A DNA stretch of 64,000 nucleotides from an uncultured Acidobacteriota bacterium (GTDB taxonomy: Bacteria; Acidobacteriota; Blastocatellia; RBC074): contig CAWCKY010000003.1 in the NCBI GenBank assembly GCA_963796275.1, positions 1,472,001-1,536,000 on the forward strand, read 5' to 3'. The notes under the pieces were generated by a model. The model had not been told where the DNA came from. It was given only the letters and a program-made list of their open reading frames with translations, and did no database searches. Below, in pieces: positions 1-64,000 of the stretch. The number at the start of each line of letters is the position of its first letter. Position 1 is the stretch's first letter. The translations under genes were made by a program, and so were the position numbers.

Positions 1-876
1 ACATTTCTCCCGCACGGAATGGAGATCGTTTCGGTGCGCGGTCGGGAAAGCCGCTATCCGAAGCAATCTTATCGTTCGGAAAACGTAAATCCCGAATCTA
101 TGCCGCTCGTTATCCTGATCAACAATGAAACGGCCTCAGCCTCGGAGATAGTCGCGGGGGCGATGCAGGATAGCGATCGCGCCTGGATTGTCGGTGAAGA
201 GAGCTTCGGAAAAGGCCTGGTGCAGACCGTCTTTCGCTTGCGCGGCGGCACCGGCCTCACCCTGACGACGGCGAAATATTACACGCCGAGCGGGCGCTCG
301 ATTCAGCGAGCATATAATGGCGTCGGGTTTTACGACTACTTCTACGCGCGCCGCGGCGAGCAGTCGGGCGAACATGCGGACGATTCATCCGGCGGTGGGA
401 AATCGGGTACTTCGCGCACCCCGACGGGCAGAGAAGTGCAGAGCGGAGGCGGCATCAAACCGGATACGACGGTCAAGATCGCCGAAGAGGATATCCGTCT
501 ACGCGATGCGTGTTTCGAATTCGCGCGTCTTCTGGTCGTCGGTCTTCTTCCTGAACTCGCTCAGTACAAGGTTAAACGGACCGAGTATGGTTATCGTCTG
601 CGGGGAAATGAATTTCAGGCCACTGATCAGCTCATCGCGGCTTTCCGGAAATACGCGGCGGAACACCACGAATTACAGGTGAGCGAGAGTCAGATCAGCA
701 AAAAATTAGATAACGTCCGCCGCCGAATCCGCGCCGAGGTCATAACCGCCGCTTACGGTATTGAGGTCGCTGAAGAGTTCTTAATGGAAAGCGATCAGCA
801 GGCATTGCGAGCCATCGATGATATGCCAAAGGCTAAACACCTACGCGATCAGGCCCGGCTATTCATCCAAAAATAG
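1..876 (+). CDS. ctpA: S41 family carboxyl-terminal processing protease (5'-truncated by window edge)
   Basis: Frame open from base 1; catalytic motifs TASASEIVAGAMQD and SFGKGLVQTV, plus TTAKYYTPSGRSIQ. Confidence 0.9.
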   Translation, partial: TFLPHGMEIVSVRGRESRYPKQSYRSENVNPESMPLVILINNETASASEIVAGAMQDSDRAWIVGEESFGKGLVQTVFRLRGGTGLTLTTAKYYTPSGRSIQRAYNGVGFYDYFYARRGEQSGEHADDSSGGGKSGTSRTPTGREVQSGGGIKPDTTVKIAEEDIRLRDACFEFARLLVVGLLPELAQYKVKRTEYGYRLRGNEFQATDQLIAAFRKYAAEHHELQVSESQISKKLDNVRRRIRAEVITAAYGIEVAEEFLMESDQQALRAIDDMPKAKHLRDQARLFIQK

Positions 877-1081
877 GGAGGCGATATTTGCCAATAGGGC
901 ATACATTAAATTGGTCATTTATGCATTCTTCGTAAGCTTTACCATCCTGGTTCCTTCTTGACCTGTGAAACCAAAAAAAGCATTATAGGCAGTCCTTAAG
1001 ACTCCGAATTAGAATGAATCCGACCAACCAGACTGAAATGTCGAATGAAAGTATAAAACTCTACCGGGCTGGCCTATTCTG

Positions 1082-1846
1082 ATGAATCTGATCACGCTTG
1101 CCGTTTATCAAGTACAGGAACTCACACTACTGACCTGGCGCGCGCTGCGCAGCATCTTCCGTCCGCCCTTCTATCTGCGAGAGACGATCCACCAGATGGA
1201 TATCACGGGATTCGGCAGCTTGACGATCATTCTGCTAACGGGTTTTTTCACGGGGGCTGTACTTGCGCTTAACACTGGGACCACGCTGCAAAAGTTCGGC
1301 GTGCAGAATGTCTCGGGCCAGTTGGTGGCGCTCAGCCTGATTCGAGAATTGGGGCCGGTATTGACCTGCCTGATGATGGCCGGAAGAGTCGGCTCGGGAA
1401 TCGCGGCTGAGCTCGGATCGATGATCGTCAGCGAACAGATAGATGCCATGCGCGCGCTGGGAACCGATCCGATCAAAAAGCTGGTCATCCCACGCATCCT
1501 GGCATTGGTGACGATGGCCCCGACCCTGACGATCATCTGCGATATGGTCGGGACGCTCGGCGGATTGGTCACCGCTATAACCTTTCAGGGCATGGCATCA
1601 TCGGTTTATCTGGCTTCGGCCAAAACTGCGGTCGACTTCAATGAGATCATCGGCGGGTTGATCAAACCGATCGTCTTCGGTTTTATAATAGCGATCATCG
1701 GATGTTATAAGGGGCTTAGTACGACAGGAGGGACGGTGGGAGTCGGCCGTGCGACCACACAGGCAGTCGTCGTCGCCTCGATCCTTATCATCACCGTCGA
1801 TTTTCTGCTGCAGAAGTTGATCATCTCTCTCCTTCTCCAACCCTGA
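1082..1846 (+). CDS. mlaE: MlaE family ABC transporter permease
   Basis: [32 protein letters not shown] and [11 protein letters not shown] motifs; multiple TM segments. Confidence 0.93.
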
Positions 1847-1853
1847 TGAATTT

Positions 1854-2663
1854 ATGATGAACAAACTGAATGCCATCGAGTTTAAAGATGTCTCTCTTGC
1901 ATTCGGTGAGCGAGTGATACTCAATCGCGTAAGCATAGACGTACATTACGGAGAGTCTAAAATCGTCATGGGCGGCTCCGGCATGGGCAAATCAACTTTG
2001 CTTCGCCTGGTGCTGGGGCTGCTCAAGCCGGATTCGGGCCGGATTTTCATCGACGGAGAAGATGTTACCGATTACTCGGAAGATCAGATGATCGAGGTGC
2101 GCCGGAAGATCGGCATGGTCTTTCAGGAAGGCGCGCTTTTTGATAGTCTTTCGGTCTATGACAACGTTGCCTACCGGTTGCGCGAACAGCATCTGCCCGA
2201 GTCGGAGATCGAACCCGTCGTGATCCGGATGTTGCGCTTTGTGGATCTGGAAGATGCCGTTGATAAAATGCCCAATGAATTGTCGGGCGGCATGCGACGC
2301 CGCGTCGGTATTGCGCGCGCTCTGGTCGGAAACCCGAAAATCATTCTATATGATGAGCCGACCGCCGGTCTGGATCCGATCACTGCGCGCACTATCTGCG
2401 AGCTTGCACTAAAACTGCGAGACCTGGAAGATGTCTCTTCGATCTTCGTCACACACCGTCTGCAGGATATTGAAGTCCTTTCGCGTGAATATGTGATACG
2501 CGACGATAAAGGCGACCTCATCTTCGAGCAAGAAGGAGACAATCTGTGTCTGGTCAATACTCGATTTATAATGCTAAAAGACGGCGACGTAATATTCAGC
2601 GGGACGGATGAAGAGATGCGTCTTTCGGGCGATGCATATATCAGGAGATTCCTTGCCGGATGA
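1854..2663 (+). CDS. mlaF: MlaF/Mkl family ABC transporter ATP-binding protein
   Basis: Walker A GGSGMGKS, signature LSGGMRRRV, Walker B ILYDEPT; lies between mlaE and an MCE gene. Confidence 0.93.
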
Positions 2664-2813
2664 GTGAAGAAAGGAGAAAACAGGCGAAAGAGCATGTCAG
2701 AGGTCAGGGAGACAGAACGTAAGAGACGGCGTGAAAGACTTTATGTTATATTCCGGCTTCTATATTCTGACTTCTCTCTTCTAAATTAAACATTTCGCTT
2801 TTGGAGGTAATTT

Positions 2814-3959
2814 ATGCCGCAAAACAAGCCGAAAAGTTTATCCGAAATGCGCGTCGGGGTACTTGTCGTCGCTGCGCTGGCGATTTTGATTTTCGTCATA
2901 TTCGCCGTGGCCGGTGACATCAGGATACCCGGCCTGACCAGGACAACAATTGTCAAAACGGAGATGACCAACATTGATGGTCTTCGAAAAGGCGCTGAAG
3001 TGCGGCTCTCGGGTAAAAAAGTCGGAAGCGTCAAAGAGATAAACTTCTCCAGTCAAATACCGAGCGATCAGAACGCGCGCAATAATCTGGAGATCGTCAT
3101 GGAGATCGATGGCAAACTCGATTCACGTCCTGCCATCGAGCGTATCCGCACCGATTCGCAGGCGGTCCTGAAGAGCGCCGGAGTGCTCGGCGATTACGTA
3201 ATCGACATTACTCCCGGAACGCTCAGCCGAGGGCAGCCGATCAAAGACGGTGATCGGATCAAGAGCATCGAGCAAAAGAGCGTCGGCGACATCATCAATG
3301 CCGCGCAGACCGCCCTCGGAAATCTGAATGATATATCGGATGATATCAAAACGATGACCGGTACTCTCAGGCGTGGTGAAGGATCGATGGGAAGATTTTT
3401 GAACGACGAAGCCTTCTACGTCGATCTCGACCAGGCGGTTCGCCAGGCGGAGAGCCTGATGCGGGATATCCAGCAAGGCGAGGGTACCATCGGGAAACTG
3501 ATCAAAGACCCCTCCCTTCACGATAAAACGGCCGAAACGATCGCTCAATTGCAGAAGATCACCGATCAGCTCGGCGATCAGATCGCAACGGGTAAAGGTA
3601 CGATCGGCAAACTGATTAAAGATGAAGAGCTTTACAATCGCATGAATTCGCTCGTCGCGAGACTTGACGATACATCAGGCCGGCTCGACCGCACCATGGG
3701 AAAGATCGAACGCGGGGAAGGGAACCTTGGTAAGCTATTGAATGACGAGCAGCTTTTTACAGACGCCAGGGATACGGTAACGAAATTGAAGGGAATCACC
3801 GATAGACTTGAGCGCGGTGAGGGCTCGGCCGGACTGTTGCTGACGGATGAGAGACTCTACAACAATGTGAACAACCTGTCGGCGGAGCTCACCAGGATGC
3901 TGTACGATTTTCGGCAGAATCCGAGAAAGTATCTCTCAGTCAAGGTTGCGCTGTTCTGA
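2814..3959 (+). CDS. mlaD: MlaD/MCE family protein with long helical repeat extension
   Basis: N-terminal TM; [21 protein letters not shown] motif; [13 protein letters not shown]; five GxGxxGxxxxDxxLx repeats. Confidence 0.88.
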
Positions 3960-4005
3960 TGGCGATTTGCGGATTGAGATTAGCCACATCTCAATCCGCA
4001 CTCAA

Positions 4006-4371
4006 TCATTTCATCGGGTAACCCTTCTCTTTCCAGGCTTTGATTCCGCCGATCATTGAATAGACGTTGAGATATCCCATTTTTTGCAGGTTGTCTGCGG
4101 CCAGCGCCGAGCGATAACCGCCGCCACAGTAGAGGACGATCTCGGAATCTTTGGCTGGCGCGCACTTTTCTACATCGCGTTCGATTATTCCGCGGCCCAG
4201 ATGCTCGGCGCCGGCGGCATGACCTTGATCCCATTCGCGGTCTTCACGAACATCGATGAAATGAAACTCCTCACCGGCATCGAGTTTTTGTTTGACCTCC
4301 TGAGCGGATATTTCGCGGATGCGGGATCTGGCATCTTCACAAAGTTTTTCAAAAGCCTCTGAATGTTGCAC
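4006..4371 (-). CDS. Rhodanese-like domain protein (sulfurtransferase)
   Basis: IDVREDREW...GH, active loop YCGGGYRS, GGIKAW; GTG start after a GGAG RBS. Confidence 0.9.
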   Translation of the reverse strand: MQHSEAFEKLCEDARSRIREISAQEVKQKLDAGEEFHFIDVREDREWDQGHAAGAEHLGRGIIERDVEKCAPAKDSEIVLYCGGGYRSALAADNLQKMGYLNVYSMIGGIKAWKEKGYPMK

Positions 4372-4429
4372 TGTTGCTCCCTTTCTGAATTCTTATATTT
4401 CAAATCTCGTATCGATTTGGGAGAAATAG

Positions 4430-5446
4430 ATGACCAAGCTTGCTATTCCTTTTCTTCTCTTTTTGTTTCCCGTCCTGGTTTTAGCGCAAGTCAGCCATTC
4501 CGGCAAGCATCCCGGAAAACAACCTCTCGCTCACACCTATTCGATCGTCGCCCGCGATCCTGAGACCGGGCAGCTCGGAGTCGCCGTCCAATCGCACTGG
4601 TTCTCCGTCGGTTCGGTCGTCCCATGGGCAGAGGCCGGTGTTGGCGCAGTCGCTACCCAGTCGATCGTCGATCCGGCATATGGTCCTCTCGGTCTAACAT
4701 TGATGCGGGCGGGGAAGAGCGCGCCCGAAGCCCTGCAATCATTGCTGGCAAGCGATGCGCAGGCTTCCCTCAGGCAGGTAGCCATGATAGATGCGCAGGG
4801 CCGCGTTGCCACGCATACCGGTAAAGATTGCATCATTGCCGCCGGACACCGAAACGGCGTGAACTATTCGGTTCAAGCAAACCTCATGCTGAAAGATACA
4901 GTTTGGGACGCCATGGCCAAAGCTTTCGAGAACGCGAAAGGCGAGCTGGCGGACCGGCTGATCGCCGCGCTCGAGGCGGCCGAGGGCGAAGGCGGGGACA
5001 TTCGCGGTAAACAATCAGCGGCGATCCTGGTTGTCAGCGGTAAGCCGACAGGAAGACAGTGGGCCGACCGGCTCTTCGATCTGCGGGTGGATGATCACGC
5101 CCAGCCCGTCGTCGAACTGAAGCGGTTGGTCAAACTGCAGCGAGCCTACAATCACATGAACTATGGCGATGAGTTGTTCGGCAAAGGTGACATTGCCGGT
5201 GCCGTGAGGGAATACGGCGCTGCAGAAGCCATCGTACCCGACAACGTTGAGATGGTTTTCTGGCACGCGGTTACGCTGGTAAATGCCAAGAAGATCGATG
5301 AGGCTTTACCGCTCTTCCGCCGCGTTTTCGCCGCGGATCGCAATTGGGCCACACTGATACCGAGACTCCCGAAGTCCAATATGTTGCCCGATGACAAGCT
5401 GTTGATCGACCGTATCTTATCAGTGGCTCAAACCGGTGATCGATAG
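4430..5446 (+). CDS. Exported DUF1028 (Ntn-hydrolase-like) protein with C-terminal TPR-like helices
   Basis: Signal peptide; HTYSIVARDPETGQLGVAVQS, GAVATQ, GGDIRGKQSAA, DLRVDDH motifs. Confidence 0.85.
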   Translation: MTKLAIPFLLFLFPVLVLAQVSHSGKHPGKQPLAHTYSIVARDPETGQLGVAVQSHWFSVGSVVPWAEAGVGAVATQSIVDPAYGPLGLTLMRAGKSAPEALQSLLASDAQASLRQVAMIDAQGRVATHTGKDCIIAAGHRNGVNYSVQANLMLKDTVWDAMAKAFENAKGELADRLIAALEAAEGEGGDIRGKQSAAILVVSGKPTGRQWADRLFDLRVDDHAQPVVELKRLVKLQRAYNHMNYGDELFGKGDIAGAVREYGAAEAIVPDNVEMVFWHAVTLVNAKKIDEALPLFRRVFAADRNWATLIPRLPKSNMLPDDKLLIDRILSVAQTGDR

Positions 5447-5579
5447 ACGGAAGCTAGTTCGGCTCTCCCGACCAGCAAAAACCAGTACCACTCAAAATTC
5501 GTTTTTATAAAAAAAGTCAAAAAATATAGCCATAGGCAAGAGGAGCGATAGCCAGGGATCTCCCCGTGATCGCTTGATG

Positions 5580-6581
5580 TCATTCCCCTCTTCGCCTTCT
5601 GACCTTTATGATGGATCTGCTGAGCGTTTCTAGTTCTCCAGTAGAGCTGATTCCGCTTACTGACAACATATTGTCTCCGTTTGCGAATTTGCGGGAGGGG
5701 ATTCTCACCATAATGTCAGGGGATTCGCTGGATCGTGGTCTGATGCCTTTCCTGCTGAACAATTCCTTTCCGTCCACTCTCAGTAACATTACTTGATAGT
5801 CAGGGAACCTCTGCTCTGACGGGTTCAACAGCAACCTGACCTCTTCAACACCCCGTGGAATGATCAATACCGGAGTCTCCTGCCCCGGGTCCCGGAAGAC
5901 ACTTATCGTAAGCGGGAAGATGATCGATGCCGGCTCGGACCGGGTTGAGCCAGCTTCTACCACCGCCTGTGCCTGCAGTTGATCCTGTAAACGCGTGCGC
6001 TCTTCGGTCAATTCTTGCGCCCGCGTTTCCAGGTCGGCGATCTTCTGCACCAGCGCATGCGCGCTCTGCCGTTGAGCTTCAACTTCCCGTTGCGTCTCCG
6101 CCAGTTGGGCGCGCAACCGTGAATTCCGATTGACTGACCACATCCCGATGGATGCTATGAACAATGCGGCGATGGTGGAGGCAAGTCTCAATGCCAGGCG
6201 GCGGCCATCAATCCTGTCTATGAGTTGAGACCACTGGGAGACGACCTTCTGGCCACGATCGGTCCGCACATCCGCCGACCGTTCTACGGAATTCCGCGCG
6301 GATAGCTCCTCATCCAAAACTTGAGCAAAGGCTTGGGAGAATTTGACATGCCTGCGTCGCTGTGGGTTCGCCAGATAAGCTATCTCAAAGCGCTCGCGAT
6401 CTGCTTGAGATAGAGCGCCGCGCGCGTATCTATCGATTAAATCATCCTCGGCTTTACGGAGCTGATCGTATTTGGACCCGTCGAGGAAATACTCATCCTC
6501 AATTGCGGTCTGCTCCGCCGTTGAGAGATCACCCAGCAGATAACGTTTGATCAACTCTTCAGGCCTCTGAGCTTTCTCCAT
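5580..6581 (-). CDS. Putative single-pass anti-sigma-like membrane protein with coiled coil
   Basis: N-terminus IKRYLLGDLS..EQ..IE..Y..D......AEDDLIDRYARGALS..DRERFE..YL..P.RR, then TM helix, coiled coil and beta-rich C-domain; ATG 6581 preferred over 6728. Confidence 0.6.
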   Translation of the reverse strand: MEKAQRPEELIKRYLLGDLSTAEQTAIEDEYFLDGSKYDQLRKAEDDLIDRYARGALSQADRERFEIAYLANPQRRRHVKFSQAFAQVLDEELSARNSVERSADVRTDRGQKVVSQWSQLIDRIDGRRLALRLASTIAALFIASIGMWSVNRNSRLRAQLAETQREVEAQRQSAHALVQKIADLETRAQELTEERTRLQDQLQAQAVVEAGSTRSEPASIIFPLTISVFRDPGQETPVLIIPRGVEEVRLLLNPSEQRFPDYQVMLLRVDGKELFSRKGIRPRSSESPDIMVRIPSRKFANGDNMLSVSGISSTGELETLSRSIIKVRRRRGE

Positions 6582-7084
6582 AACATCCCCTACCCTGAGA
6601 AGTAGAATCCCGTTAACTTCCCTTTTTCGACGAGACTTGAAGATTAAAAGATAAATTGTCTGATTACCAATTTTGTGTTTTTGCGCCTGTACATATACAA
6701 GTGGCTGAACCGCGGCTTTCCATGACATTCACTTTAACTTTTTTTCAATGCGATTAGTGATGAACAGCTCAAGTTTTCGCGGATATTAGCTTGGCGCGGC
6801 CGAACTGGCATGGTTTTCCATTCAACTACGAGATTAAACCAGTTGATATGAAACTACCCGAGAAATTGTCCGCCGCGGGGAGAGCCGCAAAAACGGTAGG
6901 AGAGAGGCAAGTGCTGCGCTTATAAGACATCAGGTTTGATTCTCGCCACCTAAGCTTGTTGGCTCAGGTGGCGATTCTCGGTTTGTGCGATTCCCCGCAA
7001 GGAATCATGAGCGAATGACTCGCCCGGCGAGCTACTCGCGTTAATTAACACTGACCGGGCTATGGCTGATATTTATCCTGTATT

Positions 7085-8101
7085 TTATTTCATTGACCTG
7101 GAAAGTCGGTTAGTTTCTGTGCGACGGATTTGAGCGGCTTTCGACAGATCGACTTCAATCCTGTTGCCGTTGACCAGAATGGTTGAGCCATCAACCAATT
7201 TTTGGTTCGTAATATCGAAGTTGAACAACTTTTCCACCAGGTCATAAGGAGCAAATATCTCTAAGACTTCTACATTTGGCCTCTGATTTTCATTTGGTCT
7301 CGGATTTCGCCTGGTCGGGGGGAGAATCTCTCGGTAGAAAATCCTCGCCCTGACTTTAATCCCATAAATCCCGTTGGCTTTTGTGATCACCGGCGCGACC
7401 TTGTCAAAAGCGGGCAAAACGATGTCCCTCAAAACAGTAGCGACCCTGGCAGCCTGTTTGAAATCACGAGAATTGAATTCGGGGATCTGAGACGCGGGTG
7501 AAAAAGCGATATATTTCTTCCCTTGAAATTCTGCGATGCCCATCTCGTCATCGTTGTAATCCAAACCTTTCACCAATTGAAACTGCTTATCCCGGGGGAT
7601 TTCCGCAAGCACGCCGGAAAACTTTCTTGGCAATAACTTTTCCGTTAATGCTTTGAATTCCTCGCTGGATTCGAACGACTCAGCGGAGCCGAAGAACACG
7701 AGTTGTTCCAAGGCCTCTTCCAAATCAGGTATAACAGACGCGAATCGGAGCTTGACGTAGGCTAAATTGCTCCGAAACTCGATCTCTGTGTACGCTTTTT
7801 CCTTGATGGACTTTTCGTAAAAAACTGTGAGCAAAGGCGGCCACCCGCGTAACTGCCAATCGGATTCCCCTTCGACTATGATCGTCTCTCCGACTACTGA
7901 CACGTTTGCGGTGTAAATCGGTACTCTGCCCCTAAAGCTGTAGTCCTCATATTTGAGTAGTTGGCGTGGAATCTTGATAACTACTGGCTGCGTTTTATTC
8001 AGGGTAATTTCGTTGTCGGAACCGACCGCCACGCCGCTGGCAACGCACAACAGCAAGTAGCAGCCGAAATGCAAGAATAAGCAACGAGTAAATCTTGTCA
8101 T
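7085..8101 (-). CDS. Hypothetical exported protein
   Basis: Long ORF with a signal-like hydrophobic N-terminus from ATG 8101; no motif recognised. Confidence 0.6.
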   Translation of the reverse strand: MTRFTRCLFLHFGCYLLLCVASGVAVGSDNEITLNKTQPVVIKIPRQLLKYEDYSFRGRVPIYTANVSVVGETIIVEGESDWQLRGWPPLLTVFYEKSIKEKAYTEIEFRSNLAYVKLRFASVIPDLEEALEQLVFFGSAESFESSEEFKALTEKLLPRKFSGVLAEIPRDKQFQLVKGLDYNDDEMGIAEFQGKKYIAFSPASQIPEFNSRDFKQAARVATVLRDIVLPAFDKVAPVITKANGIYGIKVRARIFYREILPPTRRNPRPNENQRPNVEVLEIFAPYDLVEKLFNFDITNQKLVDGSTILVNGNRIEVDLSKAAQIRRTETNRLSRSMK

Positions 8102-8940
8102 AGGCTGAACCTTTCTGAATCGAGAGATAACAGGAGGGCAACTGCGCGACTCCACCGCGAAGTTGTCTTCCGCTCGAACCGTGTAATAATCTCCTAATTT
8201 CTTCGGGGTCAGTTAAGTTGTAATCTGGACTTTCTGCATCAATTCTACGCGGAGCGCCGCTCGGAGGCGAGAGCGCGCGGAGCTTTTTTTGCCTTTTTCA
8301 CGCTCCATTGCCGCAAGCAAACATGGCACTGGAATCTTCATTGCATTGCGGTGCTGCTGAACATCCGCATTGGTGTGATTTATCAATACGTATCTAAAAC
8401 CTTTTGATTACCGATCTGGTGTATGCGGACGAAGACCAATACATACGAGCGATCAGGGCTCAGGCCAGGGAAACATGCGCAACCTGAGAGCGGCAAAGCG
8501 GATAGATTTAGAGAGGAAATGCGTGAGAAGAGCGCGATGATCATTCAAAAGCCATTGGACACCGTTATTAATCGAACCTACCTTCCTCACCGGCCGTGAG
8601 CGCTAAAATGAGATCCTATCCGACTTGAAATTCTCCTGCCCGAGATGGATTAGGTTGGCGGCCAGAGTTGCATATCCGCCTTTGATGTCGGTCGTACCGC
8701 GACCGTAAAAATAACCATCGCACTAGAGATAGCTCGCCTGATCGCTCTATAGTTTAGCCTCCAAATAAAACCAGCTATATATCCTCCTCAAGTTTTGAAA
8801 TTCGGGAACGCCTGAAAATTTTTATCAATTCACATTTGAATCGGTGACATGCCTTGAAGCCCTCGATTCACTCAATGGTTGAAGAAGATAAATTAACTGG
8901 CTTCTACCACGATGGCAGAAGCGCGACGTGCCCCTGAGGA

Positions 8941-10242
8941 GTGCTGCTTATTATGTTTCGAGTTCCGGTAGAGCCGACGAGAACGACAATTGATGATGTC
9001 GCACCGCGGCTGGACGATGGACAGCTTTCTCAACGAACCGCTAACGCCGGCGAAATCTCCTCACCTCCTCCAAATAAAAACTCGAATTGGAGCGGATTGA
9101 TGGGGCGTCCGTTGCCGAGATGGGCGTGGCCAGTTGTGGCAGCGACTGGGGCGCTCATCGTTCTCCTCCTCCCGCTCCTTTTTTATCGAGCGCCGGGATT
9201 CACTGTCGTGGTGAGAAGTGTGCCGCCAGACAGCCGAATCTACATCGACGACGTGCCGCGTGGTATCCCCGGCGGCGAGAGAGGCGGGGATACCGCGACA
9301 GCATTAATCAGGGCGCATGGATTGAGATCGGGCGTCAGCCATACCGTTCGCGTAAGTTGTGGAGGTGGTGACGCCTCGCTCTATCTCGCGAATGGCACTT
9401 CGGTCAACGACGTATCGGCCCAGGATGGAGAGGTGGTTGACTTGACGGTAAAGAACTGCGGCCCACCGCCGGCCGAGATCGATTACAACGGCAAAATGCG
9501 CTTCATTGCGAGAGGCGCATTTCTGATGGGCGATAATCAGGGACGGCCTAATGAGAAGCCGGCTCGCCTGGTGGAGATAGATTACGACTATTACATCGAC
9601 AAGTACGAGGTTACCAATCAGCAATACCGAGCTTTTTCTAACAGCCGGATAGGCCGGGCCTTCCCCCGTGAGCCTGAGTGGGATGCCGATTATTCGGCGA
9701 AGCTGGATCATCCGGTTGCCGGAATTTCTTGGAATGACGCCAGAGCATTTTGTGAGGAGTGGGCGAAGAAGCGCTTGCCGACAGAAGAGGAATGGGAAAA
9801 GGCCGCTTCTTGGGATCCGAAGGCTTCCGAGGCCTCGCCAGTCTGGAAACGCAAATGGCCGTGGGGGAATGCATTCGATCCTGACCTCGTAAATTTCAGG
9901 TCGGGTCGTCCGATGCCGGTTGGCCAATTGTCCGACGGCGTGAGCGCGTACGGAGTGCTCGATATGGCCGGCAACATCGGCGAATGGGTCTCCGACGTTT
10001 ATCAGGCCTATCCGGGTAATCCGATTTCAGATCCAAACTACAGCGGTTCGTATCGGGTGCTTCGCGGCGGGACTTTCAAGACCACCGATGAAGATGGACT
10101 TCGCACGACTCGACGAAGTTTTGGGCCGCCTGCATTCAGCCCCGCCGAAAGTTCAGGCGCTATTTCTTTCATAGGTTTCAGGTGCGCGGTGAGAAGCGAT
10201 GATGCCGGTCTGCAGAATCACTTGAGGGGTGCGAATAGATAA
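8941..10242 (+). CDS. Membrane-anchored PEGA-like + FGE-sulfatase (SUMF1/TagR-like) domain protein
   Basis: TM helix; GAFLMG, YIDKYEVTN, HPVAGISWNDA, RLPTEEEWEKAA, DMAGNIGEW, RVLRGG, IGFRC motifs; start uncertain. Confidence 0.85.
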   Translation: MLLIMFRVPVEPTRTTIDDVAPRLDDGQLSQRTANAGEISSPPPNKNSNWSGLMGRPLPRWAWPVVAATGALIVLLLPLLFYRAPGFTVVVRSVPPDSRIYIDDVPRGIPGGERGGDTATALIRAHGLRSGVSHTVRVSCGGGDASLYLANGTSVNDVSAQDGEVVDLTVKNCGPPPAEIDYNGKMRFIARGAFLMGDNQGRPNEKPARLVEIDYDYYIDKYEVTNQQYRAFSNSRIGRAFPREPEWDADYSAKLDHPVAGISWNDARAFCEEWAKKRLPTEEEWEKAASWDPKASEASPVWKRKWPWGNAFDPDLVNFRSGRPMPVGQLSDGVSAYGVLDMAGNIGEWVSDVYQAYPGNPISDPNYSGSYRVLRGGTFKTTDEDGLRTTRRSFGPPAFSPAESSGAISFIGFRCAVRSDDAGLQNHLRGANR

Positions 10243-10322
10243 AAAGATTTCCGTCAGTTATCAAATGCAAAACGAACTATCCAGCAGAAACTGGAACCTT
10301 TTGAGTGAAGTGAGGGAAGGTC

Positions 10323-11051
10323 ATGATCCTAAAACACAAGATTTTTTTCGCCACCTTTCTGGGACTAATTTGCTCTCTACTGCTTGTTCGGGGCGCATCA
10401 GCCCAGGAAAACGATTACGGCACGTGGAAAAAGGCGGAGGTTATCACCAGGCCGGCGGCCAAAGGCAGACCCCGACCGTTCCGGATCAAATCGCCTTTGT
10501 TAACTATGCGCTGGCAGTTTTTTGTCGCAGGCGAAACGACTGAAGAGGCAATCGATCCGGCGAGACGAACCTTCGTCGACGATGAATTGGTACGGATCGC
10601 GGTCCAGGTTAATCAAATAGGATACGTCTATGTCATCAATCATACGGTGAAGCATGACAACAGCATCGAAGGCCCGTTTCTCATCTCTAGAGGACACTAT
10701 CAGATCAAAAAGGATCAACAACTGGTGCTACCTCTGCTATGCCCCGACCCGAATCGAATAAATGGCAAATGCTGGTGGCGGACCAAATCGCCGCCGGGAC
10801 GAGAAGTAGTCACCATCATTTTCAGCAGGGATGAGATTGAAGAATGGAAATATCCGGACACCAGCGAAGGGGATTCGCTGGTGAGCGAATCCCTGATTTA
10901 TTCCCTGACGCGCGAATCCCCGGATACAAACCGGAAGATATTGATGGGACCGCTTCAGAGGACCAATCGGGGACAGATCACGGAGGTATGGAATCCCAAT
11001 CCGAAACGTAACGAAGTGCTGGTTGAAAGAATCGAATTCGCTCACGAATAA
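10323..11051 (+). CDS. Exported DUF4384-like protein
   Basis: Signal peptide ending ASA-Q; F..DELVRIAVQVNQIGYVYVIN and PPGREVVTIIFS match the DUF4384 pattern. Confidence 0.7.
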   Translation: MILKHKIFFATFLGLICSLLLVRGASAQENDYGTWKKAEVITRPAAKGRPRPFRIKSPLLTMRWQFFVAGETTEEAIDPARRTFVDDELVRIAVQVNQIGYVYVINHTVKHDNSIEGPFLISRGHYQIKKDQQLVLPLLCPDPNRINGKCWWRTKSPPGREVVTIIFSRDEIEEWKYPDTSEGDSLVSESLIYSLTRESPDTNRKILMGPLQRTNRGQITEVWNPNPKRNEVLVERIEFAHE

Positions 11052-11219
11052 CTGAAGAGTGTGCAACCTGAAAGTTACTTGTTATCAAAGTTCTGATCGG
11101 CTCCCAAGGAGACGGATGACTATTGCTCCGATATATATCGCTCAGGGCGTAGCTGGATCTAGAACTATGGAGCTCAGTCTTTAGTATGCACAACCTTCAA
11201 TAACTGAATGAGGTACTAA

Positions 11220-12026
11220 ATGAGATCGGACAAGCGAAAACAAAGTATTTTTATTGCCCTCGTATCGTCCGTCCTGCTTTGTGGCGTCATTCTCGCCCAG
11301 AATACGCCGCGCGCGCGTACGCTGACGCTCAATGGTCAGGATGTGACGAAGAAGCAGGATGGGCTTGAGATTCAAATCCTAAAGGAGGCCGGCGGAAAAT
11401 GGGTATTCACCGGACAGAATGAGGAGTTTAAGTCGGGCGATAAAGTGCGGGTCCAATTTTGGAGTAACATCAAGGGCTTTGCCTACTTCATCAATATCGC
11501 GCCGAGCGGCAAACAAAGGGTCATCTACAGCAGGGCGATAGAGAAGGGTAAGGATTACACGTTGCCCGGCATGGACGGCGGCAAGGAGATGTGGATCGAG
11601 TTCGATCAGGAGAAGGGCGTGGAGATTTTGAAACTCGTTGTGACCCCGACACCGATTAAAGTCTTCGACGAGGCGTTGAGCCGGTCGCAGGGCGAAATCG
11701 TAGAATCGGTCTTCAGCGTCTCCGATGAGCTGCTTGGTGACGAACGCAAGCCGGGACAGAGTTCCGCGCAGATAGCAGTGCCGAATTCCGGGCCGGGTTT
11801 AAATCAGCGGTTCGAGCAAGTGGTGATGGTTCAACCGCAAGGATCGCAGGCGTGTCTTCGCGCTCGCGGACTCGGCCTTCGCTGCCGCTCCCTCGGCCTC
11901 GATCCTCCCGACCCGAAAAAAGGGAAAGGGGCAATTGTCGTTGCAATGCCGGACTCGAAGAGCGCGACGGGCAAGCTTAATAAGGATGAGGCGATCGTCG
12001 TCGAACTTCGCTTCAAACACATTTGA
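11220..12026 (+). CDS. Exported DUF4384 domain protein
   Basis: Signal peptide; FKSGDKVRVQFWSNIKGFAYFINIAPSG and FDQEKGVEILKLVV match the DUF4384 pattern. Confidence 0.75.
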   Translation: MRSDKRKQSIFIALVSSVLLCGVILAQNTPRARTLTLNGQDVTKKQDGLEIQILKEAGGKWVFTGQNEEFKSGDKVRVQFWSNIKGFAYFINIAPSGKQRVIYSRAIEKGKDYTLPGMDGGKEMWIEFDQEKGVEILKLVVTPTPIKVFDEALSRSQGEIVESVFSVSDELLGDERKPGQSSAQIAVPNSGPGLNQRFEQVVMVQPQGSQACLRARGLGLRCRSLGLDPPDPKKGKGAIVVAMPDSKSATGKLNKDEAIVVELRFKHI

Positions 12027-12142
12027 AAAGAAATTGATCACGGGCAACGAGGCCCACTGGGGCAATGGGGCATATGGTCCTAACAGGCTTTGTCTATCCC
12101 CGGTCACCGGCGCCAATCGCTTTGAACCTTTCTTAACGTTCT

Positions 12143-13504
12143 ATGGTTCGATTTAGTCTGCCAGGAGGCTTGATGTCAGGTGCGCTGAAATCGAGATCGG
12201 GATCTGCGTGCAGACTCCGAACGCGACGCTATCCGGAGTCATACGCGGAATCACAATGGAATAGGTCGAGGATGACAGGATTCGCCTTGTGGCTCTGCAC
12301 TATCGTGGTGACGATCAATGCCAATATTCCGAATACTGACGGCTCATCAATTCTCACGCAGGCTATCGGATCGCGGGAGTCTGAGAAGAGTGGCATTCTC
12401 GTGCGGGATGCGAGGGTCAGAGTACGCCGCGCGATAGCGGCTGTTGGGCTAATTCTGGTCAGTGAAGGTGATGGTGATCAGCCACGGCCGAGCGGTTCGG
12501 GCGTCGTCATCCGGCAGGATGGCGTGATCGCCACCAACTGGCATGTCATTAAGCAGCGTAACTCCGATCGGCATTACAAGGAGATTTATTTCAGCCTAGC
12601 CGCAGATAGCGGCGCATCGCCGCTCGATTCGTCGAGCTTTCGAATGCGGGTGGTGGATTTCGATCGAGAGCTCGATCTGGCTCTAATGCGCATTGTCACG
12701 GACGACGAGGCTTCGGGGGAGCAGTCCCCGCTGATTTTGCCGTTCATCGAAATGGGTGACTCACAAGCCATCGAATTACTCGATGATCTGGTGATCATCG
12801 GTTTCCCCGCGATGGGAGGCGCGACAGCCACGGTCAGCCACGGGATTGTCGAGGGCAAAGACAATGTCGAGGGATGGATCAAGACGGATACGCGCATGCT
12901 GCACGGAAATAGCGGCGGGGCCGCAGTCAGCGCTGAGGGCAAGCTGATCGGGATTGCCACCAAGGTCGAAGTCGATCTGGCGCAGAATGATGTGCGGTTG
13001 GGTGCCATCGGCTACCTGCGCCCGTCAAACCTGGTTTCAAAAATGTTCAACAGAATGATCCAGGGAGAACGATCGGAGGTGACTTTATTGAACAGTTCTC
13101 TCGAACAGGCTTCGCCCACACCCCAACCTTCGTTACCCGTCAATGTCAGCGGCTCGGTGAGATTTGCGGTGAACGGAAACCCGATAGCGGGAGCGCGTGT
13201 AGGACTGCTCATCACCGGACGAGAAGTCGCTCCGAATGCGCTTATTGGCTGGGGAGGGACAAATGCCGACGGCTTTTCCCAATTCGAAAATTCGGTGCCG
13301 CCCGGGATGTATCCATTGCGCGCGAGAGTGGTCGGCGATGAACGATATGCGCCTTACGAGCAGGAGATCGAGATCTCACCCGGAATGAATAAGCTGGTCG
13401 TTGAGCTGAAACCGGCAAACGTAGCAAACGTGGCAAACGTAGCAAACGTGGCAAACGGGGCAAACGGGGCAAACGAGCAGAGAGCGCGAAAGGCCAGTAA
13501 GTGA
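12143..13504 (+). CDS. Trypsin-like (S1C/Trypsin_2) serine protease with C-terminal carboxypeptidase-regulatory-like beta-sandwich, no PDZ
   Basis: Triad motifs ATNWHV, ELDLAL, HGNSGG; C-terminal VSGSV..NGNPIAGARV..TNADG..PPGMY; true start possibly ATG 12272. Confidence 0.85.
   Translation: MVRFSLPGGLMSGALKSRSGSACRLRTRRYPESYAESQWNRSRMTGFALWLCTIVVTINANIPNTDGSSILTQAIGSRESEKSGILVRDARVRVRRAIAAVGLILVSEGDGDQPRPSGSGVVIRQDGVIATNWHVIKQRNSDRHYKEIYFSLAADSGASPLDSSSFRMRVVDFDRELDLALMRIVTDDEASGEQSPLILPFIEMGDSQAIELLDDLVIIGFPAMGGATATVSHGIVEGKDNVEGWIKTDTRMLHGNSGGAAVSAEGKLIGIATKVEVDLAQNDVRLGAIGYLRPSNLVSKMFNRMIQGERSEVTLLNSSLEQASPTPQPSLPVNVSGSVRFAVNGNPIAGARVGLLITGREVAPNALIGWGGTNADGFSQFENSVPPGMYPLRARVVGDERYAPYEQEIEISPGMNKLVVELKPANVANVANVANVANGANGANEQRARKASK
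13415..13477 (+). repeat. In-frame 9-bp tandem repeat (GCAAACGNN)x7 encoding ANVANVANVANVANGANGANE
   Basis: Read directly from sequence. Confidence 0.95.
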
Positions 13505-14646
13505 AGATTTGGGGAATCAAAAGCAGTGTGCTCGATGGTTTCGCGGCCAGTCGCGGGAGGCGCGCGATGATTCTCGAGCTGGTCTATCTGATCGAGCGGC
13601 TTTCGAAGTTTTGGATTGCTCTTGTGTCGGCTGCCATTTTGATCGTGATCATCATCATTCTGACATTGATAAAGCTCGTGACGGCTGGAAGCGATTGCGG
13701 TAGCGTAAAGATCATCAGCCCTTTATCGGGAGCGACTATCGACGAATCAGTTAAGGTACTGGTTGCAGCCGACCGTCCGGCATGTATATCGAGCATCAGT
13801 TATAAAATCGCCGGGCTTCAATTCGCCGAACCTGAGACGGATATATTTGAAACGAATCTCGATCCGCGCGTGATTGGTGAAAAGTTCCCCGATCTGACGG
13901 ATGGAGATTATGAACTGTCGATTTCTATCGAAACTGAGTCGGGCCAAACGGAGGCGGTGGTCGATAGTGTGCAGGTGAATATCGAATTTCCCAATATGGA
14001 GGGAGAGATCAGCCTGGAGAATATCCGCGAGATGGCAGAGAAACTCGCAACCAGGATCAATCAGCGCGGCGAGATTTTTACCTTCGATGACGAGTTTCTG
14101 ATTCAGATTCGCACCGCTACGCTGAACTATCGGACGGATATGTTCACAGGCGCCGAGAATATCGGCGCACGAATTCGCAGAACCAGTAATAGCGTGGGGA
14201 TACCTTCGCAACTGATGTTCCTGCTCGCAGCCAGTCGCAGCCGTTGCAGTATGGATCAGACGGTAGGCGGTTGTGGTGTCGATCCGGACGGAGCTGGAAC
14301 GTTCAAGGTTCCGCCTTCCATTATGAATCAATTTGGAGAGAGGTCAGCCGTCGATCACGAAATCGTGACTCAGGTAGCAGCCCGGCATTTGAAAGAGCTG
14401 ATCCAGGGGCAACGAGACGATTTTCTCTATGCTATCGCTTGTTTCGGCGAACCGAGCGCGCGAATCGGAGATATCTTCCAGCGCAACGATCAACAGGCTC
14501 GGCGTAATTTCCACGATCTCGTCGAGAGAGGCGAGATCAGACCGGAAGAATCGAAGAGAGTCGTATGTTTCCTGGCTGCCGGTATAGTTGCGGAGAATCC
14601 CGATAAATTTGGGATCAAGACAAGGTCGTTTGTTGACGTCTATTGA
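13501..14646 (+). CDS. Membrane-anchored Ig-like (Big) domain + degenerate SLT-like domain protein
   Basis: TM helix; VKIISPLSGATIDESVKV...DGDYELSI Ig-like; C-terminal VVCFLAAGIVAENPDKFG resembles the next gene's SLT C-terminus. Confidence 0.65.
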   Translation: MKIWGIKSSVLDGFAASRGRRAMILELVYLIERLSKFWIALVSAAILIVIIIILTLIKLVTAGSDCGSVKIISPLSGATIDESVKVLVAADRPACISSISYKIAGLQFAEPETDIFETNLDPRVIGEKFPDLTDGDYELSISIETESGQTEAVVDSVQVNIEFPNMEGEISLENIREMAEKLATRINQRGEIFTFDDEFLIQIRTATLNYRTDMFTGAENIGARIRRTSNSVGIPSQLMFLLAASRSRCSMDQTVGGCGVDPDGAGTFKVPPSIMNQFGERSAVDHEIVTQVAARHLKELIQGQRDDFLYAIACFGEPSARIGDIFQRNDQQARRNFHDLVERGEIRPEESKRVVCFLAAGIVAENPDKFGIKTRSFVDVY

Positions 14647-14798
14647 CTCGTATGCGGCCCAGCCACCAGGGGCAGCGCGGGGAGCATAGGCGACCTGATG
14701 CTCGGTAAATTAAGCGATTTTCAAGGCATAGGTCGCATACCTCCCCGTACTGGAAAGCTTATTGGGGCGCACTATCTATTGGGACGCACTGAAACGAT

Positions 14799-14896
14799 GA
14801 AAGCGCCCGAGTACGCATCGCTTCCGGCGTGCGGGATTCGGCAGGGGACTAATGAAGAATCCTGGTGCTGGAAGCGATGCGTACTCGGGCGCTTTC
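14799..14896. repeat. REP-like inverted repeat with perfect 27-bp arms
   Basis: GAAAGCGCCCGAGTACGCATCGCTTCC (14799-14825) / GGAAGCGATGCGTACTCGGGCGCTTTC (14870-14896). Confidence 0.92.
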
Positions 14897-14920
14897 CTGA
14901 GGAGATCAGTTACATTGAAT

Positions 14921-16480
14921 ATGTACACTTGGAACAACATCAAAACCAGAGTCGGGGGCAGCAGAGTGTGGCTCGCTATCATGACCGCCTTGCTGCTCGG
15001 AATTATCATTCTGAGCTGCATCGCCATGCTTGTGGCGAATCAATTCAGCAGCCGTGCCGCAGACCGCGAGTATGGCCAGTCACCACAATCTGAGCTGCCG
15101 CAGTCGACCTCCAATTCCATAGTTGCCATCAATGTGGCATCTGGAAAAACTTCTCGTCTGCTCTACACCGAGATGACCAGGGAGCAACAAGGCGATTTTC
15201 TAGAACGAGAAGCGGGTCGCGTCACCTCCTTAATAGGGAACCGCGAATACGTATTCGAGAATGAGGTGATCGATTTCATCAAAGAGTATGTGGATGGATA
15301 TGCGAAGAGGATAGCGACGAAGAGCACCGGGCTCTGGAATGAGGATTTGAACTATGTTTTTGAGCGAGCCCGGGAAAATGCGCCGAAGATTATAGCCTCG
15401 TTCAGAAGGGAAGGCGTGCCCGTTGTGCTCGGCCTTTATCTCCCGATGATTGAATCTGAGTATAACGAATGTCTCCAGAGCCCGGCCGGTGCGCTCGGGC
15501 TATTTCAGTTTATGCCGGCCACGGCGAGCGGTTACGGGGTTTCACCATCAGATCGTTGCCAGGTCGAGAAGATTGCGCCGGCTGCGGCAAGTTATATGAA
15601 GGACCGAATCCGAGAATTCGGCAATGATGGAATGAGCGTCGCGCTGGGCATCGCCGCCTATAACCGCAGCCCCCAATCGGTGCGGCGCGACCTTCAAGAT
15701 GTGATAGACAGCAGGTCCAATGAACGCAGTTTCTGGACGCTCCTGGCGAAGAAGGAGCAGCTGGATAAATATTTCCGCAACGAGAATATAAAGTACGTCC
15801 CGAAATTTTTCGCCGCCGCAATCGTGGGCGAAAACCCGGAAACATTCGGTTTACGAATCAGGAAGCTCTCGACTTACGACTATTCGCTGGCATCAGCCGA
15901 TAGCCCCTGTCGGAGTTTGGCGGATGGCGAAATCGAGGAGGCGGCGCGGCAGCTAATGGGGCGGATTAGCAACGATCTTCATATCTACGAATTCCCATCT
16001 GACAAATCACACATCGGCAGAGTGAAAGAAGTAATTGAGGGAAATTGTAATTCGACAGTATTGGGCACTCAGCTGCAGGCCCTCAGGCGCAGCCGGGCCC
16101 GGTTGATCGATTGGTCGGAAAATCAGATTACACCCGATCTGTTAGCTTATGCGGCGCTGGCCAAAACAATAGGGCGCGCTGCTGATAGCGTGGGGCAGGC
16201 CAGGAGAATGGCACCACAATTGATCGAAGTCAGTAAACTACTGAAGGACAGCAATGCCGACACCGCGCTTCTTTCGCTCGCCGCCTATGAAATGGGCCGG
16301 CCCTCGCGAGGGGTGCACCCGATCCACCGAAGGATGGAAGGCCGAATAAATCACGACACCGAACGCAATGTATGGGACCTTTATCGCAAAGGCGGGTTGA
16401 CAGAAGCTGAGTACCGTTTCGTCATTCGATTCCTGGCATTCGGGATCATCGCTCACGAACCGAGAAGGTTCGGTTATTAG
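14921..16480 (+). CDS. Membrane-anchored lytic transglycosylase (SLT, MltD-like) with a second, degenerate SLT-like domain
   Basis: LYLPMIESEYN (catalytic Glu), SPAGALGLFQFMPATA, IAAYN, YVPKF; the ORF start at 14852 lies inside the REP, so ATG 14921 is preferred. Confidence 0.87.
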   Translation: MYTWNNIKTRVGGSRVWLAIMTALLLGIIILSCIAMLVANQFSSRAADREYGQSPQSELPQSTSNSIVAINVASGKTSRLLYTEMTREQQGDFLEREAGRVTSLIGNREYVFENEVIDFIKEYVDGYAKRIATKSTGLWNEDLNYVFERARENAPKIIASFRREGVPVVLGLYLPMIESEYNECLQSPAGALGLFQFMPATASGYGVSPSDRCQVEKIAPAAASYMKDRIREFGNDGMSVALGIAAYNRSPQSVRRDLQDVIDSRSNERSFWTLLAKKEQLDKYFRNENIKYVPKFFAAAIVGENPETFGLRIRKLSTYDYSLASADSPCRSLADGEIEEAARQLMGRISNDLHIYEFPSDKSHIGRVKEVIEGNCNSTVLGTQLQALRRSRARLIDWSENQITPDLLAYAALAKTIGRAADSVGQARRMAPQLIEVSKLLKDSNADTALLSLAAYEMGRPSRGVHPIHRRMEGRINHDTERNVWDLYRKGGLTEAEYRFVIRFLAFGIIAHEPRRFGY

Positions 16481-16505
16481 ATATAGGAGAGGTCAGGAGA
16501 ATTTT

Positions 16506-17891
16506 ATGAGTCGCTATCGACGCCTGGTATGGAATGAGGGGATGCTGCTTTCACCCCATCATTTCCAACAAGCGGACAATTACACGGAAGACCTCATCAA
16601 CACGCGCGTCGGCTGGCTGTTCGCGCACGAATGGGGAATACTCGACCTTCAGATCAACCGTGACGCAGTCGCTAATGGCTCGGTTCAATTGATAAGTTGC
16701 CGCGGCGTCATGCCAGATGGTCTGATCGTCAATATCCCGCAGACTTGCACGGCTCCTGAATCTCGCCAGGTGGGCGATCATTTCAGCCCGACTGCTGGCA
16801 ACCTTGATGTCTATCTTTCCGTCCCGGCGAGACAGGTGGGGGCGGCAAATTTTCAGGCCAGCAGGAATTCGACCAATGGAAACCATTCCAACACGCCAGC
16901 TCGCTTCCTGCAGGACGCGGGGCTGGTAGTTGACGAAACGTCGGGCGAGAACGAATTCCAGCTCGCATTCGCGCGTCCCAACTTCAAACTATTGTTCGAT
17001 GGCGAACCGCGCGAGGGTTACAATGTCATCAAGATCGCCGAATTACAGCGCACGGCCACCGGCCGTTTGAAGATCGCTGAAGAATACGTTCCCCCGGCGC
17101 TTCACATCGGTGCATCGCCGTGGCTCGAAAATCTGTTGCGCCAGCTGATTGAGTTTCTTGTCGCTAAAAGCAAGACGCTCGGTGAGCGGCGACATCAAAG
17201 CGGATCGGGCCAGGCAACCTTCACGACCGATGACGGGATGGTCCTGTGGACGCTGCCGACGCTCAATGCTGCAATCCCTCCGCTGGCGCATCTATTTCAT
17301 CAGCGCATCGTTCACCCCGAGAGACTATACACCGAGATGGTAAGACTGGCCGGCGCGATGATGACGCTGGTCTTCGACCGCCATGCCAAAGACCTGCCGC
17401 GTTACGATCATCTCGATCTTTACCAGACCTTTCGCCAGCTCGATTTCGATATTCGCTTCCTGCTCGAAAGGGTCGATCCCCAGCGTTATGTTCCGATTCC
17501 ACTCGTACAGGAACGCCCAGCTCTGTACGTGGCTCGGGTCAATGATAATCGATTGCTGCGCGATGCCGAATTCTTCCTCGCCGTCGGCGCGCAGGTGCCC
17601 GAGAACAGGTTGATCGAGCGGGTGCCGTTCGCCGTCAAGATTGCTCACCGCGATGGTATTGACGTCGTGATCAACAACGCCCTGAGCGGCGTCAGCATGA
17701 CGCACGTCAGGCCGCCCGGACAGATTCCGACCCGCGCCGGGTTGCATTACTTCCGGTTGGACCGCAACGACCTCGACACCTCGCTCAAACGTTTTTGGGA
17801 TTTTATTGTAGCGACCAAGACCCTCTCCGTCTGGGTCGCTGATGAGTTCCCGGAGGCGAAGCTGGAACTCTATGCGATCAAACCTCAATAG
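16506..17891 (+). CDS. tssK: T6SS baseplate subunit TssK
   Basis: VWNEGMLLSPHHFQQAD N-terminus, GVMPDG, YVPPAL, HPERLY, YDHLDL, C-terminal LELYAI. Confidence 0.93.
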   Translation: MSRYRRLVWNEGMLLSPHHFQQADNYTEDLINTRVGWLFAHEWGILDLQINRDAVANGSVQLISCRGVMPDGLIVNIPQTCTAPESRQVGDHFSPTAGNLDVYLSVPARQVGAANFQASRNSTNGNHSNTPARFLQDAGLVVDETSGENEFQLAFARPNFKLLFDGEPREGYNVIKIAELQRTATGRLKIAEEYVPPALHIGASPWLENLLRQLIEFLVAKSKTLGERRHQSGSGQATFTTDDGMVLWTLPTLNAAIPPLAHLFHQRIVHPERLYTEMVRLAGAMMTLVFDRHAKDLPRYDHLDLYQTFRQLDFDIRFLLERVDPQRYVPIPLVQERPALYVARVNDNRLLRDAEFFLAVGAQVPENRLIERVPFAVKIAHRDGIDVVINNALSGVSMTHVRPPGQIPTRAGLHYFRLDRNDLDTSLKRFWDFIVATKTLSVWVADEFPEAKLELYAIKPQ

Positions 17892-17898
17892 GAGCAGT

Positions 17899-18600
17899 AT
17901 GCAGGATACATTTTTTTCAAATAGCGCGTATACCATCTCGGACAACTGCCTGATCGATACATCGGCGCCTCTACTCCGAATGATGATGAAGATCAAAGCG
18001 GGGTTGGTTACGCCGTCCAATGAGATGCGTCATATGATCCACGACCTGTTCAAAAAATTCGAAGAGCGCGGGGCGAACAACGGTTACAGAGAAAGCCAAT
18101 TGCAAGATACCAAATTCGCACTAGCCGCGTTCGTTGACGAGACGGTGCTCGCCGGCGGGTTCCCGCTTCGCGAAGAGTGGGAGCGATATCCCCTCCAGCT
18201 CGAATTCTTCAAGGAAGCCCTGGCTGGAAACAAGTTCTTCGAACGTCTCGACTGGTTGATCAAACAGGGGGAAACCGATGTGGTAGAGATTTATTACCTC
18301 TGCCTGCTGCTCGGATTCAAAGGCAAATACCACGTATTCCTCGAGGATCAGTTGCCGGCCGTGATCAATGCAGCTGCCGAAAATTTGCGGGGAGCGGGGC
18401 GATTGCGGAGATGCGTGCTTTCACCGCACGGCCTCCTGAACGATCAACCGGATCCGCCATCACCGGAACCGGAAGTGTCGCGTTGGGCAAAATGGTCCGC
18501 CATGGCAGCGGCCGGAGTGATAGCATTTGCTTATCTCATTTTGAATTGGTCGCTGGTCTCGACTCTTGAAGCGGCGATGAGGGAGAGCCTGTTGAAATAG
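17899..18600 (+). CDS. tssL: T6SS membrane protein TssL (DotU family), no OmpA domain
   Basis: FALAAFVDETVL, W...PLQLEFF...AG.KFF, VVEIYYLCLLLGFKGKY; C-terminal TM; GGAG RBS before ATG 17899. Confidence 0.92.
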   Translation: MQDTFFSNSAYTISDNCLIDTSAPLLRMMMKIKAGLVTPSNEMRHMIHDLFKKFEERGANNGYRESQLQDTKFALAAFVDETVLAGGFPLREEWERYPLQLEFFKEALAGNKFFERLDWLIKQGETDVVEIYYLCLLLGFKGKYHVFLEDQLPAVINAAAENLRGAGRLRRCVLSPHGLLNDQPDPPSPEPEVSRWAKWSAMAAAGVIAFAYLILNWSLVSTLEAAMRESLLK

Positions 18601-18680
18601 AGGCAAACGCTTAAGGCCGATTACTGCCACGCTGTTTATGTTTATCGATGAATCGCGTTGAAAGAAAAGGTTGAGGCTAA

Positions 18681-21600
18681 ATGTTTTCGCTCAGTAAAAA
18701 TATCAAGTCAATATTCATTAACTCCGCGCTGGTCTCGCTGACCCTCATTGCCTTCCTGCTTGTGCTGATCTTCAGCGAGGACATAATCGTGACCATCATT
18801 CTGATTGCGCTCATCCTGTTGTTCTGGCCGGTCCGCTATCTGGTCAGGCATTACTTTAAGGAGCGAGCCGCACGCATGCCATCGCCTGACAGCCAGAAGA
18901 ATAGGGAAGAACCGATTCGCCCGTTGCGTAACTATAAAAATCTCGAAATCTGCGCTGCCGTAACAATCGATTTTCTTCGCCGGAACAGATCTGGCGCGCA
19001 TGGCGGCGAAGATGCGGTCTATGGCCTGCCATGGTTTCTGATCGCTGGTCCTCCCGCGAGCGGAAAGACTTCGCTAATGCTCTCGTCGGGCCTTTCGTTC
19101 AGCCCCCTCAAGAGTCAGCGCCACGCCGATCTGGATCTGCTGCGCCCGACAGACGAATGCGATTGGAGGATTACCGACGAAGCTGTCTTGATAGATTCCG
19201 CGGGTCGCTATCAATCCGAAGGGGCAAACGGGGCAAACGGGGCAAACGGGGCAAACGACGAAAACGAAGCAATCAGGGATAACCGGACGGCTGCAGCAAA
19301 CGGCGCAAACCGCGATGAATGGCTCGGCTTGATCGATATTCTCAAACGATATCGCAGGCAGCGCCCGCTCGATGGATTGGTGTTGACCGTTAGCGCCGCG
19401 AGCTTGATGGCTATGCATTCCATCGCCGAGGTCGAGCAGCAGGCCAGAATCCTGCGCTCTCGCATAAACGATTTGATCTCCGGCGTCGGGGCCAAATTTC
19501 CCGTATATCTGGTCTTCACTGACATGGACGCAGTTTCAGGATTCACCGATTTCTTCAGTTCGCTCGATGTCGAAGAACGTTCGGGGGGGTGGGGGATGAT
19601 GATCCCATTGGCTCAGAACGGACGGGCGTACTCTCTGTTCGATACGGAGTTCAGTCAGCTGATCGGTTCTCTGATGACTCGGCGCCTTCAGCGTCTAAGT
19701 GCCACCGAGGCTTCGGGCGAACACCTGAATATCTTCGACTTCCCGCTCCATTTAAACGCTGTTCGTCAGAAGTTCGGTGTCTTTACGACTGCTCTTTTCA
19801 GTCCGAACCCCTTCAGCGAACTGCCGCTGCTCCGCGGCATATACTTTACCAGTAGTGATGGCGTAACAGATCGCCCAACGGCTCGCAGCGAACGCGGTTC
19901 AACCGAAGAGATGCGGGTGAGGGGCAAAGGATTCTTCACGGAAGGCTTTTTCAAAAATGTTCTGCATCGCGACCGTCACATCGCCGCCACTTTGCAGGCT
20001 ATCCAGGTGCAGCCGAACTGGCTGCGCAAACTTAAATTGGCTGTCGCATCTTTCTGCGCGTTGTCGCTTTTGCTCCTGATGGGGATGATCGTTTCCTATT
20101 TCAATAATCTGAGATTGATCGGCGACGCGGGCAGGGCTGGGGCTGATCTCCTTCGACATTTCCGATCCGGGGTTGGGGGCCCGGCCGCGAAATTATCCGA
20201 AACCGAAACCGAAGACCTCGGCAAATTGCAGGACGTGTTGCTCAAGCTGGACGGTTTTGACCGGAGCTGGGTTGGCCCGGTCTCGCATCGCTTCGGCCTC
20301 TATCAGGGAGGGCGGATCAGACTTCGCCTGCGTGAAATCTATTTCGATTTCCTGGCTCAGCGCTTGCTCGATCACACGCTCGATGCGATGGCTAATGATA
20401 TCTATAGACAAACCCCTGCCCCGATCGGCACGCGCGCCCCAGATGGTTCAGATGTTCCGGGCGTCCCGGGTGGTTCGGTTGACCCATCCGTCCCGGCTGG
20501 CAAAGCTGCTTCCACAATCGTCTCCAGGCAGGAACAGATCGATGCTGCGGAGCAGGGGTATTACGATCGGCTCAAAGCCTATCTCATGGTTGAGCAGCAG
20601 GAGCGAGTTGAGCCGGTGTTTCTGCAACAGCAGCTGGCGCCCTACTGGAAGGAAGGCACATCGGCTGCTGATATGAGACATTTGTACTACTACGTCGAGC
20701 AGGCCAGCATCAATGGCGATGACGATCAGAGCATCCCGCGCCCGCAGTCTGACAGTCCGACCGTGGCTCAGGGGCGGGATAAACTGCGGAATTACGCGGC
20801 CGCCAAGCAGGTTTACAATGAAATCGTAAACAGCATAGGCAGACAGGGAGAGCCATACCGGTTGCGCGATGCGGTAGGCAGCCAGCAGGGAAGCGTGTGG
20901 TTTGACGACATCGGCTCACTGTCTATTCCATACACCTTTACAAAAGAGGCTTATTACAAGCACATCAAAGGCGAGGCGTGGATTTCGGCTTTCGAGGAGA
21001 TACGAGGTAAGAGCGAGAACGATTGGGTGCTTCAGCGTCCCTTCGACTATCAGCGCGTTCAGCCGAATGACCTGCGCCAGAGATACGAGCGGGATTACGT
21101 CTCAGCCTGGCAGAAATTTCTCGAAGGAGTTCGGGTCAAAGAGTTCAAGAAGAGAAATGACGCGGTAGAGGCGCTCGACTCTATTTCGCAACAGAATTCG
21201 CCTTTCACCACCATCTTCGATCAGGTCAGATCTCAAACGACGCTCTCAGAGCCCCCGATCACAGGCGGGGTTATCGCCTGGATCAAATCGTTTCTGACCA
21301 CGAAGGAAAAGGCCAATACGGGCGTCGAAAAATCTTTCACGGCGGTCAGGAGTTTCAAGATCGAAGATTATCTCGAGAAGTTGAAGGAACTGCGCCGCCG
21401 GTTGAATGAAATTCCCGGAGATGAATGGCGGCAGGTGGCTGCGGTGGCCGGGGACGAACGATATAAGAAGGCACGGGACGACGCGCGTGAGCTTTTGAGG
21501 TCCCTCAAAGCGAACCCCGGCAGCAATTCAATGGCCACATTGCTTGCCCGCCCGCTCGACAACATCGAGATCGCTTTGGGTCTCGGCGTCGAGAAAGATC

Positions 21601-22277
21601 GTGATGTGGCCTGGAACAATCTCTACACCCTGGCGAGAGGACTGGAAGAGAAATACCCATTCAGGAGCGGAAGTGCCGCGGAAGTGCAGCCTTCAGAGCT
21701 CGCCGATTACATCAACAAACTGGGGCAATTTTTCAATCGACAGCTGAAGAATAGTTTCGATCGGACTCCGGGACAGTATGTCCCACTACGCCGCGGCGAG
21801 TTTTCCGATGAGTTCGTTGCCTACCTCAATAAAGTTAAGAATCTGAGCGAAGCGCTGGGCCTCGGATCACTGGAGGAACAACCGGGACAACCGGGGCAAC
21901 CGGGACAACCGGGGCAACCGAGATTCAGCTATGGTCTGAAGCTGGAACCGCAGCCGGGACAAACGGTCGAGATGAGGATCGACGGGCAGACAGTTAGGGC
22001 CGATGACGGACCGCAAACCGCTACATTGAACTGGCCATCATCCGGGCAAACCAGCGGAGTTGAGCTCGTAACCATTGAAAATGGGCAATTCAGTCGTCTG
22101 AGGAATTACGGCGGCGCCTGGGGAATTTTCAGAATGGTGGCGGAACGCGGAAGACCGCCATATCAGTTAAGCTTAAATGGCGTGCGTATGACTCTCCAGC
22201 CGCCGGGAGCCAGGAATAATCCATTCGTCGATTTTACACAAATTCGCGCGCCCAGGAGCGTCGCCAGGTCTCTATAA
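18681..22277 (+). CDS. tssM: T6SS membrane subunit TssM (IcmF)
   Basis: YGLPWFLIAGPPASGKTS, CDW, DSAGRY, RRQRPLDG, FPVYLVFT, GFTDFF, LRGIYFTS; C-terminal GAWGIFRM. Confidence 0.93.
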   Translation: MFSLSKNIKSIFINSALVSLTLIAFLLVLIFSEDIIVTIILIALILLFWPVRYLVRHYFKERAARMPSPDSQKNREEPIRPLRNYKNLEICAAVTIDFLRRNRSGAHGGEDAVYGLPWFLIAGPPASGKTSLMLSSGLSFSPLKSQRHADLDLLRPTDECDWRITDEAVLIDSAGRYQSEGANGANGANGANDENEAIRDNRTAAANGANRDEWLGLIDILKRYRRQRPLDGLVLTVSAASLMAMHSIAEVEQQARILRSRINDLISGVGAKFPVYLVFTDMDAVSGFTDFFSSLDVEERSGGWGMMIPLAQNGRAYSLFDTEFSQLIGSLMTRRLQRLSATEASGEHLNIFDFPLHLNAVRQKFGVFTTALFSPNPFSELPLLRGIYFTSSDGVTDRPTARSERGSTEEMRVRGKGFFTEGFFKNVLHRDRHIAATLQAIQVQPNWLRKLKLAVASFCALSLLLLMGMIVSYFNNLRLIGDAGRAGADLLRHFRSGVGGPAAKLSETETEDLGKLQDVLLKLDGFDRSWVGPVSHRFGLYQGGRIRLRLREIYFDFLAQRLLDHTLDAMANDIYRQTPAPIGTRAPDGSDVPGVPGGSVDPSVPAGKAASTIVSRQEQIDAAEQGYYDRLKAYLMVEQQERVEPVFLQQQLAPYWKEGTSAADMRHLYYYVEQASINGDDDQSIPRPQSDSPTVAQGRDKLRNYAAAKQVYNEIVNSIGRQGEPYRLRDAVGSQQGSVWFDDIGSLSIPYTFTKEAYYKHIKGEAWISAFEEIRGKSENDWVLQRPFDYQRVQPNDLRQRYERDYVSAWQKFLEGVRVKEFKKRNDAVEALDSISQQNSPFTTIFDQVRSQTTLSEPPITGGVIAWIKSFLTTKEKANTGVEKSFTAVRSFKIEDYLEKLKELRRRLNEIPGDEWRQVAAVAGDERYKKARDDARELLRSLKANPGSNSMATLLARPLDNIEIALGLGVEKDRDVAWNNLYTLARGLEEKYPFRSGSAAEVQPSELADYINKLGQFFNRQLKNSFDRTPGQYVPLRRGEFSDEFVAYLNKVKNLSEALGLGSLEEQPGQPGQPGQPGQPRFSYGLKLEPQPGQTVEMRIDGQTVRADDGPQTATLNWPSSGQTSGVELVTIENGQFSRLRNYGGAWGIFRMVAERGRPPYQLSLNGVRMTLQPPGARNNPFVDFTQIRAPRSVARSL
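19221..19310 (+). repeat. In-frame (GGGGCAAAC)x4 repeat plus degenerate copies inside tssM
   Basis: Encodes GANGANGANGANDENEAIRDNRTAAANGAN between GRYQSE and RDEW. Confidence 0.93.
21879..21920 (+). repeat. In-frame (CAACCGGGR)x4+ repeat in tssM (QPG repeat)
   Basis: CAACCGGGACAACCGGGG x2 + CAACCG. Confidence 0.93.
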
Positions 22278-22424
22278 TTCCTTCGCCAGCGGAGCATTTC
22301 TGCCTCCAATACTTATAGCCACGTCGGAAAAATTTTCTTCTCAATCCATCCGATCACGTCATGTTTCTCCTTCCCAACATCACTTATACACGAAGCGGAA
22401 ATGGAAATGTAAGTAGAGGGGATT

Positions 22425-23588
22425 ATGACAGCAGTTTCACCAATAACGGACCGCGAAACCTTACTCAAACCGATCTCGCAAGAATCATCCGCCGGCCAGG
22501 ATCTGCGGCATATATTGTTCGATCAGAAGAAAGGGATTTATTGGCACGACCGGATCAGAGAGGCCCATCGCGAAAACATTTTTGAAGACGTTCCGAAACT
22601 TCCCGACTGGCCGGTAGTCATCGACCTCTCGATACAAGCTCTCACCTCGCTTACTAAAGATCTACAGATCGCCGCCTGGCTATCAGACGCTCTGGTCAAA
22701 CATAACGGGCACGACCGCCTGGCCGGCCTGCGCGACAGCCTGAACTTGATCCGCGGACTGATCGAGGACTACTGGGGTGAATTTTTTCCCGCGAGCGATC
22801 CGGCGGGCGACGATGGCCCGTTTAAAGCGCGCGCCAACATCATCGCGGCCTTCGACAGCAGAATGGGACTCGCGATCAGAGCCATTCCGCTGACTGAAAG
22901 TATGTCTGGCCTCAAATACTCCTTCATGGATTGGGAGGCTGCAAGGTCTTTCGACATCCCCGAAAAAGACCAATTCGACACGTTCGGTTTCAGCAATATT
23001 GAAAAGTTCAACTTGCTAAAGGAGCAAGCTGAGCAGGAGGGGAAGATCACCGGCGAGGATTGGCGAAAGGCCGTCAACGGCACGCCATATCACTTTATCA
23101 AGGAGCGTCTAGAGCTGCTTCAAAAATGTACTGAAGAATTGAATGCGCTTGCTGATGCGATCGACCTCCGCTTTGAGCTGGAAGCGCCCAGCTTGAGGGA
23201 GCTTCGCAGATCGCTCGAGGATATGACATCGCTCATGAAGAAGCTGGAACGGGAGAAACGTCCGCCTGAAGTAGCCGATGGAATTGAGCAATCGTTGACG
23301 ACGGTAGAGTCGGATTTGCAGAACGGAGAAGCGGGCGGTTTCGGATTGCCCGGCAATATGGGAAGCGTCCGGACCCGGCATGATGCGCTGCGCCGCCTCG
23401 CCGATATCGCTGAATATTTTCGCCGCACGGAGCCTCACAGCCCAGTCTCTTATCTGGTGCGGCGCGCTATCAAATGGGGAAATATGCCGCTCGATGTGTG
23501 GCTGGAAGATGTAGTCAATGAGATGAGCGTCCTCGGACAGCTTCGAGAAACGCTGGGAATTAAAGCTAATAACGATAGTGGGAGTTGA
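22425..23588 (+). CDS. tssA: T6SS protein TssA (ImpA N-terminal domain)
   Basis: LLKPIS..AGQDLR, TKDLQIAAWL, C-terminal IAEYFRRTEPHSPVSYLVRRAIKWG. Confidence 0.93.
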   Translation: MTAVSPITDRETLLKPISQESSAGQDLRHILFDQKKGIYWHDRIREAHRENIFEDVPKLPDWPVVIDLSIQALTSLTKDLQIAAWLSDALVKHNGHDRLAGLRDSLNLIRGLIEDYWGEFFPASDPAGDDGPFKARANIIAAFDSRMGLAIRAIPLTESMSGLKYSFMDWEAARSFDIPEKDQFDTFGFSNIEKFNLLKEQAEQEGKITGEDWRKAVNGTPYHFIKERLELLQKCTEELNALADAIDLRFELEAPSLRELRRSLEDMTSLMKKLEREKRPPEVADGIEQSLTTVESDLQNGEAGGFGLPGNMGSVRTRHDALRRLADIAEYFRRTEPHSPVSYLVRRAIKWGNMPLDVWLEDVVNEMSVLGQLRETLGIKANNDSGS

Positions 23589-23715
23589 TGAAGATCAATC
23601 CCGAATACATAACGATGAAAAATGCAGACCGAATTTACCGGGTTTTAAATTTATACCTATCCACAAAATCCTGACTGATCCTGTAAATCCTGTCTACTCT
23701 CGTGGAGATAAATAT

Positions 23716-24270
23716 ATGCCGCCGAAACGTGAAAGCATTCAACAGAAGATCAGCCGCATACGGCCGCCCCGCGTACACATCACCTACGATGTCGAAGTAG
23801 GCGGAGCCAATGAAACGAAGGAACTGCCCTTCGTCGTGGGTGTGATGGGCGAATTCACCGGTAACCCGGCAGAGCCGTTGCCGAGGGTGAGAGACCGTAA
23901 GTTTGTACAGGTCGATCGTGACAATTTCGATAATGTGATGGGCGGGATGAAGCCCCGTCTGGTTATGCGCATTCCGAACAGGTTATCGCCGGAAGGCGGG
24001 ACGATGAGCGTCGAGCTCAATTTCAGGGAGACAGATGACTTCCATCCCGACCGCCTGGCCAACCAGATCGAGCCGATGAGGAAGCTGGTTGAGTTGAGGC
24101 AGAACCTCAACGACCTGCTCGCCAAGGTGGACGGCAACGATCGGCTCGGCGATCTTTTGGAGGATATCTTGCAGAACGCCGATACCCAGAAATTACTGGG
24201 CACGGAACTCGGCCTTGAAACATTTGCGGCCGAAGCGTCTGAATCGGCCGGCGACAAAAAGGAGGAGTAG
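23716..24270 (+). CDS. tssB: T6SS contractile sheath small subunit TssB
   Basis: RPPRVHITYDVE, ELPFVVGVMG, DRDNFD, DDFHPD; GGAG RBS before ATG 23716. Confidence 0.96.
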   Translation: MPPKRESIQQKISRIRPPRVHITYDVEVGGANETKELPFVVGVMGEFTGNPAEPLPRVRDRKFVQVDRDNFDNVMGGMKPRLVMRIPNRLSPEGGTMSVELNFRETDDFHPDRLANQIEPMRKLVELRQNLNDLLAKVDGNDRLGDLLEDILQNADTQKLLGTELGLETFAAEASESAGDKKEE

Positions 24271-25758
24271 ATGATCGACCCACAAGTGCAAAAGACTGAA
24301 ACGGCTGTTGTTGGGCGGCAAGCGCGGCCAGGATTGCTCGACGAAATCCTCGACAAAGGGTTGCGCGCCCGCGATGAGAGCCAGGTTGAACGGGGCAAAA
24401 ACCTCATAGCGGATTTCGTCCAACAGGCGATGCAGGGGCAGTTGGTCATGTCCAGCAACCTGGAGATGACGATCAATGCGCGCATTGCGGAGATCGACCG
24501 GCTGCTCTCGGCGCAGCTAAACGAGATCATCCATCAAGCAGCGTTCCAGAAACTCGAAGGGACGTGGCGCGGCTTGCGGCATCTCGTCTTTGAAACCGAG
24601 ACCAATAATTTGCTCAAGATCCGCGTCATGAATGTGTCCAAGAAAGAGCTGACGAGGGAGCTGGAGACCGCGATAGAGTTCGACCAGTCAGCGGTCTTCA
24701 AGGGAATCTACGAGCAGGAGTACGGTATGTTCGGCGGCGAGCCTTTCGGGCTGCTGATAGGCGATTATGAAATAAGTAATTCTTTTCAGGACATGGTTTT
24801 TCTGGAGAAGATATCCGGCGTCGCCGCCGCCGCGCACGCGCCATTCATCTCTGCCGCCGCGCCGCAGATGTTCGGCTGGGATAGCTTCACGCAAATGACC
24901 GACGTGCGGGACCTGGCGAAGATTTTCGAGCAGGTCGAGTATGGTAAATGGCGGTCATTTCGAGACTCGGAGGACTCGCGCTACGTGGGACTGACCTTGC
25001 CGCATACCTTGATGCGCATGCCTTATGGCAGAGACACTCTGCCGACCGAGACCTTCAACTTCCAGGAAGATGTCGACGGAAAAGATCACAAGAAATACCT
25101 CTGGGGAAATGCGGCTTATTCATTCGGCACGCGCGTCACCGAGGCATTCGCCCTCTATAAATGGTCGGTTGCCATTCGCGGTGTCGAAGGCGGAGGGTTG
25201 GTCATGGGGCTGCCGACCCATACTTTTGAGACGGATGATGGTGACGTCGCGCTCAAATGCCCGACGGAGCTAGCCATCACCGACCGCCGTGAAAAGGAGT
25301 TCGCCGATCTGGGTTTCATCCCGCTCGTACACTGCAAGAACCAGGACTACGCCGCCTTCTTCGGTGCGCAGTCGTGCAACAAGGCGAAGAAGTATGACGA
25401 TGAGAATGCCAATGCCAACGCACGGCTTTCGACGCAATTACAGTACATGTTCGCCGTCTCGCGGGTCGCGCATTATCTGAAATCGATCTGCCGCGACAAA
25501 GTGGGAAGTTTCATGAGCCGCATCGAGTGCGAGCGATTTCTCAATGAATGGGTCCGCAACTACGTCACGGAAGACGATAACGCATCGCCGGTCGTCAAGG
25601 CCCAGTATCCCCTACGCGATGCCAAAGTTGATGTCATGGAGGTTCCCGGCAAGCCCGGCGTATATAAGGCCATCGCTTACCTCAAGCCTCATTTCCAACT
25701 CGACGAATTGACCGTTTCTTTGCGATTGGTGGCTGAATTGCCCAGGTCTGTGGCCTGA
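24271..25758 (+). CDS. tssC: T6SS contractile sheath large subunit TssC
   Basis: FQKLEGTWRGL, EYGMFGGEPFG, AAAHAPFI, YLWGNAA, IRGVEGGG, CPTELAITDRRE, PHFQLDEL. Confidence 0.97.
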   Translation: MIDPQVQKTETAVVGRQARPGLLDEILDKGLRARDESQVERGKNLIADFVQQAMQGQLVMSSNLEMTINARIAEIDRLLSAQLNEIIHQAAFQKLEGTWRGLRHLVFETETNNLLKIRVMNVSKKELTRELETAIEFDQSAVFKGIYEQEYGMFGGEPFGLLIGDYEISNSFQDMVFLEKISGVAAAAHAPFISAAAPQMFGWDSFTQMTDVRDLAKIFEQVEYGKWRSFRDSEDSRYVGLTLPHTLMRMPYGRDTLPTETFNFQEDVDGKDHKKYLWGNAAYSFGTRVTEAFALYKWSVAIRGVEGGGLVMGLPTHTFETDDGDVALKCPTELAITDRREKEFADLGFIPLVHCKNQDYAAFFGAQSCNKAKKYDDENANANARLSTQLQYMFAVSRVAHYLKSICRDKVGSFMSRIECERFLNEWVRNYVTEDDNASPVVKAQYPLRDAKVDVMEVPGKPGVYKAIAYLKPHFQLDELTVSLRLVAELPRSVA

Positions 25759-25870
25759 GACACGGACCTGGGAAGGCCGCTTTATTGCAACTCACCGAAG
25801 CGGGGCGGCCGCTTCCAAACCCAATAACACTTAGCCATTCTTGGCACAATCTTGTAACTGGAGGAAATAA

Positions 25871-26359
25871 ATGGCGACTGATTGTTTTATCAAATTCGGG
25901 AATATACGTGGCGGAAGCCAGGATAGTGAATTTGCCGGTTGGCACCATGTCGAGAGCTGTAACTGGGGAGCAATGAATCCGGGTAGTTTCGCGACTAATA
26001 GCGGTGGCGGGTCTGCTAAAGTCACGATGCGAGATTTCGAATGCACGATGAAGGTCGATATAGGCTTCACATCTCTTTTTCTCGGGTGCGCTAACGGCGA
26101 GCACGTCGAGGATACGACTGTGGTTTTCCGCAGGCAGGGGAAGAACCCGCAGAAATACTTGACGATCAATTTAAAGAAATGCCTGGTCTCCGGGCTCGAT
26201 CTGAGCGGACCGGGGGGGATCGATGATTTTCCAGTGATCCATCTCCGCATCAATTATGCTTCTATGGTAGTTGAGTACAGAGACCAGAAGGACGACGGCA
26301 CACAAGGCGGCCATTTCAAGGCAGGTTGGAGTCTGAAGAAGAACGCGGAAACAGTCTAA
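25871..26359 (+). CDS. hcp: T6SS tube protein Hcp (TssD)
   Basis: 162 aa directly after tssC; F.K...I.G.S.D, W..V.S..WG, GGG..KV...DF, CANGEH, GW.L..N C-terminus. Confidence 0.9.
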   Translation: MATDCFIKFGNIRGGSQDSEFAGWHHVESCNWGAMNPGSFATNSGGGSAKVTMRDFECTMKVDIGFTSLFLGCANGEHVEDTTVVFRRQGKNPQKYLTINLKKCLVSGLDLSGPGGIDDFPVIHLRINYASMVVEYRDQKDDGTQGGHFKAGWSLKKNAETV

Positions 26360-26382
26360 CGCTCGGTCATTTCGCTGAAATT

Positions 26383-26472
26383 AGCCACAGAGTCAAAGAG
26401 CCTACGGAGAGAACGATTTTGTCGAACAGTTATCTCCTCTTCTTTTCTCTGTAACTCGGTGGCTCCGTGGCT
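26383..26472. repeat. Imperfect palindromic intergenic repeat (CCACAGAG...CTCCGTGG family)
   Basis: AGCCACAGAGTCAAAGAGCCTACGGAGA versus TCTCTGTAACTCGGTGGCTCCGTGGCT. Confidence 0.7.
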
Positions 26473-26481
26473 GATATTTTG

Positions 26482-26967
26482 ATGAACAAATACGATAACA
26501 ACATACGAATTATTCCATCCGTGCTCGACCGCCTTATCGACGAAGACCCTGATCGAGTGTTCGAACCCCCGCCATCGCGGTCGAAAAGCATCGAGGACCT
26601 CAAGCAGTCGGTCAAACGCGATTTGGAATGGCTGCTCAATACGCGGCGGGACGCCGCCGTCGCAGACTCCGGCTCGAAAGAGCTTACCAGTTCGCTGGCA
26701 ACGTTCGGGCTGCCCGACTTTTCGGCTTTCAGTCTCAAGAGCCCATCGGATCATGCGCGGATGCAGAGGATATTAGAGCAGGCGATCATCTCATTCGAGC
26801 CGCGGCTCGAGAGCGTCACGGTGACGCTGGTTCCTGTGCGCGACGTCGAGCAGAAGTTTCGATTTCGCATCGACGCGCGATTGAGAATCGAGCCGGCGCC
26901 CGAACCGGTGACTTTCGACACAGTGCTCCAGGCTGCCCGCAATCAATATACGGTAAAGGCCGAATAA
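26482..26967 (+). CDS. tssE: T6SS baseplate subunit TssE (gp25-like)
   Basis: PSVLDRLIDEDP, VKRDLEWLLNTR, FGLPDF, AIISFEPRL, FRIDARL. Confidence 0.94.
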   Translation: MNKYDNNIRIIPSVLDRLIDEDPDRVFEPPPSRSKSIEDLKQSVKRDLEWLLNTRRDAAVADSGSKELTSSLATFGLPDFSAFSLKSPSDHARMQRILEQAIISFEPRLESVTVTLVPVRDVEQKFRFRIDARLRIEPAPEPVTFDTVLQAARNQYTVKAE

Positions 26968-26971
26968 CCAC

Positions 26972-28855
26972 ATGCGCGACGAACTACTCAGTTATTACGA
27001 ACGCGAACTGATCTTCCTCCGCCAGATAGGCGCAGAGTTCGCCGCCAAATATCCGAAGATCGCCGGTCGATTGCTGCTAGAACCGGACAAATGCGAAGAC
27101 CCACACGTCGAACGTATGATCGAAGCCTTCGCATTTCTGGCCGGACGCATTCACTTGAAGCTGGATGATGAATTACCCGAAGTCACCGAGGCATTTCTCA
27201 ATGTGCTCTACCCGCATTACCTGGCGCCGATACCCTCGATGTCCATCGCGCGGTTCGCTTTTGACCCGGAACAGGGAAAACTGACGACCGCTTATCAAAT
27301 CGAGCGCGGTACGATCCTTTATTCACGCCCGATCCAGGGCACACCTTGCCGATTCCGTACGGCTTATCCCGTGACCCTATGGCCGATAGAGGTTGACTCT
27401 GCGGTATTCGAATCGCTCGATCCGGTCGGAAGCGGGGGCAGATGGGAAAGGGCCGAGATCAGAATCGGCTTGCATTGCATCAACAACACCCGTCTCAGTG
27501 AGCTGAAGGCCAGTCAGGATGAGAAATCGCACTTGATCGACTCTCTGCGGTTCTACCTGAGCGGGGAGCCGCAATTGGTCTATCCACTCTATGAAGCGAT
27601 ATTCAACAACGCTGTGGCTGTGGAGTTGCGTCCGAAATCGCCATCGAAGCGGAATAAGCAGGGGGACGATGTGAAGAGGGCGGTTGCGCCGATCAATCTG
27701 CCGGCATCGTGTCTGATGACTGTAGGTTTCGAGCCTGATGAGGGGTTACTCGGCTACACTGCGCGCTCCTTTATTGGATATCGTTTGTTGTCCGAGTACT
27801 TCGCATTTCCGGAGAAATTCCTGTTCTTCGACCTGGCGGGGTTGGATCTGGCGGCCAGGGAAGGTTACGGTGAGAAATTCGAGGTCGTGATCCACCTGCG
27901 CGACGTTCTGCCGCCGCGTGCGCCGGTGAGCGCCGAGACTTTCCGTTTGGGATGCGTACCGATCGTCAATTTGTTCAATAAAATCGCCGAGCCGATCGAT
28001 CTGACACAGGAACATCACGAATACCGGGTCATCCCGGATATCCATCAGCAGGGAGCGACAGAGGTCTACTCTATCGACTCGGTGACATCGGATGCGTCGT
28101 ACCTCAAGTCGGTTCACACCTTTCAGCCCTTTTATTCGTTCGGTCATGCCAGGGAGCGCGAACAGACGGGCAGTTTCTGGTACGCAACGCGTCGGCCTTC
28201 GCAGCGGAGAGACGATCTGGGCACCGAAGTTTATCTGTCTCTTGTGGATCTGGGCTTCAATCCGCGCGTGCCCGGAGTCGAGACGATCACGGCGCATGCT
28301 ACCTGCACCAATCGTGATCTTCCGGGCAAATTGCCTTTCGGGTCGGGGGCGGGCGATTTCGACATCGAGAACTCCGGTCCGTTGGCGCGTGTGCGATGTC
28401 TGCGAAAACCGACTGACACATTTCGCCCGCCTCTGCGCCGCGGCGCGCATTGGCGATTGATCTCGCATCTAGCACTTAATCACCTCTCGCTGGTTGAGGA
28501 CAAGGACGGATCGCCCGAAGCTCTGCGCGAGATTCTCATGCTTTACGACTTTCTCGATTCAGCCGCAACTCGCAAACAGATTTACGGCATCGAACGCGTG
28601 TCAGGCCGCCGTGTAGTGCGGCAGATGGGTTCGCACATCGGCGCCGGCTTCGCGCGCGGCATCGAAACGATCATAGCGTTCGACGAAAGACAATACGTTG
28701 GGGGTGGCGTCTTCCTCTTCGCTTCGGTGCTCGAAAGATTTCTGGGTTTGTATACATCAGTCAATTCGTTCAATCAGCTGGTAGCAGTGACCAAACAACG
28801 CGAAGGAGAACTAAAGCGATGGGTGCCGAGGGCAGGAGATCAGAACTTGCTTTAG
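26972..28855 (+). CDS. tssF: T6SS baseplate subunit TssF
   Basis: YYERELIFLR..GAEFA..YPKIAGRL, DPHVERMIEAFAFL, YPHYLAPIPS, EYFAFPEKF, CTNRDLP, WRLISHL. Confidence 0.96.
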   Translation: MRDELLSYYERELIFLRQIGAEFAAKYPKIAGRLLLEPDKCEDPHVERMIEAFAFLAGRIHLKLDDELPEVTEAFLNVLYPHYLAPIPSMSIARFAFDPEQGKLTTAYQIERGTILYSRPIQGTPCRFRTAYPVTLWPIEVDSAVFESLDPVGSGGRWERAEIRIGLHCINNTRLSELKASQDEKSHLIDSLRFYLSGEPQLVYPLYEAIFNNAVAVELRPKSPSKRNKQGDDVKRAVAPINLPASCLMTVGFEPDEGLLGYTARSFIGYRLLSEYFAFPEKFLFFDLAGLDLAAREGYGEKFEVVIHLRDVLPPRAPVSAETFRLGCVPIVNLFNKIAEPIDLTQEHHEYRVIPDIHQQGATEVYSIDSVTSDASYLKSVHTFQPFYSFGHAREREQTGSFWYATRRPSQRRDDLGTEVYLSLVDLGFNPRVPGVETITAHATCTNRDLPGKLPFGSGAGDFDIENSGPLARVRCLRKPTDTFRPPLRRGAHWRLISHLALNHLSLVEDKDGSPEALREILMLYDFLDSAATRKQIYGIERVSGRRVVRQMGSHIGAGFARGIETIIAFDERQYVGGGVFLFASVLERFLGLYTSVNSFNQLVAVTKQREGELKRWVPRAGDQNLL

Positions 28856-29973
28856 ATCAGAAGTCCTGCGCCGGGGAGACGGGGCAGGGGCAGGGGCAGG
28901 GGCAGGGGCACGGGCACGGGCAACTGGAATGCGTGGCATATCCTGCTACTGCGCAGAGGCTATTCGATGAGCCGTACCGGTTCCAATTTTTCCAGGCGGT
29001 GCGATTACTCGAACGGCTTTTTCCCGAACGGCTGCCCGTCGGGCGCGTCAGCGAAGAAGAGCGGGTCATCGCGCCTGTCCGTGAGGTCGCTCGATTCCGC
29101 ACACACGCTGCGCTGCGCTTTCCTCCCAGCCAACTCCACGATCTGAAGAGGGCGCAATCAGGGGAAGATGGAACCGATACCAACCAGCCTCAGATGGAAG
29201 TGGCGTTTATGGGGCTGACGGGGCCGCTGGGGGTATTGCCGAACGTTTACACTGAGTTGTTGATCGAGCGGCTGCGCAAAAAAGATCGCGCGCTTCACGA
29301 GTTCCTCGATCTGTTCAACCACCGATTCATCTCATTCTTCTATCGCGCCTGGGAGAAATACCGTTTCCCGGTGGCTTACGAGCGCGCCTCCGGCGAAGAG
29401 CAGTTCACCGTATCTTTGTTCGCGCTCATCGACATGGGGACGCGCGGCTTGCGGAACCGGATGAATCTGCCGGATGAGGGATTGCTCTGCTACGGCGGAT
29501 TGATAGCGCAGCGCCCACATTCGGCGAGCGCGATCGCATCGGTCGTCGGTGATTACTTCGGAGCGACCGCGACCATCGAGCAGTTCTCGGGGCAGTGGCT
29601 CAAACTCGATGCCGGGAGCGTGTCGCGCCTGGGAACATCCAACAACACGTTGGGATCGAGCGCGGTCGCCGGAGCGCGGGTCTGGGATTGCCAGTCGAAA
29701 TTTCGCGTGAGGGTGGGGCCGTTGGGCTACCAACAGTTCACTGATTTTCTTCCGCCCGGTTCAGCATATAAGCCGTTGATGGACTTGATTCGTCTGCTCG
29801 CCGGTCCCGAGTTCGATTTCGATGTGCAGCTGGTGTTGCAGGCTGATGAAGTGCCGGGCTCGCGAACGGCGACGCGCGAGGCGAACAAATCGATGCTGGG
29901 CTGGAACAGCTGGCTGAAGACCAGAGCACTTAGTTCGGATGATGAACAGGTGGTGTTAACAAACACTGCATAA
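28819..29973 (+). CDS. tssG: T6SS baseplate subunit TssG
   Basis: FQFFQAVRLLE, FMGLTGPLGVLP, FLDLFNHR...FYRAWEKY, FLPPG, LGWNSWL; start overlaps the tssF end. Confidence 0.95.
   Translation: MGAEGRRSELALDQKSCAGETGQGQGQGQGHGHGQLECVAYPATAQRLFDEPYRFQFFQAVRLLERLFPERLPVGRVSEEERVIAPVREVARFRTHAALRFPPSQLHDLKRAQSGEDGTDTNQPQMEVAFMGLTGPLGVLPNVYTELLIERLRKKDRALHEFLDLFNHRFISFFYRAWEKYRFPVAYERASGEEQFTVSLFALIDMGTRGLRNRMNLPDEGLLCYGGLIAQRPHSASAIASVVGDYFGATATIEQFSGQWLKLDAGSVSRLGTSNNTLGSSAVAGARVWDCQSKFRVRVGPLGYQQFTDFLPPGSAYKPLMDLIRLLAGPEFDFDVQLVLQADEVPGSRTATREANKSMLGWNSWLKTRALSSDDEQVVLTNTA
28882..28923 (+). repeat. In-frame hexamer repeat (GGGCAN)x7 at the tssG N-terminus
   Basis: Encodes GQGQGQGQGHGHGQ. Confidence 0.93.
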
Positions 29974-30080
29974 CATCCGGACCCGATTCAAGGAGGACGC
30001 TTTGATAAAAATGTATACACATACGGAGCCGCAATAACCAGAGACAAATTAACTTCATTATGGCAGTCGAGGATACCAGG

Positions 30081-30185
30081 CTACCGCTGAGGTAGAGAGG
30101 GTGCAGAGCGGCTCAGAGTTTTTAATAGTCGATTCATTCATTTTCTCAGGGCCGCCTCTGCGTTCCCTCCGCACGGTAGCGGTGG
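30081..30185. repeat. Imperfect palindromic intergenic repeat
   Basis: CTACCGCTGAGG..GCAGAGCGGCTCAGAG versus CTCAGGGCCGCCTCTGCG..AGCGGTGG. Confidence 0.65.
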
Positions 30186-30254
30186 TTGAACAATGCGTCA
30201 CCCGAGCCTTGTGAATACATAGCTTTTGCAAGCCTAAGATCGAGGATAACCGCT

Positions 30255-32912
30255 ATGAACTTAAGTCCCAAATCACTAATTGCCAGGCTCAACGACACCT
30301 GCCGTATCGCTCTTGAAGGCGCGGCAGCCTTGTGCCTCTCGCGCACGAACTATGATGTCGAGCCCGAGCATTATCTGCTCAAGCTGATCGAAGGCGCTGA
30401 CACAGATATGGCGCGCATCCTGCGTCACTTTCAGATCAATACATCGCGACTGAACAGAGACCTCACGCGCGCGCTCGATCAGCTTAAGACCGGCAACGCG
30501 CGGACGCCGGCGTTATCACCGCGGTTGCCGCAATGGGTCCAGGAGGCCTGGATGCTTGCTTCGATTGAGTGCGGCGAATCGAAGATGCGTTCAGGCCACC
30601 TGGCCCTTGCTTTGATGAGCAATGATTATCTGTCGCGGCTGGCATCGGAAATCTCAGGCGAGTTCAACCGCATTCAGGGCGGGTCGCTCAGAGAGCTACT
30701 CGCCGAGATAACTGCTGGTTCCGTGGAAGCGAGAGAGGCGCTTAGTCTCGGCGATCATCGAGATCTCTCAATTGATGGTTGGTCGTCACGCGTCTCCGGC
30801 CCAACCGAATCGCTCGATCAATATACGGTCGATCTTACCGCCCGCGCACGCGAGGGCCGGATCGATCCCGTGCTCGGGCGCGATTTCGAGATTCGGCAGG
30901 TAGTGGATATTCTCACTCGCCGCCGCCAGAACAATCCCATTCTCACCGGTGAAGCGGGCGTCGGAAAGACCGCCGTGGTCGAAGGCTTCGCGATCCGCAT
31001 TGCCGAGGGGGATGTGCCCGAACCGCTCAGGAATGTTTCCCTGCGAACGCTCGATCTGGGCCTGTTGCAGGCGGGCGCGGGAATCAAAGGTGAGTTCGAG
31101 AATCGTTTAAAATCGGTAATAGAAGAAGTCAAGGGCTCGCCGCAACCGATCATCCTCTTCATCGATGAAGCCCATACAATGATCGGCGCGGGCGGGCAGG
31201 CTGGGCAGAGCGACGCCGCGAACCTGCTCAAGCCGGCACTCGCACGTGGCGAACTGCGAACCATTGCGGCTACCACCTGGGCTGAATATAAAAAATATTT
31301 CGAAAAGGACGCGGCCCTCGCCCGTCGATTCCAGGTGGTCAAAGTCGAAGAGCCGACCGAGGGGCAGGCCATTGTCATGATGCGCGGGCTGACGGCGATC
31401 TTAGAGAAGCATCACCAGGTCAGGATATTGGACGAAGCCGTTGCCGACGCCGTCAAGCTCTCGCACCGCTATATCTCAGGCCGCCAGTTGCCCGATAAAT
31501 CGGTGAGCGTGCTCGACACTGCCTGCGCCAGGGTCGCCCTCGGGCAGGGCGCGACTCCGCCGGCGATAGAAGATGCGACTCGCCGAGTCGCGCAATACAA
31601 CGTCGAGAGCCATGCGCTCGAACGCGAGGCAGCTACCGGCGTCGATCACGCCGCCAGAATAGCGGGGCTGAGTGCGGCAAGAAACAGCGACGAAGGGCGG
31701 CTGGCGCGGCTCAATGGACAATGGGAGAGGGAACGCGAGCTGATCGGCCAAATTCGGGCCATTCGGATAAAGCTCGAATCGCTCGCTGTCGAGAAACCGG
31801 ATTTCACCAATAATGGTGAGGCCTCATTGCGCGTAGAACTGGCTCAATTGAACGATGAACTACAACAGGTGCAGGGCGAGACACCTTTAATGCAGCCGTT
31901 CGTCACCTCTCAAACGATCGCTGAAGTGATCTCAGGCTGGACGGGAATCCCCATCGGCAAAATGCTGGCCGATGATATCAGTACTGTATTGCAATTGAAG
32001 GATCGGCTGGCGCGCCGCATCATCGGACAGGATCACGCGCTCGAGGCCATCAGCCTGCGTATCCGCACGTCGCGCGCCAACCTGACCGATCCGCGACGTC
32101 CCGCAGGCGTTTTCCTGCTCATCGGCCCCAGCGGCGTCGGCAAGACCGAAACGGCATTGGCCCTTGCCGATGTGCTGTACGGGGGCGAACGCAATCTGGT
32201 GGCGATAAATATGAGCGAGTATCAGGAAGCGCACACGGTCTCGTCGCTCAAAGGTTCCCCTCCCGGCTATGTCGGTTACGGCGAGGGGGGCGTGCTCACA
32301 GAAGCCGTACGGCGGAAGCCCTATTCGGTAATCCTGCTCGATGAAGTGGAAAAGGCGCACCCTGACGTATTGGAGCTCTTCTATCAGGTATTCGACAAGG
32401 GCGTTCTGGAAGATAGCGAAGGGCGCGAGATCGATTTCAAAAACACGGTCATCCTGCTCACGTCGAATGTCGGACTGGAGATCACTCACCTGCTCTGCGC
32501 CGATTCCGAAACAATGCCGGAGCCCGATGATCTGTTGGATTCGCTCCGCCCTGCGCTGCTCAAGGTATTCAAACCGGCGTTGTTAGGGCGCATGACCGTT
32601 GTACCGTATTACCCGATCGGCGATCAGGCGATGTGCGAAATTATCAAATTGCAACTCGACCGCATTGGCGCCCGGTTGGCAGAGAACCACGGCGCCCAAT
32701 TCGGTTATGACGAGGGAGTGGAGACGGAAATCTTCGACCGCTGCCGAGAAGTCGAGAGCGGCGCACGCAATGTCGATCACATTTTGACGAGAACGTTGTT
32801 GCCGGAGATGTCAGGAGAGTTTCTAGCCAGTATGGCGGAAGGAAAGAAGATTTCTCGTGTGCATATCGGTGTGAACGATGAGGGCAGCTTCAATTACGAG
32901 ATTTTTTCTTGA
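30255..32912 (+). CDS. clpV: T6SS ATPase TssH (ClpV)
   Basis: Two AAA+ modules (GEAGVGKT, GPSGVGKT), RRRQNNPILT, LQAGAGIKGEFENRL, ESGARNVD; ATG 30255. Confidence 0.96.
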   Translation: MNLSPKSLIARLNDTCRIALEGAAALCLSRTNYDVEPEHYLLKLIEGADTDMARILRHFQINTSRLNRDLTRALDQLKTGNARTPALSPRLPQWVQEAWMLASIECGESKMRSGHLALALMSNDYLSRLASEISGEFNRIQGGSLRELLAEITAGSVEAREALSLGDHRDLSIDGWSSRVSGPTESLDQYTVDLTARAREGRIDPVLGRDFEIRQVVDILTRRRQNNPILTGEAGVGKTAVVEGFAIRIAEGDVPEPLRNVSLRTLDLGLLQAGAGIKGEFENRLKSVIEEVKGSPQPIILFIDEAHTMIGAGGQAGQSDAANLLKPALARGELRTIAATTWAEYKKYFEKDAALARRFQVVKVEEPTEGQAIVMMRGLTAILEKHHQVRILDEAVADAVKLSHRYISGRQLPDKSVSVLDTACARVALGQGATPPAIEDATRRVAQYNVESHALEREAATGVDHAARIAGLSAARNSDEGRLARLNGQWERERELIGQIRAIRIKLESLAVEKPDFTNNGEASLRVELAQLNDELQQVQGETPLMQPFVTSQTIAEVISGWTGIPIGKMLADDISTVLQLKDRLARRIIGQDHALEAISLRIRTSRANLTDPRRPAGVFLLIGPSGVGKTETALALADVLYGGERNLVAINMSEYQEAHTVSSLKGSPPGYVGYGEGGVLTEAVRRKPYSVILLDEVEKAHPDVLELFYQVFDKGVLEDSEGREIDFKNTVILLTSNVGLEITHLLCADSETMPEPDDLLDSLRPALLKVFKPALLGRMTVVPYYPIGDQAMCEIIKLQLDRIGARLAENHGAQFGYDEGVETEIFDRCREVESGARNVDHILTRTLLPEMSGEFLASMAEGKKISRVHIGVNDEGSFNYEIFS

Positions 32913-32928
32913 GGTAACTCGCAAGATT

Positions 32929-33017
32929 TCACCAGGCGATGCAGAGAGAACGCAGATGACGAAGTTGACGCGGATAACCGAACCCTCCGTTAAATCTCGG
33001 CGGTTCCTCCGTGGTGA
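32929..33017. repeat. Degenerate palindromic intergenic repeat
   Basis: TCACCAGGCGATGCAGAGAGAACGCAGA ... TCTCGGCGGTTCCTCCGTGGTGA. Confidence 0.55.
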
Positions 33018-33098
33018 TCTGGTTATGTTATCCGTGATTTTAGAAACCACTATAACGAACACTCATCTGGGCACCGCCCCAAAGGCTTCAATTTAGCT

Positions 33099-35240
33099 AT
33101 GAGGATGATGGCGAAAAAAGAGAGGGGAAGTAATGTGATGAAAGGCAGATTCACCCGAGGGATATCCGCAATTGCCGCAGCATTGTTGATCGCCGTCGTA
33201 TTGTCATCGCTGCATGCGCAAGCCCAGCCCGCCGGCAGCGGGGGCTCCGCGCCGTCCGATGATAAATATCAGCGTCCCGCTATCACGCCTGCCCGCCCTA
33301 ATTCCACTGCTCGCCAGCTCGAAATCAAAGAATTACGCATCGGCGGCGCACTCGACGGGCGCGGCAAACTCTGGGCCGTCGTGATCGGCGTCTCGACTTA
33401 CAAGAACCTCGGCCCCAATGATCAACTCGAATTCGCCCATCGCGATGCATCAGACTTCGCGGATTTTCTCCGCAGCCCGAACGGCGGCTTCCCCTCCAAC
33501 CAGCTCATTCTCCTGACCAATCAGACGGCGACTATTTCGGCGATGCGCAGCGCGCTCGGGACAACTCTGCCCCGTTCGGTCGAGCCCGATGATATGGTCA
33601 TCATCTTCTTCGCTGGTCATGGCGTGGTCGAAGGTGAGGGCGACGGATACCTGTTGGCCCACGATTCCGACCCGCAGAACCTCTACGCCACGGCATTGCA
33701 ACTCTCCGAACTCAATCGCATCGTCACGGAGCGGGTGAAAGCACGCTCTGTCATCCTGATCACCGACGCGTGTCATTCCGGGCGCCTGGGATGGGCCCCG
33801 CGCGGCGCAGGCGAATCGGCTATGCTCGTCAATCGCTACCTGGACGAAATTGACAGAAGCGGCAAGGGAATATTCCGTCTGCTCGCCTCCCGCGCCGATC
33901 AATTGAGTTATGAGGACAAACGCCTCGGAGGCGGCCATGGAGTCTTCACCTGGTTCCTGCTAGAAGCGCTGAGAGGCAAGGGAGACGCCGACGCGGACGG
34001 GATCGTCCGTGTGGGCGAAGTGATCGATTATCTATCGGAGACTGTGCCGAAAGCTACGCAATCGCTCCAGCACCCGCGAGCTGCGGGCGACATCGATACG
34101 CGGCTGCCGCTCTCGGTGCTTCCCGCCCGCGCACCGAAGATCAGCGAAAACGTCTCCTCGCCTGAGCAGACGGTCACGCTCGTAGTGCGAGGCGCGCCCG
34201 GTATTGAAATTTATCTCGACCAAATTTTTCGCGGCCACATTCTGCCCAGCGGCGTCTTGTTAATCGAACAACTCAAACCGGGTGACTACGATCTCTCGAT
34301 TCTCGCGCAGAATGTCGATCCAATTTCTCAGCGACTTTCGCTGGGCGCCGGGAAAACAACTCTGAATGTGAAGGTGGGGAGTCACATATCTCCAATCGCT
34401 ACACAGATCAAACTAGCTCTCAAGGGCGGCAATGTTCACAGCGCATACGATCTCTATCAAAAAATGATCAAGCAATCGCCGGGAGACCCGCAACGCGCTT
34501 CGATCGAAACGGCGCTAAGCAGCGCTCTTGAATCGATCGGGCAGAAGGCGATAAATGCCTACGTGCAGTCATTTGGCGCGGAACTCCAACGCGGAATGTT
34601 TCATCGGGCTGCCGAGGCGTACCGTTTTCTGAAGAGCATTCAACCGGATGTAGCCTGGGATATCGAGGCGAAGCACCGATTCTGCGAGGGCCGGGCAATG
34701 ATCGAGGACTTACGGTTTGAGGCAGCAGTCACACAGCTCAACCGAGCCGTGACCCTCGATCCGCGGGCAGCCTATGCTCACCACGCACTAGGACTGGCGT
34801 ATCGGGGATTAAATGAAAACGATCGGGCACTCGCGTCGTTAAGGCGCGCAGTCGAACTTTCCCCCGCCTGGGCTTTACCACAGCTACAAATCGGCGCGAT
34901 CTATCTTGAGCGGGGAAAGACCGGCAAAGCCGAAGAAGCATTGAGCGAAGCGGCGCATCGTGACCCGGTCAATTATGTGCCTCACGAACAACTGGCGCAT
35001 CTTTATCTTAAGGCGGGGAAGTACAAGGAGGCAGGACAAGAAGCCGACGTGGCGATCAAACTGGGGTCGAATTCAGGCGTCTCTCACATGGTGCTGGGGA
35101 TGGTTTACGAGAAGAAGGAGGCCTGGACGCTTGCGGCTGACGCTTATGAGCATGGCTTGAAGCTCATCTCCGGGCTCACCGAGGATGATCGCAAGGAATA
35201 TATAGAAAGGCTGAAGAAGTGCCGGAAAAAAGCGAAATGA
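33099..35240 (+). CDS. Exported caspase-family (peptidase C14) protease with PEGA-like and TPR domains
   Basis: Signal peptide (AQA); WAVVIGVSTY, FFAGHG (His), ITDACHSG (Cys), GGGHGVFT, EF-hand-like DADADGIV; TPRs in C-terminal third; start may be 33138. Confidence 0.9.
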   Translation: MRMMAKKERGSNVMKGRFTRGISAIAAALLIAVVLSSLHAQAQPAGSGGSAPSDDKYQRPAITPARPNSTARQLEIKELRIGGALDGRGKLWAVVIGVSTYKNLGPNDQLEFAHRDASDFADFLRSPNGGFPSNQLILLTNQTATISAMRSALGTTLPRSVEPDDMVIIFFAGHGVVEGEGDGYLLAHDSDPQNLYATALQLSELNRIVTERVKARSVILITDACHSGRLGWAPRGAGESAMLVNRYLDEIDRSGKGIFRLLASRADQLSYEDKRLGGGHGVFTWFLLEALRGKGDADADGIVRVGEVIDYLSETVPKATQSLQHPRAAGDIDTRLPLSVLPARAPKISENVSSPEQTVTLVVRGAPGIEIYLDQIFRGHILPSGVLLIEQLKPGDYDLSILAQNVDPISQRLSLGAGKTTLNVKVGSHISPIATQIKLALKGGNVHSAYDLYQKMIKQSPGDPQRASIETALSSALESIGQKAINAYVQSFGAELQRGMFHRAAEAYRFLKSIQPDVAWDIEAKHRFCEGRAMIEDLRFEAAVTQLNRAVTLDPRAAYAHHALGLAYRGLNENDRALASLRRAVELSPAWALPQLQIGAIYLERGKTGKAEEALSEAAHRDPVNYVPHEQLAHLYLKAGKYKEAGQEADVAIKLGSNSGVSHMVLGMVYEKKEAWTLAADAYEHGLKLISGLTEDDRKEYIERLKKCRKKAK

Positions 35241-35384
35241 TGCGCCTGGGCAACACGGCGGGTATTACACCTGGCAATCGGACGTATCGTCAAATATGAA
35301 TCCATTACGGGCTTTTTCGAGATTATAGCTGAAAGGCCTGATGATTGATTCGAGAGGCGAACCATAAGAGATAAATAGGAACCA

Positions 35385-37481
35385 ATGGGCGAATACAGAC
35401 AAGACAATCGGTTTATCCAGGTCTTCACACCGCTCGGTGAAGACGTGCTATTACTCGAGGGCTTTCATGGGCAGGAAGGGGTCTCCCGGCTCTTCAATTT
35501 CGAATTGCGGATGCATTCGGAGAAGATGGGCCTCTCGTTTAATGATGTCGTGGGCAAAACTACGACGATCAAAATGCTGTTACCGAAACATGGCGAACGA
35601 TACATAAACGGAATTGTGAGTTCGTTCATGCAAGGCGGAACCTGGTCGTTAAAGGACGGCCGGCATCCCACGATCTTGGCGAGCTACAACGCTACGCTGG
35701 TGCCGTGGTTATGGGTGCTGACGCGTACGGGCGATTGCCGGATATTTCAGAACAAGTCGGTCCCCGAAATCCTTAGTCAAATCTTCAAAGAGCACGGTTT
35801 TTCAGATTTTATATTCCGGCTGAAACTTAGCGATTACGAGAAACGCGAGTACTGCGTGCAGTACCGCGAGACAGATTTCAACTTCGTTTCGCGCTTAATG
35901 GAGGAAGAAGGGATTTTCTATTTCTTCGAGCACTTTGAGAAGAAACACGTGCTGGTGTTGGCCGACAAAAATATTGAATTCAAGCAGTCCCCTCTGCTTC
36001 CCTCGATCAGCTATAACTCGATCATTGGCCATGGAGAAGAGGGCAAGATCAAGGAGTGGAGCGCAAGCCAGGAAGTTCGTCCGGGGCAATATACCGTAAC
36101 CGATTTCAACTTCAAGCAGCCTTCGTTCGATTTGACGCATAGTGTTAAAGGCAAGGACGTACGAAAGCTAGAGGTCTTCGATTACCCCGGCGAATACACC
36201 GAGACAAAACGAGGCGAGCGATTGGCGGCCATCCGCATGGAGGAAGAGCAATCGTCGATGGTAGCCATCAACGGCGCCAGTAATAGTCGCGGATTGTCGG
36301 CTGGATATCAGTTCGAACTATGCGATCATTATCGGCCCGATTTCAATCAGCTCTATGTGGTGATATCGGCCTATCATTCGGCGGAGCACGGGATGAACTA
36401 CCGCAGCACCTGCGAAGCGGCGGCAGCAGATTTCGTTTACTCGAATGAGTTTCGATGCATCCAGTATGGGACGCAATACCGGCCGCCGCGCGTAACGCCT
36501 ATACCGATCGTTCACGGAACGCAGACAGCTATAGTGGTCGGTCCCCCTAACGAAGAGATCTATGTGGATAATTATGGCCGTGTGAAGGTGCAGTTTCACT
36601 GGGACCGGGAAGGCCAATACAACAAGGACAGTTCCTGCTGGGTGCGCGTCTCGCAGAATTGGGCTGGAAAACGGTGGGGGGCGATCTTTCTCCCGCGGAT
36701 CGGCCAGGAAGTGATCGTCGATTTCCTCGAGGGCGATCCCGACAAGCCGATCATTACGGGCCGGGTTTATAACGGCGAATCGATGCCTCCGTACGATCTG
36801 ACCGAGAACGAATATAAGACGATGAGCGCGATAAAGAGTCATTCGTCAAAAGGAGGTGGCGGATTCAACGAAATCCGCTTTCAAGACCTGAAGGGGAGAG
36901 AACAGCTCTTCTTTCACGCTGAGCGGAATCAGGACGTGCGCACCAGGCATGACAAGATAGAATGGATAGGCAACGAGAGCCATCTGATCGTTAAGAAAGA
37001 TCAGCTCGAAAAGGTAGAGGGCGACAAGCACCTCCACGTCGGGGGCGACCGCAATGAAAGAGTTGGTGGTACCGTTTCGCTACAAGCGGGCGGTGAAATC
37101 TTTCGCAAAACGGGAACGAGATACGCATTGGATGCGGGGAACGAGATTCACCTCAAATCAGGAACGAACCTGATTATTGAATCGGGCACAAGACTCACGC
37201 TCAAAGTCGGAAACAACTTCATCAATTTCAATTCAGACGGCATCGACATTCACGGGACGAAGGTCAATATCAATAGCGGCGGTAATGCGGACATCGGGGC
37301 CGGATCATCGCCCGAAGTACCGAAGACCCCGAGGGAAGCAGATCGCGCCGATCCGGGCGCCAAACCTCAGAAGCCTCCAGCGAAGAAACCCATTAAACCG
37401 GAGCAGTACAGTCCCGGCGCATTGGTCTTGAAAGAGGCGGCGGAGAACGGCACGCCTTTTTGTGAAAAATGCACGCAGTAG
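35385..37481 (+). CDS. vgrG: T6SS spike protein VgrG (TssI), no effector extension
   Basis: REYCVQYRETDFNFVSRLMEEEGI, DYPG, GTQTAIVVGP, GRVKVQFHWDR, PRIGQEVIVDFLEGDPDKP. Confidence 0.96.
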   Translation: MGEYRQDNRFIQVFTPLGEDVLLLEGFHGQEGVSRLFNFELRMHSEKMGLSFNDVVGKTTTIKMLLPKHGERYINGIVSSFMQGGTWSLKDGRHPTILASYNATLVPWLWVLTRTGDCRIFQNKSVPEILSQIFKEHGFSDFIFRLKLSDYEKREYCVQYRETDFNFVSRLMEEEGIFYFFEHFEKKHVLVLADKNIEFKQSPLLPSISYNSIIGHGEEGKIKEWSASQEVRPGQYTVTDFNFKQPSFDLTHSVKGKDVRKLEVFDYPGEYTETKRGERLAAIRMEEEQSSMVAINGASNSRGLSAGYQFELCDHYRPDFNQLYVVISAYHSAEHGMNYRSTCEAAAADFVYSNEFRCIQYGTQYRPPRVTPIPIVHGTQTAIVVGPPNEEIYVDNYGRVKVQFHWDREGQYNKDSSCWVRVSQNWAGKRWGAIFLPRIGQEVIVDFLEGDPDKPIITGRVYNGESMPPYDLTENEYKTMSAIKSHSSKGGGGFNEIRFQDLKGREQLFFHAERNQDVRTRHDKIEWIGNESHLIVKKDQLEKVEGDKHLHVGGDRNERVGGTVSLQAGGEIFRKTGTRYALDAGNEIHLKSGTNLIIESGTRLTLKVGNNFINFNSDGIDIHGTKVNINSGGNADIGAGSSPEVPKTPREADRADPGAKPQKPPAKKPIKPEQYSPGALVLKEAAENGTPFCEKCTQ

Positions 37482-37517
37482 AACCCAGGCTCTGACGTTG
37501 GAAATAAATTTGCTTCT

Positions 37518-38057
37518 ATGATTAACACGAAAATCCACGATGCCATAAAGGCTGCTATCTTCGAAGAACACGCGAATTTTGTGTACGCCGTATTGGATGG
37601 CGCCTCGATACCCGATTTGCTCCACCATCTATACGAGCAGCAGCCCGAGCACGTCTGCCTTTATCGCGGAGAAATGGAGCCCGACATCGCGGAGACCGCG
37701 CCATATCTGGTCAATCTCGAACGTGAAACGGCTTTCAGCGACTGGATAATCGAAAAGGGCTGGGGGAATCATTGGGGCATCTATGCACTGAGTGATGAGA
37801 CCATGACCGTGCTGCGCAACCATTTTCGCAGATTCCTTATCGTCAACGATCCGGAGAATAAGCCGCTCTATTTTCGCTACTACGATCCGCGTGTCTTGCG
37901 CAAGTACCTGCCTACTTGTGGTGCAAAAGATCTGGCCACCATCTTCGGTCCGGTCACGAGTTATTATCTGGAAAGCGAATACCCGAAAAGTGCCTCGCGC
38001 TTCCGGATGGAAGCCGGCTCTCTGTTTCGGGACGAGATGGCGATTGCAGAAACTTAG
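37518..38057 (+). CDS. DUF4123 T6SS effector chaperone/adaptor
   Basis: YAVLDGA, CLYRG, APYLV, WG, HFRRFL, YFRYYDPRVL; directly after vgrG. Confidence 0.92.
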   Translation: MINTKIHDAIKAAIFEEHANFVYAVLDGASIPDLLHHLYEQQPEHVCLYRGEMEPDIAETAPYLVNLERETAFSDWIIEKGWGNHWGIYALSDETMTVLRNHFRRFLIVNDPENKPLYFRYYDPRVLRKYLPTCGAKDLATIFGPVTSYYLESEYPKSASRFRMEAGSLFRDEMAIAET

Positions 38058-38101
38058 ATAAGATATGATTAACAGCTAAAGATCTGACGACGTCCCTTCT
38101 C

Positions 38102-39724
38102 TCAGTTTTTCGCCTGATGCGCATACACCACCAACTCGACGCCTGGCCTCAGCGTAAATGCTCGATCGATGAGACGCCACCCGGGTTGCCCGTCAAGTAA
38201 ATGCTGCTGGTTGACTGATGCGATGACGAGAGGTTCGGAGGTTTCGAATGCCTGGCCGGGTGATAAGTTTAAACTGCCTCTATAGTCGAGCGTATAATCG
38301 CGCAGGTACCAGGGAAGCGGCCAGTAATCTTGTGAGGGGATGGCGACATAGATTCTGGTCGCACCGCCCGACTTCAGCCTCTCGCTTTCAATCTTGATCG
38401 CGTCCACGAGGTTCAGTGTGTCACGTACGGTCTGCGCATAAACATAACCATATTGTCCGACGACGTAAGGTTTGAGTTTCATCGCCTTACCCAATCCGCT
38501 GAAATAGCCGGCGGGGTTGCTGTTATTGTCATAGTTTACGAAGTTGACCGTCCACGCGACCCTCCAGCAGACGATCAGGCTTATGATGACAAATGCGGCG
38601 CATACTATCCTCGACGATAACGAAGTGAGTTGCAGGTAAATCTCTTGTGCCGCATACCCGCTGAAGATCGCCATAGGAATCAGAAAACTAACCATAAGCC
38701 AGGGCGTTTTGTATGGGATGACCGAATACGCCAGGAACCCTCCCAGCGTCCAGGCCGCTACAAAGAGCCAGAATCTCGTCCCTCGCGTGACGACGAAGAC
38801 CCCTCCCAGGAGGGAACCGATTAAGAGGGGAATCTCGAACTTAACCATAATGCCGATGTAGTAGTAGAAAGGATAAACGTGATCTTTGTTGCTGCGTTCG
38901 CTCGTCCAGTGCCAGATGGAACGGAAGAAATCGATCACTCCCTCCCAGTGAGTAAAGATCGAGGAGTAGAAAAAAATGTATATGAAAGCGAATATAACCA
39001 GCACTGCCAGAGACTGGTCCGCCGTAGGACGCGCCGCGGCAATGTCGCCTTTCAGTTCTTTTACGAGCGCGGCGATGTTGAATCGATCCTCACTAATCAG
39101 CTTGCGTGCAATCACCCATATCGAAGCGCATATTATCGAGAGGATAAGCACGGTGGAATTGATGATTGCCGTTTCTTTGGTCGTGAAAAGTAGCGCGGCG
39201 GAGACTGACATGAGCACGAGCCAGATGAATTTCCTGGTCTCGATATACCGCAGTGCTCCGATAACTATACCGAGCGTGAAGCAACCGAACGACATCTCGT
39301 GAATGAAGTCGCGGGAATAATAGATAAGACCGGGAGAGAGCGCCATGCAGAAGGCCGCCACAGCTGTACCGACTTTACCCAGGTGATGACGCAGCAACCA
39401 GAGCATTGTCACGGTCAACACGCCGAAGATTGCGGGCCAGAATCTAAGCGCGAATGCCTCTTCGCCAAAGATACGCAACGTGATAAGCGCCAGGTAATAT
39501 AAGGTCGGCCCATGATAGTTGGTCGGGTCATACCTGTAATCGCCGTTTGTCGCGAGATTGTCCAAAAACCAGTAGTTGACGCCCTCGTCGTGATGAAAAG
39601 GCTTGATATCTATCAGGTGGAAGCGGAACCAGATGGCGACGATGATCGCTACGGCTATCATTCCTGCAGTGAGAAGTTTTTCTCTTCTCGTCTCAAACGG
39701 TTGCGTTACTTTATCTTCGATCAT
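38102..39724 (-). CDS. GT-C fold membrane glycosyltransferase-like protein (TIGR03663/Agl23-like, PMT_2)
   Basis: KPFHHDEGVN, YRYDPTNYHGP, YYSRDFIHE, TKE, YKTPW, YWPLPWYLR; many TMs. Confidence 0.8.
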   Translation of the reverse strand: MIEDKVTQPFETRREKLLTAGMIAVAIIVAIWFRFHLIDIKPFHHDEGVNYWFLDNLATNGDYRYDPTNYHGPTLYYLALITLRIFGEEAFALRFWPAIFGVLTVTMLWLLRHHLGKVGTAVAAFCMALSPGLIYYSRDFIHEMSFGCFTLGIVIGALRYIETRKFIWLVLMSVSAALLFTTKETAIINSTVLILSIICASIWVIARKLISEDRFNIAALVKELKGDIAAARPTADQSLAVLVIFAFIYIFFYSSIFTHWEGVIDFFRSIWHWTSERSNKDHVYPFYYYIGIMVKFEIPLLIGSLLGGVFVVTRGTRFWLFVAAWTLGGFLAYSVIPYKTPWLMVSFLIPMAIFSGYAAQEIYLQLTSLSSRIVCAAFVIISLIVCWRVAWTVNFVNYDNNSNPAGYFSGLGKAMKLKPYVVGQYGYVYAQTVRDTLNLVDAIKIESERLKSGGATRIYVAIPSQDYWPLPWYLRDYTLDYRGSLNLSPGQAFETSEPLVIASVNQQHLLDGQPGWRLIDRAFTLRPGVELVVYAHQAKN

Positions 39725-40030
39725 AACAGTCTGTAAATATTTGGTAATTGATAATCATAGTTAGTTAGTAGGGGATTGTGCAAATCAGTGCCCGATGCGC
39801 ACGAAAATTTCGGCAGCTATTAAGGAGCGCCATCCCCGCATTCAGAAGACAATTTGCACAGGACTCGGTTTATAGCTCATAGGAAATAGCTAATTGTAAA
39901 TCAAGCCAGACAGCATCGGGACACATTGCCGGTGCAGTATGTGGATTGTAAAGAATCAAGGCAGGTCGCTTACGCTTCCCCGTATTTTCACCCTGGATAA
40001 TATTAACTATCCACTATCAATTATCACAAT

Positions 40031-40066
40031 AAAAAGAGGCAGATGGTCAAAGGGACCATCTGCCTC
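40031..40066 (-). terminator. Intrinsic terminator of the OmpA-like gene
   Basis: Perfect 13-bp stem GAGGCAGATGGTC/GACCATCTGCCTC followed by a T-run on the minus strand, about 30 nt after the stop at 40096. Confidence 0.85.
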
Positions 40067-40095
40067 GGGGGTTATTCGCCGGTTGGCGCCTGTCT

Positions 40096-42385
40096 TTATT
40101 GGCGCCTGCGCGGTGCCCTACTTTCAGGAGTAACCTCTCCTGCATCGATAGGAGTTCCACTCTCAGGATCATCCGCTCCTGATGGAACGAGCCATATTCT
40201 CAACTGGTTGGGATCGGCCGATACACCGCCATCACGCAGGCTGATGCGGTTGACGTCAATTTGCGCGCCGAGGCCGCCGTCGGCCAGCCGGTCGCGGGCA
40301 TTCTTGGCGCGCGTAGCACTGATGGTTTCCGGTTTCTCGTCATCAGCGCGGTAGCCGATGATGACCAGTTTTGCCTGGGGATCAGCCTGAAGGGCCTGAA
40401 TCACTTGCCTCAGCGCATCCTTACACGCATTATCCACGCGGGAATTATTGCGCCTGAAGCTCGTGCACTGGCTGATCTCACTCGCCATCGGTTTCGGTGG
40501 CGGCGCCGCCTGCTTGACCATCACACGACTGGTGCCGCTGGCTGAGCAAGCGCCCAGGTCGGATGTCGCCCTCACCGTCACCTCGATCTGCGTGCCGCCA
40601 GTGACTCCGGTCGTATCGTGGTTAGCGCTCAATCCGCTACCACTGATCGTCCCGGCCGTAGCAAGCCAAGAGTAAGAGACGTTACCGTAATTACGGCCGC
40701 CGGTGATGCCATCGGTCGTAAAGGTGATCCTCTCTCCTGCGTCTACCTCCGCCTTGTCCGCCGTGATATTGATGTCCGGATTGAAGCAGACCGTCAGCGG
40801 CGGGCAGTTGGTGACTCGGATAACCTTCGAGTCGAAAGCGACGCAACCGCAACCATCATCGACATTGACCGTGACTGTATATTCGCCAGGGGCGAGACCA
40901 GCCGTGTCGAATGTCGAGCTGGTACCTTCACCGGTCAGCTGGCCTCCGGTGCTCGTCCACTGATAAAGCAGCGTGTCGCCGTCCGGGATCTGATCCCGTG
41001 GAGCTCAGCGCCACCTTATCACCGACGCAGACCGTTGTGGCGTCTCGCACAACGTCAGCCTGGCCCGGTGAAACTGCGCCCACATTAAGCACAACCGTCG
41101 GCGGTTGATTCGGAAGTACGGGTTCCACACGCTTATTCGCGCGGCCCACAGAAACGCCGAAGATGAATCCATTCGCGGTGCCCGCATCGATATCTGAGAA
41201 CCAGTTCATGTGACGCTGGAAAGCGCCGCTGACACCGAACCAGCGCGTGGGGTAAATTCTTGCCCCGGCGACCAGGTCGACCGGGCTGTTGTTCAACAAC
41301 GACGGAGTGCGCGACCCGACGAAAGTTGTGGAACTGACCTCAACTATGAACTGAAGGTACTGGCTCATCGGGAAGTCGACCCCGATGCCGGCGCGCAGCT
41401 CATCCGGCAGGTCGAGCGCGCGTCCGCTGCGACCGAAACCCTGGATCACGCCGCAGCCGGGGCAAAGCGGCCCGAGGTTCATATTGTCGGCGCTCGGATC
41501 ACCCTTCTTGATGTATCCGATGTTCGTCGCCAGATTGATATGCCGGGATAGGCGGCCATCGAAGGCAGCGACGAGGCCGTAATCGAAAGCGCCGGTACTG
41601 CGTCCGCGCTGGAGTCCGGTATTCAGATCGGATGTGGTGGGGATCTTGAAGAGAGGTATGAGAGCGAATCCGAACGGACTTTTGGCACCCTGGAGGACAC
41701 GAATCTTTCCGCCGATCCAGATATCACCCGAATGGGAATCTGATCCCCTTGCGAGGAACGGAGCATTAGGATAGTAGCTCGGCGCATTATTGGGTTGAAT
41801 CGCCGGCAGGATGCCGCCGACTGGTGCGCCCAGTCTGAGATAAAGCGCCGTGTCATTGCCGGTCGGGCGCGCTGAAAATGGCCCGACAGCAGGCGAGCCC
41901 GGGGTCGTACAAGGACCCGCGAATCCGCCGTTATTACACGGATCGCTAAGTATTGTGGTAGTGGCAAGAGATCCATCCGGAAGTGGAACCACAACGACCC
42001 GGCCTACAGTCAGGCCAGATGTCCTCACATCTGGGAGATAGAAACCACTCAAAAGTGCGGGAGAACCGGTTGTGACGACACTTTGGGCTTCGTATCGAGC
42101 AAAGATTTCAATTCGGTCACTGAAACCGACCTGGAAATTGGCCGGGTAGGACTGAAAGGCTACATCGCCTGGATCACGATGATAAAAGTTAGCAAAGGCA
42201 CCTAAATTGAACTCCCCTCTCCTTAATGTCTGCGCATCATAGACCGTAAACAGTCCGGTACCGCCAAAGACCGTTGGTGTTGGATTGCGAGGGTCCTCCG
42301 TTGATCGAGGCGTCTGAGCATGGGCAACTGCTCCGAGAAGCAAGAGCGTCAGCATCAAACCTGCCAATCTTCTCGCGAAACACAT
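40096..42385 (-). pseudogene. Outer-membrane beta-barrel + PKD-like + OmpA-like protein split by a +1 frameshift at 40985-40987
   Basis: Removing one base restores [12 protein letters not shown] and joins ORF 42385-40928 to a stop-free frame ending at 40096 (about 762 aa); may be a sequencing error. Confidence 0.8.
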
Positions 42386-42838
42386 ATTTCTCCTCCTGGA
42401 AGTGGGTTTTTGTTTTTCTTAAATCTTATAAGTGAATGAACAGGTTGTGTCACCCGCTGGTGATACCTGAATATTCCGCCATACATATGGCTTGGGCATA
42501 GCGCATTGAACGACGAGGCTGTTTTCACGGAACTCGGTTCTTATCGTTTGCAACAAGTTACAATTCAGAGGGCGGCCTCCTCTCAATCGCCAGGTGTTAT
42601 ACCCGCTTGTAATCGTAAATACTGCTTAAGGGAGGCTGACTGCAGTACGATGAAGACTGGGTAAAGGTACGGTCAAAATCTATACGATAGGGTTTGCCAT
42701 GTCAATCGCAAACTCACAGTCTTCACTTAGACTTAAGTATAGTTTTCAGTCTTCTGTTTTAAGTTTTTTGTCTTCAACTACAACTTCAGTTCAGTTTCAA
42801 GTCGAACGGCGGATTTAAAACGAGAAACGGAAAATTTT

Positions 42839-44116
42839 TTAAGCATAGATCCCTCGAACGCGTGTGATATAGCCGACGCGGTCGATAGCAAGCATATATG
42901 CGGCGATTCGGTTATTGACGCTATGGCTTTCGGCGTATTTGACGACATCGTTGAAACTGGCGACCATAATATCCTGCAACCGCTCGTTGACCATCTCCTC
43001 CTTCCAAAAATAGCCCATTCGGTCCTGAACCCATTCGAAGTAACTGCACGTCACTCCTCCGGCATTCGCTAAAATATCGGGGATTACAAATACCCCTTTC
43101 TGTTCGAGGATATCATCGGCGGCCGCTGTCGTCGGACCATTCGCCCCTTCAACCAATATCCGGCATTTTATTTTATTGGCATTATGACTCGTAATTTGAT
43201 TCTCGGTTGCGGCGGGCAAGAGAACTTCACAATCGATTTCGAGCAATTCATGATTGGAGATCGGCTCTGCCTTCGGATATTTCTCGAGACTCTTGAATTT
43301 GGCAAGATGCTGCATGGCGTCGGGAATATCGAGCCCCTTCGGGTTGTATATCCCGCCGTGGATGTCCGAGAGCGCGACGATCTTGTACCCGGTTTCATAC
43401 ATCAATCCCGCGGCCGTTCCGCCCACATTTCCAGATCCCTGAATAACGACTCGAGCCTCTGAAGTCGTAAATCCGAGCTTCTTGACCGCTTCGTTGGTGA
43501 CGAAAAGCAGGCCCCGGCCGGTCGCTTCGCGCCGACCGCGCGAGCCCGAAAGATCTATCGGTTTGCCCGTCACGATGGCCGTCACCGTATGGCGAGCGTG
43601 CATGGAATAGGTATCCATGATCCAGGCCATCGTTTGCTCATTGGTGTTCATGTCGGGCGCGGGCACGTCGCGCTCCGGACCGATGAAGTCGATCAGTTCG
43701 GCCGTGTAGCGGCGCGTCATTCTTTCAAGTTCGGACTGCGACATCTGTGATGGGTCGCAGATGATTCCGCCTTTGGCTCCGCCAAACGGAATATTGACGA
43801 CTGCGCATTTCCAGGTCATCCAGGCCGCCAGCGCGCGCACTTCATCGAGCGTCACATCGGGTGCGTAGCGGATGCCGCCTTTGGCCGGGCCGCGCGCGAA
43901 ATTATGCTGCACGCGGAAACCGGTGAATATTTCGATCCGGCCATCATCCATGAATACCGGAATGTAGATCGTTATCTCGCGATTGGGGACGCGTAAAACT
44001 TTATAGAGGTCAGGGTCGAGTTGAAGTAACCGAGCCGCGTGGTCGAAGCGCGACATCATCGATTCGAACGGATTATCTTCCTTGATTACCCTGATGTCAT
44101 CTACTAGTGCTGCCAC
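42839..44116 (-). CDS. gdhA: Glu/Leu/Phe/Val dehydrogenase (glutamate dehydrogenase)
   Basis: [48 protein letters not shown]. Confidence 0.93.
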
Positions 44117-44274
44117 AATTAATTCTCCTTAGAAAATTTAGTCAGGATTTACCGGATTTATGATTTTCAGGAAGTAGAAATTTGGGATGAAACCTAAAAA
44201 ATCCTGTAATACCAGCTAAATTTTCTTCTCTTTCCATGGCGCCGCCAATAAAAGTGGCGACCACTCGATAGCCT

Positions 44275-44306
44275 AAAATAAAATTGGCGGGCATTTATAC
44301 CCGCCA
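44275..44306 (-). terminator. Putative intrinsic terminator after larE
   Basis: TGGCGGG/CCCGCCA stem immediately after the stop, followed by a T-rich tract on the minus strand. Confidence 0.6.
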
Positions 44307-44307
44307 T

Positions 44308-45207
44308 TCATCTTCTCTCGCCGGGTTTCAATGACTCGTTGAGAGAACCAGTGCGATAGCCGTCGAGATCGAGCGCTACGAATTTGAATCCGAGCCGCTT
44401 GAAGGCTTGCGCAATTCGCTGCGTCATCTCGAGATCGAGCGCGCGCGGCATCTCTTCGGGAGCGATTTCGATCCGAGCCACATCGCCGTGATGGCGTACG
44501 CGTAGGAGATTGAAACCGAGTCCGCGCAAGGTCGCTTCGCCTTTTTCGATAACCGACAGCTTCTCTATCGTCACCGGCATCCCGTAAGGGATACGCGATG
44601 AGAGACAGGCGGAAGCTGGACGATCCCATACCGGTAAACCGGCTCTCTGCGCCAGGACGCGTATCTCAGTCTTGGTCAACTGGGCCTCTATCAATGGGCT
44701 GCGAACTTGCAACTCATTGGCGGCCTGTCTGCCGGGACGATAATCCCCCACATCGTCGGCATTGTTGCCATCGCAAACGAACGCGTATCCGCGCGCGCGC
44801 GCCAGCTCGCTCAATCGTGAAAACAGCTCGTGCTTGCAGAAGTAACAACGGTTGGACGGGTTGGACAGATAGTTCGGATCGTTGATTTCATCCGTCAGGA
44901 TGAATTCGTGGGGGATAGAGAACTGGCTGACGATTGCGAGCGCGTCCTGGCGTTGAAAGTCCGGATAACTCGGGCTTTCACCGGTGACCGCGAGGGCGCG
45001 GTCGCCGAGTTCAGCGGCGGCTAGATAGGCTAGATAGGCGCTGTCGACGCCGCCGGAGAAGGCCACGATGACAGATTCCATCTCTCTCAGGAGACGCCGC
45101 AACTCCCGCTCTTTTTCATCTTCTCTTATTTCTGCGCTGACTGCTTGTTTGATTTCCGGTATCACCGCGTCCGCACTCACTTCCAGCTTAATAACTTCAT
45201 CCTGCAT
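44308..45207 (-). CDS. larE: ATP-dependent sacrificial sulfur transferase LarE (PP-loop)
   Basis: AFSGGVDS, RCYFCK, DYRPG, ACLSSRIPYG, RVRHHG, GYRTGSLN. Confidence 0.9.
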   Translation of the reverse strand: MQDEVIKLEVSADAVIPEIKQAVSAEIREDEKERELRRLLREMESVIVAFSGGVDSAYLAYLAAAELGDRALAVTGESPSYPDFQRQDALAIVSQFSIPHEFILTDEINDPNYLSNPSNRCYFCKHELFSRLSELARARGYAFVCDGNNADDVGDYRPGRQAANELQVRSPLIEAQLTKTEIRVLAQRAGLPVWDRPASACLSSRIPYGMPVTIEKLSVIEKGEATLRGLGFNLLRVRHHGDVARIEIAPEEMPRALDLEMTQRIAQAFKRLGFKFVALDLDGYRTGSLNESLKPGERR

Positions 45208-45257
45208 TGCGGTTCCAGCTTTCTTGTGAATCGGGGGCGTGGAATTCTATCTCATTT

Positions 45258-46292
45258 TTAAAAAACTGAATACCCCTTGATGCCCAGTGGCAGGCGAAAC
45301 ACACGCTGTGTGCTAACGACAATCATATTACCGGTCTCATCGAAGGCTAGCCCGACGAGCGTCGCCCCGGAGACGATGATCTCGGCATTCCGACCGTCAG
45401 GGGTAATGCGGACAATCCCACGGTGTCCGCGCAACGATGCGGCGACGTAAAGGTTGCCCTCGATGTCGAAGGCGAGCCCCTGCGGGCGGCCTAATCCGGT
45501 ATAGAAGCGCGTCGAATTGCCCATCGAATCGATGCGCAAGACGCTCTCGAAGGAAGAGACAGTAGGGCCGGTCAAATAGAGATCGCCATCAGGGGCGAAC
45601 GCGAGATGATAAGCCGCAATGCTCGGTTCGATCGAGGCGATCGGGCGCGACTCGCCGATCTCATTGATGCGAAAAATCGTTCCGCTGCGGTCGCCGACGT
45701 AGACCTCGCCGCGCTTATCGAAAGCCACGCCCGTTGCGATGCCCAGATCCGAAGCCACCGTCTGGATTTCCTTGAAAGGTGAAATCTTGTAGAGCGTCCC
45801 GTCATAACGGCTGGTGACATAGAGCGTTCCGTCGCGGTTGAACGCGAGCCCTGTCGGATTGACGATCTCCGTTATGAATGGCGAGACCGAACTATCGGGG
45901 CCGATTTTGTAAATCGAGACGGGGACCTTCTGCCCGCGAGCCCCCGAAAGTGTGACATAGATGCTTCCATCGTCTCGATCGATCGCGGGATTGGCGACCG
46001 GATGAAGGTTATCTGCTATCTTCGCGCCGAGTATGAAGGGCGCACTGAAACTGGCATTGGCTCCTTCGAGTTTCAACTCATCAGAGCTGACGCCGAGTTC
46101 GCAACTTGGGACGGCGGCAATCACTCGCTTCGAGGATGCGCTCACCAATCTTCCGGGTTGATCACCGAACATAACGCGGCAGGCCGAATAATCCGAGGTG
46201 TCATAGCCTTCGCAGGTAATTATGACCTCCCCGCCGTCGACCCCGGCGCGCGGGAGGGTCGACTTGATCATCCCGTTGTTTCTCGCTGCCAT
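45258..46292 (-). CDS. IPT/TIG-like + beta-propeller (NHL/SMP-30-like) protein
   Basis: Repeated PxGLAFDxxGxLYV blades. Confidence 0.75.
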   Translation of the reverse strand: MAARNNGMIKSTLPRAGVDGGEVIITCEGYDTSDYSACRVMFGDQPGRLVSASSKRVIAAVPSCELGVSSDELKLEGANASFSAPFILGAKIADNLHPVANPAIDRDDGSIYVTLSGARGQKVPVSIYKIGPDSSVSPFITEIVNPTGLAFNRDGTLYVTSRYDGTLYKISPFKEIQTVASDLGIATGVAFDKRGEVYVGDRSGTIFRINEIGESRPIASIEPSIAAYHLAFAPDGDLYLTGPTVSSFESVLRIDSMGNSTRFYTGLGRPQGLAFDIEGNLYVAASLRGHRGIVRITPDGRNAEIIVSGATLVGLAFDETGNMIVVSTQRVFRLPLGIKGYSVF

Positions 46293-46522
46293 GAATCTCT
46301 CCTTCTCAAATCACGATACGATTGAAGGAACATAAATCATACGCGAGCGGGCAATCGATGTCTAGAATCTCGATTTTTTCTCTGGCGGTTAGGTGCGGCG
46401 ATTCGACATTTCTCGTTTCACTTGCAAGTATTCTCGACGAAACGCAATCGCAGACGCCATCGAGAGGATATCCTCAATAGATTATCTATTCTGTGCATAT
46501 CTCTTTTGCGGTGAATTACTTA

Positions 46523-47488
46523 TCACTTACCCGGACGTTTTGCCGCCATCTCTTCTTCGCCTGACGCCGGCCTCTGATGGCATAAAGCGGCCGACCCGAG
46601 CAGGCCGCCCATCCCCATCGTCTCGACCGCCGAACTCGGGACGATCATCATCGCGCCTTTCTCCTTTAATCCTTCGTAAAGCATATTCATGGCGCGCAGA
46701 TGCAGCGCGGTCGGATTTTCTTGATAAGACTTGGCGGCCTCTTCGAAGAGTCGGGCGATCTCGACTTCAGCCTGACCCAGTATGATCCGAGCCTGCTTTT
46801 CGCGGGAGGCTTGAGCTTCGCGCGACATGGCATCTTGCAGCGCGTCGGGAATGACCACATCGCGCATCTCGACCGATTGCACGGTCACGCCCCAGGGCGT
46901 CGTTCGTTCGTCAATCAGTCGCTGTAGTTCGTCTTCGATGCGTTCACGCCCGCGCAGCAGATCGGTCAGCGGCGTCCTGCCGATGATATCGCGCAAGGCA
47001 GTCTGCGCCGCCCAGCTCACCGCCTGAGAATAATCTTGAACTTCAAGCGCCGCTTTTTCGACATCGTATACCATCCAGAAGAGCACTGCATCGACGTTAA
47101 CCGGTACCGTGTCTGCCGTCAGCGTCTGTTCGGCGGCGAAGTTGGTCGTAATTACGCGCTGATCGATATAGGATGAAACCGAATCGATCAGGGGCATCAC
47201 CCAGAAGAGCCCGGGGCCGCGCAACCCCATGTAACGCCCCAATCGCAGCACAACCGCGCGCTCCCATTGCTTCGCGACCCGCGGCGCAAGCGAAGCCAAC
47301 AGACCCAGCACCGTGCCCAGAATCACAAGGGTAGGACTGCTCAGGGCAAGGCCCGAAAGCAAGCCGATCAGAAACGGCAGAGCGAAGACGATCGCCGAGA
47401 CCACGTTCACATGCGCCCCTTGGGCCGATATCGCGGCATTTTCACTCGGTGATATCTTTTTAACTATATGCATAATCTCACCTGACAT
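46523..47488 (-). CDS. SPFH/slipin (stomatin-like) protein
   Basis: WERAVVLRLG, GPGLFW, TLTADTVPVNVDAV, AQTALRDIIG, WGVTVQSVE. Confidence 0.92.
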   Translation of the reverse strand: MSGEIMHIVKKISPSENAAISAQGAHVNVVSAIVFALPFLIGLLSGLALSSPTLVILGTVLGLLASLAPRVAKQWERAVVLRLGRYMGLRGPGLFWVMPLIDSVSSYIDQRVITTNFAAEQTLTADTVPVNVDAVLFWMVYDVEKAALEVQDYSQAVSWAAQTALRDIIGRTPLTDLLRGRERIEDELQRLIDERTTPWGVTVQSVEMRDVVIPDALQDAMSREAQASREKQARIILGQAEVEIARLFEEAAKSYQENPTALHLRAMNMLYEGLKEKGAMMIVPSSAVETMGMGGLLGSAALCHQRPASGEEEMAAKRPGK

Positions 47489-47894
47489 TTTGGTCTCCTT
47501 TACTGCGTCTGCTCTTGAGTTGATCGATCAACTCAGAGAGCGAGAAGCCGAGCTCGTGAGCCTCGGCCAAAATGCGATCCGCGAAGGCGCGCAATTCTCG
47601 TTCGCGGTCAATCCTGAGCGTGCGCATAGCAGACGCGTTTTGCCGCGCGCGCACAAATGTCCCAATGCCTCGCCGCGTCTCCAATACCCCCGCGCGCTCC
47701 AGCTCACCATAAACCCGGGCGACCGTATTGGCGTTGATCCTCAGATCGATGGCCAACTGGCGCACCGTCGGCAGTTGCTCGCCAATCCGCAGCCGCTCGG
47801 TGGCTATGGCAAACCGGATCGCGCGCTCGAGCTGCGCATAGAGCGGCGTCGGATCCCGCGCATTGATATAAAAACGATCTTCCATGTTCGTCAT
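47478..47894 (-). CDS. GntR family (YtrA subfamily) transcriptional regulator
   Basis: PLYAQL, GEQLPTVRQLA, INANTVARVY.ELE..G..ETRRGIGTFV; short C-domain. Confidence 0.92.
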   Translation of the reverse strand: MTNMEDRFYINARDPTPLYAQLERAIRFAIATERLRIGEQLPTVRQLAIDLRINANTVARVYGELERAGVLETRRGIGTFVRARQNASAMRTLRIDRERELRAFADRILAEAHELGFSLSELIDQLKSRRSKGDQNVR

Positions 47895-47895
47895 A

Positions 47896-47917
47896 TTGTA
47901 CTACGACAATAGTACAA
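47896..47917. promoter_or_regulatory. YtrA-type operator palindrome TTGTACTA-N6-TAGTACAA
   Basis: Perfect 8-bp inverted repeat 1 nt from the GntR start codon; resembles the YtrA-family TGTAnTA...TAnTACA consensus. Confidence 0.8.
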
Positions 47918-48166
47918 GTCAGGTTTCGGGAAAGGGTGGGCGAAAGGAAAAAAATCTTTATTTAGTCCCGCGATTAATGGTGGTGGGGCGGCGAGCGACC
48001 GGTAACAACTGGACGAAGCTGCCGAGGATAAGGCTGGGAAAATTATTTTCGTTCTTTTTGCACTTTTTCCCCTTTTTTGCTTCTCTATGAAAGTAGCTGA
48101 CGTTTCAAATATCCCTACATCGGAACTTGTGGTTAAATATCCGGCTGAACACAGGAGCAGAAAGAC

Positions 48167-48658
48167 ATGACTGATCAAGAGCGGCCGCTGGTCGCGATCG
48201 TAATGGGCAGCAAAACGGACTGGGAGACGATGCGGCACGCCGCTGAGACTCTCGTACAGTTTGAGGTCTCGCACGAATGCCGGATTGTTTCGGCGCATCG
48301 CACGCCGGCGTTAATGGCACAGTTTGCGGCGGCGGCGGAATTGCGAGGCTTCGAGGTGGTCATTGCCGGAGCCGGCGGTGCGGCGCATCTGCCGGGTATG
48401 GTTGCCGCTCATACTCTGATACCGGTGCTCGGCGTTCCGGTGGAGAGCCAGGCGCTGAAGGGAATGGACTCCCTTCTCTCGATCGTCCAGATGCCGGGCG
48501 GAGTTCCGGTGGGAACGCTTGCCATCGGGAGAGCCGGGGCGGTCAATGCCGCCCTGCTCGCCATCGCGATACTTGCGAATTCAAGGCCCGAGTTGCGCGA
48601 AAAGCTACGGAAGTTTCGCGAAGATCAGACGGCCAAAATTCTTAACGATACCCTCTAA
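48167..48658 (+). CDS. purE: N5-CAIR mutase
   Basis: [34 protein letters not shown]. Confidence 0.97.
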
Positions 48659-48673
48659 CGACTTGTAGGAATA

Positions 48674-49843
48674 GTGAAATTATCTCTACAACCCATTCTT
48701 CCCGGATCTGTCATCGGGGTGCTCGGCAGCGGGCAACTCGGCCGAATGTTCGCCATTGCCGCCCGCCGCATGGGTTATCGCGTCCATACGTTTTCTCCCG
48801 AGTCCGACACGCCGACCGGACAGATAGCCGATGTCGAGATCGGAGCCTCCTATGACGACCTCGACGCGGTTAGAAGCTTTGCCCGCGCCGTCAATGTAGT
48901 CACCTTCGAATTTGAAAACGTGCCGGCGGCCACCGCTCAGGCAGCGGCTGAATGCGCGCCGGTGCGCCCATCCGGCTCGGTCCTGCACACCACACAGAAC
49001 CGCATGCGGGAGAAGTCCTTCCTGGCCTCGCGTTCCTTCCCCGTCACGCCGTTCAGGGAGGTCAATTCAATCGATGACCTGAAAGCCGGTCTGGATCAAC
49101 TCGGGTATCCGGCAGTATTGAAAACTGCGGGTTTTGGATATGACGGCAAAGGACAGACGAAGATCGGCGCATTCAGCCAGGCGGCTGACTCACTGGTGGC
49201 GGCCGGCGGGCGGGAAATGATCCTGGAATCCTTTGTCGATTTCGACGCTGAACTTTCCGTCATTGCCGCCAGAGGGATCGACGGGTCTTTTGCACATTGG
49301 GGCGTTATCGAAAACGTTCATCATAACCATGTCCTCGATCTCTCGATCGCTCCGGCGAAGATTTCACCCGGAGTCCAGGCGAAAGCCACAGAGATTGCCC
49401 GCGCGGTGCTCGAGCAGCTCGATGTAACGGGGGTGCTCTGCGTCGAGTTCTTTCTGACAACGAAGGGCGACCTTCTGATCAACGAACTCGCGCCGCGCCC
49501 GCATAACTCCGGCCATCTCACTTTCGACGCGTGCGTGACCAGCCAATTCGAACAGCAACTGCGCGCCGTCTGCGGATTGCCACTCGGCTCCACCGAATTA
49601 TTGAGGCCGGCCGCGATGGCTAATCTGCTCGGCGACCTGTGGCTGAACGGTGAACCGAACTGGTTAGCCGCCGCCGCGTTTCCCGAAGTCAAGTTACATC
49701 TATACGGTAAGCTCGCACCGAAGCCCGGCCGCAAAATGGGCCACCTGACGGCGATGGCTGAGACGCCGGGTGATGCCGCAAATCTCGTGCGCGCGGCACG
49801 CCAGGCATTGGTTGTGGATAGAGAAGAATCAAACGGCAATTGA
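48674..49843 (+). CDS. purK: N5-CAIR synthase
   Basis: GSGQLGRM, TFEFENVP, GYDGKGQ, NELAPRPHNSGH, GRKMGH; follows purE. Confidence 0.97.
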   Translation: MKLSLQPILPGSVIGVLGSGQLGRMFAIAARRMGYRVHTFSPESDTPTGQIADVEIGASYDDLDAVRSFARAVNVVTFEFENVPAATAQAAAECAPVRPSGSVLHTTQNRMREKSFLASRSFPVTPFREVNSIDDLKAGLDQLGYPAVLKTAGFGYDGKGQTKIGAFSQAADSLVAAGGREMILESFVDFDAELSVIAARGIDGSFAHWGVIENVHHNHVLDLSIAPAKISPGVQAKATEIARAVLEQLDVTGVLCVEFFLTTKGDLLINELAPRPHNSGHLTFDACVTSQFEQQLRAVCGLPLGSTELLRPAAMANLLGDLWLNGEPNWLAAAAFPEVKLHLYGKLAPKPGRKMGHLTAMAETPGDAANLVRAARQALVVDREESNGN

Positions 49844-50057
49844 TCGAGGCCCTGGCTCTTCTTTATTGGCTGTGAAAGTGTCAATATATTCCCGTTCAAC
49901 CCCGGTGAATCGGGCCGACCCACACTGTGCCATTTACTTTTGATTTCTTTTTATTCTGTGTTTATCATCGTTTTTATTTCTGCTAGATCAAACGGCATAT
50001 CAGGCTAGCATTCTAGTCAGCATCTTTGACTCAATTTGACTCATAAGAGGAGAGCGA

Positions 50058-51434
50058 ATGGCTATTGATGTTTTAATGCCTCAGATGGGGGAATCCATCG
50101 CTGAGGGTACGATCGTCAAGTGGTTGAAAAAAGTCGGTGAAACTGTGCAGCGGGATGAGCCGTTGCTCGAAATATCGACCGATAAGGTCGATGCTGAAAT
50201 ACCATCTCCGGGTGCGGGTGTTCTACGCGAGATCCTGGCGAAAGAAGGCGACACAATTGCGGTCAACGCCGTCATTGCACGGTTGAATGAACCGGGTGAA
50301 GTGAGCGCCGCGGGCGCGGCTCAGGCTGGGATAGCACAGCCGGCACCCGCACCGTCAGCTCCAAAACCAGCTCCCGCAGCAATGTCGGCCTCTTCGGGGC
50401 ATCCGCGTTCGCCGGCTGTTCATCAGGCGCCCGCGACTTCGGCTCCTGCGGTGGAGCCGAACGGCAAGCATATCCGTTCATCACCGCTGGTTCGCAATAT
50501 CGCACGCGAACATGAGATAGATATCGAAGAGGTTCCCGGGACGGGCCTCGGCGGGCGAGTGACCAAAGATGACATAATTAATTATATCGAGCAGCGCAAA
50601 ATGTCTCCCGCACCGGTTCCCGCTCCACCAACAGCTCCCCTGGCTCCGGGTGCTCCGGTTGCTCCGGCGCCACCGGCAGCCCCGCTTGCACCGACGCAAC
50701 CGGCGATCCCTTCTTACACGACGGGCGAGCGGATCACCATCGAGCAGATGAGCGTCATGCGGCGCAAGATTGCCGAGCACATGGTGTTGAGCCGTCGCAC
50801 TTCAGCGCACGTCACGACCTTCTTCGAGGTGGATTTCACCAACATTGCGAGGCTGCGTGAGGGCATCAAAAAGAGCTTCGAGGAGCGCAATGGGACAAAA
50901 CTTACATTTATGCCGTTCGTCATCAAGTCGGTGATCGATGCCCTGAAGGCATTCCCCGTAGTAAATGCCTCGGTAGACGGCGAGAATATTATTTACAAAC
51001 ACGATATCAACATCGGGATGGCTGTGGCGCTCGAATCAGGTTTGATCGTCCCGGTCATTAAGCAGGCCGATGCGCTGAGCCTCGTCGGCCTGGCGCGCGC
51101 CACGCAGGACCTGGCCGCGCGAGCGCGTAACAAACAGCTCAAACCCGATGAGGTATCCGGCGGGACTTTCTCGATCACTAACTTCGGCTTGTATGGCGGA
51201 TATACCGCGACGCCTATCATCAATCAACCCCAGGCAGCGATCCTGGGCCTCGGCGGCATCCACAAACGGCCGTGGGTCGTTGAAACACAGGATGGAGAGG
51301 CAATCGCAATCCGACACATAGGGGTTTTGAGTCTCTCCTTCGATCACCGTCTGATTGACGGCGCAGTCGCCGATCAGTTTATGGCGCACCTGAAGAAGAT
51401 GATCGAGACGACCGATTTTTCGTCATCGGTATAG
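50058..51434 (+). CDS. sucB: 2-oxoacid dehydrogenase E2 (dihydrolipoamide acyltransferase, SucB-like)
   Basis: Lipoyl domain STDKVDAE, E3-binding GTGLGGRVTK, catalytic FDHRLIDG; substrate specificity not certain. Confidence 0.85.
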   Translation: MAIDVLMPQMGESIAEGTIVKWLKKVGETVQRDEPLLEISTDKVDAEIPSPGAGVLREILAKEGDTIAVNAVIARLNEPGEVSAAGAAQAGIAQPAPAPSAPKPAPAAMSASSGHPRSPAVHQAPATSAPAVEPNGKHIRSSPLVRNIAREHEIDIEEVPGTGLGGRVTKDDIINYIEQRKMSPAPVPAPPTAPLAPGAPVAPAPPAAPLAPTQPAIPSYTTGERITIEQMSVMRRKIAEHMVLSRRTSAHVTTFFEVDFTNIARLREGIKKSFEERNGTKLTFMPFVIKSVIDALKAFPVVNASVDGENIIYKHDINIGMAVALESGLIVPVIKQADALSLVGLARATQDLAARARNKQLKPDEVSGGTFSITNFGLYGGYTATPIINQPQAAILGLGGIHKRPWVVETQDGEAIAIRHIGVLSLSFDHRLIDGAVADQFMAHLKKMIETTDFSSSV

Positions 51435-51453
51435 AAGAGAGCAGAGAAGGTGC

Positions 51454-51517
51454 AAAATCAGCACCGCGAGCGGCCGGCGCAAAGAATCTATCAGCTGCCG
51501 CTCGCGGTATTGATTTT
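51454..51517. repeat. REP-like hairpin
   Basis: AAAATCAGCACCGCGAGCGGC / GCCGCTCGCGGTATTGATTTT, 21-bp arms with 2 G-U pairs. Confidence 0.8.
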
Positions 51518-51561
51518 TGCGCCCACTACTTCAGCGAATCTCAAACGGCTATTCAAATTCG

Positions 51562-52224
51562 ATGCGAATCTGCGAGTCGCGCTATCTTGGTTTGATTCCT
51601 TATGCTGAAGCTCACGAACTTCAGCAGGAACTCGTAGAGAAGAGGAAACGGGACGAAATACCTGATCAGGTCCTGCTGCTCGAGCATCCTCACGTCATTA
51701 CGCTCGGGCGCGCGGCGAATGGAGCGAATGTCCTGGTCGACGAGCGGACGCGCGCGCATTTCGGAGTCGAGTTATTCGAAACCGGGCGGGGCGGCGATGT
51801 CACCTATCACGGACCTGGGCAGCTCGTCGGATACCCGATCATCAAACTCGCGCCGGATCGCTGCGATATTCGTCGCTACGTCCGTGATCTCGAAGAGGTC
51901 CTCATCCGGACTGCCGCAGATTTCGGGATCGCTGCGGAGCGGGTCGAGGGATTGACAGGCGTTTGGGTCGGTGATGAGAAGCTGGGAGCGATCGGTGTAC
52001 GAATTTCGCGCTGGGTGACGATGCATGGTTTCGCGTTCAACATCACGACCGACCTGAACTATTTTCAATTGATAGTGCCGTGCGGAATCCACAATCACGG
52101 CGTCACCTCGCTGCACAAACTTTTAGGCTCGCCTGTCGAAATGAGCGCAATCGAGGAGATAATCACGAATCATTTCGGGGAGGTTTTCGAGAGAGAGATG
52201 GTGCCGTTTGCCGGTAATCGGTAG
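51562..52224 (+). CDS. lipB: Lipoyl(octanoyl) transferase
   Basis: LEHPHVITLGR, GRGGDVTYHGPGQ, KLGAIG, HGFAFN, IVPCG. Confidence 0.96.
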   Translation: MRICESRYLGLIPYAEAHELQQELVEKRKRDEIPDQVLLLEHPHVITLGRAANGANVLVDERTRAHFGVELFETGRGGDVTYHGPGQLVGYPIIKLAPDRCDIRRYVRDLEEVLIRTAADFGIAAERVEGLTGVWVGDEKLGAIGVRISRWVTMHGFAFNITTDLNYFQLIVPCGIHNHGVTSLHKLLGSPVEMSAIEEIITNHFGEVFEREMVPFAGNR

Positions 52225-52269
52225 TCGGATGCTTTCTCCCGACAACCGGCAACCGATATCTAACTATTT

Positions 52270-53577
52270 ATGAAAAGATTTCGACTCAGCCTCACCACTC
52301 AAATATTCATCGGTCTGGCGCTCGGCGTGCTAGTCGGCTTTATCATCCATCATTTTTTCGACAACCAACCCGAAACGAAGGCTCAGGTCGTCGCATGGAT
52401 TCGCGTCATCAGCCGCATCTTCCTGAGTCTGATCAAAGTCATAATTGCTCCGCTCATCTTTTCAACGCTGGTGGTCGGAATTGCGGGTGCGGGGAATATC
52501 AGAGAGATCGGCCGGATCGGGCTGAAAGCGATCATCTATTTTGAAATCGTCACGACTCTCGCCCTCTTCATAGGGCTGGGCGCGGTCAACATCACCAAAC
52601 CGGGCGCCGGCGTCAACCTTCCGCCCGAGAAGACCGCCGAGGTGAAGGAGATTGAAACCAGGGCAGTCAGAGTCACTCCGCAGGATCACATAGTCAATAT
52701 ATTTCCCACGAGCATCATCCGGTCTATGGCCGAAAACGATGTGCTCCAGATCGTCATCTTCAGCCTTATTTTCGCGGCTGCCGTTGCTGCCGTGGGAGAG
52801 CGTGGGCGGCCAGTCATCAGCTTCGCCGAAGGTCTGGCGGAGGTGATGTTCAAATTCACGAATTACGTCATGCGGTTTGCGCCCTTCGGTGTAGGGGCAG
52901 CAATGGCAGTCACTGTCGGGATGAAGGGGCTGACCGTCCTCAAGAATCTCGCCTACCTCATTTTAACTTTTTACGGCGCAGTAGCGGTCTTCATCATCTT
53001 TGTGCTGGGCGCGGTCGCGCTCGTCATCCGCCTGCCCCTGGGTCGATTTATAAATCTGGTCAAGGAACCGGTGCTGCTCGCCTTCACCACTACATCGAGC
53101 GAGTCGGCCTTTCCCAAAGCGCTCGAGAATATGGAGCGTCTGGGCGTACCGCGCCGCATCGTGAGCTTCATCCTGCCGATGGGTTACAGCTTCAATCTTG
53201 ATGGTTCGACGCTCTACCTTTCGCTCGCCTCTGTTTTTGTCGCGCAGGCTTACAACATACACCTTTCACTGGGCCAGCAGTTATCGATGATGTTGATCCT
53301 CATGCTGACGACCAAGGGGATCGCCGCCGTACCCCGCGCCGCGCTGGTAGTGCTCTCGGGGACGCTCGTCGCTTTCGGCCTTCCGCTCGAGGGAGTCGTG
53401 ATCCTACTCGGCATCGACGAAATTATGGATATGGTGCGGACGGCGACCAACGTACTGGGCAATTGTCTGGCGACGGTTGCAGTCGCACGCTGGGAGGGCC
53501 AATTCAACGATAAAGGGAATGACGTCCCCGAGCCTATCGATACGGTCCTTTCACCTCAAGAACAATCGGTCTCATAG
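52270..53577 (+). CDS. gltP: Dicarboxylate/amino acid:cation (DAACS) symporter, GltP-like
   Basis: AFTTTSSESA, GYSFNLDGS, KGIAAVP, DMVRTATNV. Confidence 0.88.
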   Translation: MKRFRLSLTTQIFIGLALGVLVGFIIHHFFDNQPETKAQVVAWIRVISRIFLSLIKVIIAPLIFSTLVVGIAGAGNIREIGRIGLKAIIYFEIVTTLALFIGLGAVNITKPGAGVNLPPEKTAEVKEIETRAVRVTPQDHIVNIFPTSIIRSMAENDVLQIVIFSLIFAAAVAAVGERGRPVISFAEGLAEVMFKFTNYVMRFAPFGVGAAMAVTVGMKGLTVLKNLAYLILTFYGAVAVFIIFVLGAVALVIRLPLGRFINLVKEPVLLAFTTTSSESAFPKALENMERLGVPRRIVSFILPMGYSFNLDGSTLYLSLASVFVAQAYNIHLSLGQQLSMMLILMLTTKGIAAVPRAALVVLSGTLVAFGLPLEGVVILLGIDEIMDMVRTATNVLGNCLATVAVARWEGQFNDKGNDVPEPIDTVLSPQEQSVS

Positions 53578-53606
53578 TCAAGTAGCTAAAATGATACTCC
53601 CCCTGC

Positions 53607-53780
53607 AGCCCCAAAAGGGCGCGCATATAATAGCCGGGTTTAAGGCTCCTGGAATTACCGAGGTGAAGAATCGAGTCCGGAAACGGCTCAAGATATTCGC
53701 CTCTATCGCGCCCTTTCTAGGCTGGCTGCCATTTGGTGGTCGTTTTCAGGGCGTCGCTTCGCTTTACCCCCGTCTATCAT
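53607..53780. repeat. Degenerate REP/BIME-like element
   Basis: AGCCCCAAAAGGGCGCG ... CGCGCCCTTTCTAGGCT inverted arms plus TAGCCGGG / CCCCGTCTA. Confidence 0.5.
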
Positions 53781-53844
53781 ATCTTTATACGGGTGAGCTT
53801 TTTGAATGCTGTTATGCAGCATCTATCAACATCAGGAGGCTCTT

Positions 53845-55077
53845 TTGCTCAAATTCGATCTGATCCATACTCTGGCATTCAGCGGCGTCGTGCTCTTTCT
53901 CGGATATGGCATCCGCCGCGTTATTCCAATTCTCGGTCGTTATAACCTGCCGGCCCCTGTTATCGGAGGATTGCTGGTTGCCGTCATGATCCTCATAATG
54001 CGCCGTTACGGGGTGACTCCCTTCGAATTCGATATCACGCTTCAGAGTCCGCTGATGATCGCGTTCTTCACCACCATCGGGTTCGGCGCGAGCGTGTCTT
54101 TGTTGCGTGTCGGAGGACCACAGGTGATGCTCTTCTTCATCATCGCAACGGTATTCGCCGTACTCCAGAATATTGTGGGAATCCTGATCGCGCTTCCCTT
54201 CGGGTTACATCCGCTCTTCGGCGTAATGGTGGGATCAGTGACGCTGACCGGAGGCCCGGCGACCGGTCTCGCCTTCGCACCGCAGTTCGAAGCTGCGGGA
54301 GTGACGGGAGCAGCCTCGATCGCCGTCGCGGCGGCGATGGGCGGCATCGTTTCTGGCGGAATTATTGGCGGCCCAGTCTGCACATACTTGATCGAGCGCT
54401 ATAAATTGAGGATTCCGAGCGAAAGCACACACAAGGTCAAATTGCCGGTGGCTGAGAACATCGTCGAGGAAAAGATGCCGGAGCCGGAGGCCGCCGCTCC
54501 TGCAGGCGAAGATGTGGAGTCATATGCATTGGTGAAGAACCTGGTCGTAATTCTGGTGGCATTGTGGATCGGTTCGTGGGTGAGCAAGTGGTTCACCTCG
54601 GTGGGGATCACATTGCCGGCCACTATCGGCGCCATGCTCGTCGCCGCCGCCATAAGAAATTTCGATGACAAGACGAAATTGATCGGGCTCTCGCAGCGGA
54701 TCATCGATGATTTAGGATCCGTTTCGCTTTCACTCTTCCTAGTCATGGCGATCATGACTCTGAAATTGTGGGAGCTGGCCGGATTGGCTCTGCCGCTGGT
54801 GATCATCCTCATCGCGCAGGTTATTCTGGTGGCGCTCGTCTGCCTCTGGCCGGTCTTCCAGTTGATGGGGCGCGATTACGAATCTGCCGTTATGAGCGGC
54901 GGATTCATCGGCTTTATGCTCGGCACGACCGCCAACGCGATGGTTGTTATGAGTACTATCGTCGAGCGCTACGGTCCGGCGCCCAGAGCATTTTTGGTTG
55001 CGCCCATGGTGGGGGCATTCTTTATCGATTTTACCAATGCGGTGATAATCACAGGTTTCATCAATATCTGGGATTAG
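53845..55077 (+). CDS. gltS: Sodium/glutamate symporter
   Basis: LPAPVIGG, FFTTIG, GSVTLTGG, GGP, GRDYESAV, P.VGAFFID; AGGAGG RBS before TTG 53845. Confidence 0.9.
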   Translation: MLKFDLIHTLAFSGVVLFLGYGIRRVIPILGRYNLPAPVIGGLLVAVMILIMRRYGVTPFEFDITLQSPLMIAFFTTIGFGASVSLLRVGGPQVMLFFIIATVFAVLQNIVGILIALPFGLHPLFGVMVGSVTLTGGPATGLAFAPQFEAAGVTGAASIAVAAAMGGIVSGGIIGGPVCTYLIERYKLRIPSESTHKVKLPVAENIVEEKMPEPEAAAPAGEDVESYALVKNLVVILVALWIGSWVSKWFTSVGITLPATIGAMLVAAAIRNFDDKTKLIGLSQRIIDDLGSVSLSLFLVMAIMTLKLWELAGLALPLVIILIAQVILVALVCLWPVFQLMGRDYESAVMSGGFIGFMLGTTANAMVVMSTIVERYGPAPRAFLVAPMVGAFFIDFTNAVIITGFINIWD

Positions 55078-55107
55078 ATTTTACGGCGCCTTGCCGCCAG
55101 CTATAAT

Positions 55108-56086
<979 letters not shown>

Positions 56087-56094
<8 letters not shown>

Positions 56095-56338
56095 CCCAAA
56101 CCAACTGCTCCCAGAGAACGAGCCCGGCCGATATTACGTGGATTCACAATGTATCGATTGCGATGTCTGCCGCGACATCGCCCCCGACAATTTCACGAGA
56201 GATATGAAAAAGAAGTATTCGTTCGTCTATAAACAGCCGGAAACCGATCGGGAAGAATACTTGTGCCGGGAGGCGATGGAATCATGTCCGGTTGATGCCA
56301 TAGGAGACGATGGAAAACAGATGGCGGCGCGCAAGTAG
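56087..56338 (+). CDS. Ferredoxin (single 4Fe-4S cluster)
   Basis: CIDCDVC...CPVDAI. Confidence 0.9.
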
Positions 56339-56534
56339 GCTATTTGAACATCAGTTGCCGAACCTCAGACGAACTCCGTACTGCCTGGAGTTACAGCTTG
56401 TCATACACAGATTATTTGCAGGAAATGATGTGAATTTGGCCGTGCGTTTTTAACGCAGTTTTAACGCACGGAAATCCAGTAACCGTCCCGCTTCGGTTCT
56501 ACCGTGGGTATAAACTGTAATTACGGAGGGGAAG

Positions 56535-57860
56535 ATGCTGATCCGAACTATATTGTTCTTTGCTGTGATTTCATCGCTCTGGGCCGGGAGAGCAGCAGGC
56601 GAGAATTGGCCTCAATTCCGCGGTCCTCGATCGACCGGTGTCGCCGAAGATCCGAAATTGCCGGACAAATGGAGCGAGACCGAAAATGTCGCATGGAAGA
56701 CCGATATTCCGGGCTTCGGATGGTCATCGCCGATTATCTGGGGAGACAAAATTTTCGTCACCTCGGTCATCAGCGCCGACGATATCGAAGCGCCGAAGAA
56801 AGGCTTATATTTAGGCGGCAACCGGCTCGAACCTCCGAAGGGTGAACATCGGTGGATGGTCTACTGCATTGATTTTAAGCGGGGCAAGATCGTCTGGGAG
56901 CGCGAGGTTTATCGTGGTGTTCCGCAGATCACCAGGCACCTGAAGAACACCTTTGCATCGGAGACTCCTGTTACCGATGGAGAGCGCGTCTATGCATATT
57001 TCGGCAATCTCGGTCTCTATTGCATCGATTTCAAGGGCAACCTGATCTGGAAGCAGGCAATCGATGCGCACCGCACCCGTTTCGGGTGGGGCACGGCCGC
57101 CTCGCCCGTCCTGCACAAGGATCGCATCTACCTTCTCAACGATAATGACGAGCAGTCATTCTTTGCCGCCTACGACAAGAGGACCGGGGCGCAGGTCTGG
57201 CGAACCGAGCGTGAAATCGGGACGAACTGGGCGACGCCCTATGTTTGGGAGAACAAACAACGGGCGGAGATCATAGTTCCCGGCTGGAAGGTAGTTCGCT
57301 CGTACAGCCTCGATGGCCAAGTCCTGTGGGAGTTCAAAGGGATGTCGTCGATCGTCATACCCACGCCGTTCTCCAAATTCGACCTGCTCTACATCGCATC
57401 GGGTTACGTCGGCGATAAGCATCGCCCCGTCTACGCGATACGTCCCGGAGCTTCGGGCGATATCTCGTTGAAAGAGGGCGAGAACAGTAATCGATTCATC
57501 GCGTGGTATCTGCCGCAGGGAGGACCATACAATCCGTCACCCATAGTTTATGGCGATTATTACTACACCCTGTACGACCGAGGGTTCTTTACATGCCACG
57601 ATGCGAAGACTGGCAAAGAGGTTTACAGCAAGCAGCGGATCGATCCGAGCGCCGGAGAGTTCACCTCATCCCCCTGGGCGTACAATGGAAAGATTTACTG
57701 CCTGAGCGAGGATGGAGATACATACGTAATTCAATCAGGGCCGGAATACAAAATGTTGGGCAAGAACTCGCTCGACGAGATGTGTATGGCGACCCCGGCG
57801 ATCGCCAGCAGCAGCTTGATCATCCGTACCGCCTCGAAACTTTATCGCATCAGCAAATAA
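56535..57860 (+). CDS. Exported PQQ-like beta-propeller repeat protein
   Basis: Signal peptide, NWPQFRGP, GWSSPIIWGD, TPVTDG, SPV, ATP repeats. Confidence 0.88.
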   Translation: MLIRTILFFAVISSLWAGRAAGENWPQFRGPRSTGVAEDPKLPDKWSETENVAWKTDIPGFGWSSPIIWGDKIFVTSVISADDIEAPKKGLYLGGNRLEPPKGEHRWMVYCIDFKRGKIVWEREVYRGVPQITRHLKNTFASETPVTDGERVYAYFGNLGLYCIDFKGNLIWKQAIDAHRTRFGWGTAASPVLHKDRIYLLNDNDEQSFFAAYDKRTGAQVWRTEREIGTNWATPYVWENKQRAEIIVPGWKVVRSYSLDGQVLWEFKGMSSIVIPTPFSKFDLLYIASGYVGDKHRPVYAIRPGASGDISLKEGENSNRFIAWYLPQGGPYNPSPIVYGDYYYTLYDRGFFTCHDAKTGKEVYSKQRIDPSAGEFTSSPWAYNGKIYCLSEDGDTYVIQSGPEYKMLGKNSLDEMCMATPAIASSSLIIRTASKLYRISK

Positions 57861-58008
57861 GTAAGGTAGTTTTTAGTTGATAGTTTTTGGTTGTTACAGA
57901 TAGCAGATAAATGCTGATAGTTCGTATAAATTGTCGCCACAATAGTGGCGTTGTTGCATGCAGGTACGTGCGACAACGCCCTCCTGTTCGGATATCCTCT
58001 GGATTCGT

Positions 58009-58716
58009 CTACTTCGATTTGGGCGCATCGCCAGCGCGCGAGAAAATGAGCGTCGCTACACCGCCGCCCTGGGACCATGGGCCGTCGATTTTTGTCAGCT
58101 CACGATTTATAACGCCCTCATAGCTGCCGGCAAGTTGCTTCATTTCAAATTTTAGGCGTTCCCCATCGCGGGTAATCGTCGTGACGGGAAGACCCGTGGC
58201 ATTCTGATCCGGACTGTCCAGCGTCGCCGTCATTCCATCTTCGTACGTGAGAATATGAAGGACGATGCGCAGTTTTCCCGACCCGGTTTCGATTACGCCC
58301 TCCCACTGTCCATCGATATCACTCGGCTTGAGAACCCGTTTCTTTCCCTCCGGAGGCGCGACCCTCGGGAGAAATTCCAGAGGAAAAGAAATGCCGGCCT
58401 GCGACCAGGTCCCTTTGAGAGCGGGGCGATCGGCATCGACTTTCCCTTCGTACATTCCGTCGACTGATGGAACGTCGAATTTCAGGACAGAATCTTTTAG
58501 GCTGATCGAGGAAATCGGTATTCCCGTTACGCCTTGATCGATACTGTCTAGTGTTCCCTTCAATGTGCCTGTCTCATCCTTTTTGAGATGCAGCACAACC
58601 CGGAGTTCCACCGGTCCGTTTTTCACCACACCTTGCCAATCTCCCTCAACCTTTTGAGCGTGAGCGATAAAGGTTACGGACAGAAAAAGAAACAATCCAG
58701 AAATGAGTCTGTTCAT
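58009..58716 (-). CDS. Hypothetical exported protein with two tandem homologous beta domains
   Basis: Signal peptide AHA-Q; duplicated G.W.G...LR.VLH...TLDS.DQ..G.P...G.WSQ.G. Confidence 0.75.
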   Translation of the reverse strand: MNRLISGLFLFLSVTFIAHAQKVEGDWQGVVKNGPVELRVVLHLKKDETGTLKGTLDSIDQGVTGIPISSISLKDSVLKFDVPSVDGMYEGKVDADRPALKGTWSQAGISFPLEFLPRVAPPEGKKRVLKPSDIDGQWEGVIETGSGKLRIVLHILTYEDGMTATLDSPDQNATGLPVTTITRDGERLKFEMKQLAGSYEGVINRELTKIDGPWSQGGGVATLIFSRAGDAPKSK

Positions 58717-58904
58717 AAATTTTTCTCCGCGGCTCATGGCTTTCCCGCAAGTTGAATGGTCGTTTTTCAATTTCAGTGAAATACGTGACAAAGGAATTTA
58801 CGGAGTATGTATATTCTTTGTTCCCACTTCTTATTTCTCTAGGGCGGCACAACAGTTGCGAACTATTAACATTTATTCTGCCAAAAACTAAAAACTAAAA
58901 ACTA

Positions 58905-60200
58905 TCAACTTCTTCTTATGTCATATGCGATCGAAATAAACGTTTGCAAGTAAACATTCACAGCTAGCCCCAGCGCCGCGTAAATCAGCAATGGGGGTCT
59001 CGCCTCATCAATCATCCAGATGGCTGTTGCGATTGAGAGACACATTACTGGCGCAATCCACCAGCGATAGATCACTCGATACCAGAAGACGAAGATCGCG
59101 ATGAATCCGAGCACTGCCACCATCGTGCCGAGCTGTATTGGCCACGCAAGAAGTAAAGCCAGGGAAAGGTAGTAGCTCACCGTTATACCGCGCACGAATT
59201 TTTGCAGAGTGTAGTAGTCTTCGTAAAAGAAAGGAAAGAAAGCGGCCAGGGCAGCGATGACCAGCCAATAATTTTTTTCACCCGCTGGTAAGCCCAGCGC
59301 GGCCACCAATGGGTAATGCCAGGTCAGGATAAGCCAGATCGGCATCGAATTGCGGATCCATTTGGCCAATCGTGTGGGTTTGATCAGCCACAGATCGGCG
59401 ATCAGATAGAGGTAAAAGGCTGCTGCCGGCAATACGATGCCGGGCCAGCGCGCGCTCAGGGGCCCGCGGCTCGAGGCCACCCACAGCGCTATCGGAATTA
59501 CGATAAGCGGAGCCCATTCATATAGACGGATGTGCGAAGGCGGCTGGCGATACCAATGTTCGATGGACTCTGCGCCGCGCAGGGATGGCGTGAGTGAGCG
59601 ATTTATGCTGGCGGCGACTTTCTCCATCATCAGCTGATGAAATTCTTTATCCTGACTTCGCGTCTCTCGCTCGATTTCACTGATCGTGATCGGTTCGTGA
59701 TATCGGATGATGATCTTGGCGGGTTTCAGCATCAGTTTCCATTTCGGCCAGGCGCGATAAGCGCCGCCGATGGTTACGGGAACAATGGGCGCGCCCGAAT
59801 CGATGGCTAATCGGGCTACCCCGGTCCGCATTTCACCGATCGGCCCGCGCTCCGAACGTTGCCCTTCGGGAAAGATTCCGAGCGCATCGCCGTCGTTCAG
59901 AACGCGCAATGCTTCGCGAAATGCCGACTCGCCTTTGCCTTTTCGTATATCTACGGGGAAAGCCCCGAGCACGCGAATCAATGGGCCGAGCAGCGGTACT
60001 TTGAAGAGCGCATCCCAGGCCATGAAACGTACCCGGCGCCTCAGCGGCAGCACGACAAACGCCGGATCGAGGTAGGACGGGTGGTTGCCGGCGATGATCA
60101 CCGCGCCGCGCTCGGGCACATTCTCAAGCCCGTGATATTCGATCGCGAAGAGGACGCGGAAGAGAGGCCATGCGATCGATTTGAGAAATGAAAGTAACAT
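58905..60200 (-). CDS. Lysophospholipid acyltransferase (PlsC-like) fused to a multi-TM domain
   Basis: NHPSYLD, FPEGQRS, PIVPV; hydrophobic C-terminal half. Confidence 0.85.
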   Translation of the reverse strand: MLLSFLKSIAWPLFRVLFAIEYHGLENVPERGAVIIAGNHPSYLDPAFVVLPLRRRVRFMAWDALFKVPLLGPLIRVLGAFPVDIRKGKGESAFREALRVLNDGDALGIFPEGQRSERGPIGEMRTGVARLAIDSGAPIVPVTIGGAYRAWPKWKLMLKPAKIIIRYHEPITISEIERETRSQDKEFHQLMMEKVAASINRSLTPSLRGAESIEHWYRQPPSHIRLYEWAPLIVIPIALWVASSRGPLSARWPGIVLPAAAFYLYLIADLWLIKPTRLAKWIRNSMPIWLILTWHYPLVAALGLPAGEKNYWLVIAALAAFFPFFYEDYYTLQKFVRGITVSYYLSLALLLAWPIQLGTMVAVLGFIAIFVFWYRVIYRWWIAPVMCLSIATAIWMIDEARPPLLIYAALGLAVNVYLQTFISIAYDIRRS

Positions 60201-60337
60201 TACTACGATTTTTTTCTGGCGCGATGCGGCGCAAGTGTAAGGAGGAGGAGTTCAGAAGTCAGGAGACGGAATCGAACTATCCCAATTCATTCTTAATTCC
60301 GCCTCCTGAATATATGTATTCGACTTCCTTCCTCCTT

Positions 60338-62065
<1,728 letters not shown>

Positions 62066-62359
62066 AAATTAAAGTCGCTTTCCTTGTATGGGATTTTCCA
62101 TGGAATGATACGTGAAACAACCACGGAGGCACAGAGACGCAGAGCGGAAATGGAGGTAATAGCAGTTGCCCGGATATCAAACGTTCGGGTCTTGTTGCAA
62201 ATAAACCAGCCACCCGATCCTCAATATATTGACTGGCTCAATTCCATTACCACTGCGTTGCTCTCACAATCTAATCTGTTCAAATAGCGATACGATCAAT
62301 CCGAGATCATCCTTCTCTCGTGCGCAGGGGAGCGAGGCCCATTTGAGATAGTTTCTTAG

Positions 62360-62388
62360 TTGACAATTTGTTCGTGAACGGTTATATT
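62360..62388 (+). promoter_or_regulatory. Sigma70-type promoter for marR with internal palindrome
   Basis: TTGACA-N17-TATATT ending 10 nt before ATG 62399; GTTCGTGAAC inverted repeat in the spacer is a candidate operator. Confidence 0.75.
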
Positions 62389-62398
62389 CTCGACTGTT

Positions 62399-62845
62399 AT
62401 GACGAAGAGGGTGAAAATTCCGCCGAGCGTCGCCGAGCAGGCGATGGTGCGGTTGATGCGCGCTGGCGACCGGATGTGGCGCGCGTCGGACGAGAGGTTC
62501 GGGCGCTGGGGGTTGACCGACAACCATTACAACGTTTTGCGGATTCTCAACGGCGTGGGAGAGCCGATCTCGCAGGTTGAGATCGGGCGCCGCATGCTCT
62601 CCTCGCGCGCCAACGTGACCAAGCTCGTCGACCTGCTGGAGGGGCGCAAGATGGTCAAACGTCACTCGAGCCAGGATCGGCGGGTTAATCTGGTCGCATT
62701 GACCGGAGAGGGAGCCAGGTTCATCGAGGAGACTGCCTTTGAAGTCATCGGATTCGCCAACGAGTCCATGAATGCGCTCACGCGCGACGAGCAGAAACTA
62801 CTCTTCAACCTGCTCGGGAAATTGCTGAATAAAGAGGAGTTTTGA
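62399..62845 (+). CDS. MarR family transcriptional regulator
   Basis: GLT..YNVLRIL, NVTKLVD.LE, DRRV..V.LT..G. Confidence 0.92.
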   Translation: MTKRVKIPPSVAEQAMVRLMRAGDRMWRASDERFGRWGLTDNHYNVLRILNGVGEPISQVEIGRRMLSSRANVTKLVDLLEGRKMVKRHSSQDRRVNLVALTGEGARFIEETAFEVIGFANESMNALTRDEQKLLFNLLGKLLNKEEF

Positions 62846-62858
62846 GAAAGGAGGAATT

Positions 62859-63554
62859 GTGCAGATTATCAGAGCGAAAGACCGGTTCCATCTGGAGAGC
62901 GACTGGCTCTCGGCCTATTGGCTCTTCAGCTTCGACCGTTACTATGATCCCGAAAATTTGATGTTCGGTCCGTTACGGGTCTTCAACCACGACAAGGTCC
63001 AGGGAGGAGGCGGATTCCCCACGCATCCGCATCGCGAGATGGAGATAGTCACCTACGTGCTCGAGGGAGAGCTTGCACACAAAGACAGCACCGGAGGCCG
63101 AGGAATCATCCATGCCGGCGAAGTGCAGCGGATGTCGGCGGGAACGGGCATCGCTCATTCGGAATTGAACGCATCGCGGACCGAGTCTGTCAGGCTTCTG
63201 CAGATGTGGGTCTTGCCCGAGCGATCCGGCCTCACGCCGTCTTACGAGCAGAGGCAATTCTCTTCCGAGCAGCGCACCGGAGTGCTCCTGCCGATCGCTT
63301 CTGGGCAGGACATGCCGGGGACCGTGAAGGTGCACCAGGATGTGGCATTTTATGTCTCCCACTTGCGCGAGGGCGATCGAGTCGCGCACGAGCTGAAGCC
63401 AGGCCGGCGCGCTTTCCTTTACGTGATCGAGGGAGAGGTGACGCTCAACGGAGAGAATTTGAGTGCTGGTGATCAGGCTCGCATAACTGAAGTGAGGAAT
63501 CTCGAGCTCACCAGTTCGAAGATGTGCGAGCTTATTCTGATCGACCTGCCGTAA
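62859..63554 (+). CDS. Pirin family protein
   Basis: [38 protein letters not shown]. Confidence 0.94.
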
Positions 63555-63643
63555 TTAGAAAACATCGTAAGCAGCTGGCTTTCGTCAAAATTTATTACGC
63601 GGAAGACGATGGCCAGCTGCAGCTAATTGTCTACAGGAGTGAG

Positions 63644-64000
63644 ATGGAAGTTTCTGAAACGTTACAATTAATCAAAGAACGCATTTCCACAAATCTATAC
63701 GATAAATCGCGCAAACTATCCGAAACAGAGATAGGAGAACTCGTCTCCTATGCCATCGAGTCGCCGTCCTCGTACAACATCCAGCACTGGCGTTTTGTGG
63801 CCGTGACGAAGCCGGAAGAGAAAACGCGTCTTAAGGCTGTCGCTTACAATCAACAAAAGATCGAAGATGCGGCAGTAACTTTCATCGTGCTGGGTGATCT
63901 GCGCGGCTATGAGAAGCTCGGCGAAATCCTCGGTCGCTCGGTTGAAGAAGGAATCCTCGAACAAAAGGTGGCAGACGCATGGGCCGATTCAGCTACGAAA
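63644..64000 (+). CDS. Nitroreductase family protein (3'-truncated by window edge; not in ORF track)
   Basis: Translation [16 protein letters not shown]...[16 protein letters not shown]...[11 protein letters not shown]; AGGAG RBS. Confidence 0.88.

Follow-up and report, generated by a model that had tools for sequence, protein, structure and literature searches.

The window analysed here, a 64,000-nucleotide stretch from an uncultured member of the Blastocatellia (Acidobacteriota), carries a T6SS that in our preferred reading, to which as a whole we give a probability of roughly 55%, belongs to a class-wide lineage working without a recognisable TssJ and equipped with two accessory units: a T6SS-specific set of SLT-like paralogues (unit B) and a portable sensing set (unit A), with a phosphorylation switch that the clade of the window has lost. 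The locus is the sole T6SS of its genome, of which 9.46 Mb (94.7% complete) were searched: by tblastn the core genes are single copy across the genome, and there is one TssC only. It holds 12 of the 13 core genes, all on the + strand and each one intact open frame as judged with Pfam, together with seven accessory genes for exported or membrane-anchored proteins and a DUF4123 adaptor:

8941-10242, + strand: FGE protein, a bitopic membrane protein with a periplasmic TagR-like FGE-sulfatase domain (PF03781, E 6e-46)
10323-11051, + strand: DUF4384a, secreted, with a signal peptide, a Pro/Lys/Arg linker, a beta-sandwich and two invariant Cys (PF14326)
11220-12026, + strand: DUF4384b, secreted (PF14326, E 9e-7)
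12143-13504, + strand: exported trypsin-like (S1) protease with a C-terminal CarboxypepD_reg-like domain (Trypsin_2, PF13365, E 6e-24)
13501-14646, + strand: unit B paralogue 1, with a TM anchor, an Ig-like domain (Big_7, weak) and a predicted dead SLT-like domain
14852-16480, + strand: unit B paralogues 2 and 3 fused, with a TM anchor, an MltD-like SLT domain (PF01464) and a predicted dead SLT-like domain
16506-17891, + strand: tssK (PF05936)
17842-18600, + strand: tssL, short form (PF09850)
18681-22277, + strand: tssM (PF14331/PF06761/PF06744)
22425-32912, + strand: tssA, tssB, tssC, hcp, tssE, tssF, tssG and clpV (Pfam; TssA also TIGR03363)
33099-35240, + strand: exported orthocaspase with C-terminal TPRs, between clpV and vgrG (PF00656, E 3e-14, and TPR)
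35385-37481, + strand: vgrG (Pfam)
37518-38057, + strand: DUF4123 effector adaptor, the last gene of the locus (Pfam)

The next window gene past the locus, at 38102-39724 on the - strand, encodes a PMT_2 membrane protein.

Every one of the 12 core proteins lies far above the cut-offs of its Pfam families. The NCBIfam matches of TssL are to the DotU/TssL family, none of them naming a peptidoglycan-binding domain, and TssM matches the EAEC TssM structure weakly. The tagJ (ImpE) gene that most relatives carry between tssM and tssA is absent from the window, and TagF has no match in the whole genome. For TssJ, searches of the genome with PF12790 and TIGR03352 gave no match at E<=1. In a comparison set of 151 sampled Blastocatellia genomes, of which 55 have TssK (TssK+) and 96 do not (TssK-), PF12790 likewise found TssJ in none, and yet the same profile works inside the phylum, where 6 of 201 genomes have a TssJ match. 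The intergenic distances at the locus, from -50 to 212 nt, leave no space for an unassigned gene in the cluster. Much of the original prediction, which had described 12 of 13 core genes as co-oriented and intact, seven accessory genes as exported or membrane-anchored, and neither TssJ, PAAR nor FHA as recognisable at the locus, was thus borne out (the genome has three PAAR matches, all away from the locus, and 18 FHA matches, none of them in the window); it had also been right to call this a lineage-specific T6SS with no detectable TssJ, profile searches having turned up no canonical tssJ or tagF elsewhere in the genome, and to read one SLT-like gene as Ig plus pseudo-SLT and the other as SLT plus pseudo-SLT. 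Its PEGA+FGE architecture held for the FGE domain; PEGA (PF08308) is present on many homologues, but Pfam listed no such domain in the window protein at E<=0.01. The DUF4123 adaptor that ends the locus had not been named in it.

Unit B, immediately 5' of tssK, consists of three paralogous SLT-like proteins predicted to sit in the inner membrane, one of them apparently catalytically intact and two dead. The SLT domain of 14852-16480 has the catalytic Glu (E-S/T), GLxQ and AYN motifs, and its IESEYN aligns with IESAYN of MltD (8rhe), so that IESEY is intact; the Glu of this motif we take to be the catalytic Glu of family 1 lytic transglycosylases. MltD structures are also the top Foldseek matches of the SLT model, and the catalytic motifs are kept in four lineages and in 9 of 9 close homologues. 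Across the same four lineages the catalytic Glu occurs in paralogue 2 only, the corresponding column in the domains of paralogues 1 and 3 being S, A, R or K, which marks the SLT-like domain of 13501-14646 and the C-terminal half of 14852-16480 as probable pseudo-enzymes. Comparison with a homologue (P0021) places the likely start of the fused gene near 14912, about 20 codons inside the annotated frame; its periplasmic part was modelled at pLDDT 79 and pTM 0.53, values at which the arrangement of the domains is not confident. In a phylogenetic tree the fused form without FHA makes a clade with support 99 that lies within unfused forms bearing FHA, and fused forms that bear FHA make up a separate supported clade (98), implying that paralogues 2 and 3 were fused twice independently. 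The form without FHA occurs in 9 database clusters at 75-100% identity, always with the catalytic motif intact; its persistence down to 75% identity indicates that it is maintained, and the eight clusters besides that of the window led us to reject an assembly artefact.

Unit A is a portable set made up of a non-catalytic, TagR-like FGE receptor, two DUF4384 proteins, a trypsin-like protease and, often, a caspase-TPR protein. The receptor is not an FGE proper: LCHDSYCNRY of the solved FGE structures 6muj and 2q17 aligns with KTTDEDGLRT, so both Cys, presumably the active-site residues of FGE, are missing, and the sole Cys invariant among 17 orthologues is C415. The protease has the His, Asp and Ser motifs; an HtrA/DegP identity was rejected, no PDZ domain being reported and the HtrA-type NCBIfam matches falling far under their cut-offs. 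The caspase-TPR protein has AGHG and DACHSG in its translation, which we assume to be the His-Cys catalytic dyad of peptidase C14. In one genome (G006) its gene lies in the same place as in the window, and in three other loci (L071, L072 and L073) it adjoins the FGE gene. DUF4384 is said in papers to be an orthocaspase-associated domain, and among the loci retrieved here the adjacency of FGE and DUF4384 genes is systematic. A complex prediction for the FGE protein (residues 84-433) with DUF4384a (45-242) returned ipSAE values of 0.00 and 0.01, evidence neither way.

The relatives of the window link these accessory proteins to threonine phosphorylation. In 17 loci all three unit B paralogues bear FHA domains, and among the best 120 database homologues of the window SLT protein, 91 have FHA; kinase-FGE fusions are found in 9 loci as well as in many database homologues. 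The window locus retains the FGE-fold, TagR-like protein behind a TM helix and has neither the Ser/Thr kinase nor an FHA protein: no remnant of either domain was found in any frame of the window, including upstream of and within 8941-10242, and paralogue 1 is without the FHA domain that its orthologue (L007:5730-7247) combines with Big_7. Kinase, TagJ and all three FHA domains have disappeared in the clade of the window, where two of the SLT paralogues have become one protein. In the juxtamembrane cytoplasmic tail of the FGE protein, a Thr motif (D-x-T-V-x-L) present in 15 of 17 orthologues is replaced by DDVAPRLD; the replacement is in the window protein itself, and since its closest homologue (P0141, 84% identity) retains DDATVRLD, co-loss of the Thr is a weak argument. 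A regular expression for the motif matched 58 of 120 FGE homologues, a count that we set aside, the search windows being arbitrary and many N-termini truncated. A phospho-acceptor Thr was also sought in the N-terminus of TssL, and none is conserved across the lineage. The original prediction had set this system apart from threonine phosphorylation, a contrast that does not survive the comparison: as FHA and kinase sit on the accessory proteins of the relatives, the module would be this lineage's form of the phosphorylation pathway, stripped in the window clade, and not an alternative to it. Its treatment of the accessory genes as one T6SS package fares better for the SLT-like genes, which are linked to the T6SS in relatives, than for unit A, which also occurs in genomes without a T6SS and is missing from T6SS loci of one family (f3), and its suggestion that accessory proteins replace TssJ gains nothing from the lipobox and structure results given below.

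The distribution of unit B follows that of the T6SS: SLT-like matches (E<=1e-30) were found in 51 of 55 TssK+ and 10 of 96 TssK- genomes, counts that overstate the co-occurrence, as kin are not independent, and that take in one unpublished genome (G130), itself one of the 10. Nine of these 10 matches resemble, by ORF size, a kinase-SLT paralogue pair, verified as such in G000 only; one TssK- genome (G113) has a strong unit B match. Among the matches listed, 52 genomes have a full TssK: in 40 of them unit B and tssK are no more than about 6 kb apart, in 10 unit B is found elsewhere, and in 2 the distance is undeterminable; in genera g8 and g11 of the window's own family it is frequently away from tssK. 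Unit A is distributed more loosely, and it is quite possible, if on balance doubtful, that the SLT-like genes alone serve the T6SS while the FGE, DUF4384, trypsin and caspase genes are an independent module for envelope sensing or conflict that merely shares the site. DUF4384b homologues occur in 69 of the 151 class genomes, 32 of 55 TssK+ and 37 of 96 TssK-; a T6SS-less genome (L073) has kinase-FGE, two DUF4384 genes and trypsin with no SLT paralogues; full-length caspase-TPR orthologues are found in four TssK- genomes, with a 72% paralogue at an unrelated locus of the window genome; and the T6SS loci of family f3 carry unit B alone. PADLOC reported no defence system; what it matched were protease, caspase and kinase domains of a generic kind. 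Against an accidental neighbourhood, unit A stands directly 5' of unit B, in constant order, in most loci of at least three families, and the order FGE-DUF4384a-DUF4384b-trypsin-SLTx3-tssK is met again in loci from genomes and from metagenomes (scanning metagenomes with the SLT protein gave no relative; scanning them with a DUF4384a alignment, A1, gave 11 loci, and both of those that extend far enough have the two units adjoining). In one genome (G116) the entire seven-gene module has stayed joined 60 kb away from the T6SS, and the kinase and Thr motif on unit A with FHA on unit B would make a natural sender-receiver pair.

That the window locus is a decaying, non-functional T6SS, its losses being mere erosion, seems improbable to us. 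Relative to its kin it is without three FHA domains, the kinase, TagJ, a PAAR gene, a conserved gene of about 145 aa and the variable genes that in relatives follow DUF4123; set against this, no reading frame is interrupted among the 12 core genes or the accessory genes, three PAAR-domain ORFs exist outside the locus, and the fused SLT protein is kept with its motif across the clusters described above. We think it far less probable still that the T6SS delivers the protease, caspase and SLT proteins as effectors and does not rely on them for assembly or regulation. Effectors are often peptidoglycan hydrolases or proteases, and the caspase gene adjoins vgrG; these proteins, however, all bear Sec signal peptides or N-terminal TM anchors, the SLT proteins of relatives have an FHA-TM-SLT topology, no immunity-like partner genes are present at the locus, and the effector-candidate genes lie 5' of tssK and not in the vgrG/adaptor tail where relatives hold their variable genes. 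It is also unlikely that a TssJ has diverged beyond the reach of the profiles, or that a secreted accessory protein (DUF4384 or caspase-TPR) anchors TssM to the outer membrane as its analogue. TssJ is a small protein that evolves quickly, DUF4384a is predicted to be a secreted beta-sandwich, and about a quarter of non-Acinetobacter T6SS genomes (27.5% in a published census) have no detectable TssJ, and no substitute is known (PMC10564176). The class-wide absence under a profile that works in the phylum nevertheless argues against it, as does a compact cluster with no ORF left unassigned. None of the accessory proteins, whose sequences were read, has a lipobox. The best matches of the DUF4384a model (pLDDT 80) among solved structures are generic Ig-like or macroglobulin-like domains, with Z up to 8.2 (Foldseek, VIA-align); TssJ is not among the matches listed, though the folds may still be alike. 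Finally, DUF4384 genes are missing from the T6SS genomes of family f3, so DUF4384 cannot be a general TssJ substitute, and nothing in these data supports a role as TssJ stand-in for any accessory protein.

Under our preferred reading of a TssJ-less T6SS with a specific unit B and a portable unit A, the FGE receptor (kinase) of the relatives would be phosphorylated on its juxtamembrane Thr, the FHA-SLT proteins would then dock on the phosphorylated receptor, and the resulting local opening of peptidoglycan may allow TssL/TssM assembly, a membrane-spanning combination of TagR-PpkA-Fha logic with MltE/TagX logic. In the window clade the module would be restricted to membrane and periplasm, where its most likely role is to remodel or bind peptidoglycan so that the membrane complex can be inserted, with phospho-control absent. 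A broader reading, which we offer tentatively, is that T6SS assembly in the Blastocatellia is licensed by an undescribed membrane-spanning relay: the FGE receptor kinase would sense the periplasm, its signal being processed by DUF4384 proteins and exported proteases; it would autophosphorylate its juxtamembrane Thr and so recruit the three FHA-anchored SLT paralogues; one active SLT and two dead peptidoglycan binders would open and grip the wall for TssLM; the SLT paralogues would also assume the anchoring role of TssJ/TagL; and the window clade would be a natural "constitutive" mutant, its phospho-switch cut and its periplasmic machinery kept. No published description of the module was found in the papers searched, a search that stopped short of subscription journals and supplements.

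The domains of the module recall several known systems. In the H1-T6SS of P. aeruginosa, TagR (COG1262), which is periplasmic and FGE-fold, is encoded with the system together with a Ser/Thr kinase and an FHA protein, and these control its assembly post-translationally (PMC13584744; PMC10433429). The likeness to the TagQRST-PpkA-Fha1-PppA pathway lies in the FGE, kinase and FHA domains that the window's relatives hold in their accessory module; different from that pathway, FGE in this lineage is on the kinase polypeptide or stands alone with a TM anchor, three paralogues have FHA linked by a TM helix to SLT-like domains in the periplasm, and kinase and FHA are both missing from the window. A second parallel is with the T3SS inner-membrane ring proteins of YscD/PrgH type, which run from a cytoplasmic FHA-like domain through a TM helix into the periplasm: unit B proteins of relatives match PF16697 (Yop-YscD_cpl) and PF00498 in an FHA-TM-periplasm topology, but their periplasmic part is SLT-like instead of carrying ring-building motifs, they belong to a T6SS and not a T3SS, and in the window FHA has been lost. 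MltE, recruited by TssM in EAEC, and TagX of Acinetobacter are peptidoglycan-remodelling helpers of T6SS assembly, cell-wall hydrolases that act where the membrane complex is put together. The window SLT protein is similarly a predicted cell-wall hydrolase, with an intact motif and a modelled MltD/MltE-like fold; it differs in appearing MltD-like, neither MltE nor an L,D-endopeptidase, in always being accompanied in its lineage by two dead paralogues, and in its coupling to FHA in relatives. Acinetobacter has a TssJ-less T6SS with lineage-specific envelope proteins (TsmK, TslA, TagX and a TssM GS-linker; PMC10564176). Both TssJ-less lineages carry envelope proteins of their own, but the Blastocatellia set differs in kind (FHA/SLT, FGE, DUF4384, proteases), with no sign of common proteins. 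Operons of orthocaspase and DUF4384 are comparable in that the window, within a T6SS locus, likewise combines an exported C14 peptidase, DUF4384 proteins and an FGE-type gene, whereas the window set has a trypsin-like protease in addition and is linked with the SLT-like trio.

For the question of how T6SS membrane complexes may get through the wall to the outer membrane when TssJ is absent, this lineage gives a compact basis for comparison. In it FHA, a domain of the Fha/PpkA switch, is fused to a lytic transglycosylase family (compare MltE and TagX) and a TagR-like domain to a kinase, fusions that predict phospho-signalling wired directly to local opening of the cell wall; the window clade, with the same machinery after loss of the switch, would provide a natural comparison. 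The DUF4384 and "FGE-like" receptor domains also gain a concrete and recurrent set of genomic partners.

The cluster at the centre of this analysis comprises 20 genes in one orientation and ends, by Pfam, with a gene for a DUF4123 adaptor. Twelve are core T6SS genes according to Pfam (tssK, L, M, A, B, C, hcp, tssE, F, G, clpV and vgrG), and seven encode accessory proteins with the Pfam assignments FGE-sulfatase, DUF4384 (two genes, a and b), Trypsin_2, Ig (with a weak Big_7), SLT, and Peptidase_C14 with TPR. By sequence reading, each of the seven accessory proteins begins with either a signal peptide or one hydrophobic anchor; Pfam and sequence reading therefore agree with the original prediction of 12 co-oriented core genes and seven exported or anchored accessory genes. 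TssL matches DotU/TssL family models only, and no model names a peptidoglycan-binding domain. The landmarks are as follows:

7085-8155, minus strand: 356-aa ORF with no family assignment, divergent from the module
8156-8940: long non-coding gap of 786 nt, the probable site of the module promoter
8941-38057: the 20 co-oriented genes, with intergenic gaps of -50 to 212 nt
8941-10242: the gene for the FGE protein
13430-13504: low-complexity VANVANVANVANGANGAN tail at the end of the protease, a possible deletion scar, located exactly where the following gene of relatives begins its FHA domain

The host genome (9.46 Mb, 7 contigs, 94.7% complete, with the window on contig 3) has this as its sole T6SS, with one TssC match by profile and one tblastn match per core gene. 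Profile searches of the whole genome bear out the claim that TssJ, FHA and PAAR are not in the locus, placing none of them in the window, and the counter-case raised with that claim, a TssJ or TagF elsewhere in the genome, was not found either: TssJ is without a match to PF12790 or TIGR03352 even at E<=1, and TagF has 0 matches. FHA has 18 matches genome-wide, 0 of them within the window. The three PAAR-domain ORFs all lie outside it (C3:351016, C1:1289323 and C7:957352; 444, 724 and 1504 aa) and may supply the single T6SS with spike-tip effectors. Within the sampled class PF12790 finds no match in any of 151 genomes, although 55 of these have TssK, and it detects TssJ in 6 of 201 sampled genomes of the phylum, none of the six in the window's class; the absence is therefore a lineage trait, neither genome-specific nor merely the product of a blind profile. 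By itself it is not new, because T6SSs lacking TssJ are not rare: one census gives 27.5% of 1096 non-Acinetobacter genomes with tssM and tssB as having no TssJ, TsmK or GS-linker (PMC10564176). Nothing supports the replacement of TssJ by an accessory protein, as had been proposed. Sequence reading finds no lipobox in any accessory protein, the DUF4384a model (pLDDT 80) has a generic Ig-like sandwich fold in structure comparison, and DUF4384 genes are missing from one entire T6SS-bearing family.

The comparison of these genes covered 34 loci surrounding TssK relatives on genome contigs, ten sampled genomes (20 stretches), four further stretches, and 11 metagenome loci found with a DUF4384a alignment, with the window proteins mapped onto all fetched loci. 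A recurring order emerges: FGE, DUF4384a, DUF4384b (1-3 copies), trypsin-like protease, three SLT-like paralogues, and tssK. Units of this sort are widespread, but the joining of FGE to DUF4384 does not look incidental, since 10 of the 11 metagenome loci have FGE immediately before DUF4384a. Below, unit A denotes the FGE receptor, the two DUF4384 proteins and the protease, often with the caspase-TPR protein, and unit B the three SLT-like paralogues. In relatives an FHA domain stands at the start of each of the three paralogues, on all three in 17 loci; at locus L007 Pfam gives FHA with Big_7, FHA with SLT, and FHA, all three also matching the T3SS YscD cytoplasmic domain. The 120 top-ranking database homologues for the window SLT protein likewise include 91 with FHA, and nine loci have an N-terminal Ser/Thr kinase fused to the FGE protein. 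The window itself has no FHA or kinase, but the original prediction that phosphorylation is replaced is not supported, since the same proteins carry both in relatives.

In most relatives a TagJ/ImpE gene separates tssM from tssA, and DUF4123 is followed by a PAAR gene, a conserved gene of ~145 aa and variable genes. Both TagJ and the PAAR/variable tail are absent from the window locus, where the next gene after the T6SS cluster encodes a PMT_2 membrane protein on the opposite strand. Some loci are arranged differently. Neither locus L021 nor genome G006 (L053/L054) has tssL and tssM between tssK and tssA; in G006 they follow the DUF4123 adaptor, and the core cluster is therefore rearranged but complete. 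Four loci of the type of own-family genus g8 (L010, L013, L014 and L029) lack the SLT/FGE module ahead of tssK. Farther upstream, beyond intervening DUF1553/DUF1501-like genes, they carry a prepilin-peptidase-like gene, a small conserved gene, and genes for a coiled-coil protein and a BON+OmpA protein, of which the latter may anchor to peptidoglycan.

In the window, unit B is reduced to two proteins. The 381-aa protein is paralogue 1 without its FHA, and the 542-aa protein joins paralogue 2 (TM and SLT) to the periplasmic domain of paralogue 3, both FHA domains missing; tblastn with FHA- and kinase-bearing relatives found no remnant of either domain in any window frame. This FHA-less fused form is not an assembly accident, because eight further database clusters share it (75-84% identity, 499-544 aa), each with a cytoplasmic tail of ~15-20 residues and an intact catalytic motif. 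In a quick maximum-likelihood tree of SLT domains (122 rows, rooted for drawing only), the nine FHA-less fused clusters form one clade (support 99) nested with unfused FHA-bearing forms (99), and FHA loss is accordingly derived. FHA-bearing fused forms, typical of family f9, make up a separate supported clade (98). This means two or more separate fusions of paralogues 2 and 3, a recurrence that speaks for joint action of their periplasmic domains.

Unit B tracks the T6SS. SLT-like matches at E<=1e-30 occur in 51 of 55 genomes with TssK versus 10 of 96 without, in co-occurrence counts that here and below take in one unpublished genome (G130) and related genomes that are not independent. Nine of those ten have ORF sizes (~700 and ~280 aa) of a different paralogue pair, whose content was checked only in the window's own genome; there (C3:769372-774069; L070:7372-12069) the stretch encodes, besides an ECF sigma factor and a polysaccharide deacetylase, a 671-aa protein in which a TM segment joins a Ser/Thr kinase to an SLT domain, and a second, small SLT protein. 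Among the matches listed (150 of 431 SLT), unit B is at most ~6 kb away from tssK in 40 of the 52 genomes that have a full-length TssK match, lies elsewhere in 10, and is unplaceable in 2; three further TssK genomes, with weak TssK matches only, are without a strong SLT match.

Unit A, by contrast, is not tied to the T6SS in its distribution. The main rival to the overall explanation given below, possible but less probable, is that unit A is an independent envelope module only parked beside the T6SS. Homologues of DUF4384b are found in 32 of the 55 genomes with TssK and 37 of the 96 without, and are almost absent from family f3 (2 weak matches among 38 genomes, 21 of them T6SS-bearing), whose fetched loci have the FHA-SLT trio only. 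A T6SS-less genome (L073) carries a kinase-FGE gene, two DUF4384 genes and a protease, with a caspase 5 kb off and no SLT paralogue. The caspase-TPR gene often neighbours the FGE gene (L069, L071, L072, L073), is flanked by clpV and vgrG, among fetched loci, in the window and G006 alone, and has full-length orthologues in four genomes without TssK, as well as a paralogue (72% identity) in the window's own genome at C7:976383-978623 with no T6SS genes nearby. The neighbours of that paralogue are an ECF-type sigma/anti-sigma pair and a gene for a 1179-aa protein. On the other side, units A and B are usually contiguous, and the whole seven-gene block stays intact 60 kb from the T6SS in G116 and occupies a contig other than that of the T6SS in G072. 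The accessory linkage proposed for related T6SS loci therefore stands for the SLT trio near tssK, but FGE, DUF4384, protease and caspase genes also occur in genomes lacking the T6SS.

Paralogue 2 has the motifs IESEY, GLFQF and AYN, the first aligning with IESAYN in solved MltD (8rhe), and Foldseek ranks MltD best for its model, MltE and Slt coming further down. The catalytic Glu is missing from paralogues 1 and 3 in four lineages. In alignment, the Cys pair of a solved FGE has no counterpart in the window FGE domain, which is a TagR-like binding domain rather than an FGE-type enzyme. The domain also has sub-threshold NCBIfam and PDB matches to GldK/PorK, a ring lipoprotein with FGE fold from type IX secretion, which provides another precedent for the fold as a structural element in a secretion machine. 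The caspase motifs AGHG and DACHSG can be read in the sequence, and the trypsin-like protease has His, Asp and Ser motifs, with no PDZ domain found by Pfam or NCBIfam.

Of 17 aligned orthologues of the FGE receptor, 15 have D-x-T-[VLIM]-x-[LIM] in the cytoplasmic tail, and most tail motifs have a hydrophobic residue at Thr+3, a position where many FHA domains prefer one. This threonine is a candidate docking site, and the pattern would fit a relay from kinase through phospho-threonine to FHA. The window tail reads DDVAPRLD, with the threonine absent; the closest database FGE homologue (84% identity) keeps it, and its loss together with FHA would be a weak pointer to the relay.

Taken as a whole, the best explanation, to which we give a probability of about 0.55, is phospho-controlled wall opening by FHA-SLT proteins in relatives and a stripped form in the window. 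Architectures, distributions and losses are observed directly; in the functional steps, all of which we infer, the receptor (kinase) of relatives would be phosphorylated, the FHA-anchored SLT proteins would dock on it, and one active transglycosylase, alongside two dead peptidoglycan-binding paralogues, would open the wall at the TssL/TssM assembly site, with DUF4384 proteins and exported proteases helping or modulating in the periplasm. Such a module would unite TagR-PpkA-Fha control with MltE/TagX wall remodelling, both already known (PMC13584744, PMC10433429).

In a literature search with supplements and subscription journals outside its scope, we found no paper treating DUF4384 together with type VI secretion, nothing beyond general surveys for Acidobacteria T6SS, and no FHA-SLT fusion described in the accessible parts of T6SS reviews and comparative papers; DUF4384 is named in seven papers, mostly as an orthocaspase- or kinase-associated domain. 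The observation behind the original prediction is borne out, but its interpretation is only partly supported: the window system is a variation on known kinds of T6SS accessory systems, a stripped derivative whose fuller, more interesting form is found in relatives. With the cytoplasmic switch gone from the window's clade, its machinery would act in the membrane and periplasm alone.
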